In this document: piece by piece, positions 1 through 64,000 of the stretch
Numbering within the stretch: the first letter of the stretch is position 1
How the letters are laid out: every line of letters begins with the position of its first letter
NCBI GenBank assembly: GCA_044225365.1
Contig: JBGAIQ010000009.1
Location: 1-64,000 of the forward strand
Direction of reading: 5' to 3'
DNA: 64,000 bases
From: Planctomycetota bacterium
Lineage (GTDB): Bacteria > Planctomycetota > B15-G4 > JADJEK01
Program-made: the position numbers and the translations under genes
The notes under the pieces: generated by a model
The model's database searches: none
Seen by the model: only the letters and a program-made list of their open reading frames with translations
What the model was told of the DNA's origin: nothing

Positions 1-140
1 AACGCGAGAGTCGCTCCCTCCGTTGCGAACTCGGTCCATCCCGGGGACTCGAAGCGCAGGGGGATCCCGACGACGTCGCGATAGAACGCCGTCGACCGTT
101 TCATGTCTCGGACGAAGACGATCACGTATTGGAGGAGCAT
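1..140 (-). CDS. VOC/glyoxalase family protein (partial, runs off the left edge)
   Basis: Manual translation MLLQYVIVFVRDMKRSTAFYRDVVGIPLRFESPGWTEF; AAAGGA RBS upstream; not in the ORF track. Confidence 0.85.
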   Translation of the reverse strand, partial: MLLQYVIVFVRDMKRSTAFYRDVVGIPLRFESPGWTEFATEGATLA

Positions 141-178
141 TCCGAGGGGGTCCTTTCGAGCGCGAGCGGCGGGCTTCC

Positions 179-206
179 CACGAACGACAATCATCGCAGG
201 TCGACA
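179..206 (-). promoter_or_regulatory. possible ECF42-type promoter (TGTCGA-N18-CGTG) upstream of the VOC gene
   Basis: TGTCGA -35 box; spacing and -10 are imperfect relative to TGTCGA-N16/17-CGWC. Confidence 0.25.
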
Positions 207-252
207 TCGGACCTTCAAACTGCGTCTTCGCGAGTCTCCGCGCGCGGGGTCG

Positions 253-810
253 TCATGCTTGCGATCGCATCGCGTCGGAGAAGATCCGCTCCGAGCCCTC
301 TGCGATTCGAGCCACCAGATCCGGGATCGCTCGGCCGGCCGCGAAGTCGCGCTCGAACGTGTACGCCATCTCCTCCAGCGGGCTCTGCTCGTATCCGAAA
401 CCGAGCAATCCGAGTCCGTACGCGAGCAAGAAGCGCGAGGGGCCGAGGGTCGCCCACTGCACGACGTGGACCATCTCGTGGAAGCGAAGGCGTTCGCAGT
501 CCTGTCCGCGAGCGACGAAGAACGTGTCCTTGTAGGTCACTCCCGCGGCCGACATCTCTCCCATCGCGGAGAGTTCGGGAACGATGGGATCGAGGAACTC
601 AGCGAAGGGCGGAAAGGGCGTGACGTCGACGCTCACCACTTTCGCTCGTGCGAGCCATTGCCGCGGGAAGTACATGGGCAAGCAATCGTCCGCGAACGAC
701 TGGACGGAACGAGCCTCGTGAGCGTGCGAACGCAGCAATTCGTCGATCCAGCGCTCGAGCGCGGGCAATGCCGTCGTGAATCGAGCGAGGATGTCGCGGT
801 GGTCGGTCAT
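253..810 (-). CDS. hypothetical HExxH protein (DUF4157/eCIS-core-like)
   Basis: FHEMVHVVQW...SPLEEMAY motifs; ATGA overlap with the upstream gene. Confidence 0.7.
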   Translation of the reverse strand: MTDHRDILARFTTALPALERWIDELLRSHAHEARSVQSFADDCLPMYFPRQWLARAKVVSVDVTPFPPFAEFLDPIVPELSAMGEMSAAGVTYKDTFFVARGQDCERLRFHEMVHVVQWATLGPSRFLLAYGLGLLGFGYEQSPLEEMAYTFERDFAAGRAIPDLVARIAEGSERIFSDAMRSQA

Positions 811-1475
811 GAAGGGTCGCATCTTCCAGAATCACTCGTCGCGCGCTCGATCGACGTGATCTGTCGATCCTGCGATCGCGAGAAGACGATGAGGGCCGTG
901 ATCGCGCCCAGCAACGCGAACAACATGTCGGATTGCGTGTCCCAGGGATCCCCCTGCGTCCCCAGGAATTCGTCGGCACCCTTGCCCAGAGTCAGCGCCG
1001 AAGCCCACTCGACGAGTTCGTAGAGCGCGCTGCCGGTCATCGCGATGCAGAACACCACGAATGCGAGCGTCTTCTGCCCGCGAATTCGCGCGCCGCGCGT
1101 CAGGATCTCACGCGCCGTGAGTGCAGGAACCAAGCCCTGCAGGAAGTGGCCGAGCTTGTCGTAGGGGTTGCGTTCGAGGTGGAACGCTTGCTGCACCCAC
1201 GAGCCGAGCGGGACGCGCGCATACGAGTAGGCGCCGCCCCCGATCAGCACGCACGCATGAACGAAGATCGCACCGTAGAGCAGGGGCGTGAGCGGGTATC
1301 GCCGCCGAGTCGCGACGAGGATCGGCAGGACGACGAGCACCGGGAGGACCTCGAGGAACCACGTGGTCCGATCGAATGGGTGGATCCCGGAGATCGTGAG
1401 GATCCCGAGCAGGACCGCGCCGGCGCCGAGGAGGGCGTGATCGTGCGACGCCATCCCTCGATTCTTCGAGCCCAT
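807..1475 (-). CDS. DUF2238 (YjdF-like) inner membrane protein
   Basis: YSYARVPLG, RNPYDKLGHF, FLGTQGDPWDTQSDM motifs. Confidence 0.9.
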   Translation of the reverse strand: MGSKNRGMASHDHALLGAGAVLLGILTISGIHPFDRTTWFLEVLPVLVVLPILVATRRRYPLTPLLYGAIFVHACVLIGGGAYSYARVPLGSWVQQAFHLERNPYDKLGHFLQGLVPALTAREILTRGARIRGQKTLAFVVFCIAMTGSALYELVEWASALTLGKGADEFLGTQGDPWDTQSDMLFALLGAITALIVFSRSQDRQITSIERATSDSGRCDPS

Positions 1476-1922
1476 TCAACGCGCTCGTAGGCCGAACGCC
1501 AATTCGACGGCCCAGCGCTGACTCCCCTCGGTGAGCCGTTCGATCGCGACTTCTGGCGCGATCCATACGGGCTCGGCCTCCGCTCGAGCCTCCGATTCCT
1601 TGGCGAGTAAAGTCGCCGTGAAGAACGAGCAGCGCTTCCGGAAATGCGTGTTCTCGGCCGTACCGAATACAAATTGATCCGCAATGCCGACGAACGACTC
1701 GAGGCGGACGAGCCAACCGATCTCCTCGAGCGCTTCGCGCACAGCCGCATCCTCGATCGATTCGCCCGCTTCCTGCCCGCCTCCCGGTAAATGGACGCCG
1801 GCCTTCGTCTCGATCACCGCGATGTCCCCGTTCTCGTTCTTCAGCAGCACGTATCCACCTGGACGGAGTCGATACTCCACCCCTGGCAAATGGGTCCCGA
1901 ACTCACACAGTGGTCGCGACAT
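1476..1922 (-). CDS. NUDIX hydrolase
   Basis: Nudix box GGQEAGESIEDAAVREALEEIG. Confidence 0.9.
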   Translation of the reverse strand: MSRPLCEFGTHLPGVEYRLRPGGYVLLKNENGDIAVIETKAGVHLPGGGQEAGESIEDAAVREALEEIGWLVRLESFVGIADQFVFGTAENTHFRKRCSFFTATLLAKESEARAEAEPVWIAPEVAIERLTEGSQRWAVELAFGLRAR

Positions 1923-2030
1923 CTCTCGACTCCGACAAGAACTCGGCGAGAGTGCAGAGCTTATCGAAGCAAGGCCGCCGAACTGCCGGTTCGCCGATCG
2001 AGCGTCGAAGGGCGCTTCGCGAAGCAACGA

Positions 2031-2468
2031 TCACTTCGGGGCGCTCGCTCTCAACAATGCCGCCACTTCCTCGTACTCACGCAGCCTTGCGAAGTCCTTC
2101 TCGGTCGGATCCTTCAACCGGCTCAGGTCCATGTTGTCGGCGACGTCCGCCAGCTTGACGACGCGCGCAATCGGATTCGCGGCGGCACGCTTCGCCGCGG
2201 CGAGCCTGCCCTCGCCTTTCGACTTCGTGAGAGCGGCAACGGCTTCCACGACGGGTTCCGGAACACCCTCGGCGCGCAAGTCGTCCAGCGTGATCGGTGT
2301 ATCCTCGACGACGTCGTGCAGTACGGCCGCCATCCGTTCGAATTCGCCTGTCACCGCCAGCATGACGCGGAGCGGATGGAGGATGTACGGCTGGTTCGCC
2401 TTGTCGACCTGTCCGGCGTGCGCGCGCGCGGCGATCTCGATCGCACGCTCCAATTCGAAGGCGGTCAT
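2031..2468 (-). CDS. HD-domain phosphohydrolase (small alarmone hydrolase/Mesh1-like)
   Basis: AHAGQ, PYILHP, AVLHDVVED, VKLADVADN. Confidence 0.88.
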   Translation of the reverse strand: MTAFELERAIEIAARAHAGQVDKANQPYILHPLRVMLAVTGEFERMAAVLHDVVEDTPITLDDLRAEGVPEPVVEAVAALTKSKGEGRLAAAKRAAANPIARVVKLADVADNMDLSRLKDPTEKDFARLREYEEVAALLRASAPK

Positions 2469-2881
2469 GCGATCCACTCCTTCACGACGGCGAGCAGCGC
2501 CGCGCGCTTCTTCTTCAGGTCCAGTTCGTCCTTGAACTCGATCGAGCAGCGATCGTCGCCGTGCCATCGCAGCAAACCCTGTGCATCCTCGATCGCGGGC
2601 CGCGTAACGGGTCGATGCTTCGCGCCTCGATGCAGAATGAGCAAGACCACGTCGTTCGCGCGGGGAGCGAGATTGATGGTCGCGAAGTCGTACTCGAGAA
2701 CGAAGCTCGGTGAATTCCACTTCACACACTCGGTGATTCGCGGATCGACGGAGAGTACGGCCTGCCGCAGCGTCTCGATCATCGTCTTCCTGGGATGTCG
2801 CAACGCGGCCATGTAGGCGTCGACGGTGTCTGCCTTCGCCTGCGATGCCGACTTCGTGGGCTTCTTCTTCGATGGCGTCAT
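2465..2881 (-). CDS. DUF1801 domain protein
   Basis: VDAYM...ITECVKWNSPSF; ATGA overlaps on both sides. Confidence 0.85.
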   Translation of the reverse strand: MTPSKKKPTKSASQAKADTVDAYMAALRHPRKTMIETLRQAVLSVDPRITECVKWNSPSFVLEYDFATINLAPRANDVVLLILHRGAKHRPVTRPAIEDAQGLLRWHGDDRCSIEFKDELDLKKKRAALLAVVKEWIA

Positions 2882-3297
2882 GTTCGCGGCCTCGAATCGG
2901 GGAGGTTCACGATCTTCACGATCTTGCGAAACGTCCAGCGGTATCCCTCGGGATCGATCGCGGAATACGAGCGGTCGCCCCAGAACTTGTCCTCCGGCGG
3001 GCTCTCGATCGTGGCGCCCGCCGCCCTCGCGACTTCGTAATGGCGATCGACGTCGTCGACGTAGCAGAAGAGTTCGACGCAACTCCCGCCGAGTTCGCGC
3101 GGGCTCTTCGCCGACGCATGCGACGAACCGATCGCGAACAGCGTGACATCGCAGAGAGCGAGTTCGGAGTAGATCACCCTCCCGCCCTGCGCGAATCGTC
3201 CGGTCTCGACGAAACCGAATGTGCGAGACAAGAAGGCGATCGCGGCCGGCGCGTCGGAATACGCGAGTCTTGGAAGGAGCGGTTGATGACTTCCCAC
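2878..3297 (-). CDS. VOC family protein
   Basis: AAIAFLSRTFGF, DKFWGDR..DPEGYRW. Confidence 0.88.
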   Translation of the reverse strand: MGSHQPLLPRLAYSDAPAAIAFLSRTFGFVETGRFAQGGRVIYSELALCDVTLFAIGSSHASAKSPRELGGSCVELFCYVDDVDRHYEVARAAGATIESPPEDKFWGDRSYSAIDPEGYRWTFRKIVKIVNLPDSRPRT

Positions 3298-3313
3298 GTC
3301 GGACTCCCGAGGT

Positions 3314-4285
3314 TCATTCGATCGCGATCAGTTCGCAGAACTTCCTCAGATCGATGTTACCCCCCGAGACGATCGCGACGATCGGACCGCGGCCCGCCTT
3401 GCCCGTGAGTGCTGCAGCGAGCGGCAGTGCGCCCGCGCCTTCGGCGATGATCCGCGCCTTCTCCGCCATGAGGCGCATCGCGCGTCGAACCTCGTCGAGG
3501 CTCACGACGATCGTCCCGTCGAGGATCGGGCGCATCCGCTCCCACATGCGCGGGAACACGCTCTGCCCGCCCGCACCGTCGACGAACGAGGGTTTCCAGT
3601 CGGCGAAGGTCTGCGGCGACCCTCGTGCCAGCGAGAGCGTGACGGGGGATGCCGTCTCCGGCTCGGCACCGATCACGCGAACCGACGGTTTCAACGCACG
3701 CATCGCGCTGCCGACGCCGACGACGAGTCCCCCACCACCGATTCCCGCGATGACCGCCGTGGTATCCGGAGCATCCTCCAGGATCTCGAATCCCATCGTC
3801 GCGTGACCCGCGATGAAGTCGTCGTCGTCGAACGGATGCACGAACGCGCCTTCGACTCCCGGATACGCGCGTTCATCGAGTGCGCGCCAAGCGGCGTCGT
3901 AGGGCACGAGGACGAGCTTCGCGCCGAGCGCGCGCATGCGGTCGAGCTTCGCGAGCGGCGCGGACTCGATCGCGACGACCGTGCACGCGACGCCCAACTT
4001 GCGCGCCGCGTAGGCCACGCCCTGCCCGGCATTGCCGGCGCTGATCGTCCAGACGCCCTTGCTGCGTTCTCTTGGATCGAGCTTCGCCACCGCGTTCGCC
4101 GCCCCGCGCAGCTTGTAGGCATTGATCGGCTGCAGGTTCTCGAGCTTCAGGCGGATGTCGGGGAAGTCTCCACCGAGTTCGAGTCGCACGAGCGGAGTGC
4201 GCACGACCGTGTCCGCGATGCGCTCGCGCGCCGCCTGGATCTCCGCGAGCGCGATCGGGCGAACGGGTGGGATTGAGGTCTGCAT
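3314..4285 (-). CDS. PLP-dependent threonine/serine dehydratase family protein
   Basis: KLENLQPINAYKLRGA, SAGNAG, GIGGGGL, SGGN. Confidence 0.9.
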   Translation of the reverse strand: MQTSIPPVRPIALAEIQAARERIADTVVRTPLVRLELGGDFPDIRLKLENLQPINAYKLRGAANAVAKLDPRERSKGVWTISAGNAGQGVAYAARKLGVACTVVAIESAPLAKLDRMRALGAKLVLVPYDAAWRALDERAYPGVEGAFVHPFDDDDFIAGHATMGFEILEDAPDTTAVIAGIGGGGLVVGVGSAMRALKPSVRVIGAEPETASPVTLSLARGSPQTFADWKPSFVDGAGGQSVFPRMWERMRPILDGTIVVSLDEVRRAMRLMAEKARIIAEGAGALPLAAALTGKAGRGPIVAIVSGGNIDLRKFCELIAIE

Positions 4286-4398
4286 GGATCGGTCCCGCAA
4301 CGGGAGTGAAAGACGGCAGCGATCATTCAACACGGTCGCCGAGCGAAACGCATTCCGTTCTCCCGTCCATGATCCCATGATCGAAGGAATCCGAACGA

Positions 4399-5286
4399 TC
4401 ACTTCGCGACGACCGGCTTGCCTCGCGGCAGTGCTGCCAACTCCTCGAGCCTTTCCTTGCTCAAGGGTCGATCCGAGATCGGCTCGATCGCTTCTCCCTT
4501 CTTCGCGATGACGGGATCACCGTACTCTTCCTTCAGCGATGCGAAGACCGCCTCCACGTCCTTGTCTCCTCCTTCCGCGAGGAAGTAGGCGTCGTGGAGG
4601 CGACCCCATTTCCCATCGCCCTCGGCGCGAGTGAGGCACTTCAATTCCTTCACGCTCTTTCCGAGCCAAAGGCGATACAGCGCGAGCTTGGGGACCTCAC
4701 GCTGCTTGCCCGAGAAGTTCTCGAGGAACGAGACGAGGCCTCCGCCAAGAAGCGCGACGCTGCGCGCGGACTTCTCGTCGCCGTTCGGACTCGAGATCGT
4801 CGCGACCGGGATCCACTTGTTCGATGTCACATCGAAGACGAAGTACAAGAGATCGGTCGTCTCCTTCTCGGCGCCCTTCTCCTTGCGGACGAAGAACCGA
4901 ATCGTCTGGCCGAGGTGCCAATCACAAGGTCGATGGGTATGAGCCCCTTCGCCTTCACCCCCGAACCGATTGAGGATCGTCTTCTCGTCGGCTTCGATGA
5001 CCTTCGGGTGCAGTTCCTTCGAGGTGTCCCACACCGAGCAGATCGTGCGCTTCTCCTCGCCGCGATTGTGCTGGATGCCGCAATAACCTCCCGCGGGCTC
5101 ACCGGGATGCCAATTCGCGCCGCAGTAGTACGTGTTCGAATTCGTCGCGAGGACGGTGATCTCGCCGTACAGGCACGTCGCCTCGTCGAGACCCTTCGTG
5201 TCCCACCAGAGGTGTTGAGCCATCGCTGCATGCGACAGGACCCAGGTAGCGAGGAGGAAGTGGAGGACGAGTCGTATCGGTCGCAT
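4399..5286 (-). CDS. secreted DUF3472/DUF5077-like protein
   Basis: Signal peptide; GYCGIQ, SVWD, FGGEGEG, SFLENF motifs. Confidence 0.75.
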   Translation of the reverse strand: MRPIRLVLHFLLATWVLSHAAMAQHLWWDTKGLDEATCLYGEITVLATNSNTYYCGANWHPGEPAGGYCGIQHNRGEEKRTICSVWDTSKELHPKVIEADEKTILNRFGGEGEGAHTHRPCDWHLGQTIRFFVRKEKGAEKETTDLLYFVFDVTSNKWIPVATISSPNGDEKSARSVALLGGGLVSFLENFSGKQREVPKLALYRLWLGKSVKELKCLTRAEGDGKWGRLHDAYFLAEGGDKDVEAVFASLKEEYGDPVIAKKGEAIEPISDRPLSKERLEELAALPRGKPVVAK

Positions 5287-5617
5287 TGGGATCCGGTCGC
5301 ACAGAGTCGCGAAGGTCTACAGGGTGCCGTCGAGGATCACCAGCGCCGCTGGCGCCGTGAGAGAGCACACGCCCAGTGCGTCACACGTCGCGGATTGTAA
5401 GAAGTACCGCCCCCCCGCCTCTGGAGGGCCGCGCCGTACTGCGGAAGCAGCGTGTGACCGCGGTCGACCGATCCCAGCAGGAAGACGGAGAAGTGGGGTC
5501 ACTCTTCGCGACGCCGCTCCGCTCAGCACGCCCTCATCCTAATTCACGATGAATCGCGCGACCCGGGCTCCCCGAAGAAACTTGGCGACGACGCGCCTCC
5601 CCGCCGAATTCCCCTTC

Positions 5618-5849
5618 CGGCGGTTACGGATCGCAGCCGCCGCCGCCGGCGGTTACGGATCGCAGCCGCCGCCGCCGGCGGTTACGGATCGCAGCCGTCG
5701 CCACCGGCGGTTACGGATCGCAGCCGTCGCCACCGGCGGTTACGGATCGCAGCCGCCGCCACCGGCGGTTACGGATCGCAGCCGTCGCCGCCGGCGGTTA
5801 CGGATCGCAGCCGTCGCCGCCGGCGGTTACGGATCGCAGCCGCCTCCGC
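5618..5849 (+). repeat. tandem array, 8 x 29 bp palindromic unit CGGCGGTTACGGATCGCAGCCGYCGCCRC
   Basis: Directly visible 29-bp period; CCGCCGAATT at 5601 and 5846. Confidence 0.95.
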
Positions 5850-5866
5850 CGAATTGGGCGTGGCGT

Positions 5867-6319
5867 TCAACTCGAAACGTCGTTTCCCGGAGGATTCACG
5901 GCCTTCGCGATCGTGCGAGTCACGACTCCTGCCCCAAGCCGTTTTTGCCACCACCCGAGCCAACCCCGTTCACGCGACGGAGAATGCTCGAAGTCGAACA
6001 ACGGCTGGTCGGCCAGTGTCATCGGCCAGAGCACCCGACTCGCAAACGTCGTCGAATTCGCGAGTGCCAGCGGCGCGATCGACCCGACGCGCGCGGCCCA
6101 ACGCGCGAGGAACTCGTCGCGGCCCCGCGCATAGAACGAAGCTTCGAACCAGCGATCTCGCCCCGTGACGAAGCACAGGAAGTAGTCCTCGGCCCACGAG
6201 TCGTTCGTGAATTCGCCGATGATCTTCACCTCGTCGACACGAAGATCGAATGCGCCGTACCCGGACGATCGATAACGGATCCAATCTCCTTCGAAGCGGA
6301 TCTCTCCCGATTCCGACAT
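5867..6319 (-). CDS. hypothetical protein
   Basis: MSESGEIRF start 1 bp after the upstream stop; globular aromatic-rich composition. Confidence 0.65.
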   Translation of the reverse strand: MSESGEIRFEGDWIRYRSSGYGAFDLRVDEVKIIGEFTNDSWAEDYFLCFVTGRDRWFEASFYARGRDEFLARWAARVGSIAPLALANSTTFASRVLWPMTLADQPLFDFEHSPSRERGWLGWWQKRLGAGVVTRTIAKAVNPPGNDVSS

Positions 6320-6320
6320 C

Positions 6321-6827
6321 TCATTCACTCCATGCCGAAGCCAGGACTTCCATGGGATTGCCCACGACGACGCGCGCTGCGTATCCATCCGCGATGCACT
6401 CGAACGTCGAGTCATGGAACGTGAAGATGAAGTGGCGCTTCTTTGCGAAGGAGTCCGGACGATGGCGGGGATGGACCGCGTCCGCCGCCGCCAGTTCGCG
6501 GATCCAGGGCGAGCGAATCACTTCGTATGCGCCGTACGGACGAAGTCCGCGCGCGGCCAGTGGATGACTGAGAGAAATCTCGTCGCCCGGCGGTCCCGCG
6601 AAATGCGCGAAGCACGGATCGAATCGGACGATCGCAACCGATTCCCCGCTCCCCCATTCCGTGGCGTTCGCTTCGATTGCGTTCGCGCGATTCCCATCGT
6701 CCCCGACCAAGTAAGCCAGAAGCAACCGATGTTCGTCCGCGACGAGCGCTGGCGCGGGCGCACCCGCATCGGAGCGAGGAACATCCTTCAAACGCTCCAC
6801 GCGATCGTGGGCATCGACGTGGTACAT
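6321..6827 (-). CDS. hypothetical protein
   Basis: HPLAARGL..YGAYEV..SPWI, HFIFTFHDSTFECIA. Confidence 0.75.
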   Translation of the reverse strand: MYHVDAHDRVERLKDVPRSDAGAPAPALVADEHRLLLAYLVGDDGNRANAIEANATEWGSGESVAIVRFDPCFAHFAGPPGDEISLSHPLAARGLRPYGAYEVIRSPWIRELAAADAVHPRHRPDSFAKKRHFIFTFHDSTFECIADGYAARVVVGNPMEVLASAWSE

Positions 6828-6833
6828 GGGGAT

Positions 6834-7214
6834 CTACGCGTCCCCCGTCGGCACGATCGCCGCCGTCTCCACCATGAGGATCACGGCGCGCTCGGGCGCG
6901 CGCGTGCGATGGACCACCCCGCGCGGCACCACGAATCCTTCGTGCGGCTTCAATTCCACGACCCGGTCCTCGAGGTCGATGAGGAACTTCCCCTCGAGCA
7001 CGAAGAAGAACTCGTCATCGCGATCGTGCTTGTGCCAGTGGTACTCGCCCTGCATCACGCCGAGGCGGACGACGGAGTCGTTGACCTTGCAGAGCGTCTC
7101 GTTGTACCAGGGGTGCTTCACCGCCTGCACGAGACTCGGAACGTCCACCGTCGTGAGCGACGGGAATCGGATGTCGAGGATCGTTTCGTAGGGGAAGGGA
7201 TTGGATTCCGTCAT
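6834..7214 (-). CDS. cupin domain protein
   Basis: YHWHKHDRDDEFF...VPRGVVH. Confidence 0.9.
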   Translation of the reverse strand: MTESNPFPYETILDIRFPSLTTVDVPSLVQAVKHPWYNETLCKVNDSVVRLGVMQGEYHWHKHDRDDEFFFVLEGKFLIDLEDRVVELKPHEGFVVPRGVVHRTRAPERAVILMVETAAIVPTGDA

Positions 7215-7280
7215 GCGCGCCCTCGTGGCTCGGATTCGCTCTACCAATCGGGGTCGAAAGTCTCGCGCCGCCGCCGGCCA

Positions 7281-7823
7281 TCACGTCGTCGGGAACGATC
7301 GAGGCGCGAGGATCGGAAGGAACTGCGTCCACGGTCCGACTTCGGCTGTGTATTGCTTCGCCATCGTACGGGCAATCTGCCCCAGGTGCGAAAGATCGTG
7401 GACCACCCAGGTCGCGAGCAATTGCCGCAGCGTCACTCGCCCAAACGTCGGGTGTTCGGCTTGCATGGCGAGTTCGGCCGCGCCAAGTCGCCACGACTCG
7501 ACGACTTCGAGATTCGCGCTTCGCAATCGTTCGAACTCTTCGAGCAACGAGGAAAGGGTGCGACCGACGTTACGTGCCTTGTGGCGAAAACGGTCGTAGC
7601 GATCGAACCGGCGGCTCACATCCCCCGCGAGCACGATCTTCGCCCGCGCGATCCAATCGGTCTCCTCGCCATCGATCAGATGCCCGACGACATCGAACGG
7701 CGAGAACGTGTCCGCCCCTTCGTTTCCGTGGATCCACGCCTCCGAGAGGCCAAGGAGCAACTCACGAAGCGTGCGCGGCGTGCGCCGCAGGATCGAGAGG
7801 GCTTCGTCGAGTTCGAATTCCAT
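7281..7823 (-). CDS. DinB family protein
   Basis: VVGHLIDGEETDW, WVVHDLSHLGQI. Confidence 0.9.
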   Translation of the reverse strand: MEFELDEALSILRRTPRTLRELLLGLSEAWIHGNEGADTFSPFDVVGHLIDGEETDWIARAKIVLAGDVSRRFDRYDRFRHKARNVGRTLSSLLEEFERLRSANLEVVESWRLGAAELAMQAEHPTFGRVTLRQLLATWVVHDLSHLGQIARTMAKQYTAEVGPWTQFLPILAPRSFPTT

Positions 7824-7846
7824 TTCGATTCCTCCTTCGGTCTTCT

Positions 7847-8323
7847 TCAGCGACCGTCGCCAACCACCGCAACGTGGATCGCGACGTGATCCGGTCCCAT
7901 GTACTCCTCGAAATCGGTCGTAAAGGCGCGACGAAATCGTTGCGAATTCGCGAAGTACTCCCAGATCTCTTTCCACCCCTCGATCACGATCTGCGGCATC
8001 GAGCCGCGACGTTCGAAGACGAGATACCCTCCACTTGGCACGACGACCGTGGAGAATCGTTCCACCTCGCCGACGACAGCGACACCCGCCGTGAGATCGT
8101 ACGGCCCGTTCGCGTCGGATTCATACTTCGAGTACACGCCGAACACGCTCGATCGATCCGCGCGATGCGGGATCCGCGTCATCAGACCGTCGCCGAAGAA
8201 CGTGCCCCATAAGCCTGGAATCTTGGCCTTCGCCGGATCGCACTCGTTCGCGTTCGAAGTGCGAATCGTCGAACCAGCGACGAGGAACTGCGGGACGACG
8301 ACGAGCGACGGATCGGACTTCAT
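7847..8323 (-). CDS. GyrI-like / AraC effector-binding (Cass2-like) protein
   Basis: IRTSNANE, KIPGLW, YESDANG, RAFTTDFEEY. Confidence 0.88.
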   Translation of the reverse strand: MKSDPSLVVVPQFLVAGSTIRTSNANECDPAKAKIPGLWGTFFGDGLMTRIPHRADRSSVFGVYSKYESDANGPYDLTAGVAVVGEVERFSTVVVPSGGYLVFERRGSMPQIVIEGWKEIWEYFANSQRFRRAFTTDFEEYMGPDHVAIHVAVVGDGR

Positions 8324-8454
8324 GGGACTCACCCGAGGATCCAGGATGAACGGCAGAAGGAAACTTCAGCCTCTCGTGTCCTGACGCATTCTCGACTCGC
8401 CGCGTGACGAAGATCGTTGCATTCCACCATGAATTCCTGAACTCGAATCCGCGA

Positions 8455-8937
8455 TCACGATCCTCGGAGCGACAAGGTCATGAACACACTGTGCGGATCC
8501 TCCACGTACCCTTCGAACGGCCCGCAATACGAGAATCCGACGCTCTCGTACATCCGACGCGCGGGAACGAACTCCGGCTGGGACCCCGTCTCCAGGCTCA
8601 CGCGCGAATAACCGCGACGCCGCGCCTCGCCGAGAATGTGTACGAGGATCGCTCTCCCCACCCCCGTTCCGCGCGCCGAAAGCGTCGTCCGCATCGATTT
8701 GATCTCGCCGTGCGTCGAGTCGAGTTCCTTCAACGCTCCACAGCCGAGAAGCTCGCTCTGCGACTCGAATGCGGCCTCCGACCACGCGGTCCAGAACGTG
8801 ACATCCGACTGTCGCAGCGCGTCGAGATCGAGCGCGTGCACGCTCTCTGGCGGCGAGATTGCGTGCATATCGTTCAGATGTTCTTCGAGCAGCGCTCGCA
8901 CTTCTCGACCCGCCAGGTCGTCGATTCGAATCTGCAT
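8455..8937 (-). CDS. GNAT N-acetyltransferase (YedL/YsnE-like)
   Basis: SPPESVHALD, GEIKSMRT, SLETGS. Confidence 0.92.
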   Translation of the reverse strand: MQIRIDDLAGREVRALLEEHLNDMHAISPPESVHALDLDALRQSDVTFWTAWSEAAFESQSELLGCGALKELDSTHGEIKSMRTTLSARGTGVGRAILVHILGEARRRGYSRVSLETGSQPEFVPARRMYESVGFSYCGPFEGYVEDPHSVFMTLSLRGS

Positions 8938-8990
8938 GGGACCGACGTTACTCCGCGGCGAACGTCACGACGATGCTCTTCATCGAAACG

Positions 8991-9488
8991 TCAACCGGCG
9001 CGCGCTCGCTCGAGTTGCGCGATGTCGAGCTTCTTCATCTGCAACAGCGCCCCCATCATTCGCGCGGCGCGCTGCGGATCGGGATCGTGGATCCACTCCC
9101 CGAGGACGCGCGGACTCACCTGCCACGAGACGCCATGCTTGTCCTTCAACCAGCCGCATTGCTGCGATCGCGGATCGCCACCGGCCGTGAGCCGATTCCA
9201 GTAGTGATCGATCTCCGCCTGCGAGTCGCAGAGCACCTGGAACGATACCGCTTCGTTGAATTGGAATGCCGGGCCTCCATTCAGCGCCGTGAAGCGGTGC
9301 CCTTCGAGTTCGAATTCCAACGTCATCACGGTGCCCGGCGCCTGTCCGTGGTGATCGTGGCCGACTTCGGTGTAATGCGAAACGCTCAGGATCCGCGAGT
9401 TCTCGAAGATCGAAAGGTAATCGTTCACGGCGGCTTCGGCGCCCTTCTGGAACCAGAGACAGGGAACGATTCGACTGGGAACGATCAT
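8991..9488 (-). CDS. VOC family protein (3-dmu-9 3-mt/PhnB-like)
   Basis: IVPCLWF, ALNGGP, CGWLKDKHGVSWQV; GGAGGA RBS. Confidence 0.92.
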   Translation of the reverse strand: MIVPSRIVPCLWFQKGAEAAVNDYLSIFENSRILSVSHYTEVGHDHHGQAPGTVMTLEFELEGHRFTALNGGPAFQFNEAVSFQVLCDSQAEIDHYWNRLTAGGDPRSQQCGWLKDKHGVSWQVSPRVLGEWIHDPDPQRAARMMGALLQMKKLDIAQLERARAG

Positions 9489-9547
9489 CGGAACTCCTCC
9501 GGACTCGGGGACCGAAAATTGTACGAGTTCGCTCGGAGGCGAACTCA

Positions 9548-9958
9548 TCACGGTTCGGGCGTACCCGTATCGTCGACTCCCTTCGTGAGCTCGTCGCGTG
9601 CGCTCGCCGCGAGCGACTGATAGCGGGCGCGAAACGTCCTCAGCACTTCGTCGTCGAGTTCCTCGAGATCGAGCAGTGCATTGTGCGCGCCACGCGTGGC
9701 GCGAATCAATTCGTCGAGCTTTACCTGGATCGCCTGGGTATCGCGATTCTGAGTGTTCTGGATCAAGAACACCATGAGGAACGTGATGATCGTCGTTCCG
9801 GTGTTGATGACGAGCTGCCAGGTATCGCTGAAGCCGAAGATTGGACCCGTCAGGATCCACACCACGATGACACCCACCGCGAGAGTGAAGGTTCGCGGTC
9901 TCCCGGACTCGTGGGCCGTCGCCTTCGCGAATTTCGAATACCAACTGGGATCGAGCAT
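9548..9958 (-). CDS. low-affinity iron permease family protein
   Basis: FSDTWQLVINTGTTIITFLMVFLIQNTQNRD. Confidence 0.92.
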   Translation of the reverse strand: MLDPSWYSKFAKATAHESGRPRTFTLAVGVIVVWILTGPIFGFSDTWQLVINTGTTIITFLMVFLIQNTQNRDTQAIQVKLDELIRATRGAHNALLDLEELDDEVLRTFRARYQSLAASARDELTKGVDDTGTPEP

Positions 9959-10069
9959 GGCGAGTCTCCTCGTTCTGGGTACGTGGATGTCGACACGTGG
10001 AGACGGAACCCGCGTCGGCGAGTCCGTCGGATCCACGGACTCACGGTATCGAACCCCCATCGCTTTCGA

Positions 10070-10432
10070 TCACGAACTCGAGGGCGGCGTCGCGGGTTCC
10101 CGCAAGCGCCGGATCGCGGCGACGAGGCCAAGGATCCACCCGATCGGATACGGCACGAGCAGAAGACCCCACGCGTTCGACCGCCCGCTCGCCCCGCCGA
10201 AGCCGCCGACGGAACTGAGACCCCACAGCGCACCGACTCCGATCGCGACGAGAACGAACGCGAGGGTCGCGAGGGCATGGAATCGGCTACCTCCGGCCCG
10301 GATTCCGAGCGCCGCGAGCCCCGCGCCCAGAAGGATCACGAGCGATCCCTCCATCGGGTCGAGCGCTCCCACGATCATCGCGGTCAGCCCGGTGATGAGT
10401 AAGCCGCGTGAACGACGGCGAATCGAGATCAT
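10070..10432 (-). CDS. small membrane hypothetical protein
   Basis: Several hydrophobic segments; GALDPMEGS, PYPIGW. Confidence 0.65.
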   Translation of the reverse strand: MISIRRRSRGLLITGLTAMIVGALDPMEGSLVILLGAGLAALGIRAGGSRFHALATLAFVLVAIGVGALWGLSSVGGFGGASGRSNAWGLLLVPYPIGWILGLVAAIRRLREPATPPSSS

Positions 10433-10521
10433 CGAGGAACTCTCATCTCTTGGGCGAGTTTCACCGAATCGAACGGAACGATTCGACTCCAAGCAACCTT
10501 TCGGCCAGAGGACTCGATCGG

Positions 10522-11793
10522 TTACTTCCGATTCTCGAACCACGAAACGGATCCGGTCGCGCTCGAGATCGTGACGACGTCGAGGCGACCGTCGCCGTTC
10601 AGATCGGCGACTGCGCACCCCGCGGCTCCCGCTCCGAACGAAAGTACGCTCGCCGCCCACGACTCGCGTTGGGCGTTCCTGGTGTCGAATCGGTAGAGAC
10701 GGACGCGGCGCGTGCCGCCCCGCTCCCCGGCGACGATCTCATCGTTGCCGTCGCCGTCGAAATCGCCCACCGCGAGCGCATGACCGTCCTCGAGCGAAAG
10801 GTCGATCACGTGACGAGTCCACCTCGTTCCCTCCTCGCCCGTCGAAATCGATTCACTCGCTCGATACACGACGACCTGATTCCCGTGCCACGGCTCGATG
10901 GTCGCCAAGAATCGCTCCTCGCCAAGCCTCCCGACTGCGACTTCGCTCGCACCGCACTTCGGCCAGTCGGCGGAATCGCCGGCGACGAGCTTCGTTCGCG
11001 TCCATCTCCCGTTCTCGAATCGATGGACATGGACGCCTTCGAAACTCGCGCTGAGGAGCGACTCCTTCCCGCACGCGGACGAGTTCGAGTCGTTCTTTGG
11101 GAATGGATCGGCAAGAATGCCGTGAACGACGCCTCGTTCGTCGGCCGTGATCGATTCGCGCTTCCACTCGCCGGGCCGATACATCACGATCGATACGTGA
11201 TCGCGAAATTCCGGCGCGACGGACTCCAACCCCACGAGCGGCGCGTTGACGAGCACCTTCATTCCCGAGCCGTCGAGGTCGAGGAATCGCAGCCGATGCG
11301 ACGTCGGCAATCGATCGATCTCGCGCACCGACCACGGCGCGGTCGGGTCGGAGCCATGCGTGAGGATCGACACGATGCCTGCGCTCTTCGGCGGCTCGAT
11401 CTCGAAGCCCTGCGCCAGCGCGATCTCCGGGATGCCGTCGCCATCGACGTCGCACGCCGCGGCGTTGATGGGCGACTCGAGGTCGCGGGCGAGGACGTGG
11501 CTCGTCCAGGTCGGATTCTCGAGCCACGAGAGTTCGTGCAGATCGCTCGCGAGCGCGAGGACGTCCAACTTGCCGTCGCGATTCAAATCGACGGCCAGGA
11601 CTTGGTACCCGCCGGTGAGGCCCGTCGCGAGCGTGTGCTCGATGAAAGTCGGCGGCGCCGCTCTTCGTTCATCCTCCGTCGAGGAACTGCAAGCCATCGC
11701 GTTCAGAACGCAAGACACGGCCGACACGCCTTGGACCCACCCCACGAGGTCGCGACGAGTTCGGCGTCGATCGGCTGCGTCCGTTGGACTCAT
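10522..11793 (-). CDS. FG-GAP/VCBS repeat beta-propeller lipoprotein (aldos-2-ulose dehydratase-like)
   Basis: DLNRDGKLD, DVDGDG, DFDGDG repeats; TIEPWHGNQV. Confidence 0.85.
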   Translation of the reverse strand: MSPTDAADRRRTRRDLVGWVQGVSAVSCVLNAMACSSSTEDERRAAPPTFIEHTLATGLTGGYQVLAVDLNRDGKLDVLALASDLHELSWLENPTWTSHVLARDLESPINAAACDVDGDGIPEIALAQGFEIEPPKSAGIVSILTHGSDPTAPWSVREIDRLPTSHRLRFLDLDGSGMKVLVNAPLVGLESVAPEFRDHVSIVMYRPGEWKRESITADERGVVHGILADPFPKNDSNSSACGKESLLSASFEGVHVHRFENGRWTRTKLVAGDSADWPKCGASEVAVGRLGEERFLATIEPWHGNQVVVYRASESISTGEEGTRWTRHVIDLSLEDGHALAVGDFDGDGNDEIVAGERGGTRRVRLYRFDTRNAQRESWAASVLSFGAGAAGCAVADLNGDGRLDVVTISSATGSVSWFENRK

Positions 11794-12590
11794 GCTCTTT
11801 GAGACCCTGAAGGTTTCGAATCATCCCGCGGAGGCTCGAATCGTTCCTCCGACCACGGCGGATGCCCGTCGCTGCATAGGTAATCGGCGATCCTGCGAGC
11901 CGGCATCGCGGGAGGAATCAAAGCCCCGGCGGCGGCCCAGTCCTTGAATCTCTGCACGTCCGGAAACGTCTCGACCGAACTCGAGCGCGCCGCGGTCTGC
12001 ATCGGCGTATCCACGATCCCGGGCTCGAGGGAGAGGATGCTCGCGTCCCGACCGCCCACGGCAGGCCTCGCAGCGGATTCGAGTTCCGCTGCGGCGATCA
12101 TCCCGGCCATCCGCAGCGCCGCCTTCGACGACGCGTACGCGCACATCCCGGGGATCGGCCTCGAGGCGGCTCCTGTGGAGACGTTGACGATTCGCAGCGA
12201 AAGGTCGCTCCTCACCTCGCGAAGGAACCAACCCATGAGCTGGATGGGCGCCGCCACGTTGACCTCGTAGATGCCGCGAAGCACGGCGGGATCGAGTCTC
12301 GCGACCGTTCCCACGAGCGCGACGTTCGCAGCGTTGTTCACGAGCCCAACTCGCTTCAATGCGGGCGCAGCGAGCCGCGGACGCAGGGTCGTTTCGAGGC
12401 ACGCCGCGAGCGCGGCGGAATCGGCGACATCGACGCGAACGTGGGTGTAGCCGTCGCGGACGAACGAGCCCTCTCGTCGCGCGATCCCGACGACTCGCCA
12501 TCCACGGTCGAGCAGGTCCGCGGCGAGCGCTGCGCCGATTCCCGAACTCGTGCCGGTGACGAGAGCGAGCGAATGTTGCGGTGACGTCAC
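11790..12590 (-). CDS. SDR oxidoreductase (benzil reductase-like)
   Basis: TGTSSGIG, NNA, YASSK, PGIVDTPMQ. Confidence 0.9.
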   Translation of the reverse strand: MTSPQHSLALVTGTSSGIGAALAADLLDRGWRVVGIARREGSFVRDGYTHVRVDVADSAALAACLETTLRPRLAAPALKRVGLVNNAANVALVGTVARLDPAVLRGIYEVNVAAPIQLMGWFLREVRSDLSLRIVNVSTGAASRPIPGMCAYASSKAALRMAGMIAAAELESAARPAVGGRDASILSLEPGIVDTPMQTAARSSSVETFPDVQRFKDWAAAGALIPPAMPARRIADYLCSDGHPPWSEERFEPPRDDSKPSGSQRA

Positions 12591-12777
12591 GAGACCTCCG
12601 GGGTCGACTCGAGCGGCGGCGACGCACTCTACCCTGTGAAGGCACTTCTTCGCGCGAACCGAGATTCGGAGTCGTTATTCTCGTGTTCCCATCTCTGCCC
12701 GGGAGGACCCTGCCATCGCGATCCGCCTCACCGCGCCCTTCCTTCAGATCTTCTGCGCGCTCTTCCTACAACTGGCG

Positions 12778-13413
12778 GTGCTCGCGCTCGCGCCTCCATC
12801 ATGGGTGCAGCAGGGAAGCAATCTCGGCTTCACGCTCTGGATGGCGGCGTCCCTCTTCCAACTCACGCACGAGAAGCGTCACTTCCTCGCGATCGTGATC
12901 CTGGGATGGACGCCCGCGCTCCTCGATCTCCTCGTACCGCAAGGGGCGACCCCCATTTCGCTAGAGATCGGTAAGCAGATCTTCTGGGCGGCCCTCCCCC
13001 TCCTGCTCAGCGTGCTGCTCCTGCGGCCCCTCCTTACGGCGCGCGTCGCAACGCGCAATGAGTTCGCCGGCGCGCTCGCGATCTACATCCTCATCGGGAT
13101 CGGCTTCGCGAACATCTACGAGATCTACTTCGATCTGAATCCTGCGACGATCAGTTTCGCGCACACGGCGCTCGGCGACGCGCCGGTCTTCACCGACTTC
13201 CTCTACTTCAGCTTCGTGACCCTCGCGACGCTCGGCTACGGCGACGTGTCCCCGGTGAGTCCGGTCGCGCGACTCACGTCCGTCCTCGAGGCCGTCGTCG
13301 GCCTCCTCTACGTCGCGATCCTGGTCGGCCGCATGGTGGGTCTCGGGCTCGCCAACGCGCCGCCGGAACCGGGGTCCGCGCAACGCCGCAACGACTCACC
13401 CGACGCGCACTGA
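12778..13413 (+). CDS. potassium channel (Ion_trans_2) family protein; 5' end possibly frameshifted
   Basis: Pore motif YFSFVTLATLGYGDVSP. Confidence 0.85.
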   Translation: MLALAPPSWVQQGSNLGFTLWMAASLFQLTHEKRHFLAIVILGWTPALLDLLVPQGATPISLEIGKQIFWAALPLLLSVLLLRPLLTARVATRNEFAGALAIYILIGIGFANIYEIYFDLNPATISFAHTALGDAPVFTDFLYFSFVTLATLGYGDVSPVSPVARLTSVLEAVVGLLYVAILVGRMVGLGLANAPPEPGSAQRRNDSPDAH

Positions 13414-13421
13414 GAGCGTCG

Positions 13422-14462
13422 TCAGCCCGAGAAACGGCGGATGTCGAAATCGAGGTCGCCGACGATCGGGAGATCGGACCGTTCGTCGTCGAAGGCCACC
13501 GCCGCGATACGCCAACCCTTTGGCGTGCGAATGAACTGGAACACCTTCGCTCCGCGCGTTCGAAACGGAACGCCCATCGAGTTGCCCGACTTCTCGTACA
13601 CGCAGATTCGTTGCGCGATGTTCCCGATGCACTCCGTGCGGTGCGAGAGTTCGGTCTCGTGGAACTCCGTGAGCGTGCCGTCGGCCAGCAAGGCTTCGCG
13701 CGGCGCGATGAACTCTTCGAGCGACTGGATCTGGGGGGAGCTCGCGACGCACTTCGAGAACACGGCTTCCGAAACGCAGAGATCGGAGAGATCGCGGAGG
13801 TTCGGCCTTCGCCCGCCGCGATTCGAGAACAGCGCGAAGAACTCCGTCACGATGCTTCCGATCTCGAATTCATCGTGGGCCCGCCCTTGGTTCGCCGGCG
13901 AGCACGAGGTTGGATCGTTCCGAGAGCGGGCTACGCGCCGGATCAGCACGATTCCGCCGACGAAGCCCGCGAGGTAGCTCGCCGAGTGCGCCCACAGATC
14001 GGTGATGAATGCGACGTGCCGATCGACCGGCACGCTCGACGCCAGCGGCTCGCCGAGGTCGACGAGTCCGGCGCGCGCGAGCGCGAACCCGATCAGGCCC
14101 GCGAGGGCCGCGACGACCCCCATCGAACCAAGGAGCCCGAGGATCGGTTTCGAGAGGGACGACGCGGACCGTTGCGACGCTCGAGGCCGATCCCCTCGGC
14201 CCTTCGCGAGCGCTGCGAAGGCCAGAGGAACTCCGAACAGAAGTCCCACCCACCACGTCGCGACGATGCCCCAGCCCAACGCGAGCAGCAATGGGGATTC
14301 GGTCGCGAACAGCTTCGGATGACCGATCGTGAAGTACTCGACGCAGAGGTGCGCCGTGACGAGGTCGTGAACCACGCCGTAGCCGATGGCGGCGAGGATG
14401 CAGAAGGCGACGATCTTCACGGCCTCGAGGAACCCCATGCGCGAGCCGGCGGCCGATCTCAT
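13422..14462 (-). CDS. membrane hypothetical domain fused to a C-terminal NTF2-like (DUF4440-like) domain
   Basis: N-half TM-rich (EYFTIGHP, ATWWVG); C-half EFHETE..GNIAQR..QFIRTPKGWRI. Confidence 0.75.
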   Translation of the reverse strand: MRSAAGSRMGFLEAVKIVAFCILAAIGYGVVHDLVTAHLCVEYFTIGHPKLFATESPLLLALGWGIVATWWVGLLFGVPLAFAALAKGRGDRPRASQRSASSLSKPILGLLGSMGVVAALAGLIGFALARAGLVDLGEPLASSVPVDRHVAFITDLWAHSASYLAGFVGGIVLIRRVARSRNDPTSCSPANQGRAHDEFEIGSIVTEFFALFSNRGGRRPNLRDLSDLCVSEAVFSKCVASSPQIQSLEEFIAPREALLADGTLTEFHETELSHRTECIGNIAQRICVYEKSGNSMGVPFRTRGAKVFQFIRTPKGWRIAAVAFDDERSDLPIVGDLDFDIRRFSG

Positions 14463-15670
14463 TTCACGCTCGTCGCAGGGACGAGCACATCGGCGAACGC
14501 CACGCCGATCGGCGCGAGGATCTTCGCCGCGCCGAGATAGTGATACGCCGCGTTCGAGATCCCCTGGCAGCGCTTCCGTTCCTCGGGTGTGAAGTGCTCC
14601 GCGATGGCTTTCTCGCGCGCCGCCGCCCTCGCCTCGTCCGTCGGTTTCGGATCGGTGTTCGCCGCTCGCTCCAGTTCCTCGTCGAGTCGCTCCATGCGTT
14701 GCTGCAGCGCTTCGAGATCGTCGTCCCAGAAGGGCGCGGTCGGAACGACGAAGACATTGCCTTCGAATTCCGAGAGCCGCGCGGGTGCACTCTGCGCTTC
14801 ACGAAAGTACTTCTGCGGCGCCTTCGCGCCCTCCTGCTCGCCGCCGATCCCCATGACTCCGATCACGAAGGGCATCTTCGGCGCCGCGAGATCCTTGCGG
14901 ACATCGCGAACGAGGTGCGCGAGGAGTTGCGCATAGAGATCGTAGCCGCCGGGCTTCCTGTTCTCGTGATACGTCCAGTCGTCGACCAGATCGTTGAACC
15001 CCTGGAACCACACGAATCCCGCCAATTCGTATCCCTGCTTCGGATCGTAGTCCGGTACCACTCGACCGATGTCGGAAAGCACGCTTCGAACGTGATCGAT
15101 CATGTGTCGGTAGTACACACCGCCGTTCTCCCGGATCTTCTGCGACTCCTTCTCGACGTCGAGTCCGCGCTTCTTCCACTCGCCCACGATGAAGTCGTCG
15201 AATTCCTCGGGCCCCGCACTGGGCGGGCGAAAATCGGTGTGCAGACTCCGTCCTCCCCACGCCGTCTTGATGAGGAGGATGGGCTCGCCGAGCTTCTTCT
15301 CCATCGTGATGCCGAAACTGAATTCGGGACCGATCTTGTTCTCGGGCGCACCGAAGCCGGCCGTCAGTCGGCCATGGGTCTCGGTCAGATCCGAATACGC
15401 ATCGCCGAGGCAGCCCACCGAAGAGATCCACACGCGCTCGCACACTCGCGGCTTCCCATCGGGACCGAGAAGTTCCTTCAAGAGCGGCGCCGTCTTGGCG
15501 TCCCCCGCCATGGAGTCGAGCGTCGAAATGCTGGCGTGACCCTGCATGTTCGATTGCCCGGCGAGGACGAAGACCTTCAGCGGTCTTCCCTCGGCTCTCG
15601 CGCCGCACACGACGATCGCGAAACACAGCCCGATGCCGAGGGCTCTCGACATTGCGTTCGATGGAGTCAT
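14459..15670 (-). CDS. sialate O-acetylesterase (SASA/SGNH) family protein, secreted
   Basis: VLAGQSNMQG, KTAWGG, WFQG, YHYLG. Confidence 0.9.
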   Translation of the reverse strand: MTPSNAMSRALGIGLCFAIVVCGARAEGRPLKVFVLAGQSNMQGHASISTLDSMAGDAKTAPLLKELLGPDGKPRVCERVWISSVGCLGDAYSDLTETHGRLTAGFGAPENKIGPEFSFGITMEKKLGEPILLIKTAWGGRSLHTDFRPPSAGPEEFDDFIVGEWKKRGLDVEKESQKIRENGGVYYRHMIDHVRSVLSDIGRVVPDYDPKQGYELAGFVWFQGFNDLVDDWTYHENRKPGGYDLYAQLLAHLVRDVRKDLAAPKMPFVIGVMGIGGEQEGAKAPQKYFREAQSAPARLSEFEGNVFVVPTAPFWDDDLEALQQRMERLDEELERAANTDPKPTDEARAAAREKAIAEHFTPEERKRCQGISNAAYHYLGAAKILAPIGVAFADVLVPATSVK

Positions 15671-15708
15671 GTACAAGCCTCGAAAAGGGCGGGTCGAACG
15701 TTCCGTGT

Positions 15709-16131
15709 TCACCAGAAGCGCCACCAGGGGGAGCGCTTCGTTTGTGACTCGCCCGGCGACGACACGGGGAGATCCGAATGGTGAATGCACTCTTGCTGTG
15801 GGTCGAAGACCGCAAGACCGTGTTTGCGAGCCAACTCGCGAATCAGACTCTCGACGTAGTCGGCTTTGGACCAGACGCACGAGACGATCACATGTCCCGG
15901 CGAGTGGTCGATCTCACAGCTCCATGGGCAGTAATCGTGGTCGTCGATCCGATCGTCCGGGACCGTATCGATCTCCGGATGTTTGGCGATCAGCTCCCGA
16001 TAGAACGCATCCACGGCCGCATGGGCCTGCGGTGGCGACGCCGTCCTCTCGCAGAGACCGCGGTAGATCTCGCCGGCATCTACGGCGTCGATGCGATCCT
16101 TCGAATGCCATATTCCAAGATCGAAGCTCAT
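15709..16131 (-). CDS. hypothetical, immunity-like protein
   Basis: MSFDLGIW start, LAVFDPQ, C-terminal PWWRFW. Confidence 0.75.
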   Translation of the reverse strand: MSFDLGIWHSKDRIDAVDAGEIYRGLCERTASPPQAHAAVDAFYRELIAKHPEIDTVPDDRIDDHDYCPWSCEIDHSPGHVIVSCVWSKADYVESLIRELARKHGLAVFDPQQECIHHSDLPVSSPGESQTKRSPWWRFW

Positions 16132-16171
16132 ATTCTCCCCGGTCCTGCTGCGCGAAGCCCCTGGGAGGAAA

Positions 16172-17659
16172 TCACGCCAGGATCCCTCGGATCACCTCGC
16201 CGTGCACGTCCGTCAGCCTCCGCTCGATGCCGTTGTGATACCACGAGAGTCGCTTGTGATCGAGCCCGAGCAGATGGAGGAGCGTGGCGTGGAGATCGTA
16301 GATCGTGGTCACGCCGTCGACTGCCTGCCAACCGAACTCGTCGGTCGCGCCATGGGTGAACGGCGTTTTCACGCCCGCGCCTGCGAGCCAGACCGTGAAG
16401 CCCTTCGGATTGTGATCGCGTCCGCTCGCGCCCTTCTGGAAGGTCGGCATCCGGCCGAACTCCGTCGTGAACAGCACGAGCGTGTCCTCGAGCAGGCCGC
16501 GTTGCTCGAGATCGTCGAGCAACGCCGCCGCGGGCTGATCGAGGATCGGCGCATGGACGGCGTACTGCTGCGCGAGGAATTTGTGTCCATCCCAATTCCC
16601 CACGCCCTCGCCCATCGCGTACGAGCCGTTGAAGAGTTGCACGAAGCGCACGCCGGATTCGAGCAGACGCCGCGCGAGCACGCAGTTCCGGGCAAACCCC
16701 GCTTTGTTCACGTTCGCATCGTCGCAACCGTAGGCGCGGCGCGTCGCCTCGCTCTCGCTCGTGAGATCGCCGATCGCGGCCGCCTTCAACTGCATCCGCG
16801 CCGCGAGCTCGAAGCTCGCGATCCGCGCGGCGAGTTCGCTGTCGCCGGGAAAGCGAAGCAAGCGCTCCTCGTCGAGCGCGCGCGTGAGTTCGCGCGCGGC
16901 CCGATCGGCGGGATCGGAGAGACTTGGCGGCGGCGTGAGATGATCGATCGGACGACTCGCCGAGAACGGTGTGCCCTGGAACACTGCGGGCAGGAAACCC
17001 GCGCCCCAGTGATTCCCCATCGACTGAGGCAGTCCACGCGGATCCGGGATCGCCACGAATGCGGGCAGGTCCTCGCACTCGCTGCCGAGCGCGTAGCTCA
17101 CCCACGCGCCCATGCCGGGGAAACCCTCGAGCGTGAATCCCGTACTCATCTGATTCTCGCCTGGACCGTGCGTGTTGCTCTTCGCCACCATTCCGTGGAG
17201 GAAGCACATGCGGTCGACGCGGGCCGCGAGATTCGGCAGCAGATCGGAAGCCCACTTGCCGCACTGCCCGCGCGGCGCGAACCTCCACGGGCTTCGAGTG
17301 AGATTGCCTTGCTCGCCCTGGAACGTGACGAGTCCGTCGCCGCCCGGCAAGGGCGTGCCGTCGCGACGCAACAGCTCGGGCTTCCAGTCGAACGTGTCGA
17401 CCTGGGAGAGTGCGCCCGAGCAATAGATGACGAGGACGCGCTTCGCCTTCGGAGTGTAATGCGGAGCTCGCGCGCGAAGCGGCGCCGACGGATCGATCAC
17501 GGGACGGATCGGTCGTTGATCGTCGAGGGGCGCAGCTCCGATCTCCTCGCGACCGCGGGCCCGCGCTTCGAGCAAGGAGAGGAGCGCGATCGACGCGAGT
17601 CCGCCGCTGCGAGCGAGGAAGCTCCTCCGGTCCAATGGGGCCATTGGGTCTCGCGTCAT
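16172..17659 (-). CDS. DUF1501 domain protein (Tat-exported)
   Basis: RRSFL; GALSQVDTFDWKP; TEFGRMP; GRDHNP. Confidence 0.95.
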   Translation of the reverse strand: MTRDPMAPLDRRSFLARSGGLASIALLSLLEARARGREEIGAAPLDDQRPIRPVIDPSAPLRARAPHYTPKAKRVLVIYCSGALSQVDTFDWKPELLRRDGTPLPGGDGLVTFQGEQGNLTRSPWRFAPRGQCGKWASDLLPNLAARVDRMCFLHGMVAKSNTHGPGENQMSTGFTLEGFPGMGAWVSYALGSECEDLPAFVAIPDPRGLPQSMGNHWGAGFLPAVFQGTPFSASRPIDHLTPPPSLSDPADRAARELTRALDEERLLRFPGDSELAARIASFELAARMQLKAAAIGDLTSESEATRRAYGCDDANVNKAGFARNCVLARRLLESGVRFVQLFNGSYAMGEGVGNWDGHKFLAQQYAVHAPILDQPAAALLDDLEQRGLLEDTLVLFTTEFGRMPTFQKGASGRDHNPKGFTVWLAGAGVKTPFTHGATDEFGWQAVDGVTTIYDLHATLLHLLGLDHKRLSWYHNGIERRLTDVHGEVIRGILA

Positions 17660-20139
17660 TCGATCCATAGGAACTCGCTCGCGTCGAGCAGCGCGCGACA
17701 CACGCTCTCGAGTCCATGCTCGCGCGCCACGATGATCGCGGCGGCGCGCTCCTTCTCACTCGGCGCCCGGAAGAAGAGGATCTCGAATGCACGTTCGATC
17801 TGGAGCGATGGATCGCCCGGCCGTTCGTGCTCCAGTCGATCCGCGAAGCGCCGCGCCATCTCGAGGACGAAAGGCGCGTGCGTCAGTGCGAGGGCTTGCA
17901 AAGGCGTGATCGCGCTGCCGCGCCGCGGACACGGCTGTCCCCCGTCGGGCAGATCGAAGGCGGCGAACGTCGGATCGGGATGCATGCGCACGCGCAGCAG
18001 GTAGATCGAGCGCCGGAAGTCGTCGGGAGTGAACTCGGTCTTCGGCTCGTAGACGCGCACGTAGTTCTCGTTCGGTGCGAACGGTGAGACGCTCGGGCCT
18101 CCCCGCTTCTCATCGAGGACGCCCGCCGCGGCGAGCATCGAGTCGCGGATCGCTTCACCGGCGAGTCGCCGCGGCGAGAATCGCCAGAGCCATCGATTCG
18201 TCGCGTCGATCGCGAGAGCCTCGGAGCGCGGCGCGCTCGATTGGCGGTACGTCGAGGCGAGCAGCATGCGGCGATGCATCGCCTTCAGGCTTCCGCCGCT
18301 CGCGATGAAATCCTGGGCGAGCGTGTCGAGCAGTTCGCGATGACTCGGTCGCACGCCCATCGCGCCGAAATCACTCGGCGTCGCGACGATCCCGCGACCG
18401 AAATGCTGCTGCCAGATGCGGTTCACGATCACGCGCGCCGGCAACGGATTCTTCGGCGAGACGATCCACTCCGCGAGAGCCCGGCGACGCCCGGGCTCGT
18501 CGAGCGATCCCGTCGAACCCGCACTTTCGAAGGGCGCATCGATGCTCGCGATCCCGCCCGGCTGGATCTCCTCGCGCGGCGTCATCGGATTGCCGCGTTC
18601 GAGCCGATAGGTCGGCTTCGGGGTTTGATCGAAGCGGCCGGCATAGACCGAAGGGCCATTGCCTTTGCGGGGGCGCCGATCCGCCGACGTCGCCACGACG
18701 CGCCAGGGTTCGCCCTCCGCCTGCGCCTCGATGCGATATCCCGTCGCAATGCGATCCTGGAAGGCGCCGGTCCGGTCGCGACCCCACACGACGGTGTCGA
18801 CGCGCGTCGGCGCCGGAAGCTCGATCTCGACGAAGCTCGCTTTGTCCGCGGGGATCCAACTGAAGTCGTTGCCGTATTTCCCGTCGTTGACGTGCTCGAG
18901 CGTGTGCCGGGGATTTCCCGCGTAGACGCTGGAGGCGCGCGCGACCGCGCCTTCCGTGGCGAGCGCGACGTTTCGCTTCGTGCGACCCACGTCCGTCGCG
19001 CTCTCGTCCGCCGCGAGGATCTCGAGTTCGTCGATGCAGGGCTCGGCATCGCTCGTCGCGGTGACCACGAACCGCATGCGCTTCACGACCATGGGAGAGA
19101 AGTGATCGATATTGCGGTCGGCGGCGACGGGCTCCCTCATTGCGTCCGCTCGATCCGGATCCCGAGCCGCTTTGTCGAAGGACCGCCACGCGCGACTGCC
19201 GAGCTGCACTCCTTCGAAGCACGCGCGCAACGAGTAGTAATCGTGTTGATCGATGGGATCGAACTTGTGGTCGTGGCACTTCGCGCACCCGACCGTGAGT
19301 CCGAGCAACGCCGCCGTGGTCGTCGCGACCATGCCGTGAAGCTCGTCGTCGCGTTGCGTCGCGGTCAACTCGGGATCGGGGCTCTTCACCTCGTCCCACG
19401 CGCCCGCGACGAGGAAGCCGGTCGCCGCGTCCTCACCGAGTTGGTCACCGACGAGCTGCGCGCGCACGAAGTCCGCGAACGGAATGTCGCGATTGAACGC
19501 GTCGATGACGAAATCGCGATAGGGCCAGGCGTCCTTGCGCGGTTGATTCATCTCGAAGCCGTTCGTCTCGGCGAACCGCACGAGGTCGAGCCAGTCGGAG
19601 GCGCAGCGTTCGCCGTATTGCGGCGACGCGAGCAAGCGGTCGACGAGCCTTGTGTAGACGCAGTCGCGCGCGGCATCGTCGCCGCAACGCGTGAACTCCG
19701 CAACGAACGCCGCGACCTCTTCCGGCGCGGGCGGCAGTCCTGTGACGTCGAGCGTGGCGCGACGAATCAATGTCCGCGCGTCGGCCTCCTTCGACGGCGT
19801 GAGTCCCGCGGCCGCGAGCCGCTCGGCGACGAAGGCGTCGATCGGGTCCCGAACGAAACCCGCGAATGCCGGCGACGGTGGCAATTCCGGCGGCCGGTGC
19901 GACCGTGGTGCTTCGAACGCCCAGGTCGCGGAGATCTCGCTCTCCGCCGTCACGCCCTGCGCCCGAGCAAGGCCTCCCATCGCGATCCCGCCGCCCACGA
20001 TGCTTGCGAGCGCGACGCGGGTCCATCGCGATCCGCGGCTGCGCGGCGCGAGCGACGGTGGCGAACGGTCATCGCAAGCAGGGAGCCGGCGCACGCGAAT
20101 ACCTATTGACGGGTCATCTCGAGGACCAGGGCGGGCCAC
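17656..20139 (-). CDS. DUF1549/DUF1553 (PSCyt2/PSD1) protein with an inserted discoidin-like domain
   Basis: LIRRATLDVTGLPP, CAKCHDHKFDP, VNRIWQQHFGRG; start uncertain. Confidence 0.92.
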   Translation of the reverse strand: MARPGPRDDPSIGIRVRRLPACDDRSPPSLAPRSRGSRWTRVALASIVGGGIAMGGLARAQGVTAESEISATWAFEAPRSHRPPELPPSPAFAGFVRDPIDAFVAERLAAAGLTPSKEADARTLIRRATLDVTGLPPAPEEVAAFVAEFTRCGDDAARDCVYTRLVDRLLASPQYGERCASDWLDLVRFAETNGFEMNQPRKDAWPYRDFVIDAFNRDIPFADFVRAQLVGDQLGEDAATGFLVAGAWDEVKSPDPELTATQRDDELHGMVATTTAALLGLTVGCAKCHDHKFDPIDQHDYYSLRACFEGVQLGSRAWRSFDKAARDPDRADAMREPVAADRNIDHFSPMVVKRMRFVVTATSDAEPCIDELEILAADESATDVGRTKRNVALATEGAVARASSVYAGNPRHTLEHVNDGKYGNDFSWIPADKASFVEIELPAPTRVDTVVWGRDRTGAFQDRIATGYRIEAQAEGEPWRVVATSADRRPRKGNGPSVYAGRFDQTPKPTYRLERGNPMTPREEIQPGGIASIDAPFESAGSTGSLDEPGRRRALAEWIVSPKNPLPARVIVNRIWQQHFGRGIVATPSDFGAMGVRPSHRELLDTLAQDFIASGGSLKAMHRRMLLASTYRQSSAPRSEALAIDATNRWLWRFSPRRLAGEAIRDSMLAAAGVLDEKRGGPSVSPFAPNENYVRVYEPKTEFTPDDFRRSIYLLRVRMHPDPTFAAFDLPDGGQPCPRRGSAITPLQALALTHAPFVLEMARRFADRLEHERPGDPSLQIERAFEILFFRAPSEKERAAAIIVAREHGLESVCRALLDASEFLWIE

Positions 20140-20210
20140 GGTTCCGACTCACGTTCGGACCGCGGTTCAGGTAGGAAGGGTACCATTTCGTCGATGACGA
20201 GGAGCGGACG

Positions 20211-22499
20211 ATGCGCCCTTTCGCGACCCTAGTGAACCCGTTCATGTCCGGTGCGATCGCGGTTTCCTTCGGCCTGCCAGGATGCGCTGCGAGCCTGGGC
20301 GAACGCGCGCCCCTCGTCGCCGCGGATCGCGTCTCGACCCTCGACGCGCAGATCGATCGCATCTTCAAGTCGAACGATTTCGCTGCTCCGCGCTTCGGCC
20401 CCGCGCGCTGGCTCGCGGACGGCACGGCCTATGCCATCGTCGAACGATCCGATGCCGGCGCCGACATCGTGCGCTACGACGGAAGGACCGGCGCGCGCAG
20501 CATCCTCGTCGCCGCCACGCGCCTCGTCCCGGCCGGTGAGAAGAAGGGCCTCGACGTCGCGGACTACGCGTTCTCGAGCGACGGCCGGCGATTGCTCATC
20601 TTCACCAACACGCAGAAGGTGTGGCGCGACAACACGCGCGGCGATTACTGGGTGCTCGATGTCGCGGGCGGCGCACTACGAAAGCTCGGCGGCGGCGCCG
20701 CAGCGAGCACGCTCATGTTCGCCAAGTTCTCGCCGGACGCGACTCGCGTCGCGTACGTGCGGGCGAACGACATCTACGTGGAGGACGTCGCGAGCGGCGC
20801 CATCACGAGGCTCACGCACGATGGATCCGAGACGACGATCAACGGCACGTCGGATTGGGTGTACGAGGAGGAACTCGGCGTGCGCGATGCATTCGCTTGG
20901 AGCCCGGACGGCACTCGGATCGCGTACTGGCAGTTCGACACGTCCGGTGTCGGCGTGTTCTCCCTCATCGACGACACCGCGACTCTCTATCCGACGATCA
21001 CGCGCATTCCCTATCCGAAGGTCGGCACGGCGAACTCAGCGGTACGGATCGGCGTCGTCCCCGCGCTCGGCGGCGAGACCCTTTGGATGAAGACGCCGGG
21101 CGATCCGCGCGATTCCTACCTCGCTCGCATGTCGTGGATCGACGACGCGACTCTGAACATCGGGCAGCTCGATCGCCTGCAGCAGAAGCACGATCTCCTG
21201 ATCGCGGACGTGACGAGCGGGGAAGTTCGTCGCGCCTTCCGCGACGAGTCGAGTGCTTGGGTCGACGTCAGCGAAGCCCGCCCGGTGGAGAACGGCAACG
21301 CATATCTATGGGAGAGCGAGCGCGACGGCTGGCGACATCTCTACTCCGTGCGCAGGGACGGGAGTTCGAAGCTCCTCACTCCATTCGACGTCGACCTCAT
21401 CGGCGACGTCACGGGCGTCGATGAATCGAGCGGCTTCGTGTACTTCCTTGCGTCTCCGGACGACGCAACGCAGGCCTATCTCTATCGATCGCGGCTCGAC
21501 GGAACGGGGCGACTGGAGCGCGTCACTCCCAAGGATCAGCCGGGAACGCATTCGTACACGATCGCGCCCGGCGGGCATCTCGCGTTCCACACCTGGTCGC
21601 GATTCGACATGCCGCCACGGCTCGAAGTCGTCACGTTGCCCGAGCACGCGACGCTGCGGCCGCTGACCGACACGAAGCCCCTCGAAGGAAAGCTCGCAGC
21701 GCTGCTGGATCCGCCGGTGGAGTTCCTGAAGGTCGACGTCGGGAACGGCGTCGTCCTCGATGGCTGGATGCTGAAGCCGAAGACGTTCGAACCGACGAAG
21801 AAGTACCCCGTCATCGTCCACGTGTATGGCGAGCCCGCGGCGCAGACGGTGACGGATCGGTTCGGCGGCGGGCGCATGCTGTTCCACCGCGCTCTCGCCG
21901 ATGCGGGGTACGTCGTCGTGAGTTTCGACAATCGTGGCACGCCCGCGCCGAAGGGCGCGAAGTGGCGACAGTCCATCTACGGCAAGGTGGGCGAGCTCTC
22001 TGCGCGGGAGCAGGCGGAGGCGGTGCGACGCCTCGCGGCGGATCGATCGTACATCGATCTCGATCGGGTCGGTATCTGGGGCTGGAGCGGCGGCGGGTCG
22101 AACACGCTGAACTGCATGTTCCGCCATCCCGATGTCTTCAAGGTCGGCGTCTCGGTCGCGCCCGTGCCGGATCAACGGCTCTACGACACCATCTATCAAG
22201 AACGCTACATGGGGCTGCCGGAGACGAATGCCGAGGGGTATCGCATCGGATCCCCCATCCACTTCGCGGAGGGACTCGCGGGATCCCTGCTCATCGTCCA
22301 TGGCTCGGGAGACGACAACGTCCACGTTCAGGGAACCGAGCGCCTCGTCGATCGCCTCGTCGAGCTCGGCAAGCCTTTCGACCTGATGATCTACCCGAAC
22401 CGCACGCACTCGATCTCCGAGGGCGCGGGCACCACGCCCCACGTCTACCATTTGATCGCCCGCTACTTCCTCGCGCACCTCGCGCCCGGCGCCCGGTAA
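20211..22499 (+). CDS. S9B dipeptidyl peptidase IV family
   Basis: DWVYEEE, GWSGGG, DDNVH, YPNRTH. Confidence 0.95.
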   Translation: MRPFATLVNPFMSGAIAVSFGLPGCAASLGERAPLVAADRVSTLDAQIDRIFKSNDFAAPRFGPARWLADGTAYAIVERSDAGADIVRYDGRTGARSILVAATRLVPAGEKKGLDVADYAFSSDGRRLLIFTNTQKVWRDNTRGDYWVLDVAGGALRKLGGGAAASTLMFAKFSPDATRVAYVRANDIYVEDVASGAITRLTHDGSETTINGTSDWVYEEELGVRDAFAWSPDGTRIAYWQFDTSGVGVFSLIDDTATLYPTITRIPYPKVGTANSAVRIGVVPALGGETLWMKTPGDPRDSYLARMSWIDDATLNIGQLDRLQQKHDLLIADVTSGEVRRAFRDESSAWVDVSEARPVENGNAYLWESERDGWRHLYSVRRDGSSKLLTPFDVDLIGDVTGVDESSGFVYFLASPDDATQAYLYRSRLDGTGRLERVTPKDQPGTHSYTIAPGGHLAFHTWSRFDMPPRLEVVTLPEHATLRPLTDTKPLEGKLAALLDPPVEFLKVDVGNGVVLDGWMLKPKTFEPTKKYPVIVHVYGEPAAQTVTDRFGGGRMLFHRALADAGYVVVSFDNRGTPAPKGAKWRQSIYGKVGELSAREQAEAVRRLAADRSYIDLDRVGIWGWSGGGSNTLNCMFRHPDVFKVGVSVAPVPDQRLYDTIYQERYMGLPETNAEGYRIGSPIHFAEGLAGSLLIVHGSGDDNVHVQGTERLVDRLVELGKPFDLMIYPNRTHSISEGAGTTPHVYHLIARYFLAHLAPGAR

Positions 22500-22550
22500 G
22501 CATTCCTTCCCGGTGGAACGCGCTCCCGCCGGACCCCTTGTGGAACAGGT

Positions 22551-22773
22551 GGCGGACACGGATCGCAGCCGCCGCCGCCGGGACTCGGCGGAGACGGATC
22601 GCAGCCGCCGCCGCCGGACTCGGCGGAGACGGATCGCAGCCGCCGCCGCCGGGACTCGGCGGAGACGGATCGCAGCCGCCGCCGCCGAAATCAATCGGCG
22701 GGGACGGATCGCAGCCGCCGCCGCCGGGACTCGGCGGAGACGGATCGCAGCCGCCGCCGCCGGACTCGGCGGA
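22551..22773 (+). repeat. tandem array, 6 x 35-39 bp unit GGCGGAGACGGATCGCAGCCGCCGCCGCCG(G)GACTC
   Basis: Visible repeats between convergent genes; same core as the 5618 array. Confidence 0.95.
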
Positions 22774-22822
22774 TCACCGTGGCGGCGGCGGACCGCGTCC
22801 GACTCCGCCGCATTCGACCACG

Positions 22823-24052
22823 TCAATGCAATACGCGGCAGCGAATGGTCGCCGGGATCTCGCGAAGTCGGTCGAGCGCCACCGCGCTCGATTCCTGGTC
22901 GATGTCCATGACGACGTATCCGATCGCATCGTTGGTCCGCAGGTACTGAGCGGCGACGTTGACACCGCTGTCCGAGAACACGCGATTGATCGCGGAGAGC
23001 ACGCCGGGGACGTTGCGATGGATGTGCAGTAGCCGGTGCTTGCCCGAATGCGGCGGCAGCGCGACCTCGGGGAAATTGACCGCGGACTCCGTGGATCCAT
23101 TATCGCTATAGCGAATCAACTTATCGGCGACCTCGAGGCCGATCTTCTCCTGCGCCTCCTCCGTGGACCCGCCGATGTGCGGAGTGAGAATCGCGTTGTC
23201 GAGTGCGCGGAGCGGCGATTGGAATTCTTCGTCGTTCGACCTCGGTTCACTCGGAAAGACGTCGATCGCCGTGCCGAAGAGATGACCGGACCGCAGCGCT
23301 GCGGCGAGCGGCTCGATCTGAACGACCTTTCCCCGCGACGCATTGATGAGCACGGATCCCTTCCGCATCCGCTCGATCTCGCGCGCGCCGATCATGCCGC
23401 GCGTGAGTTCGGTGTCGGGCACGTGAAGCGTGACGGCATCGGAAACGGAGAGCAATTCATCGAGCGACGTCGCGGGCCGCGCATTGCCGAGCGCGAGCTT
23501 GCCGACGATGTCGTGGAAGACCACGCGCATGCCGATGTTCTCGGCGAGGATCGAGAGCTGCGTGCCGATGTGCCCGTAGCCGATGATGCCGAGCGTCTTG
23601 CCCCGCGCCTCGTGCGATCCCGCCGCCGACTTCGACCACTGCCCGCGGTGGAGCTCCGCATTCCGTCTCGCGACGCCGCGCATCAGAAGGATCACCTCGG
23701 CGAGCACGAGTTCCGCGACGCTGCGCGTGTTCGAGAACGGCGCGTTGAAGACCGGGATGCCAAGATCGCGCGCCGCATCGAGGTCCACTTGATCGGTCCC
23801 GATGCAGAAGCACCCGATCGCTGTGAGACGACGCGCCTGCGACAACACCTCGCTCGTGAGCTGGCTTCGCGATCGAATGCCGACGAAGTGCGCATCGACG
23901 AGCGCGGTCCGCAGCGCCTCACCGGACAGCGATTCCCGATGCACGCTGAGATTCGTATACCCCGCGCTCCGCAGCGTCGTCTCCGTGCTCGGATGGACTC
24001 CTTCGAGCAGGAGGAAGCGGATCTTGGATTTGTCTCGGCTGTGTTCGGACAT
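22823..24052 (-). CDS. serA: D-3-phosphoglycerate dehydrogenase
   Basis: GCFCIGTDQV, APFSNTRSVAE, GYGHIG, TPHIGGST, C-terminal ACT domain. Confidence 0.96.
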   Translation of the reverse strand: MSEHSRDKSKIRFLLLEGVHPSTETTLRSAGYTNLSVHRESLSGEALRTALVDAHFVGIRSRSQLTSEVLSQARRLTAIGCFCIGTDQVDLDAARDLGIPVFNAPFSNTRSVAELVLAEVILLMRGVARRNAELHRGQWSKSAAGSHEARGKTLGIIGYGHIGTQLSILAENIGMRVVFHDIVGKLALGNARPATSLDELLSVSDAVTLHVPDTELTRGMIGAREIERMRKGSVLINASRGKVVQIEPLAAALRSGHLFGTAIDVFPSEPRSNDEEFQSPLRALDNAILTPHIGGSTEEAQEKIGLEVADKLIRYSDNGSTESAVNFPEVALPPHSGKHRLLHIHRNVPGVLSAINRVFSDSGVNVAAQYLRTNDAIGYVVMDIDQESSAVALDRLREIPATIRCRVLH

Positions 24053-24110
24053 GCGGCGCCTCGATGCTCGAAGGATTGCCGCGAGACTCTAAGCGAAAAT
24101 CGGTACGACT

Positions 24111-24899
24111 CTATCGCCGCACCCGGCCACGAACCGCATTGGCGAAGGCGCTCAACACGATTCGGCCATCTGAGTCCGGCACGAAGCGCGACGCCAACCG
24201 CGACTCGAGCCGCGCGATGTCGGCCCCCGGCATCGCGGTGATCTTCGCGCCCACGCTCGGCGAGAGCCGAATGGTCTCGAAGTAGTCCCGCGGATCCGCG
24301 AACGTGCGTTGCGTGGGGATCACCCGGGTCTCGATGTCTTCGAGGCCCGCAGCCGCCCATAACTCCTGCATCGCTGCGATTCGCGACGCGCCGGGGCTCG
24401 GGGGCTTCGGGACCGGCAAGCCCATCGACTCCAATTCGACCAGTAGCGAGTCATACGGGAATCCCCCTTCGAGCATGTCCCACGCATACGCGGCGACGAG
24501 GCCTCCCGGCGCCACGACTCGCGCCATTTCGGCGATCCCCTTCGCCGGGTCGGGCACGAAGAAGATCACGAGCGGCATGACGGCGACGTCGAACGAATCG
24601 TCCGGGTACGACAACGCCATCGCGTCCCCGGACCGAAAGCGCGCGAGTCGCGCCGCGGGCCGGGTCCGCGCGAACGCGAGCTGCGCGTCCGACGGGTCGA
24701 TCCCGTCGACGGACGCCGGCGCGCAGCGCTCGACGATCCGCTCGGTGAATGCGCCGTTGCCGCAGCCGACATCGAGCCAGCGCAGTCCGGGACGCGGCGC
24801 GAGCCAGTCGAGGAACGTCGCCCCGACCGCGCGACTCCAGACTCCCATGAATCGCTCGTAGGCGGCGCCATCGTCGAAGCGGATCGGTTCACTCGTCAT
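24111..24899 (-). CDS. class I SAM-dependent methyltransferase
   Basis: YERFMGVWS, WLDVGCGNG. Confidence 0.9.
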   Translation of the reverse strand: MTSEPIRFDDGAAYERFMGVWSRAVGATFLDWLAPRPGLRWLDVGCGNGAFTERIVERCAPASVDGIDPSDAQLAFARTRPAARLARFRSGDAMALSYPDDSFDVAVMPLVIFFVPDPAKGIAEMARVVAPGGLVAAYAWDMLEGGFPYDSLLVELESMGLPVPKPPSPGASRIAAMQELWAAAGLEDIETRVIPTQRTFADPRDYFETIRLSPSVGAKITAMPGADIARLESRLASRFVPDSDGRIVLSAFANAVRGRVRR

Positions 24900-25611
24900 C
24901 GGTACGTACCTCGATTCTCGAGGCGGGTTCGCGCGCGGGCTGCGCATCGGCCGCTTGATCATTGGGTGCTACGGGGGGTGCTACGGGGCTCGGGTCCCCG
25001 AAGTACCGTTCCCATCGCTGTCGGATCCGGGGTAGCTCGCGAAAGCTGTCGATTCGGCCCTCCGTCGTGAAGGTGCGAAGGCCCTCGAGAAGCACCTCGC
25101 GCGCGGATTCTCGCTCTCCCGCGATCATCAAGAAATCACTCGCGCGATCGAACATCCAACGCTTGCTCCGCAACTCCGCGGCGGCGCCGGTCCATGTCGA
25201 AATTCGATCGAGGAACGGCAGCCCGACGTTCGAGATATCCATCCTCAGTTGCTGCCACTTACGTGCGTCGCTCGGCGCATTCGAGAGCGCGAAGTGGTCG
25301 GTCGCGGAGCGCGACCAACCCGGGATGTTCCACTCGACGAGTCCGCCCAGCGAATCGGAATTCGCTGCGCTCCCCCACGTTCGAAGGTGCCACCTCGAAT
25401 ACTCGGCATTCGACGCTTCCCAAGCCGACCAGAATTCACACGTGTCGCCGCGGTTCGCGCGTGAGAGTTGGAAACGCACGAAGTGGTGGACACCGCCCAC
25501 CGTCACCCTCTCGAATTCGAGCTTCGACGCGCGAAATCGAAACCCGATGTCTTGGAAGAACGGAACGAGGTGATCTGAGAGGCCCGAGAGGAATCGTTCG
25601 CGCGGCTTCAT
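24889..25611 (-). CDS. hypothetical protein (DUF4304-like N-terminus)
   Basis: LVPFFQDIGFRF..., GLPFLDR. Confidence 0.7.
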   Translation of the reverse strand: MKPRERFLSGLSDHLVPFFQDIGFRFRASKLEFERVTVGGVHHFVRFQLSRANRGDTCEFWSAWEASNAEYSRWHLRTWGSAANSDSLGGLVEWNIPGWSRSATDHFALSNAPSDARKWQQLRMDISNVGLPFLDRISTWTGAAAELRSKRWMFDRASDFLMIAGERESAREVLLEGLRTFTTEGRIDSFRELPRIRQRWERYFGDPSPVAPPVAPNDQAADAQPAREPASRIEVRTDDE

Positions 25612-25681
25612 GCCGATCTCCCGCTTACCTTCGTCGTCACGAAAACGCCAAATTGGCCAGCGCCCGGATCGCGCCCCAGGC

Positions 25682-28600
25682 TCATCGCTGGGCCGCTTCC
25701 TCGATCGGCACCTTGCAGAACGTCAGCGCGGCGATGCCGTTCTCGCCGCGAAGGAGCGCGTCCTGGCTCCAGTGTGCGCTGTCGAGATAGGTGATCGTGG
25801 TCGCGGAGGAGGCCTCGCGCAGTTCGAGCGTGAGGACGTTCCCGTCCACGCGGCCCGCCTCGACCTCCGCTCGCGCGCCGTCGAGGTAGAACTGTCCAAT
25901 CGATTTCTCGTTCCAGACGAGCCGCTGATCGAACTCGAGTCGGATGCGCTTCGTGTCCTTGGAATCGCGGTACGCGTGCAAGAGATCCGGTGGCGTGATC
26001 GAGGCGAGCGGGGTCTTTCCGTATAGGTCGCGCTCGACGAGTGGATGGATGAGCCGCGCGAACTCGGCCCACCCCTCGAACGGGAAATGGCAACCGCCCG
26101 CAGGCGTGATGCCGAGCGTCGACATCATCGAGAATCGCGAGAAGCTGCGCGGCAGTTCGCGCTGCACCTCGCGCAGCATGTTGTCGGAGCCGTCCACTCC
26201 CATCGCGCACGCCTTCGGCCAGATCTGGAATGCATACCAATGCTGGACGTTCGGATAATCGCGGCGCCAACCCGCGGCGAGTTCGACGAAGTCGTCGTGA
26301 TACGTCTCGAACCCGTAGCGGCCCGACGGGCCGTCGGCGCCCTGATCGCTCTCGCCCTGGTGCCAGAGGATCGCGCGGATTCCGTGAGTCAGCTTCGCTT
26401 CACGTACGCGCCACAGGAGTCGGCCGTAGATCGTGTTCACGTCGTCCGGCGTCGAGGCGTTGCGCCGATGCTGATCGATTCGCGTGCCGCCGACCGCCCC
26501 ATTCACGAAGCAGACGGGAATCTGCTCCGATTCGACGAGGCGCCGTCCGAGGTCGAGGGCCCAGTAACCGATCTCGAACAGGCTCGTCTTGCGATCGCGG
26601 CAACACGCCGTTCCCCAAGCGTGCGTGCGCGCGAGTGAAGGGTCGCTCGAAGGGCTTCCGAACGTGCGCACCCAGGGATTCTTGTACGGCGGATCGTCGC
26701 CGGGAAAATCGGTAGCGAGCGCGTTGGATTGCCCCGTGACGATGAAGGCGTCGCCGCACAGGATGTCGTCGACGCTCTTCAGCACGGTCTCGCGACCGTC
26801 CTTCACGGATCCGAAGACGGCGCTGTAGTGAACGAGGCCGGGCTTCAATTCCACGACGAGTGAATAACGCCGATCCACCCCCAGCGTCGCGACCTTCTCG
26901 TCGAACGGCGCCCCGTCCACGGCGACGCGAACGAAGACGGAATCAGCGGCTTCGGCGAGCTTGCCTCGACAGACGAGCGAGCCCATTCCGGAATCATCGC
27001 GAGCATAGAAACGGCCCGACTCCGGCCCCTCTTCCTCAGGAAGCGGTTGCGCCACCCAGGCGTCGGCATCCGGCTCCTTCACTTCGATCGCGATCGACTT
27101 CGGGCTGCTCGCGCCGCCATTGTCGATCGAGCATTCGATCGTGAGCGTTCCGCTTCCCAGCGCACGCTCGAGGACGAGTCGACCGGGCTCGATCGCCTTC
27201 GATACCGCAACACCCTTCAACCGCCATCGTTCGTTCACGTCGCCGACGCCATGATCCTCCAGCTCCGTCGCGTTCGTGATCGTGGGCTCGATCGTGATCG
27301 TCGAACGGCCATCCCACGTCTTCGGCGCAGCGAGCGTGAATGCGGGTTCGGGGATGCTCTCGCGAATCGTCACCGGCACATCGATCGTGCGCGTCTCGCT
27401 CGGGTAGACCGCGACGAACCGCAGAGTCCATGTTTCGTCGTGCGTCACGCGAGGTGCTCGCAACGTGAACTCGAACGCATCGACCGCGACGACCGACTCC
27501 TCGCCGTCGCGCACGATACGCCAAGAGACCTTCTGCGCCCCACCGGCCTGCGCGGACACCGTCTCGATTCCACCTTCGTCGAGACGGAGAGACTTCGTCG
27601 ATACGCCGAACTCGGACCCGCCGCGAACGAGCGAGCCGACGAGCGTCTGCGTCGGCTTCTGGTTCTCGTATTCCAGATGGATCCAGTCGGGCGAGCGCGC
27701 GACCCGGCTGATGCGGACTTCGTCCACGTCGCCGCGAAAGCCATGTCCGTGCCATCCGCCGATGTCGAAGCGAACGACCTTCGGGATGTCGAGGATCGGC
27801 GTCGCGGTCCCATCGAGTTCGCCGTTCAGGTAGATCCGCGAGTCGCCCTTCTCATAGGTATGAACGACGTGGTTCCACCCGCCGAGCACGAGCGGACTCT
27901 TGCCGAAGACGTCCGCGAAATAACATTGGATCGCGGCGCGCGGCGGGCTCAGGAGATTGAGCATGACCTTGCCCGGTCGTTGCTCCTGTCCCCACGCGAG
28001 CACGGTCGAGTTCACGCGCTCGGCGAAGAACCAGGCCTCTGTGCTGCTGGCGTCCGCGCCGTGCGGAAACGTCGCGATGTCGTCGCCGCAGAAGATCCCG
28101 CTGTCGCCGTCGAACCGCCGTGCAAGTCCGATGCGTCCCGGCACGGCTCGCGTGTTCTCGTTTCTCGGGTCGACCTTTCCTACTGAATCCGCGAGCGGAT
28201 CGCCGAGGTGCAACGCGCTGACGTAGCCGTTGAATTCGCCGAATACCGCGCGCGGATCGGATTCGCGCGCAGCATCGGGATTTCCCCAATGCAGCACGAG
28301 GCGTTGCCGCGAATCACCCGCGATGCGCGGAACCCGCACCCAGACGCACGCGCTGCCGCCCTTCGGATCCCACGATTCGATTTCGTAGTGAAGGGGCGAG
28401 CCGTCGTCGCCAAGAACGCGCAGGTCCGAGCCATCCGGTTTCGCTGTATCGAAATCGAATCCGGAACGATCGAGTCGCACGAGCACGGGGAAGTCGATGG
28501 CCTCCGCGGTCGCGGGGAGATGGGCGCCGTCCTTCGTCGTCAGCAGCCAGATCTCGCCCGCATGCTTCCATCCTGGCAAAGACGCGACGCCCTCGACGAC

Positions 28601-28693
28601 GCTCCCCGCGCGCCCGAAGGACCCGAATGCAATCATAGCGAGCGCCGCGAGCGCGGCGACGAATGCGGGCCTCGCTCGTGGCGAATCGCTCAC
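25682..28693 (-). CDS. secreted DUF2341 + LamG + SASA esterase multidomain protein
   Basis: DGSDLR..YEIESW..WVRVP; GDVDEVRIS; TGQSNA, WHQGESD. Confidence 0.88.
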   Translation of the reverse strand: MSDSPRARPAFVAALAALAMIAFGSFGRAGSVVEGVASLPGWKHAGEIWLLTTKDGAHLPATAEAIDFPVLVRLDRSGFDFDTAKPDGSDLRVLGDDGSPLHYEIESWDPKGGSACVWVRVPRIAGDSRQRLVLHWGNPDAARESDPRAVFGEFNGYVSALHLGDPLADSVGKVDPRNENTRAVPGRIGLARRFDGDSGIFCGDDIATFPHGADASSTEAWFFAERVNSTVLAWGQEQRPGKVMLNLLSPPRAAIQCYFADVFGKSPLVLGGWNHVVHTYEKGDSRIYLNGELDGTATPILDIPKVVRFDIGGWHGHGFRGDVDEVRISRVARSPDWIHLEYENQKPTQTLVGSLVRGGSEFGVSTKSLRLDEGGIETVSAQAGGAQKVSWRIVRDGEESVVAVDAFEFTLRAPRVTHDETWTLRFVAVYPSETRTIDVPVTIRESIPEPAFTLAAPKTWDGRSTITIEPTITNATELEDHGVGDVNERWRLKGVAVSKAIEPGRLVLERALGSGTLTIECSIDNGGASSPKSIAIEVKEPDADAWVAQPLPEEEGPESGRFYARDDSGMGSLVCRGKLAEAADSVFVRVAVDGAPFDEKVATLGVDRRYSLVVELKPGLVHYSAVFGSVKDGRETVLKSVDDILCGDAFIVTGQSNALATDFPGDDPPYKNPWVRTFGSPSSDPSLARTHAWGTACCRDRKTSLFEIGYWALDLGRRLVESEQIPVCFVNGAVGGTRIDQHRRNASTPDDVNTIYGRLLWRVREAKLTHGIRAILWHQGESDQGADGPSGRYGFETYHDDFVELAAGWRRDYPNVQHWYAFQIWPKACAMGVDGSDNMLREVQRELPRSFSRFSMMSTLGITPAGGCHFPFEGWAEFARLIHPLVERDLYGKTPLASITPPDLLHAYRDSKDTKRIRLEFDQRLVWNEKSIGQFYLDGARAEVEAGRVDGNVLTLELREASSATTITYLDSAHWSQDALLRGENGIAALTFCKVPIEEAAQR

Positions 28694-28713
28694 AGCCGTT
28701 TCTCCGTGGCGCC

Positions 28714-29688
28714 TTACTTCGCCTTCATGGCGGCGTCGAGCAGCTTGATGAGTCCCTCGCGGTCGTACGCATAGGGCTGCTGTTCGTTCAACTGCACGAC
28801 GCGGGCGATCGCGGCCTTCAAGGTGATATCGGCTTCGCCCTGATCGGGCACGACCATGTAGCGACGCTTCGGATTCTCATCGGAGAGAGCGTGGAAGAAC
28901 GCGTCGGCGACTTCGTCGGGATCCTTCAATGCCCCGCGATCGTCCGTGTCCTTCAGCATGGCCTCGAATTCCTTCGCATAGCGTGAGTCCTTGCCGCCGT
29001 AGCCGCCATCGAGGATCCGCTGGCGCATCGGTTTCTCGATCTCCGATCGATAATTACCGGGCTCGATCACGCTGACGCGCACTCCGAACGGCTCGAGCTC
29101 GGCCGCGAGCGTGTCGGTATAGGCTTCGATGGCGTGCTTGCTCATCGTGTACGCACCGCCCATCTTCCACGCCACGAATCCGGAGATCGAGCCGGTCGTC
29201 GTCACTCGTCCTTTGTTCTCGATCAGCAACGGTGCGAAGGCCTTCGTCACGCGGAAAGGCCCGAACACGTTCACGTCGAGCTGGAACTTCAGATCGTCGT
29301 CCCTCATCTCGATGAGCGGCGCGATGACGCCGACACCCGCGTTGTTCACGAGCCCGTAGAGTCCGCGCCCGGCATCGCGCACGAATTTCACGGCGGCATC
29401 GATCTGATCCTGCTTCGTGACGTCGAGCTTGATCCCCTTCACATTAGGGATCGCGTCGAGCGCCTTCAGATCCTCGTCCTTGCGGGCGCCGGCATAGACG
29501 AAGAAGCCCTTCGCCGCGAGAACTTCCGCCGTCTTGCGGCCGATACCGGTGCTGGCGCCCGTGATGAGGACCGCTCGCTGCGCGGTCGGGGCGACGGGCG
29601 CTCGAAGCGCGTTCGGCACCGTCGACACGGCCGGGACGATTCCGATCGAAGAAAGGAGCACGAGAGACGGAACGAGTCGCAGAAGCAT
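28714..29688 (-). CDS. SDR oxidoreductase with N-terminal signal-like peptide
   Basis: TGASTGIG, NNAG, YTMSK. Confidence 0.92.
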   Translation of the reverse strand: MLLRLVPSLVLLSSIGIVPAVSTVPNALRAPVAPTAQRAVLITGASTGIGRKTAEVLAAKGFFVYAGARKDEDLKALDAIPNVKGIKLDVTKQDQIDAAVKFVRDAGRGLYGLVNNAGVGVIAPLIEMRDDDLKFQLDVNVFGPFRVTKAFAPLLIENKGRVTTTGSISGFVAWKMGGAYTMSKHAIEAYTDTLAAELEPFGVRVSVIEPGNYRSEIEKPMRQRILDGGYGGKDSRYAKEFEAMLKDTDDRGALKDPDEVADAFFHALSDENPKRRYMVVPDQGEADITLKAAIARVVQLNEQQPYAYDREGLIKLLDAAMKAK

Positions 29689-29768
29689 CGGCGGACCTTT
29701 CGTAGGAGGCAGGGCGAAGCATCACCGAGAGGCTCACGATACCGGCTGCTCTGCGTGACGAAGAGCGA

Positions 29769-30068
29769 CTACTTCTTCGCAGCCTCACGATTCTTGCGCC
29801 GCAACTCCGCGAGCGCTTCGCGATCGTCGGCCGGCGCGATCTCGCGCTTGAAGCCGGCATCGTTCTGCTGCTTCGTCCATTCGCGAAGATGCTTGGCCTC
29901 GTCGTAGTCGGCCGGCACTTTGAACGGAATCTCTTCGAAGAAACGCGCGCGTTCACCCGTCGCGGGGTTCTCGAGAACCTTGATCGGATCGGGAACGCCG
30001 GGCGACCCGCAGCTTGGAGTCGTCTGCGCCAGGAGCAACCATATCGCCCACCTGAACCACGTTCGCAT
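29769..30068 (-). CDS. hypothetical exported/lipoprotein
   Basis: Hydrophobic N-terminus ending PSC. Confidence 0.6.
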   Translation of the reverse strand: MRTWFRWAIWLLLAQTTPSCGSPGVPDPIKVLENPATGERARFFEEIPFKVPADYDEAKHLREWTKQQNDAGFKREIAPADDREALAELRRKNREAAKK

Positions 30069-30084
30069 GCGGCCGATCCTCCGT

Positions 30085-30540
30085 TCAACCCATCCCGAAT
30101 TTCGCGGGGCTTGCGGTACGTGTCGTTTCGACCGCGAGTCCATCGAGCGCCTTCATGAGCGGGCGAAGGCAGGTTTGGTCGGTCTCGAACGAGAAAGTGA
30201 GTCGAGTCGGATTCTCGGATGCGATCGCGAGTTCGCCCGACACGCGAACGTGCCCGCGAGGGAGCATCGTGAACGCCAGGTGCTGACTCGAATCGACGTC
30301 CTCTTCGAAACGAGCTTCACCGCTCAGGTCCTCGTCCATCCGCGCAATGGCATCGCGAGCTGCTTCGAACGAACTCTCGCTGAAATAGAATTCGCGTCGA
30401 GCGGAAAACCCGTCGCAGTGGACACGCAGTTCGCAGCTGAAGCCGGAGCCGTCGTGGAAGCGCTGGATGTCCCACAGTTCGAGGGAGGGATTCGACGAGT
30501 TCGTAGCAAGGCGAATCGAGGTCACGGATCCGACGGGCAT
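30085..30540 (-). CDS. hypothetical protein, WapI-like immunity protein
   Basis: FSA..F..LSGEARF..GHVRVSG..FETDQTCL pattern; GGAGG RBS. Confidence 0.65.
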   Translation of the reverse strand: MPVGSVTSIRLATNSSNPSLELWDIQRFHDGSGFSCELRVHCDGFSARREFYFSESSFEAARDAIARMDEDLSGEARFEEDVDSSQHLAFTMLPRGHVRVSGELAIASENPTRLTFSFETDQTCLRPLMKALDGLAVETTRTASPAKFGMG

Positions 30541-30643
30541 GGCGTCCTCCACTCCGTGCGATCCGAGGGAATCGGAGCAGCGAGAGGGGTGCACGGTACT
30601 CCGAATCCGCCACCGACGCTTCGTGATTCGGGCGCGGGCCGCG

Positions 30644-31231
30644 TCAGGCGCCGCGGCGAACCGCTCGAACGAATCCAATCGTAATGACGGCGCCGAACGC
30701 GAGGAGCAAGGCGCCGCCCAGCGTCATCGCGATCGTGCGGCTGCCGATCGAGCGGTCGAGCAAACTGCGAGAGGGGGTCGCGCGGTCGTAGAATACGCTC
30801 ACGAATCGCCCCACGGGAAAGGACGCCGCGACCTCTTTCGCGTGAGGGCCGAGGAAGTGCTCCGGCCATTCTCCGACCCGGTCGCCGGAGAACTCGCGGC
30901 CATCGACGACGTAGTCGTAGCGCAGACGCACTTCGAACCATCTCTTCGTTCCCGGTCCCCGCCCGCCGAGATCGACTTCGTCCACGCGCACGTCAGCGAT
31001 TCGTCCCGTCACCTCGGACCACGAACGGGCCGCGAGCCCCTCCCACAGGCGAGGACCCGCCGTCGTCAGGAGGAATCCGCCCCCGACGAGGCATCCCAGC
31101 GGAAACAGCGCAATCAAGAGGACTGCGACCAGGGGCGGGCGACGAGTCGGCGAGGGGGATTTCAATCGGAGTTTCCAGGATCGAGGGGCGTGCCCATCGG
31201 GCGCGGAGAGGTTCAGGAGGGTGGATCTCAC
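30644..31231 (-). CDS. DUF3592 domain membrane protein
   Basis: SWSEVTGRI, YDYVVDGREF, VGRFVSVFYD. Confidence 0.85.
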   Translation of the reverse strand: MRSTLLNLSAPDGHAPRSWKLRLKSPSPTRRPPLVAVLLIALFPLGCLVGGGFLLTTAGPRLWEGLAARSWSEVTGRIADVRVDEVDLGGRGPGTKRWFEVRLRYDYVVDGREFSGDRVGEWPEHFLGPHAKEVAASFPVGRFVSVFYDRATPSRSLLDRSIGSRTIAMTLGGALLLAFGAVITIGFVRAVRRGA

Positions 31232-31554
31232 GACGCCCCTTCGCTCGGCGGCCCCTCGTCGAGCATGCGAAGTCCGCAGCGCGGGCAGTCTCGCAGGCCC
31301 TTGCCGCGGGTGTAGATCTCGGCGCATCGCGGGCATGTCACCCGACTCTGGCGAATGGCCATCCGCGTGAACCCAACGAGCCACAGCACGAGGAGGGCGA
31401 TCTCGATCGGGATGGCGAGGTCGGTCGTCGAGGAGAGGGCATAACCGACGAACGCGATCGCCGGGAGTCCGAGACCGATCCACAGGAAAGCGCGGAGCAG
31501 ACTGCGAGCGCTCGACCTGAGGTAGCGCTTCCAATGCTCGGTGTAGATGCCCAT
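31228..31554 (-). CDS. small membrane protein with zinc ribbon
   Basis: 2 TM segments then CPRC..CPRCG. Confidence 0.7.
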   Translation of the reverse strand: MGIYTEHWKRYLRSSARSLLRAFLWIGLGLPAIAFVGYALSSTTDLAIPIEIALLVLWLVGFTRMAIRQSRVTCPRCAEIYTRGKGLRDCPRCGLRMLDEGPPSEGAS

Positions 31555-31576
31555 GCGCGGAAGACTCCCATGGAAA

Positions 31577-31738
31577 CGGCGGTTTCGGCTGCGATCCGTC
31601 GTCGCCGGCGGTTTCGGCTGCGATCCGTCGCCGCCGGTTTCGCCGATTTCGGCGGCGGCGGCTGCGATCCGTCGCCGCCGGCGGTTTCGGCTGCGATCCG
31701 TCGCCGCCGGCGGTTTCGGCTGCGATCCGCCGCCACCG
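31577..31738 (-). repeat. tandem array, 5 x 29 bp unit CGGCGGCGACGGATCGCAGCCGAAACCGC with one 15-bp insert
   Basis: Reverse-strand copy of the same repeat family. Confidence 0.93.
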
Positions 31739-31747
31739 GTTTGCGTG

Positions 31748-31972
31748 TCATTCACGGCGGCTCGTCACGCGGGCTTCGCCGTCGTCGTCGAAGTCGACCG
31801 TGATCTCGTTGGGGGCGCAGCAGACGGGGCAGTCCTCGACGTACTGCTGCGCGGCACCACCCGATGGGTCGAGCGGAATCACGATGGTCTCGCCGCACGA
31901 CCCACAGACGTAGCTCGCTTCGTCCGCCATGTTGTGCGCGGATCGCCCACGCTTCCGGTTTCGCTTCTTCAT
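31748..31972 (-). CDS. CPXCG motif cysteine-rich protein
   Basis: CGSCGE...YVEDCPVCCAPN. Confidence 0.9.
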   Translation of the reverse strand: MKKRNRKRGRSAHNMADEASYVCGSCGETIVIPLDPSGGAAQQYVEDCPVCCAPNEITVDFDDDGEARVTSRRE

Positions 31973-32124
31973 CGTGATCCGATCGTACAGCGGCAACGCG
32001 ATTCGATACACGAGCGCGCATTCTCGCAGTGCAATCCGCGCGTTCTTCGCGCCGCGCCGACATCCGAATTGACAACCCGTTCGACCTCAGGCGAAATGGC
32101 CGCGCCGCGCAGAGGTCTACCCCC

Positions 32125-33546
32125 ATGCTCTTGCGAGCTCTCGCGCTCTTCGCATCGATCGTCTCCAACGAGGTTCCTGAAGACTCGACCCATCCACCTG
32201 CACCGCCGACGTCCCTCGAAGCGACGGCGTACGGAATCGTCTACGAGATTCCGGCGATGGCGTCGGTGCGCGTCACCAAGGACGTCACGTACACGAAGTC
32301 CGGTGGTCGTGACCTGAAGATCGATATCGCCCTGCCGAAGACGGCGAGCGGTCCCCTCCCAGCGGTCGTCTTCCTCAACGCGATCGGCGATCGCCTTCCC
32401 GATCGATTGAAAGAATGGGCGATCTATCGTTCGTGGCCGAAGCTCATCGCCGCTTCGGGTCTCGCCGGCGTGTCGATGGACTGCGACGCGGAACACATCC
32501 AGGAGAGTCTCGCTGCGGTCTTCGACTTCCTCGAGAAGAACGGGAAGACCTATGGGATCGACGGCACGCGCATCGGAATCTACGCGGCGTCGGCGAACGT
32601 GCGGGAGTCCGCGCGACTCCTCTTCGGCGAAAAGGCGCCGAAGAGCGTCAAGGCCGCGGTGTTCTACTACGGAGTCCCCGACGCCCCCGATCTGCGAGAC
32701 GACCTTCCCGTCCTGGTGGTGACGGCGGAGAGCGATCTCGGACGCGTGCGTGACGGAATCCAAACGCTGTTCCTCCGCGTGATGGCGGATGCGCTGCCCT
32801 GGACGTTCGAAATGGGCGCGGGATTGCCGCACGCCTTCGACTCCGTCGCCGACAACGATGCGAGTCGACGCACGATCCAGCGAACGATCGCCTTCTGGAA
32901 GAGCCATCTCGAACCGATGCCGGCCTCCGCCTCCGGACCGTCCGAGGAACGCGAGATCCTCGCCGCGATGTTCGGGAACGACGATGCGCGCCTCAAGACG
33001 TTGCTCGACGCGTGGATCCCGAAGCACGAGAACGAAGCCATCGGCTACGCGATGCGCGGAACGGCGCTCGCGCACGCTCGCCGCGGACGCGAGGCGCGGA
33101 GCGATCTCGAGCGCGCCCTGCAGCTCGGCAGCACCGATCCCGGCGTTCACGGCTCGCTCGGAATCGAACTCCTGTTCGAGGGAAGGCATGCGGAGTCCAT
33201 CGAACACCTGCGGAATGCGATCGCGGGTGGATGGTTCAATGGCGAGGTGTACGCACACCTCGGCCACGCGCTGCTCCTCACCGGTGACTACGACGAGGGC
33301 GTGAAGGCATACGAACGTGCGATGGAATTGGGCATCCCGCCCGGCGCGCAGAGCCTCGGAAATGCGAGCTACAACCTGGCGTGCGGGTACGCGCGGCTCG
33401 ATCGCAAGGCGGATGCGCTCGCCGCGATCGAGAAGGCGGTCGATCAGGCCTTCGGCGATCGGCATACCTATGAAACGGACACCGACCTCGAGTCGATCCG
33501 GAAGGAGCCACGATTCCAGGCCGCGATCGCGAAGCTCTCGCGTTAG
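32125..33546 (+). CDS. alpha/beta-hydrolase fold + TPR protein
   Basis: IDGTRIGIYAASAN, PHAFD, YNLACGYA..DTDLESIR. Confidence 0.82.
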   Translation: MLLRALALFASIVSNEVPEDSTHPPAPPTSLEATAYGIVYEIPAMASVRVTKDVTYTKSGGRDLKIDIALPKTASGPLPAVVFLNAIGDRLPDRLKEWAIYRSWPKLIAASGLAGVSMDCDAEHIQESLAAVFDFLEKNGKTYGIDGTRIGIYAASANVRESARLLFGEKAPKSVKAAVFYYGVPDAPDLRDDLPVLVVTAESDLGRVRDGIQTLFLRVMADALPWTFEMGAGLPHAFDSVADNDASRRTIQRTIAFWKSHLEPMPASASGPSEEREILAAMFGNDDARLKTLLDAWIPKHENEAIGYAMRGTALAHARRGREARSDLERALQLGSTDPGVHGSLGIELLFEGRHAESIEHLRNAIAGGWFNGEVYAHLGHALLLTGDYDEGVKAYERAMELGIPPGAQSLGNASYNLACGYARLDRKADALAAIEKAVDQAFGDRHTYETDTDLESIRKEPRFQAAIAKLSR

Positions 33547-33570
33547 TCCAAGGGAATTCCGGGAGTCGCT

Positions 33571-33960
33571 TCAATCCTGGCGGGCTCCAGGACGGCGCTC
33601 CGCCACGTGCCAGAGCACGCCGGCGGGATCGTATACGTAAGCGACCCGCAGCCCCCACGGCTGCGTGGCGGGCGGCTTGGGCGCCTGTACTCCGAAACGA
33701 ACCGCGAGATCGAGTCCCTTCAGATGATTCCACCACGCGTCGAGATCGTCGACCATGAGTTGCATCATCGTGTTCTCGGCCCATTCCTTTTGATAATAAC
33801 GCTGCAAGATGAATCCCCCGGAACCCGCGTTGAAGATCGCGACTTCACTATCGAGAACCTTCTCGAAGCCCAGCGCCTCGTAGAACCGTTTCGAGACGTC
33901 GAAATCCTTCACGGGCAGGAAGGGCCGCGCGAGTTCGTTACCAGCGGGAATTCGGTCCAT
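33571..33960 (-). CDS. VOC family protein
   Basis: PFLPVKDF..FYEALGF, QPWGLR..DPAGVLWH. Confidence 0.92.
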   Translation of the reverse strand: MDRIPAGNELARPFLPVKDFDVSKRFYEALGFEKVLDSEVAIFNAGSGGFILQRYYQKEWAENTMMQLMVDDLDAWWNHLKGLDLAVRFGVQAPKPPATQPWGLRVAYVYDPAGVLWHVAERRPGARQD

Positions 33961-33987
33961 GCATACACTCCTCGTCGAGCCTGATTT

Positions 33988-34617
33988 CTACTGTCCGCCG
34001 TGCTTCCGGGTCAATTCTACACCGCTGCCGATCGGGAGGAGAATCGAGTCGAGGTCCGAGCGCGTTCGAATCCGAGCCTGATAGGCCATCGCATCGGCCC
34101 GCGCGCTCGGCGGGAAGAGCATGTTGTCGGCCGCGATGAATCCGCCGGGCGCCAGCTTCGGATGAAGGAGCTCGAAGCACGGCAGATAGAGGTCCTTCCA
34201 GAGGTCGAGGAGCACGAAGTCGAATGGGCCATCGAGGCGCGGCAGGGTGTCGAGCGCGCTTCCGACGTGGAACTCGACGAATGATTCGAGTCCGGCGCGC
34301 GCGAGTTGGCTTCGCGCGTATTCGACCTTGCTTTCCGCGAGCTCGAGGCTGTGGACCCTGCCTCCCGTTGCCCGAGCGGCATCCGCGAGCCAGATCGTGG
34401 AGTAGCCGTACGACGCTCCCACCTCGACGATGGACTTCGCCTTCGCCCCCACGACGAGACTGTGCAGGAATCGCCCCGTCTCCGGCCCCACGCTGATCAG
34501 GAACTCGTCGATCCTCCGCATGAACTCGGCGAAATCCGAATGCATGAGCCGCGATTCGTCGGCGGCTCGGCGCTCGTATTCGGCGAGGACGGATTCGACG
34601 GCGGGATCCAGTTCCAT
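33988..34617 (-). CDS. O-methyltransferase
   Basis: VEVGASYGYSTIWLA, DLWKDLY, ADN. Confidence 0.92.
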   Translation of the reverse strand: MELDPAVESVLAEYERRAADESRLMHSDFAEFMRRIDEFLISVGPETGRFLHSLVVGAKAKSIVEVGASYGYSTIWLADAARATGGRVHSLELAESKVEYARSQLARAGLESFVEFHVGSALDTLPRLDGPFDFVLLDLWKDLYLPCFELLHPKLAPGGFIAADNMLFPPSARADAMAYQARIRTRSDLDSILLPIGSGVELTRKHGGQ

Positions 34618-34644
34618 GCGGGGACTCCTTCAGCGTCGCGCCGT

Positions 34645-35586
34645 TCAGTCGAACGCGGCGATTCGAGTTCGATGCCACTCCTCCGGCGCGCCGGAATCCA
34701 GTCCGAACTGCATGGGAACGGAGAAGGTCACGGTGGGAGAGCCAGACTTGTATACGCGGATGAACGGTGGCGCTGCGCTATTCACGGGCGGCACGGAATC
34801 CGGATCGAAGCAAGGATTGGCGAAGCCGGAGGCGCAGAGTTCCACGTAGCCGAAGCGTTCCTCACGGTGAAGGATCCCCTCCTGGACTCGGCTCAGATCG
34901 AGGAATTGCACCTTCCACGAGCTGTCGTCACCCCACTGGCAACCCCACACGAACCCGAATGCGCCGGTCGGCCACTCGCGGTCTTCCGTCCAATGCTCAT
35001 GGCCGGGGATGCAGCCGGTTCCATGCACATCCCACCAATCGGGTACGTAGAACCCGACGGGACAGAAGGAATCCTTGCCCGCATCGGGCTCTTCCGCGAT
35101 GACCTTTCCACTCGCGAGATCGAGGACGGCCGAGCGAGTGTAATGATGCGAGATCAATGCGAGTTCTCGAGCGCCCTGCCGAAAGGGTTCGAACGTCCTG
35201 TACATGACGAAGTCGCGTTCGTATTCGCAGATCGTCTCGAGGTAGGGACTCGAGGTCGAGCGACGGACGACTTCCACGTGGGTCGTGGCCCATGTCCCCG
35301 GATTCCGCTTCGCTTCGTTGCATCGCACCGCGAACTTGTCGCGCGGTTTGGGAAGCGGCGGAATCTCGAAGTCCGTGGCGACGAGGATCTCGCAAATCAC
35401 GAATCCGCGATCGTGATACTGCGCCGCCCAGTTCCGACCGTCCCTTTCCTCGCGCCGCAGGCGGTCGATCGTCTGCTCGGCCTCCGCCTTCGTTCGATAG
35501 GTCCCGAAAGGGACATCCTGCTCCCTTCCCGCGTGCTGGCCGAGCACTCGATAGACGATGTCACCTCGCATCTCGAGTTTCCTCAT
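34645..35586 (-). CDS. hypothetical protein
   Basis: 313-aa ORF; FCPVGFYVP, GCQWGDDSSWKVQFLDLS. Confidence 0.75.
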   Translation of the reverse strand: MRKLEMRGDIVYRVLGQHAGREQDVPFGTYRTKAEAEQTIDRLRREERDGRNWAAQYHDRGFVICEILVATDFEIPPLPKPRDKFAVRCNEAKRNPGTWATTHVEVVRRSTSSPYLETICEYERDFVMYRTFEPFRQGARELALISHHYTRSAVLDLASGKVIAEEPDAGKDSFCPVGFYVPDWWDVHGTGCIPGHEHWTEDREWPTGAFGFVWGCQWGDDSSWKVQFLDLSRVQEGILHREERFGYVELCASGFANPCFDPDSVPPVNSAAPPFIRVYKSGSPTVTFSVPMQFGLDSGAPEEWHRTRIAAFD

Positions 35587-35642
35587 TCATGCTCGTTCCA
35601 CTCGACCCGTTCGTTCTCGCCGCACGGGATCGCCGACTCCCC

Positions 35643-36089
35643 TCACTCACCGAACTGAACCAAGTGATGATCCGTGTGCTTCCAACACAAGCGGCCCCAC
35701 TGTTCCGGGGTGAGCGGACCGAACATCGGATGCACCGCGCGAGCGGTACCCGCTCCGACGCGCTCGATGAGATCGACGACGGCGGACACGTCCGATGTCC
35801 ACGACGAGGGTGTGGACTGCAGCATCTCGGGAGCCGTCTCGATCTTGCCGCGCGGGGGCTTGAAACCGGTTTCGACGACGAGGAATTTCAGCACCGTGCG
35901 ACTCAGCAGATGGTGGACCGGCTTCGACGGCGCGTCGCCGAGCGCCACGCGCAATTGATCCTTGAGATGGCAGATCATCCTCGGTGCATCGAGTTTGCCC
36001 CACGCGGGCTTCTCGTCCGCGCGGACTCGACGAAGGCGCTCGATCAACGGGGCGCGGTCCTTGGCATTCAAGAGCGTTGGGAGCGGCAC
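35643..36089 (-). CDS. DUF1569 (DinB-like) protein
   Basis: WGKLD..MICHL, HPMFG..KHTDHHLVQFG; GGAGGA RBS. Confidence 0.88.
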   Translation of the reverse strand: MPLPTLLNAKDRAPLIERLRRVRADEKPAWGKLDAPRMICHLKDQLRVALGDAPSKPVHHLLSRTVLKFLVVETGFKPPRGKIETAPEMLQSTPSSWTSDVSAVVDLIERVGAGTARAVHPMFGPLTPEQWGRLCWKHTDHHLVQFGE

Positions 36090-36135
36090 GAATTCCTCCG
36101 GCGAAGACGAACAGTTGAGAACGAAAGGGCGCAGA

Positions 36136-36978
36136 TCATTTTGGAGCAAGATCGCCGAACCAGTACGCGGCGGTGACGCCGCCGTCCATCAAGAAGTCGC
36201 TGCCTGTGATGAAGGCGCCTCCGGACTCGAGGAGCAGCGCGCCGACCGTCCCCACCTCATCCGGCGTGCCGGCGCGTCCCGCGGCGGACAAGTCGATCAT
36301 CCTCCGGTAGCCCGCGCCGCGGGGCCCCGAGAGTTCGTCGTTGGCAAGAGGTGTCATGATGATGCCGGGACTGATCGTATTGACGCGCGCGCCGCGCTTG
36401 CCCCACCGCACCGCTTCCGCCTTGACACGAAGCGAATTCGCGCGCTTCGAGATCTGATACGCACGGAGCGGATCGACGACTTCCGACGGCTGCAACATGG
36501 GAAGCGCGAGGAGTTCCTCCGTCGGAGTCCTCGCGAGCGCCTCGTTCTGCTGCGGCGTGAGCGCCGGCAATCGATGCCCCGACTGCGACGCAATGACGAC
36601 ACCGGCCCCGCCGCGCGCGATCACGTTGCCGAATTCCTCGAGCACGAGCGCGGTGCCGTAGAGATCGACCTTCAAGATCGTTGCAGAGGAAGCTTGCGAC
36701 GGTGAGACTCCCGCCGCGTGAATGATCCTCGTGACGCTCCCGATCGCGCTGGCCTTCTCGATCAGTGCGCGGACTGAACTGCGCGACGCAACATCGACCT
36801 CGGCGACGCTCACGTCGAATCCCGCGTCGAAGAGGACTCTCGCGGCGGCGCTCGCGTTCTCACTCCGCAGATCGGCAAGAACGATGTGCTTGCCTGCACC
36901 GATTCGCCGTGCGATCGCCTGGCCGATCGCTCCTGCGCCGAGCACGACGATGACCTCTCTCCTCAGGTCCGAGATCAT
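36136..36978 (-). CDS. SDR oxidoreductase
   Basis: GAGAIG, AGVSPSQA, YQISK, GSDFLMDGG. Confidence 0.9.
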   Translation of the reverse strand: MISDLRREVIVVLGAGAIGQAIARRIGAGKHIVLADLRSENASAAARVLFDAGFDVSVAEVDVASRSSVRALIEKASAIGSVTRIIHAAGVSPSQASSATILKVDLYGTALVLEEFGNVIARGGAGVVIASQSGHRLPALTPQQNEALARTPTEELLALPMLQPSEVVDPLRAYQISKRANSLRVKAEAVRWGKRGARVNTISPGIIMTPLANDELSGPRGAGYRRMIDLSAAGRAGTPDEVGTVGALLLESGGAFITGSDFLMDGGVTAAYWFGDLAPK

Positions 36979-37502
36979 CCTTTCGACTCGATGTCGGCGG
37001 TGAGCCAACCCTTCAGCGCCGCGGCCTGCTTCACCCAGTTCGCGAGCTGGTCCTCGTCGAGGTCGTCTTCGTGGACGTCGATCCAGCGAGCCTCCTTGGC
37101 CGTTCCGCCAGCGGGCGCGGGTCGCAGCGAGGTGCCCGCGAAGAACGTGACCTTCACGAAATTCGTGAAGGTGTGCAGACCGACGAGCCAGCCCTGGCCG
37201 TCGATGCCATAGAACGGCGAGTTCCACTTCACGGCCTTGCGCACGTTCGGAACCGTGCGAACGATGAGCGCGTCGATTCGGCGGCCGATGTCGCGCTTCC
37301 AGCCCGGCATCGCATCGATGTACGCCTGCACCGGTGCGTCGCCCTCGGACTTCGCGATCCGAGGATTTCCGCCGGCGAGCAGAACGGGCTTCGCATTGGA
37401 GGAGGTCATCGGCGAATGCGAGCTCGATCTCGAACGAGCCGAGTTCTTGCCCGTCGGTTTCGCTCGCTGCGATTGCGAGGCGGTCTTGCGAGTCGGACTC
37501 AT
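36975..37502 (-). CDS. DUF1801 domain protein
   Basis: LLAGGNPRIAK, AVKWNSPFYG. Confidence 0.9.
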   Translation of the reverse strand: MSPTRKTASQSQRAKPTGKNSARSRSSSHSPMTSSNAKPVLLAGGNPRIAKSEGDAPVQAYIDAMPGWKRDIGRRIDALIVRTVPNVRKAVKWNSPFYGIDGQGWLVGLHTFTNFVKVTFFAGTSLRPAPAGGTAKEARWIDVHEDDLDEDQLANWVKQAAALKGWLTADIESKG

Positions 37503-37939
37503 CGGCTTCCTTTCTTCTTCGACTTCTTCGTCTTGTTCGCCTTGGCATCGAGGACGCCCCGATTCAGCGCGACGGCTTCGCGCAGGAGCGCCTTGAACGC
37601 TGTCGCATCCACCGTCTCGCCTTCGCGGATGTCGATCGCGCGGCGAGCGTTTCCATCGAGGCTCGCGTTGAACAGGCGCGAGGGGTCCGGAAGTGCGGCG
37701 CCCTTGTGAAACGTCAGCTTGACGACGCTCTTGTACGTCTCGCCGGTGCAGAGGATCCCGTCGTGCGACCACACGGGAGTGCCCATCCACTTCCATTCCT
37801 CGACGACGTCCGGATCCGCTTCGTGGATGAGCTTTCGCATGCGACGCAAGGTCTCGCCCCGCCAGTCTCCGAGCTCCGCGATCCTCGCCGTGATGAGCTT
37901 CGATGCATCCGAGTTCGTTTCCGCATCCGCTCGCTTCAT
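37499..37939 (-). CDS. DUF1801 domain protein
   Basis: DWRGETL, EEWKW, LFNASLDGN. Confidence 0.92.
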   Translation of the reverse strand: MKRADAETNSDASKLITARIAELGDWRGETLRRMRKLIHEADPDVVEEWKWMGTPVWSHDGILCTGETYKSVVKLTFHKGAALPDPSRLFNASLDGNARRAIDIREGETVDATAFKALLREAVALNRGVLDAKANKTKKSKKKGSR

Positions 37940-37992
37940 CGTCGTTTCCTCGAATTCACGTCGTTTCCTGGATCACATGAGAAGGCGAAGAA

Positions 37993-38328
37993 TCAAGGCT
38001 CCGGGGACAAACCATACAAGCGCTTCTCCTCCGCGAGGAAGCCTTCGAGCGTGCCGTCGAATTCCACCGTGGGATGTCGCGCATCGATCTCCTGCTTCCC
38101 GATCCACGACAAGTGGACGACCGTGAACCGCTGCGGCCGATCACGATGGCGGACGAGGATATCGTCCGTGCCGTGTCGGTGTGCGACGATGTCGACGGCG
38201 CGGCCGAACAAGAGATGACCCGGAGGCAATTCCCTTCGCAGCTCGTCCTCTAGACTCGACGTCGTGGCCGCGTCCTCCGGATGGAACCAGCCCACGGGAA
38301 GCGCCGGTCGATCGGGCTCGGACGTCAT
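37993..38328 (-). CDS. hypothetical protein
   Basis: ELRRELPPGHLL..DDIL..VVHLSW. Confidence 0.75.
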   Translation of the reverse strand: MTSEPDRPALPVGWFHPEDAATTSSLEDELRRELPPGHLLFGRAVDIVAHRHGTDDILVRHRDRPQRFTVVHLSWIGKQEIDARHPTVEFDGTLEGFLAEEKRLYGLSPEP

Positions 38329-38687
38329 CGCGATCCTCGCCCTGGTAGCTGCCAGAGTCCGTGATGAACGCCGCCCTGCAGGTAGATCGCGAACGTGCCG
38401 TGACCGGGGATCTCGAGCGGCGGGTGCGCGACCTTCCCGCCGGCGAGAACGGCCGCGGCGAGAGCCCCTTCGATCTCCTCCACCAGGAAGTAGGGACGCA
38501 CGACGGGTTGCTCCGACGGGCTGAGCGGCGCGCGCACTCCGAGAAGTCCGCCTCCCGGCAATCTCGCGGTGCGAGCGTGACCGAGCTCCGCGATCGGCTC
38601 GCTGAACTCGGCGTGGAGCGATGCTGCGTAGGCCGCGCAGACTTCGTCGACTCGATCGCTCACGATCTCGAGGTACTGGATGCGCAT
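38325..38687 (-). CDS. VOC family protein
   Basis: MRIQYLEIV, PVVRPY, GTFAIY. Confidence 0.85.
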   Translation of the reverse strand: MRIQYLEIVSDRVDEVCAAYAASLHAEFSEPIAELGHARTARLPGGGLLGVRAPLSPSEQPVVRPYFLVEEIEGALAAAVLAGGKVAHPPLEIPGHGTFAIYLQGGVHHGLWQLPGRGSR

Positions 38688-38730
38688 GGGGACTTCCGTT
38701 CGACTCCGACGACGAGGATGCGTTCGAATC

Positions 38731-39162
38731 CTACTTGGCCGCCTTGCGCTTCTTTCCTGGCTCGGCCTTCCCGGTTCGCTGCGGGGCGGGCTCGGGGGCC
38801 GCCTTCTCGCCGCCGAACACGGCGTAGCTCTCGCGAATCCACTTCTCGATGCGCGAGAGAGTGACGCCCGAGGGAAAGGTGCCGCCCGCTTGCAGTCGGA
38901 TCGTGGCCCAACCGCCCGCTCCAATCGCGAGGGATTTTGGATCCTTCTTCGCGAGCGTCTCGAACTCGCCCTTCGATGCGTCGAGCTTCAGTCGAATCTC
39001 CGTCGCGCGTACGAAGAGGAAGGACTTCTTGCGCACGGTCACGGTCGCGCTCTCGAGCGATGTGCCCGCGCAAGCGACGCCGGATTCGACGTTCGGTAGA
39101 CCGAGCCCGATCGCCAGGATCTGGTTCGTACCGTTCGCGTTCTCGCTCGCTCTTCCTGCCAT
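38731..39162 (-). CDS. MmcQ/YjbR family protein
   Basis: VRKKSFLF, GWATI, WIRESY. Confidence 0.8.
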   Translation of the reverse strand: MAGRASENANGTNQILAIGLGLPNVESGVACAGTSLESATVTVRKKSFLFVRATEIRLKLDASKGEFETLAKKDPKSLAIGAGGWATIRLQAGGTFPSGVTLSRIEKWIRESYAVFGGEKAAPEPAPQRTGKAEPGKKRKAAK

Positions 39163-39278
39163 GTTCAGCCTCCTGCGGCGGCAAGGGGGTCAGGATACCA
39201 GAGCGCCCACGGTCGACGTGGAGTCGCCCGCCATCCGCCGATTGCGTTTCTCTCGAGGCAGCTCTTAACTGCCGCGAG

Positions 39279-40304
39279 ATGATCAAGAGCCTTCTGCGCC
39301 TGTTGCTCGCCCTCGTCGCCGTCGCCATCGCCGTCGCTCTTCACTTCCGGTCCGACACGGAGGTCACGCGATCCAGCGCCGAGCCCTGGCCTGCCGGAAT
39401 GGGCACGCTCGATTCGGTCGCCGCACGCTTTCCCCCGTTGGAGCAGAACGCGACCGCCACGCAATGGCTGGCGCTCGCGGGCGCGCTGCCGACGAACGGG
39501 AACGTCCTCGAATACCTCCGCCGCGAGATCGCCCGCGACGACCTCGCGATCGGCGAGCCGCCCGCGCTCGCCGACCCCACGGCGATCCGTGAACTGCTCC
39601 TTCGCGAGCCGATCGTCTTCGGAAGCGCGATCGCCTTCGACGACGGGGAGATCGCGACGAGGCGCGTCGTGCTGCTCACCGCGGCGCGAACGCTCGTCGC
39701 CGATGCGCTCGCTCGCGCATACAAGGGTGATGCGACGGCCTGGGAGGATCTTCACGCCGCATGGATCCTCGCCCGCACGCAGGATGGACATCCGCAGATG
39801 ATGGCGCAGACCGCGGCGCTCACGATGGCGCGTTGGATCAATGCCGTCGCTTGGAAGATGCCGCTGCCCGCGCCCGAATGGTTGCACGAACTCACGATGC
39901 ACGATCCCGTACGGCCCCTCCTCGATGCGTTCCAATATCAAACGGCTTCCTACTGGAGGAGTGGGTCCGAGATCTTCCCGACTCGTTGGCTCGCGCAGTC
40001 GATGGACCGCGACCGGAAGATCGCGGAAGAACTCGCGAATTCGAACGCCTGCGACGTCGAAGCCCGCGAGAACGATCTCGGACCCTCGCTCGTCACCGTG
40101 TGGCGTCGTGCCTTTCGATTTCGAGCCGAACGCGAAGCGACCGCCAACGCGATCCGCGTCCGCGAGGGCAAACCGATCGAGGCGACATCGAAGTGGAGCG
40201 ACGGCGGCTGGAGGCTCGACGGGACGACGCTGCGACCGCAACGCGAGATCCCCATGGACGCCGAGCAGATGCCGATGCCGCTCACGCTTCGGATCGCCCG
40301 GTAG
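39279..40304 (+). CDS. hypothetical exported protein
   Basis: Signal anchor [15 protein letters not shown]; long ORF. Confidence 0.7.
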
Positions 40305-40314
40305 CACACTTGCC

Positions 40315-41106
40315 TCATCTCTTTCCGTCGAAGCAAAGCGCGAGCACTTCGCGGAGGGCGGAATTGCACTGCGCTTTCGACCATCCATCGCTCGGCGCCG
40401 GCAAGTTCCGCTCGATGCGAGTGATCTCCTCGTCGAGGTAGTCATCCAATTCGGGAATGCGTGCGACGACATCCGTTTCGAGAGATCGACTCTTCAGCGC
40501 GACGAGATGATCGATGATCGTTCGGATGCGCCCGGCGGGTACGAGCGTGTCGACGAGCTCCTGGAACTCCATCGGCGGCGAGATCCCCTTTTCCAATACG
40601 AAGCGCGCCGCGAGAAGCGGACGCAGTGCGTAGAGATAACGCTTGAACCGCACGTCCGAGTCGCCCGCGCCCCGCCGCTGGTGCTGCCGCATCATCGATC
40701 GATAGTGATGGCACGAGGCCAGGGGAATGAAAGCCGTATCGGAGAGGCGACGCAGGTACGCGGCGGCGGCGGAATGCTCTCGATATACGATCCTCGATCG
40801 CAGCCATTCCAAGAGCGCGGGGTTGCTCTTGCGGAGCAGTCCGAGAGCCTTCTTCACGTCCCAGCCGTTGACGTCCAGCACTCCCGAGATCGGCCGCTCG
40901 ATCACATCGCGCGGCTCGAACACCGCGATGTAATCGGTCGGTGGCCGGGCGTAGACGAAGCGCACGTCGAAATCGCTATCTGGTGACGGAAATCCCCAGG
41001 CGCGGCTTCCCGACTCCACCGCGAGGAGGATGAGGACGCCTTCGTCGCGCTCGATGCGGGCGAGCTCATCCAGGATTTGTGGGCGCAGCGAATCCGGAGC
41101 GAGCAT
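40315..41106 (-). CDS. Pol-beta superfamily nucleotidyltransferase (YcgL/RlaP, PF10127-like)
   Basis: ESGSRAWGFPSPDSDFDVR, KSNPALLEWL, KRYLYALRP. Confidence 0.92.
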   Translation of the reverse strand: MLAPDSLRPQILDELARIERDEGVLILLAVESGSRAWGFPSPDSDFDVRFVYARPPTDYIAVFEPRDVIERPISGVLDVNGWDVKKALGLLRKSNPALLEWLRSRIVYREHSAAAAYLRRLSDTAFIPLASCHHYRSMMRQHQRRGAGDSDVRFKRYLYALRPLLAARFVLEKGISPPMEFQELVDTLVPAGRIRTIIDHLVALKSRSLETDVVARIPELDDYLDEEITRIERNLPAPSDGWSKAQCNSALREVLALCFDGKR

Positions 41107-42510
41107 TCAGACCGCCGGCTCCTTGCGTCCGCGCCCGGCACTCTTGGTCCACGCCAGATACGCGGGGATGCCGAGGGCGACGATCCCCACACCGATCAAC
41201 GAGTCGCGCGGGCTCGTTACCAAAGCGTTGACGACGAACGCGAGCGAGGTCAATACGAAGAGAAGGGGTACCCAGGGATAACCGAACACGCGATACGGCC
41301 GCGGCGCATCGGGACGCGTGCGACGCAGACGGAACAAGGCGATACCCGTAGCCGCATGGAAGACGAAGAGAACGAAGACCACGTAGCCGAGGAGTTGTTC
41401 GTAACTACCCACTAACGTGAGGATCACGCTCCAAATCCCTTGCGCGATCAGGCTCGCCGTCGGGACCTTGCGCGTCGGGTGGATCCGGTCGAGCGAACGG
41501 AAGAAGACTCCGTCCTGGGCCATAGGTAGGTAGATCCGCGACGCGGTCAGGATTCCGGACGACAGACAACCGAACAGCACCACGATCACGGCGAGCGCCA
41601 TCCAGCGGCCTCCCGCTGCTCCGAGCAGTGCGGCGACCGCCGACTCGCCGATCCGCGGGCTCGCCCCGAGCGTGGCCAGCGGAAGCGCGCGCAGGTACGT
41701 CCAATTGATGAGGGAATAGAGCAGGGTCATCACGATGACGCCGCCAACGAGACCCCGCGGAATGTTGCGAGCCGGATCGCGAATCTCGCCGGCCACGAAC
41801 GTCGCTTGGTACCACCCGTCGTACGCTCCGAAGACACCGATCAACGCCACGCCGATTCCAGCGGCGAGGCCCCCGGTGGGTAGCGGGGCAAGCCAGTCGA
41901 TCGAGGTGCCGGCGGGCGCGGCGAGACCCGCCCCACAGAGAAGCACGACCAGCACTGCCTTCACGACGGTGAGCGCATTCTGAATGCCCGCCCCTTCCTT
42001 GAGTCCCAAGTAATTGATCGCGGTCAAAACGACGATCGCGATGGCCCCGACGAGTTGGACCGCGTTCAGGTCCCAATTCCACGGCCCGATGGGAAGATGA
42101 ACGATCACGTGCTCGGTCGACACCCACGGGAGGAATGCGCCCAAGTACTCGCCGAATGCGACCGCGACGAACGCGTTGCCCGCCGACTGGGCAACGAGGA
42201 ACGACGCCCAACCGAACATGAAGCCCGAGAAGGGACCGAACGCTTCCTTGAGGAAGTGATACTGACCTCCCGCCCGAGGGAACATCGCACCGAGCTCGGC
42301 ATACGTGAGCGACCCCGCGATCGTCAGGACCCCGCCGACGATCCACGCCGCCAGCACGAGGCTCGCATGCGGGAGGGCGCGTGGCACCAACGCGGTGCCG
42401 ATGAAGATCGACGAGCCGAGCATGGTGCCGATCGTGATGAGCGCGGTATCCCAGGCACCCAGCCCCCGAACGAGCCCCGAGGAACCATCTGAAGCGTCCG
42501 TTTGGGTCAT
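41107..42510 (-). CDS. APC family amino acid permease
   Basis: GSSIF, YAELG..PRAGGQY, AYDGW, RPYRVFGYPW. Confidence 0.93.
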   Translation of the reverse strand: MTQTDASDGSSGLVRGLGAWDTALITIGTMLGSSIFIGTALVPRALPHASLVLAAWIVGGVLTIAGSLTYAELGAMFPRAGGQYHFLKEAFGPFSGFMFGWASFLVAQSAGNAFVAVAFGEYLGAFLPWVSTEHVIVHLPIGPWNWDLNAVQLVGAIAIVVLTAINYLGLKEGAGIQNALTVVKAVLVVLLCGAGLAAPAGTSIDWLAPLPTGGLAAGIGVALIGVFGAYDGWYQATFVAGEIRDPARNIPRGLVGGVIVMTLLYSLINWTYLRALPLATLGASPRIGESAVAALLGAAGGRWMALAVIVVLFGCLSSGILTASRIYLPMAQDGVFFRSLDRIHPTRKVPTASLIAQGIWSVILTLVGSYEQLLGYVVFVLFVFHAATGIALFRLRRTRPDAPRPYRVFGYPWVPLLFVLTSLAFVVNALVTSPRDSLIGVGIVALGIPAYLAWTKSAGRGRKEPAV

Positions 42511-42657
42511 GTCGCTCGTTTCGCGTACGTGCGTGATCGGAGATCGCGATTCACTCGGACTCGACGCCCCGAATCGTCGAATCGTCGAAGCGTCGAAGCG
42601 ATCCGACGAACTTTGGGCCGTCACGATACAAAGGCGGTCGATGGAACGCCGCCGCAT

Positions 42658-43011
42658 TCAGGACCGCAGGATCTTCTCCATCGCCTTCCCCTTCGCGAGT
42701 TCATCGACGAGCTTGTCGAGATAACGAATCTCCCGCATCAGGGGGTCCTCGACGTCCTCGACTCGGATTCCACAGACCACGCCCTGGATCGATTTGCGTG
42801 CGGGGTTCATCTTGGGAGCGTCTTTGAAGAAGTTCTCGAAGTCCGTCTTCTTCTTCAACTGAGCCTCGAACCCGCGCTGCGTGTAGCCGGTGAGCCAGCG
42901 AATGATGGTGTCCACCTCCGCCTTGGTACGCCCCTTCTTCTCCGCCTTCGCGAGATAATGCGGATACACGCTCGCGAAGCTCGTCGTGAAGATGCGGTGC
43001 TTGGTGGTCAT
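42658..43011 (-). CDS. DUF2200 family protein
   Basis: [30 protein letters not shown]. Confidence 0.93.
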
Positions 43012-43142
43012 GAGAGTGGGTATCGTGGCGCCGTGGAAAGGTGAGCCGGACGCGATGTCCGGCATCGCGAGGGAATGCTCCTCGCGCGAATGGGAGTGTA
43101 GGGGATCGATTCGCGTCCGGAAACGCCCCGGCCGGCGCGTCG

Positions 43143-43511
43143 TCAGGGAGGCCGCGATTCGCCCCGCAGCGCGAGGATCCGCGGTTCGAGCTTCCGCCAC
43201 CACGTCGTGGTGTAGCGTCGAGACAGCCATGGCCTCCGCTTCCCGAATCGGTGTTTCTCCAGGATCCTGTTCTTCAACCATCCGGCATCGATTCCGCGCC
43301 ACTCCCCGGCGACGGAGAGAAGGTTGAACCTGCAAGCCGGCAGGACCTCGTTGAAAAGGATCGCCTCGATCTCGTCCAGCCCGTACGGCGAGCGGGCACA
43401 CACTTCGGCGATCTCGTCGAGGAAGTCGTGGGGATCCGTGTCCATGAAGAGCATCTGCAGTTGCCCCCAGACCGGCATCCGACGTTCGACGTCTTGTTCG
43501 GGTCGGATCAT
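43143..43511 (-). CDS. hypothetical protein (DUF7079-like)
   Basis: RMPVW..LFMDT, EVLPAC..NL..VAGEW. Confidence 0.75.
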
Positions 43512-43630
43512 CGTGAATCCTCGCATTCGTCCGCGAATCCGAATCGTAGCGCTTCGATTCCATCGCGCGCACAATCCGGCCCCGAGTGCCGCATGAGGGC
43601 TGTTAGCATGGCGAACCGACGACCTCCGCG

Positions 43631-46600
43631 ATGGATCGGCCTCGCATGAGCACTGCCGGAAGCCCTCTCCACGCTCGCTGGGTGCAAGGATCGATTGCAT
43701 CCTTGATGCTCCTCGTGGCGACGGGGGCGATGTGGTGCTTCCGTACCCAGGGTTCGCCGAGCCGCGCAGCAGACGTCCGATCGCGCTCGTCCGAATGGCC
43801 CTCGCCCCGGTCATCCGTCATCGTGGAACGACTCACTCCGGGGGGCAAGGCGGAGGCTGCGGGCCTGAGAGTCGGCGATCGCATCCTGACCTGCCGAAGC
43901 AAACCGCTGGATTCTCCGGCAATGCTTCAGAGCGAGCTCGACAACTCCGCCGGCGAGGACGAGATCGACCTCCGGTTCGAGCGGGATGGTGCGGAGTCGA
44001 GTCTGCGCGCGCCGCGAACGGGACTCGGAATCGAGGTACGGCCCGCTCTCCCGGACGAATCGCTCGACCACTACGAAGAGGGACTGCGAGCCCGGATCGC
44101 CGGCGATGCAGTCGCAGCAACGACAGCATGGACCGTCGCCGCCCTTTCCGCCGCGCGCGACGGAAACGGAACTGCCGCAGCATGGCTCCATACACGGGTG
44201 GCGCAGATCCACGAATCGAAACAGCGGTGGGACGAAGCGAGCAAGGAGTATCGTTCCGCCATCGAGATCTGGAAGCCGGGAACGGACGACGCGAGTCGGT
44301 CGCGCACCCTGGTCTCACTCGCGCGGTGCAATCAGCAGCTCGCCGACGCCGATGCCGCGCGAAGACTGCTGGACGAAGCGAGACGTCTCGACGCGAGCGC
44401 CGATCGAAAGATCTGGGAAGGTCTCGACCTTCATTCACTCGGGATGCTGACGTGGGCCCTCGGCGACTTCGAATCGGCACGTCGCTACTTCGGCGATGCG
44501 GTCACCCTTCGCGAGCAATGGATGCCCGGTTCACTCCAACTCGGCGAGAGTCTGAACGGCATGGGCGCCGTCGCTTATCAGGAAGGAGATCTCGACAAGG
44601 CCGAGGATTATTATCGCAGGTCGCTCCGCGTCAGCGAATCGAAGCTGCCGGATTCGCTCGCAGTGGCCGACGGACTCAACAATTTGGGTGTCGTCGCGAT
44701 CGCGCGTGGGGATCTCGACGCCGCTTTCGAGTTCAACTCGCGCAGCCTCGACATCCGCGAACGCCTCGCGCCCGATTCAGAAGCGCTGACGGCCGCACTC
44801 ACCAACACCGGGATCGTCGAGTACAAGCGCGGTCACCTCGACACTGCGCAGGATTACTACACTCGAAGTCTAGCGATCCATGAGCGTCTTGGGCCCGACT
44901 CGATGTTCGTGGCTCGCGACCTGATCAATCTCGGTGTGATCTCCTATGAGCGAGGAGATCTCGATGCAGCGGAAGACCATTACTCGCGAAGTCTCACGAT
45001 CCTGGAACGCCTGGCGCCCGAATCTCCGGATTGCATGACGAGCGTCTACAACCTCGGGATGGTGGCGTCCGAGCGCGGCGACTGGGATGTGGCGCAACGC
45101 AACCTCAGTCGCGCCCTCGCCTATCGCGAGAAGACCGCCCCCGATTCTCTTCCGGTCGCCGAGACGCACAATGCCCTCGGCAACCTCGCATTCGCTCGAT
45201 CGGATCTCGAAACCGCGGAGATGCACTATCTTCGCGCGCTGGAGACCGAGGAACGCCTCACTCCCGGCTCCCTGCTGGTGTCGATCAGCCTCCACAATCT
45301 CGGAGGCGTCGCATCGCGGCGGGATCACATCGATGCGGCCAAAGGTTACTACGAGCGAGCCCTCGCGATCCGAGAACGCATGGCTCCGGAATCGCTCGAT
45401 CTGGCGAGCAGTCTGCATGGGCTCGCAGACATCGCGATCCGTCAGCACCGCCCCAAGGATGCCCTGCCGCTGTTGAAGCGAGCGCTCGAAACGATCGAAT
45501 CGCAACGCGATCACATCCACGGCAGCCAATCTCGAGCGCTCCTTCTCGCGCGATATTCCGAACCCTACGTCACGTTACAACGCGCGTACCTGGCCCTCGG
45601 CGATCTCCCTTCCGCTTTCGATACGATCGAAAGAGCGCGGGCGCGCAGTCTCCTGGAGGGACTTGGTGAAGCACGCGCCGAGATCCGCGAGGGAGTCGAG
45701 CCGTCCTTGCTGGAGCGCGAGCGAGCGCTGCGGGAGCAACTGAGCACGACCGACCTCGAACGACAGTCGCCGGCGAGCGACGATGCGTCCCGCGCGAGAG
45801 CTGCGGCCGCCGAGAAGAAAATGAACGAACTCCTCGTGGAATTCGAGGAGATCCAGGGTCGGATCCGCCGCGCGAGTCCCCGCTATGCAGCTCTGACTCA
45901 GCCGCAACCGTTGAGCCTCGGCGAAATCCAACACGAAGTGCTCGACGAGAACACGCTGCTCCTCGAGTACGCGCTCGGGCCCGATCGCAGCGTCCTCTGG
46001 TGCGTCTCGACGGAAGGGATCCATGCGTACGATCTGCCCGGCCAGGACGAAGTGGACCGCGCCGCGAGGCACGTCCACGAGCTTCTGACGGCTCGCAATC
46101 GGGGACCGAAGGGCGAGACGGTCGCACAAGCCGAGAAGCGGATCGAACAGGCGGACCGGGAGGTTTCGACCGCGGCATCGGCGCTCAGCGAGATGTTGCT
46201 CGGTCCCGTATCCCAGAAGATCGGCACGAAACGTCTCCTGATCGTCGCCGACGGAGCCCTGCAATACGTTCCGTTCGGCGCGTTGCCGGCTCCCTCCGCC
46301 GACGCCGACCCCCACCCCCAGGCCCATCCGTTGATCGTCGACCACGAAGTGATCAGCCTTCCGTCGGCGTCGGTGCTCGGCGTCCTCCGTCGCGAGATCG
46401 CGGGGCGCGAGCGAGCGAAGAAGAGCGTCGCGGTCCTCGCGGATCCGGTGCTCACGCCGAGCGATCCGCGCGTGAAGAACCGTAGCGCGGCGCCTTCGAG
46501 TGCGGACCGTGCTTCGTCCACCCACGCTGGGGGCGACGGCGGGAGCGACAAGCACTCGAAGAGAGGCGTGGCGCGGATCGAGCCCTCGTCGATGCAGCGC

Positions 46601-47161
46601 TTGCGCTTCAGTCGTCTCGAGGCCGAGAGCATCCTCGCCCTCGGCGGCGATCAGGGTCTTTCCGCTCTCGATTTCGCGGCAAACAAACGCACCGCACTCG
46701 GTCCGGAGCTGAACCAATATCGAATCGTCCACCTCGCGACCCACGGACTACTCGACAGTCAACATCCCGAACTATCCGGCATCGTGCTGTCCCTGGTCGA
46801 CGAGGAGGGCAGACCGCAGGACGGATTCCTCCGACTCCATGAGATCTACAACCTTCGATTGAATGCGGATCTCGTCGTGCTGAGTGCATGCCAGACCGCG
46901 CTCGGCCGTGAAGTGCGCGGCGAGGGTCTCGTGGGCCTCACCCGCGGGTTCATGTATGCCGGCGCGGCGCGCGTGATCGCCAGCCTATGGAGCGTGCAGG
47001 ACAAGGCGACTGCGGAACTGATGACGGGATTCTACGAAGCGATGCTCCACGACGGCCAAACGCCGGCGGCGGCTCTGCGAACCGCTCAGGTCGCGATGTG
47101 GAAGCAGGGCCGCGTTCCTTACTATTGGGCCGCCTTCGTGCTGCAGGGCGAATTCAAGTGA
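43631..47161 (+). CDS. PDZ + TPR + CHAT (caspase-HetF) domain protein
   Basis: AAGLRVGDRI; ~42-aa TPR repeats; VHLATHG and VVLSACQT dyad; PYYWAAF. Confidence 0.93.
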   Translation: MDRPRMSTAGSPLHARWVQGSIASLMLLVATGAMWCFRTQGSPSRAADVRSRSSEWPSPRSSVIVERLTPGGKAEAAGLRVGDRILTCRSKPLDSPAMLQSELDNSAGEDEIDLRFERDGAESSLRAPRTGLGIEVRPALPDESLDHYEEGLRARIAGDAVAATTAWTVAALSAARDGNGTAAAWLHTRVAQIHESKQRWDEASKEYRSAIEIWKPGTDDASRSRTLVSLARCNQQLADADAARRLLDEARRLDASADRKIWEGLDLHSLGMLTWALGDFESARRYFGDAVTLREQWMPGSLQLGESLNGMGAVAYQEGDLDKAEDYYRRSLRVSESKLPDSLAVADGLNNLGVVAIARGDLDAAFEFNSRSLDIRERLAPDSEALTAALTNTGIVEYKRGHLDTAQDYYTRSLAIHERLGPDSMFVARDLINLGVISYERGDLDAAEDHYSRSLTILERLAPESPDCMTSVYNLGMVASERGDWDVAQRNLSRALAYREKTAPDSLPVAETHNALGNLAFARSDLETAEMHYLRALETEERLTPGSLLVSISLHNLGGVASRRDHIDAAKGYYERALAIRERMAPESLDLASSLHGLADIAIRQHRPKDALPLLKRALETIESQRDHIHGSQSRALLLARYSEPYVTLQRAYLALGDLPSAFDTIERARARSLLEGLGEARAEIREGVEPSLLERERALREQLSTTDLERQSPASDDASRARAAAAEKKMNELLVEFEEIQGRIRRASPRYAALTQPQPLSLGEIQHEVLDENTLLLEYALGPDRSVLWCVSTEGIHAYDLPGQDEVDRAARHVHELLTARNRGPKGETVAQAEKRIEQADREVSTAASALSEMLLGPVSQKIGTKRLLIVADGALQYVPFGALPAPSADADPHPQAHPLIVDHEVISLPSASVLGVLRREIAGRERAKKSVAVLADPVLTPSDPRVKNRSAAPSSADRASSTHAGGDGGSDKHSKRGVARIEPSSMQRLRFSRLEAESILALGGDQGLSALDFAANKRTALGPELNQYRIVHLATHGLLDSQHPELSGIVLSLVDEEGRPQDGFLRLHEIYNLRLNADLVVLSACQTALGREVRGEGLVGLTRGFMYAGAARVIASLWSVQDKATAELMTGFYEAMLHDGQTPAAALRTAQVAMWKQGRVPYYWAAFVLQGEFK

Positions 47162-47202
47162 ACCCCGCGACCGATCAGGACGCGTCGCACCGCACCTCGA
47201 GC

Positions 47203-47916
47203 CTACGAGGTTCCGCCGGGGCCCGACTCCCCACGTAGCAGCGCTCGGATCCCCTCACTCTTCGCCAACTGGCTCACTCGCTTGCCTCGCTCGTCCTCGT
47301 CGTCCGGACTCGCACCGCGCTCTAGCAGCACCTGGATGATCCTCGCCTGCTGTTCGCGGGCATGCTCGCTACCGCTGCCGCCGCGTCCCGTCGTCTGGAC
47401 TGCGAGGTGCAGGGGAGTCGAACCGGACCCGTTCCGAATCATCGGTTCGGCTCCGCCCTTCAACAGCGCGACCACCGCCGGCATGGAACGGGTCCTCACG
47501 GCTCGATGGATGGGAGCGACGCCGTCTTGGTCGAGCGAATTCGGATCGGCGCCGATCGACAAGAGGTATTCGATCGTCTCCACCTGCGCCGCCGGTTCCC
47601 AGTGATTCGTATCGGCGGCGTAATGAAGAGGCTCGGCGCCCCGACGATTCTTCGCTCGACACTTCGCGCCGTGCTCCACGAGGAGTCGGCAGACGGGGCG
47701 CAAGAACGCGGCGGCCGCCCAATGCAGGGGAGTGTCGCCCTCGTAAACGTAGTGCGCGATCTCACGGAGGAAGTACGTCGGTGCATCCTTCCGCGACGCG
47801 CCGATCGTTGCGGGCGCCCTGGCGAGCGTCGTGTCCGCGGACAGTCGACGGGATAGGGCTTCGAGGTCCCCGCTCACGATGAGGCGGGCGAAGTCCATGA
47901 CATCCGGTTTCGCCAT
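47203..47916 (-). CDS. ankyrin repeat protein
   Basis: GDTPLH, GAEPLH, GVAPIH, GSTPLH. Confidence 0.92.
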   Translation of the reverse strand: MAKPDVMDFARLIVSGDLEALSRRLSADTTLARAPATIGASRKDAPTYFLREIAHYVYEGDTPLHWAAAAFLRPVCRLLVEHGAKCRAKNRRGAEPLHYAADTNHWEPAAQVETIEYLLSIGADPNSLDQDGVAPIHRAVRTRSMPAVVALLKGGAEPMIRNGSGSTPLHLAVQTTGRGGSGSEHAREQQARIIQVLLERGASPDDEDERGKRVSQLAKSEGIRALLRGESGPGGTS

Positions 47917-47933
47917 TCGAAATGCCTTTTCTT

Positions 47934-48103
47934 CCTAAATAAGAGTCCACGATTATCTTAGGTACCGAGGCCGAGCGAGAAGTGCGCAGGCGAGGAGGAT
48001 CGACGAGGCGACTCAGGAAGAAGAGTCGGCGAGGAGATCCGACGATGCATGCGCGCTTCGCAGCCGGCCGCAGGCCTAATAGAATTGTGGACTCTTATTT
48101 AGG
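47934..48103. mobile_element. 170-bp MITE/REP-like element bounded by AT-rich 29-bp inverted repeats
   Basis: CCTAAATAAGAGTCCAC at 47934 and its exact reverse complement ending at 48103. Confidence 0.6.
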
Positions 48104-48111
48104 TCCGCCAA

Positions 48112-48486
48112 TTAATACTGATGGAACGCGCGAAGGAAGTTGCCATCCGGGTCCGTCGCGATGAACTCGTGAAGGCGGATTCCCTCCTTCGATTCGGGAG
48201 GATGGAGAATGCTCGCACCCCGGCGCGACCATCGATCGTGCAAGTCGTCGACGTCTGCGTTGCTCTCCAGGTTCAGCCAGATGACCACGGGCGGTCGAGT
48301 CCGGAAGTAGTCACGGATCTCGTCACTGGTGAGGAACAGTCGACTTCGTCCCTGAGAGATGCCCGCGATCCCGCCGCCCCCGCGTCCCCAGTCGACGTGG
48401 AATCCCAATTTCTCTTCATAATAATCGAGGGCCCGAGTCAGGTCGGTGACCGGGATCTCCGGCACGGCGCTGGGGAATTCGTTCAC
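48112..48486 (-). CDS. VOC/bleomycin-resistance family protein
   Basis: AVPEIPVTD..YYEEKLGF, EF..TDPDGN; start uncertain. Confidence 0.88.
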   Translation of the reverse strand: MNEFPSAVPEIPVTDLTRALDYYEEKLGFHVDWGRGGGGIAGISQGRSRLFLTSDEIRDYFRTRPPVVIWLNLESNADVDDLHDRWSRRGASILHPPESKEGIRLHEFIATDPDGNFLRAFHQY

Positions 48487-48799
48487 GATTCGGGTCTCCG
48501 AGACGATACCCCGATGGACGACGTCGGAGCGAGTGCACGACCCAGTGGGCGGTGGGCCGACGCTTTCGCAGGGCCCTGTGGACCGCAACGCCGAGCATCG
48601 GATGCGAAGAGTCGATTCTATCGGGGGAAATCCCTATGGACGAGAGAGTTCGATCGCCGGCGAGCATAACCGCGGCGAGTGCGGGCTTCAATCCGAACTC
48701 TCATGGTGGAGCCGCAACCGTCGGGCGACGCAAGCGAACGGACCTTCCGACGCAAGGGCGACCCTTGAACTCCGACCCCCGAAAGATTTTCGAAGTTCG

Positions 48800-48826
48800 T
48801 GTCGATTCCACGGCCGGTGATGGGTC
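48800..48826 (+). promoter_or_regulatory. putative ECF42-type promoter TGTCGA-N17-GGTC
   Basis: Upstream of the DUF1579-yciI-sigma operon; resembles TGTCGA..CGWC. Confidence 0.5.
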
Positions 48827-48883
48827 GTGCGGATAACTTTCGCGGCGGTCCCCATCGCCGCAGTATCCCCCTTCGAGGTGACC

Positions 48884-49453
48884 ATGCTCCTGCGAACACT
48901 CCCATGGCTGTCGGCATTCCTTCTCGCGATCGCCCCGCTTCCCGCCCAAGAGATGCCGAAACCCCAGGCCGAGCACAGGAAGCTCGCCGAATCGGTCGGA
49001 ACCTGGGACGCGACCATCGAAAGCGTCGGCCTCGACGGCAAACCGCACGCTTCGAAAGGGGTCAGCGTCCGCAGACTGGGTCCTGGCGGCTTCTGGGTCC
49101 TCGACGACTTCGAGGGCGAGATGAACGGCGTCCAGTTCACCAGCCATGGCACGCTCGGATACGACCCTCAGAAGAAGGCCTATGTCCAGTCGTGGGTGTC
49201 GATGTCGCCGATGCTGATGGTGTTCAGCGGTGCGTTCGACGACGCCGGCAAGGTCCTCACGATGTCCGGGGACGGCCCCGGCCTGAACGGCGCGACGCTG
49301 CCGATGAAGAACGTCACGACGTGGACGAGCGCCGACTCGATGACGCTCGAGGTCTTCATCGTCCTGCCCGGCGGCCGCGAAATCAGGAACATGACCATTC
49401 ATTACACGCGGCGCGCCGACGAGAAGACCGCGCCCTCCGGCAACAAGAATTGA
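48884..49453 (+). CDS. DUF1579 family exported protein
   Basis: Signal peptide; HRKLA..VGTW, LGYDP.KK.Y..SW. Confidence 0.87.
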   Translation: MLLRTLPWLSAFLLAIAPLPAQEMPKPQAEHRKLAESVGTWDATIESVGLDGKPHASKGVSVRRLGPGGFWVLDDFEGEMNGVQFTSHGTLGYDPQKKAYVQSWVSMSPMLMVFSGAFDDAGKVLTMSGDGPGLNGATLPMKNVTTWTSADSMTLEVFIVLPGGREIRNMTIHYTRRADEKTAPSGNKN

Positions 49454-49494
49454 GATCACGGTCGACCCTCCACCCATCGAAGGAATTGAACGAC

Positions 49495-49929
49495 ATGAGA
49501 TTCATCGTTTTCGGACATGGCAACAAGGACACCGAGGCCGGTGTGGTCCCGAGCACCGAGGAATTCGCCAAGATGGGCAAGTTCGTCGAAGAACTCGTGA
49601 AGGCCGGCGTGTTCGTGGCCGGAGAGGGGCTTCAACCGTCCTCGAAGGGCGCGCGCATCACATTCGAAGGTGGCGGAAAGGTATCGATCAAGAACGGCCC
49701 GTTCACCGAATCGAAGGAGCTCATCGCGGGATTCTCCATCATCCAAGTGAAGTCGCTCGCGGACGCGATCGCCTGGATGAGCCGTACGCCGGCTCCCGAA
49801 GGCTCGTCGCTCGAGATCCGGCAACTCTTCTCCGATGAGGACTTCGCGTCGGCCGATCCGACGGGCGAACTCCGCGAGAAGGACGCGAAGCTCCGCGCGG
49901 AAGCCGATCAGCAACACCGCAAGAGTTGA
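49495..49929 (+). CDS. YciI/DGPF family protein
   Basis: GEGLQPSSKG, NGPFTESKELIAGF; AAGGA RBS. Confidence 0.93.
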   Translation: MRFIVFGHGNKDTEAGVVPSTEEFAKMGKFVEELVKAGVFVAGEGLQPSSKGARITFEGGGKVSIKNGPFTESKELIAGFSIIQVKSLADAIAWMSRTPAPEGSSLEIRQLFSDEDFASADPTGELREKDAKLRAEADQQHRKS

Positions 49930-49947
49930 CGCGGCACGGTTTCGCGC

Positions 49948-51243
49948 ATGAACGAATCGCAGCAGCGAGTCGAAGCGGTCTTTCGTATCGAGTGGGCACG
50001 GCTCGTGGCCGGGCTCGCTCGATTCGTTCGCGGCGACCTCGGAGTCGCCGAGGATCTCGCTCAGGACGCGTTCCTTGCGGCGCTCGAGACATGGCCACGA
50101 GACGGGATCCCGCGCGAACCCGGCGCGTGGCTCATGCAGGTCGCGAAGAACCGAGCGCTGAATCGCGTCGATCGCCGGAAGCGCTGGGAGAAGAAGGAAC
50201 CCGAGATCAAGCGGGACCTCGAAGACCGGCAGGAGCGCGCGATCGGAGCGATCGAGGACGCCGCGGATGACGACATCGGCGACGATCTCCTGCGCCTCAT
50301 CTTCGCGTCCTGTCATCCGTCGCTCAGCGCCGAGAGCCGCGTTGCCTTGACGCTCCGCGTCCTGTGCGGTCTCACGACGGAAGAGATCGCGGCCGCCTTC
50401 TTCATCTCCGAAGCCACGGCCGCGCAGCGCATCGTGCGCGCGAAGAGAACGCTCGCGGAGAACTGCGCGGCATTCGAGATTCCGCGAGGGAAGGAGCGCG
50501 CCGCACGACTCGGCTCCGTGCTCGAGGTGATCTACTTCGTATTCAACGAAGGATACGTCGCCACGGCGGGCGCGAGCTGGATGAGGCCCGCACTGTGCGA
50601 GGACGCCCTTCGCCTCGGCCGCATCCTCGCCGAGCTCATGCCGAACGAAGCCGAAGTCCACGGCCTCGTCGCGCTGATGGAGATCCAGTCGTCCCGCACG
50701 CGTGCGCGTACGCAGCTCGACGGCACACCGATTCCGCTCTTCGAACAGAACCGCGCGCGCTGGGACCACTTCCTCATTCAGCGCGGCCTCGCAGCTCTCG
50801 CGCGCGGAGAGTTGCTCGGCGGTCCGCCGGGTGCGTACCTGATGCAAGCAGGGATCGCAGCTTGTCACGCGCGGGCCCGAACACCCGAAGACACGGACTG
50901 GCGCCGCATCGTCGCGATCTACGATCGACTCGCAGCGACGACGCCTTCGCCCATCGTCGAACTGAATCGCGCGGTCGCGATCTCGTTCGCGGTCGGCCCC
51001 GCGGCGGGACTGATGATCGTCGACGAGCTCACGAAGCTACCGGAGCTCGTCGATTATCATCTCGTGCCGGCAGTGAGAGCCGACTTCCTATCGCGCCTCG
51101 GGCGACGGGAGGAGGCGCGAACCGAGCTCGAACGAGCCGCCCTTCTCACCAAGAACGACCGTGAACGCGAATTGCTGATCGAGCGAGCGAAGAGATTGCG
51201 TGGCGGCGACGGCGTCCAAAACGAGGGTGATTTCCCGTCATGA
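49948..51243 (+). CDS. ECF42-type RNA polymerase sigma factor with C-terminal TPR/DUF6596 extension
   Basis: AEDLAQDA, LRLIFASCHP, QRIVRAK, FNEGY, LNRAVA. Confidence 0.93.
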   Translation: MNESQQRVEAVFRIEWARLVAGLARFVRGDLGVAEDLAQDAFLAALETWPRDGIPREPGAWLMQVAKNRALNRVDRRKRWEKKEPEIKRDLEDRQERAIGAIEDAADDDIGDDLLRLIFASCHPSLSAESRVALTLRVLCGLTTEEIAAAFFISEATAAQRIVRAKRTLAENCAAFEIPRGKERAARLGSVLEVIYFVFNEGYVATAGASWMRPALCEDALRLGRILAELMPNEAEVHGLVALMEIQSSRTRARTQLDGTPIPLFEQNRARWDHFLIQRGLAALARGELLGGPPGAYLMQAGIAACHARARTPEDTDWRRIVAIYDRLAATTPSPIVELNRAVAISFAVGPAAGLMIVDELTKLPELVDYHLVPAVRADFLSRLGRREEARTELERAALLTKNDRERELLIERAKRLRGGDGVQNEGDFPS

Positions 51244-51579
51244 CTCCGGATCGAACATGAACTCGCGCAATTCCTGCGCGCAGCGGCAGGCCGCCGCGAT
51301 CTTGGCCGCCCAGGTAACGGCTTCCTCGCGCGACGGCAGCTCCAGGATCGCATACCCGCCCTCGATGGCCCGCGTCTGCGGGTAGGTGCCCGCCGCAACG
51401 GTTCCATCGCTCGCGATCATGACAGGCGGCACGGACTCGTTGATTCCTCCCCCGAAGATCCACACTCCCGCGGCCTTCGCTTCTCGGACGACTGCATGGG
51501 CGGCGGCCGATACGTTCGGGAGTTCCTCCGCGGGAACCGTCATCGCACCGCTCGGGAACGAGATCAGGTACTTCGTCAT
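51238..51579 (-). CDS. YciI family protein
   Basis: AKAAGVWIFGGG, WAAKIAAACRCAQELREF. Confidence 0.88.
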   Translation of the reverse strand: MTKYLISFPSGAMTVPAEELPNVSAAAHAVVREAKAAGVWIFGGGINESVPPVMIASDGTVAAGTYPQTRAIEGGYAILELPSREEAVTWAAKIAAACRCAQELREFMFDPES

Positions 51580-51586
51580 CTTCAAC

Positions 51587-52069
51587 TCAATTCATTGGCT
51601 GTCGACGTTCGGTATCGGCAGGGGGAAGAGCAACTCGCCCGAGCCGCTCCGCCAGCGCGACGAGGATTCCCTCTGGCCCACGGATGTAGGCCAGGCGATA
51701 CGCGTTCTCGTATTGCATCTCGCCAATGAGTTCTGCCCCGTGCGTCCTCATGTGCGCGACGATCGCGTCGATGTCCTCGACGGCGAACATGAGGCGACGG
51801 ATTCCGAAGGTATTCACCGGAGCGTCGACGGGACCGAATCGGATCGCGTCAGGGGTGTGGAATTTGTCCAATTCGATGCCCTGACCGTCGGGAGTTCGCA
51901 GCATCGCGACCGTGGTCCGAACGTCGTCGAGACCGATCAGCTTTCCTACCGCCGGCCCCTCGACGGTCGTCTCGCCCTCGAAGACGAGGCCCAATTCGAT
52001 GAAGAAGTCCTTGGTGGCTTCGAGATCGTCGACGACGATGAGGACGTTGTCCATTCGCCCGAGCTTCAT
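51587..52069 (-). CDS. VOC family protein
   Basis: MDNVLIVVDDL, YIRGPEGI. Confidence 0.92.
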   Translation of the reverse strand: MKLGRMDNVLIVVDDLEATKDFFIELGLVFEGETTVEGPAVGKLIGLDDVRTTVAMLRTPDGQGIELDKFHTPDAIRFGPVDAPVNTFGIRRLMFAVEDIDAIVAHMRTHGAELIGEMQYENAYRLAYIRGPEGILVALAERLGRVALPPADTERRQPMN

Positions 52070-52102
52070 ATCGGTTCACTCCAAGACTCGTGACGGTGTC
52101 CT

Positions 52103-52486
52103 TCAGTCCGTGACGACAGCCACGCGGGAGACGACGCCGCTGGAATCGAAATCGATCGCCAGCCATTCGTAGTCGATTTGAACAACGCCGCGCTCGGGAC
52201 CAAGGACGTAGATCAAGCCGTGGTCGCGGAACTTGTCCGTCGACGTCGGCACGCCCAGTAGCGAGACTACCTCGCTTCGGGTCATGCCCTTCAGTCGGCC
52301 ACTCGCCGCGAGGCCATCGGCGACGCGATAGCGCGTTCGAAGCGTCGTCCCGTGTTCGGAATCCGCATTCCACCACGCGGCGACGAAGGGCAATGGACAA
52401 CGAAACACAGCCCAGTACGCAGCGACCGACACGACGACTGCACCCACGATCACGAGACCGCGCGCCGAGGGTTTCGCAGAGTGCAT
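52103..52486 (-). CDS. membrane-anchored SmpA/BamE-like hypothetical protein
   Basis: TM segment then GMTRSEVVSLLGVP. Confidence 0.7.
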   Translation of the reverse strand: MHSAKPSARGLVIVGAVVVSVAAYWAVFRCPLPFVAAWWNADSEHGTTLRTRYRVADGLAASGRLKGMTRSEVVSLLGVPTSTDKFRDHGLIYVLGPERGVVQIDYEWLAIDFDSSGVVSRVAVVTD

Positions 52487-52694
52487 ATTCGTGAGGGCCA
52501 AATTCGCCTCCAGAACCGCAACTGTACGGCCCGATCGTGGACATGGCGAGAATCGAGTGCAGGGAACGGGTCGACGTCGATCGCGACCTCTACGTTTTCG
52601 CGGGCTCGACGGCGCTCGAGGCACGATCGTCACTTCGTCACTGCCAGGAAGTCTTGCGGAGCAGCAGCGAGAGACTTGGCGTCCGGGAGACAAA

Positions 52695-53033
52695 TCATCT
52701 CATGGCGAGAACTACGAAGATGCCGATGCCCACGAGCGCCAGCAAGACGGAAACGGCGACGAGCCCTCGGCGGCGTCGATCGCCCTGATAACGGCTCCAA
52801 CCTTCGACATCCAGAAAGTAACGGCCGTCAGCCGTTCGATGCACTGCGCCTCGACTCGTCAAGCTCTCGAGGCGGCGCCTTTCGAGCGATCGATCGAGGG
52901 ACAACGGGATCGCCGACTCCGTGGTGAAGGCGCGGGCCTCCTCGAATCGCTGACGGATCCGCGCCTCGGCCCGCCGCATTGCGGCGACGACGATCAACGG
53001 AACCAGACTCGGAATCAAAGCGGCGGCACTCAT
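52695..53033 (-). CDS. small membrane hypothetical protein
   Basis: GRYFLD and C-terminal TM; AGGAG RBS. Confidence 0.7.
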   Translation of the reverse strand: MSAAALIPSLVPLIVVAAMRRAEARIRQRFEEARAFTTESAIPLSLDRSLERRRLESLTSRGAVHRTADGRYFLDVEGWSRYQGDRRRRGLVAVSVLLALVGIGIFVVLAMR

Positions 53034-53109
53034 TCCACTGCTCCTCGGAGAATTCGATGTCCATGTCCCATCGGATCCACCCGCAGCCAAGCCCTCTTGA
53101 CGCTCAAAT

Positions 53110-53706
53110 CTACGACACTACCGCTACATCCACGAAATTCACGAATTCAGGAACGACTCGCATCAGCCACCCGCGTCCCCGAGCGGAGATGTAGTTGTAG
53201 CGGGTCTCCGTCCCCCGGAAGAAATCGACTCCCGTCCAGCTGGACTCGTTGACCACGATCGAATCGTCTCGACGAATCTCCGTAACAGCCGTGTCGAGCC
53301 GGAGCGCCCACAGAACACCGAGCTGCGACGCAGTATCGGCACAGTGGGGCCTATCCAGTATGTACCCCTCGGGTTCCCCGTCCTCAGGGTACTCCACGGG
53401 TTCCTCCGCGAGGCGATCCCAGAGATGCCAATCCAAACGAACGATTCGAGCTTTTTGGACGGGAACGTAGCCGAGGCCTGTCAATCCAGAACGGTTGAGC
53501 AAGTGACTCAACGCGGCCGTCACGATGACGTCTCCGACACCAGGGAATGAGATCGGAGGAATGAACGGTCCGGTTCGCTCAAGCTGGACCAGAGCTTCCG
53601 AAGAACGCCCGAGGTGCGCCGTCATCCCGTGCACGAGAATATCGCCGTAGTCACCCCACGGAGCGCTTGGCGCCTCGAATCGGAAGAATCTCTCCGTCAT
53701 CGGCAT
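53110..53706 (-). CDS. hypothetical protein (immunity-like)
   Basis: LERTGPFIPP, GEPEGYI, WTGVDFFR. Confidence 0.72.
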   Translation of the reverse strand: MPMTERFFRFEAPSAPWGDYGDILVHGMTAHLGRSSEALVQLERTGPFIPPISFPGVGDVIVTAALSHLLNRSGLTGLGYVPVQKARIVRLDWHLWDRLAEEPVEYPEDGEPEGYILDRPHCADTASQLGVLWALRLDTAVTEIRRDDSIVVNESSWTGVDFFRGTETRYNYISARGRGWLMRVVPEFVNFVDVAVVS

Positions 53707-53885
53707 GCGTATCCTTCACGATGGGACCGTAGGCCTGCAGCTCGCGAAATCCCGCAATCGATTCGAGATCGCACGCGTTGCTCGGGCTTTGGCGCCTGAA
53801 TCCGACCGCGCTGCGAGAACCAATCAGGATCCCACTGCTACCGACGATTGCCGATCGGCGCTCGATCCCGGTACGACTCGATTCG

Positions 53886-54347
53886 CTACGCCCCTTGGTA
53901 AGCCCTCTCGAGGGCGGCGACGTCGAGCTTCACCATCGTCATCATGGCAGCCATCACGGCCTTTACCTTCGTAGGGTTCTTGTCGCCGATCAGTTCCATG
54001 AAGCGCCGCGGGACGATCTGCCACGAGATGCCGAACGGATCCTTGATCCAACCGCACGCGGTCGGCGCGGCGCCAGCCTTGACCAGCTTGTCCCAGTACA
54101 AATCGACTTCGGCCTGGTCCTTGCAGTCGACGTAGAACGAAATGCCTTCCGAGAAGCTGAAGTAGGGCCCGCCGTTGTAACCCATGAAGACCTGGCCACC
54201 CACGACGAACTCAGCGGAGGCGATCGGACCGTCCTTCCCATTGCGAGCCACGCTCCGAATCTGGGAGTCCGGGAAGGTGGCCATGTAGAACTCCATGGCC
54301 GCCTCGAGCTGATCGTTGAACATCAAGAAGGGTGTCACCTTGCCCAT
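53886..54347 (-). CDS. VOC family protein (PhnB-like)
   Basis: VTPFLMF, YNGGP, CGWIKDPFGISWQI. Confidence 0.92.
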   Translation of the reverse strand: MGKVTPFLMFNDQLEAAMEFYMATFPDSQIRSVARNGKDGPIASAEFVVGGQVFMGYNGGPYFSFSEGISFYVDCKDQAEVDLYWDKLVKAGAAPTACGWIKDPFGISWQIVPRRFMELIGDKNPTKVKAVMAAMMTMVKLDVAALERAYQGA

Positions 54348-54418
54348 CGCCCACGGTCCTTTGTTGAAGAAGCATTGGAAGCGGGAACAGCGTACCCGCT
54401 TCGAGACGTTCGAGAGTC

Positions 54419-54465
54419 AGGACTCCTCGACGATTCGATGACTCGATGACTCGATGATTCGACGC
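54419..54465 (+). repeat. 8-bp microsatellite (YTCGAYGA)n, about 4-5 copies
   Basis: ctcgacga ttcgatga ctcgatga ctcgatga ttcgacg. Confidence 0.6.
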
Positions 54466-54487
54466 TCGACGACGGCCACCCGATGGC

Positions 54488-54967
54488 TCACGGAGAAGGC
54501 GGGATGTAGCGAACGAGGACGACGCGACCGTGGTAGCTCGCTCGCGCAACCTCTTCGGCGATGAGTGCCTGGACGGCCGCTTCATCGCCGCCGCCGGTTC
54601 CCGCACCGATCAGCGGCATGCCGACGGAACGAAGCCCGTGTTGATTCGCGAGGCGCAACGCGTTCGCTACCGACTGCCGGATCGAAGTCCGTGACGACCG
54701 CCAGAGCATGTCGATTCCGGCAACGTGATGGATCGCCTTGAACGGTAGTTTGCCGGCACCGGTGAGAACCGCCCCGCCGAGTGGGATCGCTCCATGACGC
54801 GCGAGCTCCCTGAATGGTCCGTACCCCGCTCGTTTCTTGATGGCGGCCGATACGCCCCGAGGAATCAGGAGCCACCACGGGATGATGTTGCGATTCCATG
54901 CGTTGACGATGACATCAACGTCTTGATGGAGAAGATCCCCGTCCACGAGTTCGAGGATTGGCGGCAT
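54488..54967 (-). CDS. macro domain protein
   Basis: GDLL..VDVIVNAWN, GVSAAI, PLIGAGTGG. Confidence 0.92.
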   Translation of the reverse strand: MPPILELVDGDLLHQDVDVIVNAWNRNIIPWWLLIPRGVSAAIKKRAGYGPFRELARHGAIPLGGAVLTGAGKLPFKAIHHVAGIDMLWRSSRTSIRQSVANALRLANQHGLRSVGMPLIGAGTGGGDEAAVQALIAEEVARASYHGRVVLVRYIPPSP

Positions 54968-54976
54968 GCGTCGGTG

Positions 54977-55303
54977 TTATACCTTGGGAGCGGCGTGAGG
55001 ATGAAATTCGACGAGCTCATAAATGAACTCGCTCATACACGATTGACAGTTCGGGCAAACGATTCGACCTCGTGCGAACTCCTGTGCGCGCACACCGCAG
55101 CCGGGACAGTACCATTCACCGCCCCATCGAAACGCAATGTCGGGAAAGGCAATGTCGCGCTCGCTGGGTCGGCGCGATTTCGACACGTAGCAATCGGTCA
55201 ACCGCGACGCCATCACCTTGGACAGTCCCATTCCGCCCGCGACGCAGGTCAGTTCGCCCTGGATATCGACCAGTCGATCGCCGCACCGGGGGCAGAACAG
55301 CAT
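54977..55303 (-). CDS. small Cys-rich zinc-ribbon hypothetical protein
   Basis: CPRCG, CPGCG, CPNC. Confidence 0.7.
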   Translation of the reverse strand: MLFCPRCGDRLVDIQGELTCVAGGMGLSKVMASRLTDCYVSKSRRPSERDIAFPDIAFRWGGEWYCPGCGVRAQEFARGRIVCPNCQSCMSEFIYELVEFHPHAAPKV

Positions 55304-55317
55304 CGAGACGGCTCGAG

Positions 55318-55827
55318 TCAAAGCTCGCTCCTCCATCGCAGGAACTCGACGGCGACCTGAGGCGTCAACTCCAACGCCGCTTCCGCGATGGCGACTTGCC
55401 CCTTCGCAGCGGCAAGTGCGGCCATACAACAGGCCGTGAAATCCGCCTCCCATGGACGAACCGCGGCCGAAGCAATGATCGACGGCAGTCGATTCAGTGC
55501 TGCGAAGTAGGCAGACTCGAGGTCCGTTGGGATCGGCGGCCCGCTCTTGATGCGACAGATCTCGACCCACGCAGGGAATAGAAAGTAGCCATGGTCCGCT
55601 CGATCGGGCGCACGAGACAAAGATCCAATGATATGCGGAACCGCTGCGTACGAACCCGTGTAGACATCTCCTTGGTGCGCGAGCGCGCTCCAGAGACTGA
55701 ACCAAGGCTCCGAATTCCCCGAGGACGATGGAACCTCGGAGATCGCGCCCAACCACCCAGGAACGTCGGACGCATTGCCGTATGCGTGGCGGAGTTGGCC
55801 CCAACGGCGGCTTTTCAACTCGAGCAA
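55318..55827 (-). CDS. hypothetical helical protein
   Basis: WGQLRHAYGNASDVP..LAHQGDVY..SYAAVP. Confidence 0.8.
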   Translation of the reverse strand: MLELKSRRWGQLRHAYGNASDVPGWLGAISEVPSSSGNSEPWFSLWSALAHQGDVYTGSYAAVPHIIGSLSRAPDRADHGYFLFPAWVEICRIKSGPPIPTDLESAYFAALNRLPSIIASAAVRPWEADFTACCMAALAAAKGQVAIAEAALELTPQVAVEFLRWRSEL

Positions 55828-55963
55828 GGTTCACCTCGATGGTTGCATCGCATTGCCGCTACCCGGCGAGCGGCGGTGCGAGTGTACCGTCTCATTCGTC
55901 CGCATCGTCATGGTCCTAATTGCGCGGTCCGCTGAAAGAGTCGGCCGAGCACAAGGACCAAGG

Positions 55964-55987
55964 GTCAGTTACAGCACTCGGATAGGG
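55964..55987 (-). other. degenerate attC-like half site (R''/L'')
   Basis: + strand GTCA GTTACAGC ACTCG GATAGGG, 7 bp after a stop codon. Confidence 0.4.
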
Positions 55988-55994
55988 CAAAGCG

Positions 55995-56528
55995 TCACTT
56001 GCGTGTCCACCGGACCACGTTGAGCAACGCCCTGTGTGGCAGGGAGAATTCGCAAGCATCGAGCGAGTACTCGCCCGGTTCGACGCGCACTAAGAGCGCA
56101 TCACCTATGCACGCGACGTCCCGATCGGGGTCGATCGCCAAATCAGCAAGTACGCAGGCGGCGTGGAAGAGGAGCAACTTGCCCGACGCGGCAGTAATGG
56201 TGCCGAGCGGCGTCCATGAGCAGAGAGGGTCGGTGAGGAGTCGCGGGAGTTCATGAACGACGTCGTCGTTCGCGAAGACGCACCCGACCAAGAAGAGGGG
56301 ACCATCGGGCGCACGAAGCCACCAGGCCGTCCCGAGTCCTTCATCCGCGTCGATCACGACTCCGGCGTTCGTCGCGAGACGCACCAGACCAGCCGGATAA
56401 CCCGCTTCGCATGCGCGGCGATAGTCCGACTCATCGTCGGGTTGCTCCCCTCCCGTCCAGAGGGTGGCGGCGCGAGCGTCGAGCGCGATGAGTGGCCCGC
56501 CGTCATTGGCGAAGACTCGTTCGCTCAC
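55995..56528 (-). CDS. Imm21-like immunity protein
   Basis: GGPLI..W.G..SDYRRAC..VEPGEY; GTGA overlap. Confidence 0.75.
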   Translation of the reverse strand: MSERVFANDGGPLIALDARAATLWTGGEQPDDESDYRRACEAGYPAGLVRLATNAGVVIDADEGLGTAWWLRAPDGPLFLVGCVFANDDVVHELPRLLTDPLCSWTPLGTITAASGKLLLFHAACVLADLAIDPDRDVACIGDALLVRVEPGEYSLDACEFSLPHRALLNVVRWTRK

Positions 56529-57484
56529 GCCCCGATTTCCCCTGTCAGCCGTTGGCCCGAGCAGGCCCCACGTCGCCGTGCCGCGCGCAATAGCAGCACG
56601 ACCGCGACCGATGTCGACGCCATCACCAGCCACGAACTCTCGGGACCGAACATTCCACCGGTCAGCCAGTCCGGCCCGGCATAGCGGCTCTCGAGTGGCG
56701 CCAATTTGCGCCAGTCCTCGATTCCGGAGAGCGGCACGCCCGCGAGGAGTATGGTGAAGTTCCATGCCGCGTGATGCGCGGCCACCGCCCATAGGTTACG
56801 CGTCAGGATGAACACCGCGGCCCAGAGAAGGCCCGTCAAGATCACTGCGATCAACATCGTCACCAGATCGAAAGCCCCGCCTTCCGCAACGTTCTCCACG
56901 TGTTGCAGGGCGAACGCCACCGCCTGCACCACCAGCGCCACCTTCGTTCCCCCGGCTCGCTCCACGACGCGGAACAGCAGACAGCGAAATGTCAGCTCTT
57001 CCAAGGTGGCCGCGATGCAGAGGAAGGCGGCTACGCCGAACAGGGCCGGCGAGAAGCCGCGAAACAGCACCCGTTCGTACACGCCCAGTGCGAACAGGAT
57101 AGCGATCGGCAGCCCTACCATGGCTGCACCGCTCGCTGCGCCGAGCATCAGGTGAATTGGCCGCAGACGCAGCTCGGTCGCTTCGCGCTTCTCATGCCAG
57201 TGAACGAATGCCCAGTAGGACCCCACCGCCGTGAGAAGGATGCCGACGCGCCGGACGACACTGAGCCATTCGGCGCATGGATGAAAGGCTGCGTCGATCA
57301 GCGGCAGCAGGCCCTTTCGGAAGATCAGCATCGAGCCAAGGATCGCCACCCCACCCAGCAGCAGGGAGCCGAGCATACGACCGGCGACTCGGATACGACC
57401 TCGCGCACCGCTTTCCGTTACAAGCCGAACGGTGCCGCTCGTCTTTGCATTCTCGGGGTCGACCCGCGGATCTTGATGCTTCAT
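56525..57484 (-). CDS. CPBP/CAAX (Abi) intramembrane glutamic endopeptidase
   Basis: EELTFR, FALQH, HAAWN, TGGMFGPE. Confidence 0.92.
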   Translation of the reverse strand: MKHQDPRVDPENAKTSGTVRLVTESGARGRIRVAGRMLGSLLLGGVAILGSMLIFRKGLLPLIDAAFHPCAEWLSVVRRVGILLTAVGSYWAFVHWHEKREATELRLRPIHLMLGAASGAAMVGLPIAILFALGVYERVLFRGFSPALFGVAAFLCIAATLEELTFRCLLFRVVERAGGTKVALVVQAVAFALQHVENVAEGGAFDLVTMLIAVILTGLLWAAVFILTRNLWAVAAHHAAWNFTILLAGVPLSGIEDWRKLAPLESRYAGPDWLTGGMFGPESSWLVMASTSVAVVLLLRAARRRGACSGQRLTGEIGA

Positions 57485-57685
57485 GTCGCTGCTCAGATGC
57501 GGTGCGCGGCGAACGGAGCGCGGCACGCGCTCGGCGGCGTCGGCGGTGCGGAGAATATAGGATTCCGTGAACGAGCTCCAGCATGGACGGGCGGATGGGG
57601 ATTCGACTCTGGCCGGACAGCCTCTTGCCCTATATCCCCGATGCCCCGATGCCCTACAGCACACGCTCGGCAGCAGACCGGAGCG

Positions 57686-58252
57686 CTACTTGGATTGGAA
57701 CATCCAACGAATTCCGTACCGGTCGTTCAGTGCGCCGTAAAGGCCGAACGGCTGTTCAACGAGCGGATCCGTGACGTTGGCTCCATCGGAGAGCTTCGTG
57801 AAGGCGGCCTTGATCTCGTCTCTACTTCCACCGCTGAGGTAGAGGCACACCGTATTGCCTTGAACGGGGGTCTCCGTCGGTCGCAGCCAGTCGGAGGCCG
57901 AGATGTCCGCGAGGTCGCTCTTGAGCCTCGCGTTCACGATCCTGCCATGCATCGAGGGCGGGAACATCGACTTCATTGGTGAGTCACCCACGGAAGTCAT
58001 TACCAATTCCCCACCGAGCGCCTCGTGATAGAAGGACATGGCGTCCTTACACGTTCCTGGCAGGAGAAGGTACGGCGTCAAGTGCATGGATTGACTCTCC
58101 AAGTCCGGTTTGTCGGGGGTTGCAGTGGCGACGCCGCTGGCGGTCGTCATCGCGGGCTGCGTCTCGCTCGACGCAGAACAGCTTACGATGACCAGACAAT
58201 TCAGAAGCGCCGCGATTCTGATTGCTCGAAGGCGGATGGACGATAGGGGCAC
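57686..58252 (-). CDS. VOC (PhnB-like) protein, probably with a lipoprotein leader (alternative start 58087)
   Basis: LTPYL..CKDAMSFY, DRYGIRW; in-frame IVSC lipobox. Confidence 0.8.
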   Translation of the reverse strand: MPLSSIRLRAIRIAALLNCLVIVSCSASSETQPAMTTASGVATATPDKPDLESQSMHLTPYLLLPGTCKDAMSFYHEALGGELVMTSVGDSPMKSMFPPSMHGRIVNARLKSDLADISASDWLRPTETPVQGNTVCLYLSGGSRDEIKAAFTKLSDGANVTDPLVEQPFGLYGALNDRYGIRWMFQSK

Positions 58253-58324
58253 AGTTGACTCCGGGGGCGATCGATACGAAACCGTTGTCTGCCGACCACT
58301 CGGCAGCGTAGCACGCGAGGCCGC

Positions 58325-58348
58325 GTCGGCTGCGTGCTGTTGTTTCCT
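58325..58348 (-). other. degenerate attC-like half site
   Basis: + strand GTCG GCTGCGTG CTGTT GTTTCCT. Confidence 0.35.
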
Positions 58349-58367
58349 GGACGTCCGCGATGCGCTT

Positions 58368-58830
58368 CTAGAGAATAGCAACGATGACCTCCCTGTTTCG
58401 CTTTACGGCGACGAATCTGGGCGCGTGTCCTAGCGCGTCACGACTGGAGGCTGCCCCGTGATCGAGTAAGACGACCGCCTTCTCGATCCTACCACTTCGT
58501 ACGGCGTTCTACAGATGCGTAGCGCCCTCCCGCGATCGCACGTCGACCGGCGAAGCCCGCTCGAGAAGCAAGGTCAGGATTGCAAGATCCTGCGACACGA
58601 GTGCCCCATGCAGCGGTGCGGGGCCGCCACTCGCGCGCAGTCGATGGGGACGCCAGCGGCCAAGTGCTCGTCCATCGCAGGCGTGCTCGCGCGCGCGGCT
58701 GTGATATGGAGTATGGAGCGAGTCTTGTAGGGGGCAGTCCGGAATAGGCCGAACGAGATCGAGCGGAGTGGCGGCCGGTAAACCCCGCCGATCGCACGCG
58801 TTCACGTCCGCTCTGTGATCGAGTGCGCTT
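58368..58830 (-). pseudogene. ankyrin-repeat pseudogene
   Basis: LDHRADVNACDRRG, PLHGAL..LLLERASPVD..GATHL*NAVRSG..LLDHGA; internal TAG at 58509 and probable frameshifts. Confidence 0.7.
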
Positions 58831-58884
58831 CTCCTTCGGCATCCGTTCTCGGCCGAGTTCTTCCACGGGCTGTTCGCCGCCTGT

Positions 58885-59154
58885 CTACCCATCCAGCCAT
58901 GGTCCCTTCTCCCACTTGGGCCCTTCCGCCGACACTTCGAGAATGCGAGTGCGAGAGAGTTGGCGCCAGGGTGTCTGACTCGCGTCGTACTCGACGATTT
59001 CATACTTTCGGCCGCAGGTCTTCCACGTCGTGCACGGTGCGGCGTTCGGGGGCTGGTCCCACGGCATCTCGGCGCGCCGGCGAACTTCGGCAAGAGCGTC
59101 GTCGAAGGTGCCGAACTCACCGATCTGTTCAGCGTGAGATTCGTCTTCGATCAC
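58885..59154 (-). CDS. hypothetical protein
   Basis: VIEDESHAE, PWDQPPNAAPCTTWKTCGR; start uncertain. Confidence 0.7.
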   Translation of the reverse strand: MIEDESHAEQIGEFGTFDDALAEVRRRAEMPWDQPPNAAPCTTWKTCGRKYEIVEYDASQTPWRQLSRTRILEVSAEGPKWEKGPWLDG

Positions 59155-59283
59155 GAAAATCGGGACACCTCGCGGGTGCGGCGGGCAACGCGTTGAAAGT
59201 ACCGGCACTCCCCAGTGCGCGCGACTCGGAAAACGCGGTGGACCGCGCTCCGCGCCCATCCGTCCGGTATCCTGCCCGCCATC

Positions 59284-59751
59284 TCAGCCCTGCTCCTCAT
59301 GGATGAGTCTGAACTTCCGATTCAGGTCCACTGTCTTGAACGAGAAATAGAATCCGGAGTATTCCGGGTCGGCGCGATCCGACGCAGGCACGATCCTCTC
59401 CTCCACGGCATCATAATCCACTGCGGAGGCGTAGGTGCCGATGGCTCGCGCTTCTACTGGCTCGGTGTCCACCACGACTCGGTCGCCCTTCCTGAGCCTG
59501 GCCTGCCCACCCCCCGTGAACGGCGCTCCCCACGACGTCATGTAGTGAACGTCCACGTCGTCCAGCGCCTCGTAGATGTCTCCTTTGCGGGGAAAACGCA
59601 TGTCCGCCGGAATAAGGCTGCGCTCGTAATCCCGGGCCCATACCCATTCGGAATGTCCGATCGAGGTCCGCTCGCCGCGCTCCATTTCTGCGCATAGGTC
59701 GTCGATCGTCTTGTTCCAACCGGACGGGGTTGGCGGCACGGAGTTGCTCAT
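59284..59751 (-). CDS. hypothetical protein
   Basis: RFPRKGDIYE, WGAPFTGG; GGAGG RBS. Confidence 0.72.
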   Translation of the reverse strand: MSNSVPPTPSGWNKTIDDLCAEMERGERTSIGHSEWVWARDYERSLIPADMRFPRKGDIYEALDDVDVHYMTSWGAPFTGGGQARLRKGDRVVVDTEPVEARAIGTYASAVDYDAVEERIVPASDRADPEYSGFYFSFKTVDLNRKFRLIHEEQG

Positions 59752-59926
59752 CGAAGCCTTCGCCTCCACGTTGGTCCGCAAGCTCTGAATCGAGAGACAC
59801 CACGCGAAATGGGCCGTCGCTCCCCACATCGAAAGCGCCACGCCCTCGACTCCCTGATGTCGCGTACCGCCGAGCGGTGTGTCGCGTCCGAGAGCATCGG
59901 GTCTCGGGTTGCCTGGATCGCGGCGT

Positions 59927-59950
59927 GTCCGCTCCTTTGGCGAGTTGGCG
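59927..59950 (-). other. degenerate attC-like half site
   Basis: + strand GTCC GCTCCTTT GGCGA GTTGGCG, 7 bp after a stop codon. Confidence 0.45.
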
Positions 59951-59957
59951 GGCCACT

Positions 59958-60278
59958 TTACCAACCCATCACGGCGGGAAGTCGCCGGCCCGCCGCATCG
60001 ATCAGAGTCCAGAGGTCGATGAGAAAGCACAGGGCGAGCATGATTCGGCCGACCGTTGGAACGCGACGCCAGATCACGACAGAAAGCACCGAGGCCAAAG
60101 CCGCGATGCCGATGACCTGCATCACGATCGAACGATAGTCATTGTTTGCGAATGTGATCATGTTGATCGCGAACGCGTACAACGTCATGAGCAAGACGAG
60201 GGTGTAGCCCAGCGCAACCAACGGAAATGTCCTCCTTACCGGCCGGTTCGAAGATGCCGCCCCGAGGAATCCGTTCAA
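59958..60278 (-). CDS. small membrane hypothetical protein
   Basis: 3 TM segments; start uncertain. Confidence 0.6.
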   Translation of the reverse strand: MNGFLGAASSNRPVRRTFPLVALGYTLVLLMTLYAFAINMITFANNDYRSIVMQVIGIAALASVLSVVIWRRVPTVGRIMLALCFLIDLWTLIDAAGRRLPAVMGW

Positions 60279-60319
60279 TGCACACGCGGGCCCCCGAAGG
60301 AGCGCGCCGCATCGGGTTC

Positions 60320-60339
60320 GCTCGAGCGAGAGGTCATGC
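60320..60339 (-). other. attC-like half site containing the upstream stop codon
   Basis: + strand GCTCGAGC GAGAG GTCATGC; TGA stop lies inside R''. Confidence 0.5.
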
Positions 60340-60804
60340 GTCCATCCTCAGTAGGTGTGAAAGGATGCGGTTGAGAGTTTCGCGAAGTTCCATCCGCTCC
60401 TCGTCATCGAACGTCGGCACGAGGTTCGACATCCCGCACGAAAGGTACTCGAGAACGACCGCTCGCTCGTTGGCGGGCCAATGGCGAAATTCGAGGCGAA
60501 GCAATGTCTCCGACAGATGAAGGGGGTACAACGGCGGCTCGTGCCAAGGAGGGCCGAGGATTCGAAGGATACGCGGGAGATAGCGCCGGTAGGCACTGGC
60601 ATTTTCGCAATGGTCGAACGACTCCCACAACAACTTGCGACTGAGATCGTGGTCGAGCGCCTCGAGCGGTATGGAGGCGAGTCGATCGATGTCGTCCTCG
60701 GAGTAACAGTAATTGCAGAATTCCGCACGGATCCGCTGGTAGGCAGCGAACGTCTTGTAGAGCGCACTCGTGTCCGGCGATGGCACTATGAACGGTTCTC
60801 GCAT
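60334..60804 (-). CDS. hypothetical protein
   Basis: YRRYLPRIL, WPANERAVV.EYL. Confidence 0.72.
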   Translation of the reverse strand: MREPFIVPSPDTSALYKTFAAYQRIRAEFCNYCYSEDDIDRLASIPLEALDHDLSRKLLWESFDHCENASAYRRYLPRILRILGPPWHEPPLYPLHLSETLLRLEFRHWPANERAVVLEYLSCGMSNLVPTFDDEERMELRETLNRILSHLLRMDA

Positions 60805-61122
60805 GAGGCACATCGCAGCCGAGGAAATTGGACCTCTTCGACCTCGAACTGGCGCCTGAGGCAGCAGTCTATCGTCCACAGGTCGTCCTGTCGCCGTCAT
60901 CGGACCACGATCGTGTGTCGTTCACGTGGCCCGTCTCTTGAGGTCACATCCTCCCGAGCCGTGTCGATCCAGATCTCGCAACCTTGTCGGGCGAGGCCGG
61001 CTCGTGGTCGATGAGGCGCAGACCCCTGTCGGAACGCACGCAGTCGCGAAGGGTCAGGCAGCCGCAAACAGCGCGTCGGCCAAGGCCCGCGAGGAGGCGT
61101 CCAGGCCGTCATAGGCGCCCAT

Positions 61123-61662
61123 TCACGTTTCGTCGCGCTCGATCCTTCCACCGGACACGACCAAATGCGGCGCGTCTGCTTCGGGGCGAAAGAGCCGCCA
61201 ATCCTCATCGATCGATCCAGACGGGAACACTGCAAGTCTATACCCGCCGTTGAAGGCGATCGTGAATGAGCCGTGCGATTGAATCGCGACCGACTCGACG
61301 AGCAAACCAGTATCGTTCGACATGACTCGCTCCATCCGCAGATCTTGCACGTTACCGTCACGGTCGTAATCCCGGTCGTCGTCCGAGAATCCCTCGGGTT
61401 CATGGAGCGGCCGCAGTAGATCGGCCCGACCCGTGACGATTTCCTTGTCCGTCTCGATTCGCCACGGACACTGAATATGGAGGGCAAAGTCGCACACTGT
61501 TCCGCGCGGCTCGCCCTTTCGAAAGGGAAGTACCGATTCCGCCGCGCGACGGATGGTGCCGAAGTGAAGTACGCGCATGTCGCAAGCCCGTCTTGCGATG
61601 GACAGCTTCAGGCCAACCAACTGCTTCAGCGCTTCGAGGATCTCAGTATCATCCCGATCCAA
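61123..61662 (-). CDS. hypothetical protein
   Basis: ALHIQCPWRI, EDWRLFRP. Confidence 0.8.
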   Translation of the reverse strand: MDRDDTEILEALKQLVGLKLSIARRACDMRVLHFGTIRRAAESVLPFRKGEPRGTVCDFALHIQCPWRIETDKEIVTGRADLLRPLHEPEGFSDDDRDYDRDGNVQDLRMERVMSNDTGLLVESVAIQSHGSFTIAFNGGYRLAVFPSGSIDEDWRLFRPEADAPHLVVSGGRIERDET

Positions 61663-61678
61663 TCATATGTCCTTTGGA

Positions 61679-61847
61679 GAAGAGCGGCTGAGCTGAGCGG
61701 TGCGCGCGCTTGCATCGGAGATCGTCCTTTCTCTTCCGACGCGTCTCACCGCGCGAGGTGGTAGGCCGCGAGCCGCACCCCGCGATTCAGCGTTGGGCAA
61801 GTCGAGTGTAGCTGTATGAGATCATTCGTTGCAACGGCACGTTATCG
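61679..61847 (-). other. degenerate attC site (61679-61798) plus a second half site (61828-61847)
   Basis: + strand GAAGAGC GGCTGA GCTGAGC...GTTGGGC; GTTGCAAC GGCAC GTTATCG with a TAA stop inside R''. Confidence 0.55.
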
Positions 61848-62696
61848 GGCACGCCACCATCCGTCCGCCTCGAAAAGCATCGCGGCAGCCTCCTGCGCGA
61901 CGATCGCGGGCGGCGTGCCGTTGTCGTAGCGCAACCACTTGCCATCTTCGCCCATCGTCGGAGCTCCGAGGCGATGAGACAGATTGGGATGAAGATCGTG
62001 AGTGGTCACCTTGTTGGGCGGAACCGCCTTACCCCAGCCCAATATCACGCCGGTCGGTCCGCATCGACCGATCTCGATCACGAATCCCCCGCCCCACCTA
62101 TCGAATTGTATGGTCAAAAGATCGATGCCGGTCGAAGCGGCACGCCGAAAGTGCGGCAACGATCCTTTGAACCCGCGTGCGCGCAACTGCGGCACGAAGT
62201 GTTCTCGCAAGGCGTCTTTCATCGCGTCATTGCTCATGTCATGTTCTCTCCATCCTCGAGCGGCGAGTTCGCAAGCAAAATCTGCCGGGATACACGAATA
62301 ATGGGGAGCGCGCTGCTCGTCATCCGTCGGCGAAGGCGTAAAGCGCACGAACTCGGCTTTCTCCCGGCGGCGATCCATCCAACGCCAGATTCGGTAGTTC
62401 ACCTGTCCCTTGACGGGCGGCTGCTGAAGTAACTCCGGCCCGGCGAGGTGCGAGAAGTCGTTGTCGCGACGGACTCGAAGGATCCGGTCTTCGCGTTTCG
62501 GGATGATGAAATCCACCGCCGCGTTGAAGCCCTCTCCGATCGCTCGCTCGGCAACAACGGGCGGTGACGACCGCGGACCGTGAAAGACGAATACCCAATG
62601 GCCCCCGAACAAGATCTGCTTGGTCATTACAGCGATCAAGAAGTAGACGCCGTCTTTTCGGACTGCGACAAGGTCACCCGAGCGGATCTGAATCAC
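61842..62696 (-). CDS. hypothetical domain fused in frame to a DUF4304 domain (internal start 62237)
   Basis: VPQLRARGFKGSLPHFRR..QFDRWGGGF. Confidence 0.78.
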   Translation of the reverse strand: MIQIRSGDLVAVRKDGVYFLIAVMTKQILFGGHWVFVFHGPRSSPPVVAERAIGEGFNAAVDFIIPKREDRILRVRRDNDFSHLAGPELLQQPPVKGQVNYRIWRWMDRRREKAEFVRFTPSPTDDEQRAPHYSCIPADFACELAARGWREHDMSNDAMKDALREHFVPQLRARGFKGSLPHFRRAASTGIDLLTIQFDRWGGGFVIEIGRCGPTGVILGWGKAVPPNKVTTHDLHPNLSHRLGAPTMGEDGKWLRYDNGTPPAIVAQEAAAMLFEADGWWRAR

Positions 62697-62726
62697 GGAA
62701 GCACCTGAGTTGCAGTCGACCGGTCT

Positions 62727-62839
62727 TCACAACGGTTGAGCTCGTTCGGGAACGCGGGCTCGCGCCTTCCGGGAAACGTCATTTCAGTCCGAACACGGCT
62801 GTTCATCCATCGCCTGTTCGTTCGAGCGAAGTGTTCGAC
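62727..62839 (-). other. integron attC-like site (113 bp)
   Basis: + (bottom) strand TCACAAC GGTTGA GCTCG...TTCGAGC GAAGT GTTCGAC: intact AAC/GTT cores with 6- and 5-bp spacers. Confidence 0.65.
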
Positions 62840-62922
62840 CGAAACTCACCCGATCGCCACGGACGGCGAACCGATCTGTCGCACTTTCGGATGCAGCGAA
62901 ACATTCGGTCTCGCTTTCACGG

Positions 62923-63294
62923 CTACCAGTACGCTTCGAGGCCATGGCCGCGCGAGGACCAATACTCGCACCACCGTGCCGCGGTGAACAGAATATGAGC
63001 TCTTGATTCTTCACTGCCTTCCTCGAACTCTGGGCGTGCCACGCGCTCCACGTGAGCAACTCCCGCCTTTGCGGAGAACGACGTTGCCCTTGCACGTAGT
63101 TCATGACCCAGTGCCTCTAGGCCTGGTGCGAGACAACTCTCGTAGCATTTCTCCAGGGTTGCCATTCCGATGATGTCCTCGCAGTCATGCAGAAACTGCG
63201 CGCGAAAACTGGGTCTTCCGGGAATCGTGTGGGTTTGAGGCTCAAAATCGCTTGGTTCGGCTGACAGCGTGACGTGAACCCGTTCCACGCTCAC
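62923..63294 (-). CDS. hypothetical protein
   Basis: SFRAQFL.DC, AARWCEYWSSRGHGLEAYW. Confidence 0.78.
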   Translation of the reverse strand: MSVERVHVTLSAEPSDFEPQTHTIPGRPSFRAQFLHDCEDIIGMATLEKCYESCLAPGLEALGHELRARATSFSAKAGVAHVERVARPEFEEGSEESRAHILFTAARWCEYWSSRGHGLEAYW

Positions 63295-63410
63295 TCAACC
63301 TCAGACTCCGAAGCTGAGAGGGTGCACCGCCCTCTGGCCCCACCTCCGTCGTCGTCGGTCCTTCGCTCGCGTTCGCTCGCTCGGTCCGCGACCGACGCCG
63401 ACGGCGATGG

Positions 63411-64000
63411 GGCTGCGAGGGCTCGGGTGGCGTACTGGGCCGCAGTTCCCGAGCCTGTCCAGATCGCGTCGAGTCGCTACCGTTCGGGGGATGAACGACA
63501 ATGAACTCTATGCGCGGATCCTGGGACTTGAGACTCCGTGGCGAGTGACCAAGGTGGACCTCGCCTTGAAGAAGGGCGAAGTGTTGGTGGTCGTCGAGAT
63601 GGATCCGTCGGGGGCGCGATTGTGCGCCGAGTGCGGAGCCGCAAGCCCTGGCTACGACACGTTGGTTCGGCGCTGGCGTCACCTCGACACCTGCCAGTAC
63701 CGGACGATCCTTGAGGCGCAGGTGCCGCGCACGAATTGCGCGACGCACGGCGTGAAACAGGTCCGCACTCCGTGGGCGGAAGCGGGCTCGCGATTCACGG
63801 CGCTGTTCGAAGCGATGGTGATCGCGTGGCTGAAGCAGGCGAGTGCTGCGGGCGTCGCGAAGGAGATGCACCTGAGTTGGGACGAGGTCGACGGGATACA
63901 AGGACGCGCGGTGAAGCGAGGGCTTGAGCGGCGTCACGTGAGGTATCCCAAGCGCCTCGGCGTCGACGAAACGTCGTTTCAGAAGCGGCACGAGTATGTG
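63411..64000 (+). mobile_element. ISL3 insertion sequence (left part; left end approximate)
   Basis: Transposase ORF; GGCT..GGGTGG motif ~80 bp upstream resembles an ISL3 left end. Confidence 0.75.
63491..64000 (+). CDS. ISL3 family transposase (partial)
   Basis: Manual translation MNDNELYARILGLETPWRV..CAECG..RRWRHLDTCQY..PWA..SRFTALFE..LGVDETSFQKRHEY. Confidence 0.93.
   Translation, partial: MNDNELYARILGLETPWRVTKVDLALKKGEVLVVVEMDPSGARLCAECGAASPGYDTLVRRWRHLDTCQYRTILEAQVPRTNCATHGVKQVRTPWAEAGSRFTALFEAMVIAWLKQASAAGVAKEMHLSWDEVDGIQGRAVKRGLERRHVRYPKRLGVDETSFQKRHEYV

What the first reader, a model, noticed from the sequence alone, without database searches (positions are those of the whole stretch)
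1..63294. Possible age gradient: cassettes domesticated into ATGA-coupled operons across >60 kb
Seen: nearly 90% of genes are minus-strand. At the right (5') end they are singletons with attC remnants and look less GC-rich by eye. Leftwards no clear attC remains, and functionally unrelated genes are joined by ATGA/GTGA overlaps (807, 2465, 2878, 11790, 14459, 31228, 36975, 37499, 38325, 56525). Established: new cassettes enter at attI at the 5' end. Inference: the whole window records cassette ageing, with attC loss, amelioration, translational coupling and in-frame fusions.
Basis: inference. Interest (0 to 1): 0.75.

Follow-up and report, generated by a model that had tools for sequence, protein, structure and literature searches.

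The report
Gene tract beside a dead integron
The window is a long run of small, same-direction accessory genes lying next to a broken gene-capture element (integron), and only its last 10 kb look like recently captured genes, so the proposed 60-kb "ageing record" is plausible but only partly shown.

Summary
The window has no recognisable attC site. The integron lies just beyond its right end. A 5'-truncated intI sits at contig position 70.95-71.56 kb, on the same strand as the cassettes. Five attC sites lie at 66.1-68.7 kb.

Confirmed:
- 66 of 75 genes are on the minus strand, which puts the window in the top 1.4% of 75-gene windows in this genome.
- All ten ATGA/GTGA sites exist.
- The right end is less GC-rich and has long spacers.
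- There is no synteny with relatives, although the flank beyond intI is syntenic.

Not confirmed:
- attC remnants inside the window. The look-alike motif at 61.8 kb is a terminal repeat of an ISL3 element.
- A smooth gradient. GC3 rises steeply over the first ~20 kb from attI, then stays flat just below the genome mean.
- ATGA coupling as a signature. It occurs in 24.6% of pairs here and 25.5% genome-wide.

In favour of an ex-cassette origin:
- Apart from the ribosomal-protein cluster, the only blocks of small co-oriented genes in 6.5 Mb lie in this tract.
- Glyoxalase, DUF1801 and PhnB-like genes are concentrated here.
- Homologs of two left-side genes are attC-flanked elsewhere.

Verdict: partly supported. 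This is a decayed integron with a probable, unproven, fossil cassette tail.

The parts
1..12590 (-). Block A. 20 consecutive minus-strand genes, mostly small. In order: glyoxalase fragment, unknown, DUF2238, NUDIX, HD, DUF1801, glyoxalase, PALP enzyme, DUF3472, two unknown, cupin, DinB_2, Cass2/GyrI-like, GNAT, PhnB-like PF06983, iron permease, unknown, FG-GAP, SDR. The run continues into contig C90.
   Evidence: Gene calls and Pfam. This is one of only four regions in the genome with at least 13 of 15 genes co-oriented and at least 11 of 15 genes under 200 aa. GC3 is 0.787 against a genome value of 0.83, p 2.9e-5. No attC. The median spacer of 53 nt is like the genome.
12805..29661 (.). Block B. 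Genes of ordinary size: ion channel (+), 338-aa protein, SASA esterase, 140-aa unknown, DUF1501 with PSCyt2/PSD1, DPP-IV peptidase (+), ACT-domain 2-hydroxyacid dehydrogenase, methyltransferase, 240-aa unknown, 984-aa DUF2341/LamG/SASA protein, SDR.
   Evidence: Composition does not differ from the genome (GC3 0.817, p 0.30). The DUF1501 gene has 17 paralogs elsewhere in the genome. The 338-aa and SASA genes are joined by ATGA at 14459, but their homologs lie on different contigs in G006, G007 and G008.
29769..39162 (-). Block C. 15 small minus-strand genes and one plus-strand TPR gene: WapI-like immunity, DUF3592, CPXCG, glyoxalase, O-methyltransferase, DUF1569, SDR, two DUF1801, YjbR-like, and several unknown.
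   Evidence: Flagged by the small co-oriented block scan. GC3 is 0.792, p 3e-4. The DUF1801 pair is 70% identical to a pair lying 147 nt after an attC in G003:C44. Metagenome homologs of the gene at 37502-37939 carry co-oriented attC sites in 9 of 80 loci.
39279..52501 (.). Block D, mixed. Unknown (+), RlaP nucleotidyltransferase, amino-acid permease, DUF2200, DUF7079, CHAT-TPR protein of 1079 aa (+), ankyrin, glyoxalase, DUF1579-YCII-ECF sigma (+), YCII, glyoxalase, BamE-like.
   Evidence: GC3 is 0.793, p 1.4e-3. YCII and the sigma factor are also adjacent in G003:C137.
52502..62718 (-). Block E, probable attC-eroded cassettes. 12 called minus-strand genes that are mostly singletons: PhnB-like, macro domain, Imm21 with a CPBP protease, glyoxalase-like, DUF4304, and six without a Pfam family. 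Spacers are long.
   Evidence: GC3 is 0.742 and codon score 0.173, p about 1e-6 to 1e-5. The median spacer is 179 nt. 6 of 12 proteins have a Pfam hit. The genes at 58885-59154 and 59958-60221 have homologs placed 26 nt and 58 nt after attC sites in G010:C211 and G004:C3. The best left-half attC score just after stop codons is slightly raised, p 0.01. No attC reaches significance.
62719..64000 (+). Left part of an ISL3-family insertion sequence. The element runs to contig position 65541 and the transposase ORF is 63407-64744. It interrupts the array.
   Evidence: Pfam DDE_Tnp_ISL3, HTH and zinc ribbon. Terminal inverted repeats at 62719-62744 and 65516-65541. The transposase has no paralog in the genome.
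61800..61860 (.). Solo copy of the ISL3 terminal repeat. It mimics the left half of an attC site.
   Evidence: It aligns with both IS ends. Motif search.
807..56528 (-).
   Evidence: All ten are present. The rate of possible overlaps equals the genome's, 15 of 61 against 820 of 3222.

Best explanation
The window is the attC-free tract that extends away from a dead chromosomal integron of the 'inverted integrase' type.

Shown:
- The platform lies 7 kb beyond the window's right end. An intI remnant keeps only its C-terminal ~163 residues and sits on the same strand as the cassettes.
- It is followed by a first cassette carrying TIR/ThsB-like/SLATT genes.
- Five attC sites lie between contig positions 66.1 and 68.7 kb.
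- An ISL3 element then interrupts the array at 62.7-65.5 kb.

Inferred, likely: the right-hand 10 kb of the window (52.5-62.7 kb) are cassettes that entered at attI, were pushed outward by later insertions, and have lost their attC sites.

Inferred, about even odds: the remaining 52 kb, plus about 12 kb more on the adjoining contig C90, is a mosaic.
- Blocks of small, co-oriented genes of cassette-type families are very old ex-cassettes. They are already native-like in spacing and in start/stop overlaps.
- These blocks are interleaved with ordinary chromosomal genes.

Mechanism proposed: insertion occurs only at attI and in one orientation, which gives co-orientation and an age order. Once an attC decays, its cassette can no longer be excised and becomes fixed. 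Composition then drifts towards the host's.

The record is a steep rise followed by a plateau, not a smooth gradient. ATGA coupling is not a specific mark of it.
For: The integron:
- TIGR02249 matches model positions 154-315 with 224.7 bits at C71:70966-71451 on the minus strand.
- The fragment is 75% identical over 163 aa to a full-length IntI of relative G004, which itself scores 439.6 bits. No N-terminal half is found in the searched stretch, which reaches about 1.3 kb upstream.
- attC model hits, all on the minus strand, score 70.4, 46.7, 37.0, 19.7 and 13.3 bits between 66.1 and 68.7 kb.

Locus:
- Synteny with G006, G008 and G003 covers 72-106 kb and stops at the imuA-like gene next to intI.
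- Window genes that have matches in relatives are scattered over different contigs.

Composition: GC3 in 10-kb bins outward from attI is .657.759.797.800.798.812.785.819 and .835, against a genome value of .83. The left 52.6 kb is still below the genome (p 8e-10; size-matched small genes p 1.3e-5).

Architecture: the only regions of the 6.5-Mb genome with at least 13 of 15 co-oriented and at least 11 of 15 small genes are C71 3-12590, 29769-39162 and 49486-71547, plus the ribosomal-protein cluster.

Gene content:
- The window holds 4 of 17 genome matches to Glyoxalase PF00903, with a fifth straddling its left edge on C90.
- It holds 3 of 6 DUF1801 matches and 2 of 2 PF06983 matches.
- It is 1% of the genome.
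- VOC/glyoxalase enzymes and acetyltransferases are reported as universally enriched in cassettes (PMC10661359, passages read).

Homologs elsewhere:
- The PhnB-like gene at 8994-9488 has co-oriented attC hits in 6 of 80 genome loci from several phyla.
- DUF1801 at 37502-37939 has them in 9 of 80 metagenome loci. In L172 and L201 the attC lies 46-47 nt after the stop codon.
- 22 of the 24 attC hits in those loci are on the homolog's strand.

Orientation: GC skew is negative on the + strand, so the minus-strand genes run with replication. Chromosomal integrons are reported to be oriented with the recombinogenic attC bottom strand on the leading-strand template (PMC11023631, passages read). That this corresponds to cassette genes running with replication is my own inference.
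Against: - No attC, half attC, or population-level attC signal ties the left 52 kb to the integron (p 0.16).
- Left of 52 kb there is no positional trend in GC, GC3 or codon score (rho about 0.03-0.06, p above 0.6).
- Spacing and NTGA overlaps there equal the genome's.
- 49 of 62 left-side proteins have a Pfam family. Among attC-flanked ORFs of relatives the figure is 12 of 34 (at a tenfold stricter E-value). In that respect the left side looks like ordinary genes.
- Blocks B and D hold large genes of multi-copy native families.
- G006 has a similar run of small minus-strand genes at a partly orthologous locus (G006:C8 44-67 kb). It shares three homologs with the window, has no attC, and the family search found no intI match at E 1e-30 or better in G006. 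Such tracts may therefore exist without an integron.
- Arrays with attC sites in relatives are short, with 2-6 sites.
- Cassette association of a gene family elsewhere does not show that these copies arrived as cassettes. I had no control family.
- Everything rests on one metagenome-type assembly and on my own gene caller.
Confidence: 0.5

Rival explanations
1. Only the proximal ~18 kb, from contig position 52.5 to 71 kb, is of integron origin. The left 52 kb is an ordinary lineage-specific plasticity zone of small accessory genes that was never in cassettes. The integron simply sits, or landed, at its edge.
For: - No attC trace of any kind left of 52 kb.
- Spacing and stop/start overlaps are like the rest of the genome.
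- The Pfam hit rate of 49 of 62 is like normal genes.
- There is no positional trend within 0-52 kb.
- A comparable attC-free tract exists in G006:C8, with no intI match found in G006 at E 1e-30 or better.
- Integrons in relatives sit at other loci, so this one may be a late arrival.
Against: - Apart from the ribosomal-protein cluster, the only small co-oriented blocks in the genome are contiguous with the integron and share its orientation.
- Cassette-typical families are concentrated 25- to 100-fold here.
- The left part is compositionally below the genome even after size matching.
- Homologs of both left-side genes tested are attC-flanked elsewhere.
- The DUF1801 pair follows an attC in G003.
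Confidence: 0.35
2. In it the whole window is one continuous age series in which attC loss, amelioration, ATGA coupling and in-frame fusion all advance progressively with distance from attI.
For: There is an overall trend of GC3 and codon score with distance (rho 0.52 and 0.48). Overlaps are rarer in the right block (1 of 11 pairs) than further left (14 of 50). The 338-aa and SASA genes, coupled by ATGA in this genome, are unlinked in three relatives.
Against: The trend saturates within about 20 kb. The rate of possible overlaps on the left equals the genome background, so it carries no age information beyond 'not recent'. No fusions were found. Blocks of ordinary large genes interrupt the series.
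Confidence: 0.1
3. The strand bias is a replication or transcription effect and has nothing to do with gene capture.
For: GC skew is negative throughout, so minus-strand genes run with replication. The rest of contig C71 is also minus-rich, 79% overall.
Against: Other large contigs show only 35-65% of genes on one strand. A value of 88% is reached by 1.4% of windows, and those lie only here and in the ribosomal cluster. This explanation does not account for gene size, family enrichment or composition.
Confidence: 0.05

Closest known systems
Chromosomal integrons of the 'inverted integron-integrase' group, first described in Treponema spp. (named in PMC4889954, passage read)
   Same: intI lies on the same strand as the attC sites and cassette genes. 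The cassettes follow the 3' end of intI. The same arrangement is seen in relative G004:C79.
   Different: Here intI lacks its N-terminal half. Only five attC sites remain, two of them degenerate.
Pseudo-integrons, meaning arrays with an inactivated intI. Examples are the Xanthomonas integrons and the roughly one third of intI genes reported as pseudogenes (PMC2426708 and PMC12444791, passages read)
   Same: The integrase is inactivated, the array has become fixed, and an IS sits inside the array.
   Different: The passages I read describe arrays that still have attC sites. They do not describe a long attC-free co-oriented tail with a compositional gradient. My searches listed no paper on such a tail. 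I read listings and selected passages only.
CALIN, clusters of attC sites lacking an integrase (IntegronFinder paper PMC4889954, passages read)
   Same: One proposed origin of CALIN is loss of intI. intI pseudogenes were found near 15 of 279 CALIN. Relatives of this genome carry CALIN, for example six attC sites in G006:C11 inserted between genes that are adjacent in this genome.
   Different: The window itself has no attC at all, so it is not a CALIN.
Large sedentary chromosomal integrons of Vibrio (PMC11023631, passages read)
   Same: A tract tens of kb long of small co-oriented accessory genes that runs with replication.
   Different: As I recall, Vibrio arrays keep a homogeneous attC after every cassette. 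Here about 80 kb have none.

Membership tests
Integron (intI + attI + attC-bounded cassettes) | An integron-type tyrosine recombinase gene | tested here: inconclusive
   A remnant only. TIGR02249 model positions 154-315 score 224.7 bits, below the 265 cut-off. The fragment is 75% identical to the C-terminal 163 aa of a full-length IntI of G004, which scores 439.6 bits. No N-terminal half was found. That the missing part includes a catalytic arginine, and that the retained 'WQWVFP' stretch belongs to the IntI-specific extra domain, are recalled and not tested. The gene lies outside the window.
Integron (intI + attI + attC-bounded cassettes) | Two or more attC sites (R''-L''...L'-R' hairpins) in one orientation close to intI | tested here: met
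   Five minus-strand hits lie at contig positions 66131-68673, 2.3-4.8 kb from intI. Three are strong (70.4, 46.7 and 37.0 bits) and two degenerate (19.7 and 13.3 bits). The model recovered sites held out of its first seed and found attC sites in other phyla. All five are outside the window.
Integron (intI + attI + attC-bounded cassettes) | attC sites within the window 1-64000 | tested here: not met
   With filters off there was no credible hit. The best, 23.1 bits, is a GC-rich tandem repeat. There was no minus-strand half-site of 12 bits or more.
Integron (intI + attI + attC-bounded cassettes) | An attI site and a cassette promoter | not tested
   No model of attI was available. The sigma-70 consensus scan of 70.3-72.2 kb found 0 sites, which says little for this organism.
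CALIN | A cluster of at least 2 attC sites without a nearby intI | tested here: not met
   The window has no attC. The five sites outside it lie beside an intI remnant.
Sedentary chromosomal integron as defined in PMC4889954 (more than 19 attC sites, or present in all genomes of the species) | More than 19 attC sites | tested here: not met
   Five sites.
Sedentary chromosomal integron as defined in PMC4889954 (more than 19 attC sites, or present in all genomes of the species) | Present in 100% of the species' genomes | not testable with these tools
   The collection holds only this genome for its genus.
Inverted integron-integrase group | [quoted passage not shown] | tested here: met
   Both are on the minus strand.
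ISL3-family insertion sequence | A DDE_Tnp_ISL3 transposase with its HTH and zinc ribbon, plus terminal inverted repeats | tested here: met
   Pfam E-value 3.8e-63. 26-nt inverted repeats at 62719-62744 and 65516-65541, 77% complementary. I did not look for a target-site duplication.

The most novel reading that the evidence does not exclude
In this lineage the integron works as a one-way conveyor that feeds the chromosome. Only a handful of attI-proximal cassettes keep working attC sites. Older cassettes lose them, can no longer be excised, and pile up as a growing co-oriented tail about 84 kb long (the 71 kb up to attI plus 12.5 kb on contig C90). That tail is progressively compacted, ameliorated and wired into host-like operons. 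Much of the window would then be a fossil record of tens of capture events that standard attC-based integron finders cannot see.
Probability: 0.35. Interest if true: 0.7.

Novelty: new member of a known kind. Interest (0 to 1): 0.5.

Why it matters
What happens to integron cassettes in the long run is poorly documented. It is unclear whether they are only a shuffled reserve or a real route by which genes become permanent chromosomal residents.

A tract that keeps the integron's orientation, gene-size and gene-family signature after every attC has gone would have two consequences:
- attC-based surveys would be undercounting integron-derived DNA.
- It would give a natural series in which attC decay, amelioration and operon formation can be ordered in time.

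As it stands, the solid result is smaller. It is a decayed inverted-type integron with a truncated integrase, an IS insertion and a defence-gene first cassette. The suggestive part is a neighbouring tract that is unusual for this genome.

Tried and rejected
- A GC3-only gene caller confused sense and antisense frames. I replaced it with a codon log-odds caller trained on 671 long ORFs.
- Hand-written attC scanners, using RYYYAAC...GTTRRRY plus stems, gave 109 hits genome-wide with no clustering. Window-scale counts were no higher than in Markov shuffles. Only the site at 68.6 kb was real, so I dropped the scanners in favour of covariance models.
- The motif GTTGCA[AG]CG as a marker of the attC left arm gave 82 genome hits. 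Two of the four tract hits (65.5 and 61.8 kb), which I first read as attC half-sites, are ISL3 terminal repeats.
- Rfam gave no family hit in the window or over the 168-bp repeat.
I replaced it with blastp against my own gene calls.
- A tRNA-linked island is ruled out, as the window has no tRNA.
- Replichore bias as the sole cause of co-orientation is rejected.
- The promoter scan at attI found nothing.
- I did not use structure prediction, complex prediction or read mapping. None would separate the two leading explanations.

Full report
**Setting.** The window is the first 64 kb of a 161-kb contig (C71) of a 6.53-Mb, 65.1% GC draft genome in 103 contigs. I trained a codon log-odds model on 671 long ORFs and called 75 genes in the window, 66 of them on the minus strand. 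Pfam gave at least one family for 56 of the 75. The genome has many PSCyt2/PSD1/DUF1501 genes, including 17 DUF1501 paralogs. From memory that points to Planctomycetota or a neighbouring phylum. I did not verify the taxonomy.

**Where the integron is.**
- A whole-genome search with the integron-integrase model TIGR02249 gave one strong match, at C71:70966-71451 on the minus strand. It covers only model positions 154-315 and scores 224.7 bits against a cut-off of 265.
- Against a full-length IntI of relative G004 (439.6 bits), the G000 sequence aligns at 75% identity over residues 173-335. Nothing in the searched stretch, which reaches about 1.3 kb upstream, aligns to the N-terminal half. The gene is therefore 5'-truncated, and the other tyrosine-recombinase matches in the genome are weak.
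- The integrase and the cassettes are on the same strand. This is the 'inverted' arrangement mentioned in PMC4889954, and it is also seen in G004:C79.
- Between intI and the window lie TIR, ThsB-like TIR and SLATT genes, then DUF4279, UPF0167 and several ORFs without a family.
- An ISL3-family element spans 62719-65541, with 26-nt terminal inverted repeats.

**attC sites.**
- Pattern scanners of my own were no better than shuffles.
- I built a covariance model from four clear sites of this bacterial family and searched the 12 genomes of the family with it. I then rebuilt the model from 34 hits.
The second found co-oriented attC sites in proteobacterial, Rokubacteria and metagenome contigs, so it is not narrowly family-specific.
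- With filters off, contig positions 60-78 kb gave five minus-strand sites. They are 68673-68610 (70.4 bits), 67221-67129 (46.7), 67763-67656 (37.0), 66194-66131 (19.7, E 0.0035) and 68119-68000 (13.3, E 0.25, right core mutated).
- The window itself gave 62 matches at E up to 10, and none is credible. The top one (22641-22703, 23.1 bits) lies in a 36-nt GC-rich tandem repeat and lacks the AAC/GTT cores. The first 20 kb of contig C90 gave nothing below E 0.25.
- Half-site weight matrices, built without this genome's own sites, found hits of 12 bits or more only at 67.2-68.7 kb on the cassette strand. There was also one hit on the other strand inside a coding region. About 0.5 is expected by chance for each matrix.
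- I took the best left-half score just after each stop codon as a population measure. It is slightly raised in 52.6-63.4 kb (12 genes, one-sided p 0.01). It is not raised in 0-52.6 kb (61 genes, p 0.16) or on C90 (15 genes, p 0.28). The right half shows nothing.
- A motif at 61.8 and 65.5 kb that I first read as decayed attC is the terminal repeat of the ISL3 element. The highest score in the 52.6-63.4 kb group comes from that copy, so the p 0.01 should be read with care.

**Extent of the tract.** The first 140 bases of C71 equal the reverse complement of the first 140 bases of contig C90. The glyoxalase gene cut at the window's left edge is complete on C90, so the two contigs adjoin. On C90, 14 further genes continue in the same relative orientation for 12.5 kb: glyoxalase, an Atl-like DNA-binding protein, YjgF, a GAF histidine kinase, DUF1697, two GNATs, an esterase, YjbR, DUF3592 and a P450. 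From attI outward the tract is therefore about 84 kb.

**Strand bias.** Among 1164 sliding 75-gene windows, 1.4% reach 88% on one strand. All of them lie on C71 or on C93, which carries the ribosomal-protein and rpoBC cluster. Sixteen large contigs show 35-65% minus genes, varying with the sign of GC skew, and C71 shows 79%. GC skew on the + strand is negative almost throughout the window, so the minus-strand genes run with replication. PMC11023631 reports that chromosomal integrons are preferentially oriented with the attC bottom strand on the leading-strand template. That this corresponds to cassette genes running with replication is my inference. Replication bias alone does not give 88% in this genome.

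**Composition.**
- Within the window the trend with position is weak. For GC3, Spearman rho is -0.25 with p 0.03. It comes entirely from the right 11 kb, since left of 52 kb rho is about 0.03-0.06 with p above 0.6.
- Over the whole tract (97 genes, including nine hand-defined ORFs at 64.6-70.6 kb that my caller missed or only partly called because they are so atypical), mean GC3 in 10-kb bins outward from attI is .657.759.797.800.798.812.785.819 and .835. The genome mean is .83. Rho is 0.52 with p 4e-8. Beyond 18.4 kb rho is 0.19 with p 0.10.
- The left 52.6 kb is still significantly below the genome (GC3 .796, p 8e-10; small genes against small genes, p 1.3e-5). Block B (12.6-29.7 kb) and the C90 part are not.
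- This is a saturating curve, steep near the integron and then nearly flat.

**Spacing and overlaps.** Median same-strand spacers are 33-53 nt in the four left blocks, 51 nt genome-wide, and 179 nt at 52.6-64 kb. A stop/start overlap of this kind is possible at 15 of 61 same-strand pairs in the window and at 820 of 3222 in the genome. It is therefore an ordinary feature here. What it shows is that the left part is not a recent cassette array, where an attC would separate the genes. In the right block there is one such pair in 11 (Imm21 with a CPBP protease).

**What makes the left part unusual.**
- I scanned all 3457 windows of 15 genes for at least 13 co-oriented and at least 11 under 200 aa. 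This returned only C71 3-12590, C71 29769-39162, C71 49486-71547 and the ribosomal-protein region of C93.
- Six-frame family searches of the whole genome place in the window 4 of 17 Glyoxalase matches (a fifth is the gene at the C71/C90 junction), 3 of 6 DUF1801 matches and 2 of 2 PF06983 matches. The window is 1% of the genome.
- Vicinal-oxygen-chelate (glyoxalase) enzymes and acetyltransferases are reported as universally enriched among integron cassettes (PMC10661359, passages read).
- Most window genes have no paralog in the genome.

**Relatives.**
- The 40 kb to the right of intI are collinear with G006:C13, G008:C126 and G003:C93/C94/C49. The collinearity stops at the imuA-like gene next to intI.
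- Beyond that point the neighbours in G006 and G003 match scattered contigs of this genome and nothing in C71:1-71000.
- Window segments that do match relatives at the DNA level land on different contigs or distant places. Two pairs are exceptions: the DUF1801 pair (G003:C44 and C84) and YCII with the ECF sigma factor (G003:C137).
- The 338-aa and SASA genes, joined by ATGA at 14459, match different contigs in G006, G007 and G008.
- Integrons and attC clusters in relatives sit at other loci. In G006, a cluster of six attC sites is inserted between orthologs of two genes that are adjacent in this genome.
- G006:C8 24.5-28 kb is orthologous to C90:28-31.7 kb. It is followed, at 44-67 kb, by a run of small minus-strand genes that includes homologs (55-62% identity) of three window genes. 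That run has no attC with filters off, and the family search found no strong intI match in G006. This can be read as an older fossil of the same tract, or as evidence that such tracts do not need an integron.

**Are homologs cassette-borne elsewhere?**
- In about 267 kb of relatives' attC-bearing loci, five window genes have a homolog within 2 kb of an attC, against 111 of 4782 genes genome-wide.
- The clear cases are 58885-59154 (26 nt after an attC in G010:C211), 59958-60221 (58 nt after one in G004:C3), and the DUF1801 pair (70% identity, same order, 147 nt after the only attC of G003:C44, with no attC after the pair). The ThsB-like gene outside the window is another.
- The PhnB-like protein (8994-9488) has its 80 best genome matches (56-66% identity) spread over many phyla. 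attC hits at E below 0.05 on the gene's strand occur in 6 of those loci. There are 11 hits at E up to 0.1 in 829 kb, 10 of them on that strand.
- The DUF1801 protein (37502-37939) has 80 metagenome matches at 67-79% identity. There are 12 co-oriented attC hits in 9 loci, and in L172 and L201 the attC follows the gene by 46-47 nt. There are 13 hits in 447 kb, the thirteenth being the reverse-strand echo of one site.
- I had no scans left for a control family. The only internal controls are the E-values and the strand asymmetry.

**Against the ex-cassette reading of the left part.**
- Pfam coverage is 49 of 62 proteins at 0-52.5 kb and 6 of 12 at 53-62.7 kb.
- Among ORFs lying between attC sites in relatives it is 12 of 34. 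I left out loci L075 and L076, whose second site was weak or on the other strand, and ORFs upstream of the first cassette. The E-value limit was 1e-4 there and 1e-3.
- True cassettes in this family are mostly orphans and defence genes (SAVED/JAB/ThiF, ThsB, ParE, immunity proteins). The left part is mostly well-known small enzyme families, plus blocks of large native-type genes.
- This fits survival of the useful few, but it fits 'never cassettes' equally well.

**Interpretation.**
- I consider it shown that a decayed integron of the inverted type lies at 62.7-71.6 kb.
- It is likely (about 0.75) that 52.5-62.7 kb are eroded cassettes.
- It is about even (0.45-0.5) that blocks A and C and the C90 stretch are ancient ex-cassettes.
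- The order of events expected from neutral decay matches what is seen. A 60-nt hairpin becomes undetectable long before third-position composition equilibrates, and attC is gone by about 5 kb while composition levels off at 20-30 kb. This argument is inference.

**Literature.** intI pseudogenes (about one third of intI genes), decay and loss are described in PMC2426708 (passages). PMC4889954 covers CALIN and intI pseudogenes near 15 of 279 of them, and the idea that single attC sites may be degraded cassettes (passages). PMC12444791 discusses integrase inactivation stabilising arrays in Xanthomonas (passages). Four searches listed no paper that describes a long attC-free, co-oriented, compositionally graded tail. 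I saw listings and selected passages only. Subscription journals are not covered, and I did not open supplements.

**Limits.**
- The assembly is one draft, 94% complete.
- Gene calls are my own and miss very atypical genes. Uncalled stretches are listed.
- Model E-values are rough by the tool's own statement.
- The closest relatives belong to other genera, so fine-scale age ordering could not be tested.

Noticed in passing
contig C71 68680-70578, beyond the window (locus L008 8680-10578): The first cassette after attI carries three genes: TIR_2, a ThsB-like TIR and a double SLATT domain. It ends in the best attC site and looks like an anti-phage defence cassette. A ThsB-like plus DUF4231 cassette with 67% identity sits after an attC in G004:C3.
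   Followed up: partly
contig C71 72067-77440, beyond the window (locus L021 67-5440): An imuA-like, imuB-like (IMS family) and dnaE2-like mutagenesis operon lies directly next to the intI remnant and is transcribed away from it. It is the first syntenic gene set shared with relatives. Only the IMS domain has a family hit. The imuA and dnaE2 names rest on size, position and recall.
   Followed up: partly
window 47935-48102: A 168-bp palindromic, MITE-like dispersed repeat. It has 26 further matches in this genome at 68-100% identity, including reverse-strand self-matches, and many copies at 82-87% in G006 and G008. There is no Rfam family. Some copies were false positives of my hairpin scanner.
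   Followed up: partly
window 5588-5906, 22551-22809, 31548-31764: GC-rich tandem repeats with periods of 29 and 36 nt, built on a GGCGG...GATCGCAGCCGCCGCC hairpin unit. They lie in intergenic spacers. Similar arrays occur on at least 15 other contigs. They produce the best false attC hit.
   Followed up: no
window 61800-61860, and contig positions 62719-62744 and 65516-65541: The ISL3 element has a third, solo copy of its terminal repeat about 0.9 kb to its left. This is either the remnant of a second copy or a miniature derivative.
   Followed up: partly
contig C71 70748-70780 and 65163-65195 (weaker copy at 62704-62736): A 33-nt motif containing TTATCCAGACC occurs in the attI region and again inside the IS, at 85% identity. 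The attI region also holds a palindrome of the same core. It could be a protein-binding site, but I have no explanation.
   Followed up: no
window 1-140 and contig C90 1-140: The two contigs overlap by exactly 140 bases in reverse complement, inside a glyoxalase gene. This looks like a de Bruijn graph break, possibly marking strain variation at this point.
   Followed up: partly
locus L058 (G006:C11 127.5-138.4 kb): A cluster of six attC sites, plus about 4 kb of attC-free co-oriented sequence containing a cupin homolog, is inserted between orthologs of two genes that are adjacent in this genome (C32 2536-3666 and 3739-4479). This is a second example of an attC-free tail after an array.
   Followed up: partly
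locus L060 (G006:C1 6456-6696): Short intI fragments (75% identity over 53 aa and 62% over 29 aa) lie about 4.8 kb from an attC site in G006. The family search found no intI match at E 1e-30 or better in that genome, so intI decay seems recurrent in this family.
   Followed up: no
window 43922-47158: A 1079-aa TPR-CHAT protein on the plus strand inside the tract. It is preceded by DUF7079 and DUF2200 genes and may be a conflict system.
   Followed up: no

Follow-up and report, generated by a model that had tools for sequence, protein, structure and literature searches.

The probable integrase-distal end of a fossil chromosomal integron in a planctomycete genome

We analyzed a window of 64,000 nucleotides (contig C71:1-64000; contig and window share one coordinate scale) and conclude that its interval 55960-63410 is probably the oldest part, farthest from the integrase, of a sedentary chromosomal integron. 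The array in this interval is a fossil, not a working one. A first-pass annotation of the window had described co-oriented small minus-strand ORFs, which were confirmed and are separated by long spacers, and had proposed a CALIN or the distal part of a chromosomal integron, with intI to be sought to the right of position 64000. A search beyond that position supported the distal-integron proposal, as it revealed an intI remnant at C71:70954-71559 with five attC sites between it and the window, while three ORFs in the interval are related to cassettes elsewhere. The following features were located right of the window:

65521-65548, minus strand, attC 5' half-site (motif count; 5'-half matrix, 14.3 bits, rank 11)
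65553-66113, minus strand, cassette ORF, UPF0167
66129-66196, minus strand, attC site (model R2)
66189-66671, minus strand, cassette ORF
66886-67179, minus strand, cassette ORF, Imm33-like
67127-67223, minus strand, attC site (model R2)
67216-67692, minus strand, cassette ORF, DUF4279
67654-67765, minus strand, attC site (model R2)
67993-68121, minus strand, attC site (model R2)
68133-68573, minus strand, cassette ORF
68608-68675, minus strand, attC site (model R2)
68680-70578, minus strand, three-gene unit of TIR, TIR-like and SLATT
C71:70954-71559, minus strand, intI remnant, 5'-truncated (TIGR02249, tblastn and alignment to PDB 2A3V)

The integron-type tyrosine recombinase gene, 7 kb past the right end of the window, is a remnant and not an intact gene. 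Because only model positions 154-315 remain, its TIGR02249 score (224.7 bits) falls under the cut-off of 265. By tblastn, the remnant shares 62% identity with residues 195-358 of a relative's IntI, and its alignment to the structure of the integron integrase from Vibrio cholerae (PDB 2A3V, residues 158-320, E 4e-45) is far better than that to XerC/XerD. When the relative's IntI was used as the tblastn query, its N-terminus was absent from every frame of C71:70000-73500. With about 190 N-terminal residues gone, as counted on the relative's open frame, the gene does not encode an intact, catalytically complete IntI, and the first catalytic arginine of tyrosine recombinases presumably falls within the missing part. 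The truncation point is spanned by one contig of an independent assembly (run X2), in which the intI-imuA junction was also confirmed. No second integron integrase was detectable in the assembly, which is 94% complete. The intI-proximal spacer carries a repeated GTTATCCAGACC motif, and a sigma-70 scan for a Pc promoter beside intI returned one match versus 1.3 expected, none of them placed correctly.

The attC covariance models R1 and R2 were built from other planctomycete genomes only, without any sequence of this genome. With filters off, R2 identified five minus-strand attC sites within 66129-68675, all beyond the window, scoring from 74.3 to 19.5 bits (E 1.7e-17 to 0.0027), and all five were also recovered by R1. 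These sites share one strand and lie less than 5 kb from the intI remnant, the nearest at 2.3 kb. Arrays absent from its training set, in other families of the phylum, were likewise recovered by R2 (over 35 sites in locus L054, for instance), which is therefore not narrowly tuned; its training covered one phylum, and foreign or atypical attC sites could evade it.

The repeated attC-like sites that had been reported inside the interval could not be reproduced, and the claim thereby failed the test that the first-pass annotation had set for it. When R1 and R2 were run with filters off over 44000-64000, the attC hairpin (R''-L''...L'-R') was not found and no match rose above background, the best R2 match being on the plus strand (13.0 bits, E 0.25) whereas the ORFs are on the minus strand. 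This match and a second plus-strand one of 12.1 bits (E 0.43) are what the models returned for the two supposedly near-complete sites, 62727-62839 and 61679-61798. The motifs on which the sites had been based, AAC-6-GCTNAGC and GCTYRAGC-5-GTT, are absent from C71:50000-71000, compared with 15 and 20 matches genome-wide. Among the listed half sites, those at 55964, 58325, 59183, 59927 and 60320 show a loose resemblance only, and the one at 63300 lies inside an insertion sequence. The suggested bottom-strand folding was no more favorable, since none of nine window spacers beat their shuffles (z -0.80 to +1.37) in a test in which three of five true attC sites gave z values of -4.72, -3.06 and -3.01. 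No repeat family common to the window spacers was found either. The earlier suggestion that the interval might be a CALIN (at least two attC sites, no intI nearby) is thus not retained, as the interval contains no complete site and the five real ones are less than 5 kb from the intI remnant.

On the ORF strand, the attC-like signals of the interval comprise one half-site and one R'' trace, too small a number to count as a cluster:

61822-61849, minus strand, attC relic, R''-spacer-L'' half only (motif count, 5'-half matrix)
57660-57685, minus strand, R'' relic, TGCTGCCGAGC (alignment to the attC site of genome G020)

The half-site, which reads CCCGATAAC-GTGCC-GTTGCAACG, fits the consensus that related genomes show for the R''-spacer-L'' part of attC and corresponds to position 61828, the one of the nine sites listed by the first-pass annotation that survived; the other eight did not. 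No matching L'/R' half is present, and the full model has no minus-strand match here at E<=10. Genome-wide (6.53 Mb), the motif AAC-N4-6-GYTGCARCG has 11 matches, of which five lie within 61827-68669, all on the minus strand. In a scan of 13.06 million positions with a 5'-half position matrix built from relatives only, the half-site scored 11.2 bits and ranked 43; ranks 1, 2, 3, 11, 20 and 47 all fall on the minus strand within 65521-68675, and the best seven 5' half-sites of the contig are every one on the minus strand within 61822-68675. Its R'' (CGATAAC) contains the TAA stop of ORF 61842-62696. Where two sites with a stop codon inside R'' had been claimed for the window, one was found there, and the other cases (67217 and 66196) are located beyond it. 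The R'' relic is situated directly 3' of the stop of ORF 57686-58381 and is homologous to R'' in the attC of G020, except that AAC has become AGC; it has neither a covariance-model match nor a fold signal (z +1.06).

The ORFs of the interval, together with the insertion sequence at its right end, are as follows:

55995-56528, minus strand, Imm21 (Pfam)
56525-57664, minus strand, CPBP protease (Pfam)
57686-58381, minus strand, VOC/PhnB-like protein (Pfam), probable former cassette
58885-59259, minus strand, co-oriented ORF
59284-59751, minus strand, co-oriented ORF
59958-60278, minus strand, co-oriented ORF
60334-60900, minus strand, co-oriented ORF
61123-61662, minus strand, 179-aa ORF of no known family, probable former cassette
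61842-62696, minus strand, 284-aa ORF, fusion of two genes separate elsewhere
62923-63210, minus strand, 3' part of an IS-split 226-aa gene (5' part at contig 64751-65151, past the window)
63211-64750, plus strand, ISL3-family insertion sequence of 1540 bp (Pfam DDE_Tnp_ISL3, 213.9 bits)

Of the roughly 12 ORFs in the interval, three can be tied to cassettes elsewhere, as they have attC-bounded single-ORF homologues. ORF 57686-58381 shares 60% identity over 177 aa with the first cassette of the integron in G020 (L037 2771-3301; attC after it at 2652-2754, intI at 3755-4696), and the homology continues into R''. The sole relative of ORF 61123-61662 in the genome collection (55% identity) belongs to a Pirellulaceae metagenome-assembled genome and starts 39 nt after an attC match (21.2 bits, E 0.0049), so that its cassette context comes from one locus of one, with an upstream attC only; this nearest named relative agrees with the earlier attribution to a probable planctomycete. 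In the third ORF, 61842-62696, residues 1-153 correspond to a cassette gene of approximately 136-223 aa in metagenomes, and residues 154-284 to a DUF4304 gene (Pfam DUF4304 on residues 167-272). Thirteen metagenome loci match this ORF, nine covering the N-terminal half and four the C-terminal half. The nine share 51-68% identity with the N-terminal half over ORFs of 136-223 aa (lengths are those of open frames, some of which are truncated where the contig stops); same-strand attC matches abut the ORF in six of them, with the stop inside R'' in four of the six (L070-L073). No attC was found at the four loci with DUF4304-half homologues, and among 250 other genomes of the phylum the DUF4304 ORF is present in just 2. 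Comparison with the stand-alone homologues shows that the fused ORF arose by the outright deletion of one attC, which joined the two genes; contigs of runs X1 and X2 cover the ORF unbroken. The other ORFs of 55995-60900 have neither an R2 attC match nor a homologue in the relatives' arrays examined, and 28 of 29 array ORFs have no match in 477 kb of relatives' loci. The GTG start of Imm21 overlaps the stop of the CPBP protease. The G+C content is about 0.62 over 53-64 kb, compared with 0.651 for the genome.

The ISL3 element crosses the window end, its left part (63211..64000) lying in the window. It has imperfect terminal repeats, is flanked by an 8-bp target duplication (CGAAAACT at 63203-63210 and 64751-64758) and is single-copy in the assembly (blastn). 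It is also polymorphic: in run X2 it is missing from one allele, where an empty-site contig passes directly from 63202 to 64751, leaving out 1548 nt, with 8 letters in common. The rejoined frame of the split gene begins at ATG 65151 and ends with the stop at 62923-62925 (226 aa).

In a working integron, IntI inserts circular cassettes at attI and excises them via recombination of folded attC hairpins. In the proposed layout, the minus strand would read from the intI remnant through a 375-nt spacer, presumably holding attI as the insertion site of new cassettes, and then through cassettes leftward into the window. The truncation of intI, with no other integrase, would have frozen the cassettes and left their attC sites free to decay. 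The state of the sites with distance is consistent with such decay, as they are recognizable near intI, reduced to 5' half-sites at 65.5 and 61.8 kb and to an R'' trace at 57.68 kb, a picture based on a single array. The ISL3 element has inserted recently into another cassette gene. Following attC decay and integrase loss, the genes of the interval would be former cassettes that now act as ordinary, fixed chromosomal genes. More tentatively, and with rather less than even confidence, the locus may be viewed as a time series that records how cassettes are domesticated once the integrase is lost, in which attC sites pass from intact to half-sites, traces and nothing, and in which an attC deletion welds a cassette gene in frame to a DUF4304 neighbor to give a new ORF of two domains.

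Among same-family genomes, gene order past imuA is not conserved and marks no left boundary for the array. In another reading, the remnant would end at about 61.8 or even 65.5 kb. Most of 55960-61100 would then be an abutting accessory island, not the work of an integrase at any time, made up of small genes for immunity and stress response (Imm21, CPBP protease, VOC, macro domain). Left of 61822 the only attC signal is an 11-nt R'' trace, most ORFs there have no cassette-context homologue, and Imm21, Imm33 and DUF4304-type ORFs are also found in orphan immunity-gene clusters. However, ORF 57686-58381, deep inside the supposed island, has its counterpart in the first cassette of an integron in a relative, with homology as far as R'', the pattern of strand, gene size and spacers runs unbroken from the proven array, and the Pfam scan of the ORFs revealed no toxin gene. 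We therefore regard the island as unlikely. Far less probable still is a live array, in effect the CALIN suggested by the first-pass annotation, with attC families too unlike those of the sampled planctomycetes for model, matrix and folding to register. Structure defines attC sites more than sequence does (Cury 2016, PMC4889954), the weak plus-strand matches do overlap the two best sites of the first-pass annotation, and in the spacer at 62720-62845 a 5-bp pair, GCTCG/CGAGC, is spaced from AAC and GTT much as in an attC. On the other hand, those matches are on the strand opposite to the ORFs, the window spacers fold no better than shuffles, the R boxes of the 62.8-kb candidate pair only at AAC/GTT, the motifs put forward earlier have no exact match, a functional integrase is not detectable in the genome, and a strict structural scan of the contig yields one site only (site A). 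The interval is thus best read as the eroded distal part of a chromosomal integron.

The locus is a member of a known integron type in which intI is co-directed with the cassettes, and it leaves the understanding of integrons unchanged. Records of integron integrases in Planctomycetes go back to 2007-2008 (PMC2426708). Among sedentary chromosomal integrons, the inverted integrase group (Treponema denticola type), named in PMC10500605 and with its co-oriented Treponema structure described in PMC3607928, likewise has its array downstream of intI, whereas here intI is 5'-truncated, attC decays along the array and the in-window part has no recognizable complete attC. CALINs offer a second comparison: in Cury et al. 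2016 (IntegronFinder, PMC4889954), an intI pseudogene lies near 15 of 279 CALINs, and insertion sequences occur in 23% of complete integrons. The five attC sites, the intI remnant and the ISL3 element resemble such a CALIN, but the five sites lie outside the interval, which itself has fewer than two detectable ones. The many small co-oriented ORFs downstream of one integrase recall the Vibrio superintegron, with its tens of such ORFs of mostly unknown function. In large chromosomal arrays of that kind the attC repeats are highly uniform, whereas the sites here range from 68 to 129 nt, differ in score and are eroded at the distal end. Small co-oriented ORFs of the Imm21, Imm33 and DUF4304 types are also a feature of the orphan immunity-gene clusters that accompany polymorphic toxin systems, but this locus has attC sites, an intI remnant and attC-flanked homologues, and no toxin gene among the scanned ORFs.

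Software that looks for attC sites and intI would recover no more than a short integron at 66-71.5 kb and miss some 10 kb or more of former cassettes, which are revealed only by homology to cassettes elsewhere. The locus offers an example of decay by integrase truncation, IS insertion, attC erosion and cassette fusion. If such domestication proves general, Planctomycetes would have in dead integrons an overlooked source of gene fusions and of fixed accessory genes, and many seemingly ordinary islands of small co-oriented genes would be former arrays invisible to attC finders. In this planctomycete order, the co-oriented layout is the rule, as all attC arrays adjoining intI (12/12) are downstream of it and in the same direction.

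Searching the whole genome (assembly of 6.53 Mb in 103 contigs, 94% complete) with the integron-integrase model TIGR02249 returned seven matches, none of them above the cut-off of 265 bits. The top match, at 70966-71451 (minus strand) of the contig that carries the window (C71, same coordinates), scores 224.7 bits and covers only model positions 154-315. The corresponding ORF, 70954-71559, shares 62% identity with a relative's IntI (residues 195-358 of the latter). In the 320-residue structure of the Vibrio cholerae integron integrase, PDB 2A3V, it matches residues 158-320 at E 4e-45, and XerC/XerD-type chains match it much less well (E ~1e-14). The N-terminal part of IntI is absent from every frame of C71:70000-73500. 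Because coverage of the model, of IntI and of 2A3V is partial and no frame supplies an N-terminus, the ORF is, judged by its sequence, a 5'-truncated intI. A contig assembled independently from metagenome run X2 crosses the truncation point into the adjacent imuA, and the truncation is therefore no artefact of a single assembly. The first-pass annotation had proposed looking for intI to the right of 64000; the remnant lies there, 7 kb past the window end and in the same direction as the small ORFs. Integron integrases are frequent in relatives, with 25 of 61 genomes above the TIGR02249 cut-off in a survey that took in all 42 genomes of the window's order.

The intI remnant is directly adjoined by an imuA-imuB-dnaE2 error-prone polymerase operon (C71:71854-77440), which points away from it. 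In G034, which belongs to a different family, an intact intI is immediately preceded by dnaE2 on the same strand (locus L033, 5552-8842); among the intI loci examined, these two alone have the linkage. The linkage may be ancient, in which case intI was cut here by an inversion, or it may be coincidental. In addition, the spacer that separates intI from the first cassette contains a stretch of about 130 nt (C71 ~70748-70875, minus) that recurs with ~65-70% identity at ~65163-65288 (minus), just upstream of a 226-aa gene that starts at 65151. Both copies share the exact 14-mer GAGTTATCCAGACC, a motif not found in the relatives' loci, and a third core copy nearer intI (~70887-70912) is a perfect palindrome. 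The repeat may be a duplication, or it may serve as a promoter, an operator or a second attI.

Rfam at gathering scores gave no match in the window, and its six weak matches in 50000-64000 were all unrelated, with no attC family among them; we therefore built attC models of our own, from other planctomycete genomes. Downstream of intI in two of these (G036 and G034), a repeat search revealed regular repeat families spaced ~300-900 nt apart, and fifteen of their sites were aligned for attC structure. In the alignment, the R stem comprises 9 pairs; an asymmetric internal loop (2 x 6) separates it from a long L stem, whose 5' arm carries two bulged bases. Pairing reaches 86.0%, against 77.5% in shuffles (none of 500 attained the observed value) and 28-44% with the partners slid. 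With the first covariance model, R1, 45 sites were gathered at 16 loci in other genomes, and the second model, R2, was derived from them; its alignment, being model-fitted, has 87.4% of cells paired and double changes in 23 of the 28 pairs. R2 also recovers arrays outside its training, such as more than 35 sites in a locus of another family of the phylum (L054).

In the attC sites of this lineage (two alignments of relatives, A1 and A2, as well as C71:67127-67223 and 68608-68675), the bulged bases lie on the R''-L'' arm, the 5' half, as in classical attC, and are G and A on the coding strand (bottom strand: C and T). Class-1-type attC sites have a protruding G. A protruding G is also described in an account of Treponema attC sites (PMC3607928). 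The internal loop between R and L has a size of 2 x 6 nt. Covariation between the two genomes aligned shows three further pairs.

R2 was run with filters off on C71:63000-73000 and on window positions 44000-64000. Beyond the window it detected five attC sites, which are listed here together with an insertion sequence.

attC sites and insertion sequence of contig C71
68608-68675, minus strand: attC (site A), R2 74.3 bits, E 1.7e-17
67127-67223, minus strand: attC, R2 41.6 bits, E 4.9e-9
67654-67765, minus strand: attC, R2 38.0 bits, E 4.3e-8
67993-68121, minus strand: attC, R2 19.5 bits, E 0.0026
66129-66196, minus strand: attC, R2 19.5 bits, E 0.0027
63211-64750, 1540 bp: ISL3-family element, target duplication CGAAAACT, seen from an X2 empty-site contig

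R1 agreed with R2 on C71 and on 44000-64000. Across the whole genome, R2 gave two matches, both in the array, with 150 of ~12,593 first-look candidates scored, so that other arrays are possible. A strict hand-written attC scan gave 68 matches genome-wide and in the contig only site A, and is therefore too rigid for degenerate sites. A position matrix of the 3' half (L'-R') gave nothing useful and missed even site A, because the 3' spacer of that site is 3 nt shorter. The sites at 67993-68121 and 67654-67765 stand ~230 nt apart with no convincing ORF between them, and 67765-67993 may be an ORF-less cassette. At C71:66945-67378 (L008 6945-7378), summed contig depth peaks at the attC 67127-67223 in all four metagenome runs, and contig variants at this site omit 39-43 nt of its variable centre; close relatives of the site are thus common on other cassettes of these metagenomes.

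Within 55960-63410 the first-pass annotation had read an array of nine attC-like sites with two motifs. The run of minus-strand small ORFs that it described is present, with spacers of 20-230 nt. Its motifs, as worded, have no match in C71:50000-71000, and no attC-model match rises above background: R2 gave 23 matches at E<=10 in 44000-64000, of which the two best, both plus-strand, are 62786-62828 (E 0.25, 13.0 bits) and 61609-61716 (E 0.43, 12.1 bits). Folding as DNA did not bear out the spacers either, the nine window spacers giving z -0.80 to +1.37 against shuffles; for five true attC controls, z was -4.72, -3.06 and -3.01 in three cases and +0.19 and -0.90 in the remaining two. A repeat search of 52000-64000 found short chance pairs only. 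One of the nine sites, 61828, survives as a half-site, while 63300 falls inside the insertion sequence and the other seven are without support. The surviving site consists of R''-spacer-L'' at 61822-61849 (minus), and its R'' holds the TAA stop of ORF 61842-62696. The pattern AAC-N4-6-GYTGCARCG occurs 11 times genome-wide, five times at 61827-68669 and there always on the minus strand. With a 5'-half matrix derived from relatives' sites, genome ranks 1, 2, 3, 11, 20, 43 and 47 lie within 61822-68675 (minus), the in-window half-site being rank 43 with 11.2 bits; only 67 of 13.06 million positions exceed 10 bits, and the chance expectation is ~0.02-0.04 per one-strand interval of equal size.

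Three ORFs of the interval are, as far as sequence comparison can tell, former cassettes, because homologues of each were found in an attC context. For ORF 61842-62696, which has just two partial homologues in a search of 250 genomes of the phylum, a metagenome scan found 13 loci of two kinds: the match is confined to residues 1 to ~153-213 in nine and to residues 154-281 in four. The N-half homologues lie in open frames 136-223 aa long, some of which are truncated at a contig end or extend upstream of the likely start. A same-strand attC (R2) abuts the ORF in six of these nine loci (L070, L071, L072, L073, L079 and L081), with the stop codon within R'' in L070-L073; none was found in L069, L074 and L080 or in any of the four loci of the DUF4304 half. 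Since the homologues split in this way and the N-half is attC-abutted, the ORF is a cassette gene fused in frame to its downstream neighbour, and the fusion has cost the first gene its last few codons and its attC and the second its leader. Contigs from runs X1 and X2 are unbroken across the fusion. ORF 57686-58381 is 60% identical to an integron ORF located between intI and the first attC in G020, and the homology extends past the stop into the attC R'' box, here TGCTGCCGAGC, with AAC changed to AGC relative to G020. The single relative of ORF 61123-61662 in the genome collection, from a metagenome-assembled Pirellulaceae genome, starts 39 nt past an attC match (21.2 bits, E 0.0049). Against a cassette origin counts the result that 28 of the 29 array ORFs have no match in 477 kb of relatives' loci.

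The sampled population is polymorphic for the ISL3 insertion. The ends of the element are placed by the X2 contig, in which 63202 is followed directly by 64751 (1548 nt absent, 8 letters shared); inverted and direct repeats did not reveal them. Pfam supports the ISL3 family, and the assembly contains one copy of the element. With the insertion removed, ORFs 64645-65151 and 62923-63294 become the single 226-aa gene, running from 65151 to a stop at 62923. Contigs of runs X3 and X4 cover short or diverged parts of the stretch only, and we therefore draw no inference on habitat or strains.

Both integron layouts occur in the phylum. In the window's order, all 12 intI-adjacent arrays lie downstream of intI and are co-oriented with it; co-oriented arrays are those of L009, L015/L044, L016, L027, L030, L032-L034, L036-L038 and L043. 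Divergent arrays, as in classical integrons, number four (L040, L050, L052 and L054) and belong to three genomes from other families. The present array resembles the co-oriented type, in which intI and cassettes share one direction, except that intI is truncated here. We consider it probable that 55960-63410 is the distal part of such an integron without integrase function, its distal sites eroded or deleted and its proximal ones recognisable. Loss of IntI would have allowed the attC sites to decay, distance from intI would reflect cassette age, and the remaining ORFs of the interval would once have been cassettes. The earlier suggestion of a distal part of a chromosomal integron is thus upheld, an intI remnant and recognisable proximal attC sites lying beyond the window. 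The locus is a further case of a known element type: integron integrases are recorded in Planctomycetes (PMC2426708), an account by Cury et al. 2016 (PMC4889954) includes CALINs beside intI pseudogenes and insertion sequences within integrons, and an 'inverted integrase group' (PMC10500605) and co-oriented Treponema arrays (PMC3607928) have been described. A limited search found no paper that treats eroded attC sites or fused cassettes in Planctomycetes, though such work may exist.

GC3-based gene calling was too noisy for use, and a promoter and terminator scan gave no more matches than in shuffles. The left array limit was sought through imuB loci of same-family genomes, in which no window gene is kept beside imuA. 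Families in the window include DUF4304, a VOC/PhnB-like protein, a CPBP protease with an overlapping Imm21 gene, and several ORFs without known family. The CPBP-family (Rce1-like) membrane protease and Imm21 genes (55995-57664, minus) overlap stop-on-start at GTGA and appear to be a single translationally coupled unit. At 54488-54967 (minus) lies a stand-alone macro-domain protein (Pfam 68.7 bits; weak DarG-like PADLOC match, 24.3 bits), beside which no DarT-like partner was noticed. Leftward from intI, beyond the window, a TIR/TIR-like/SLATT three-gene unit is followed by DUF4279, Imm33-like and UPF0167 genes. This unit, C71:68680-70578 (L008 8680-10578, minus), is nearest to intI, consists of overlapping ORFs and ends at the strongest attC. 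One of its products is a ThsB-like TIR protein (PADLOC 207.3 bits), another is TIR-like (46.6 bits), and the third, a SLATT_3+SLATT_1 protein, has two transmembrane segments; the unit looks like a Thoeris-like anti-phage module, carried as a single cassette, in which a SLATT effector would replace ThsA.
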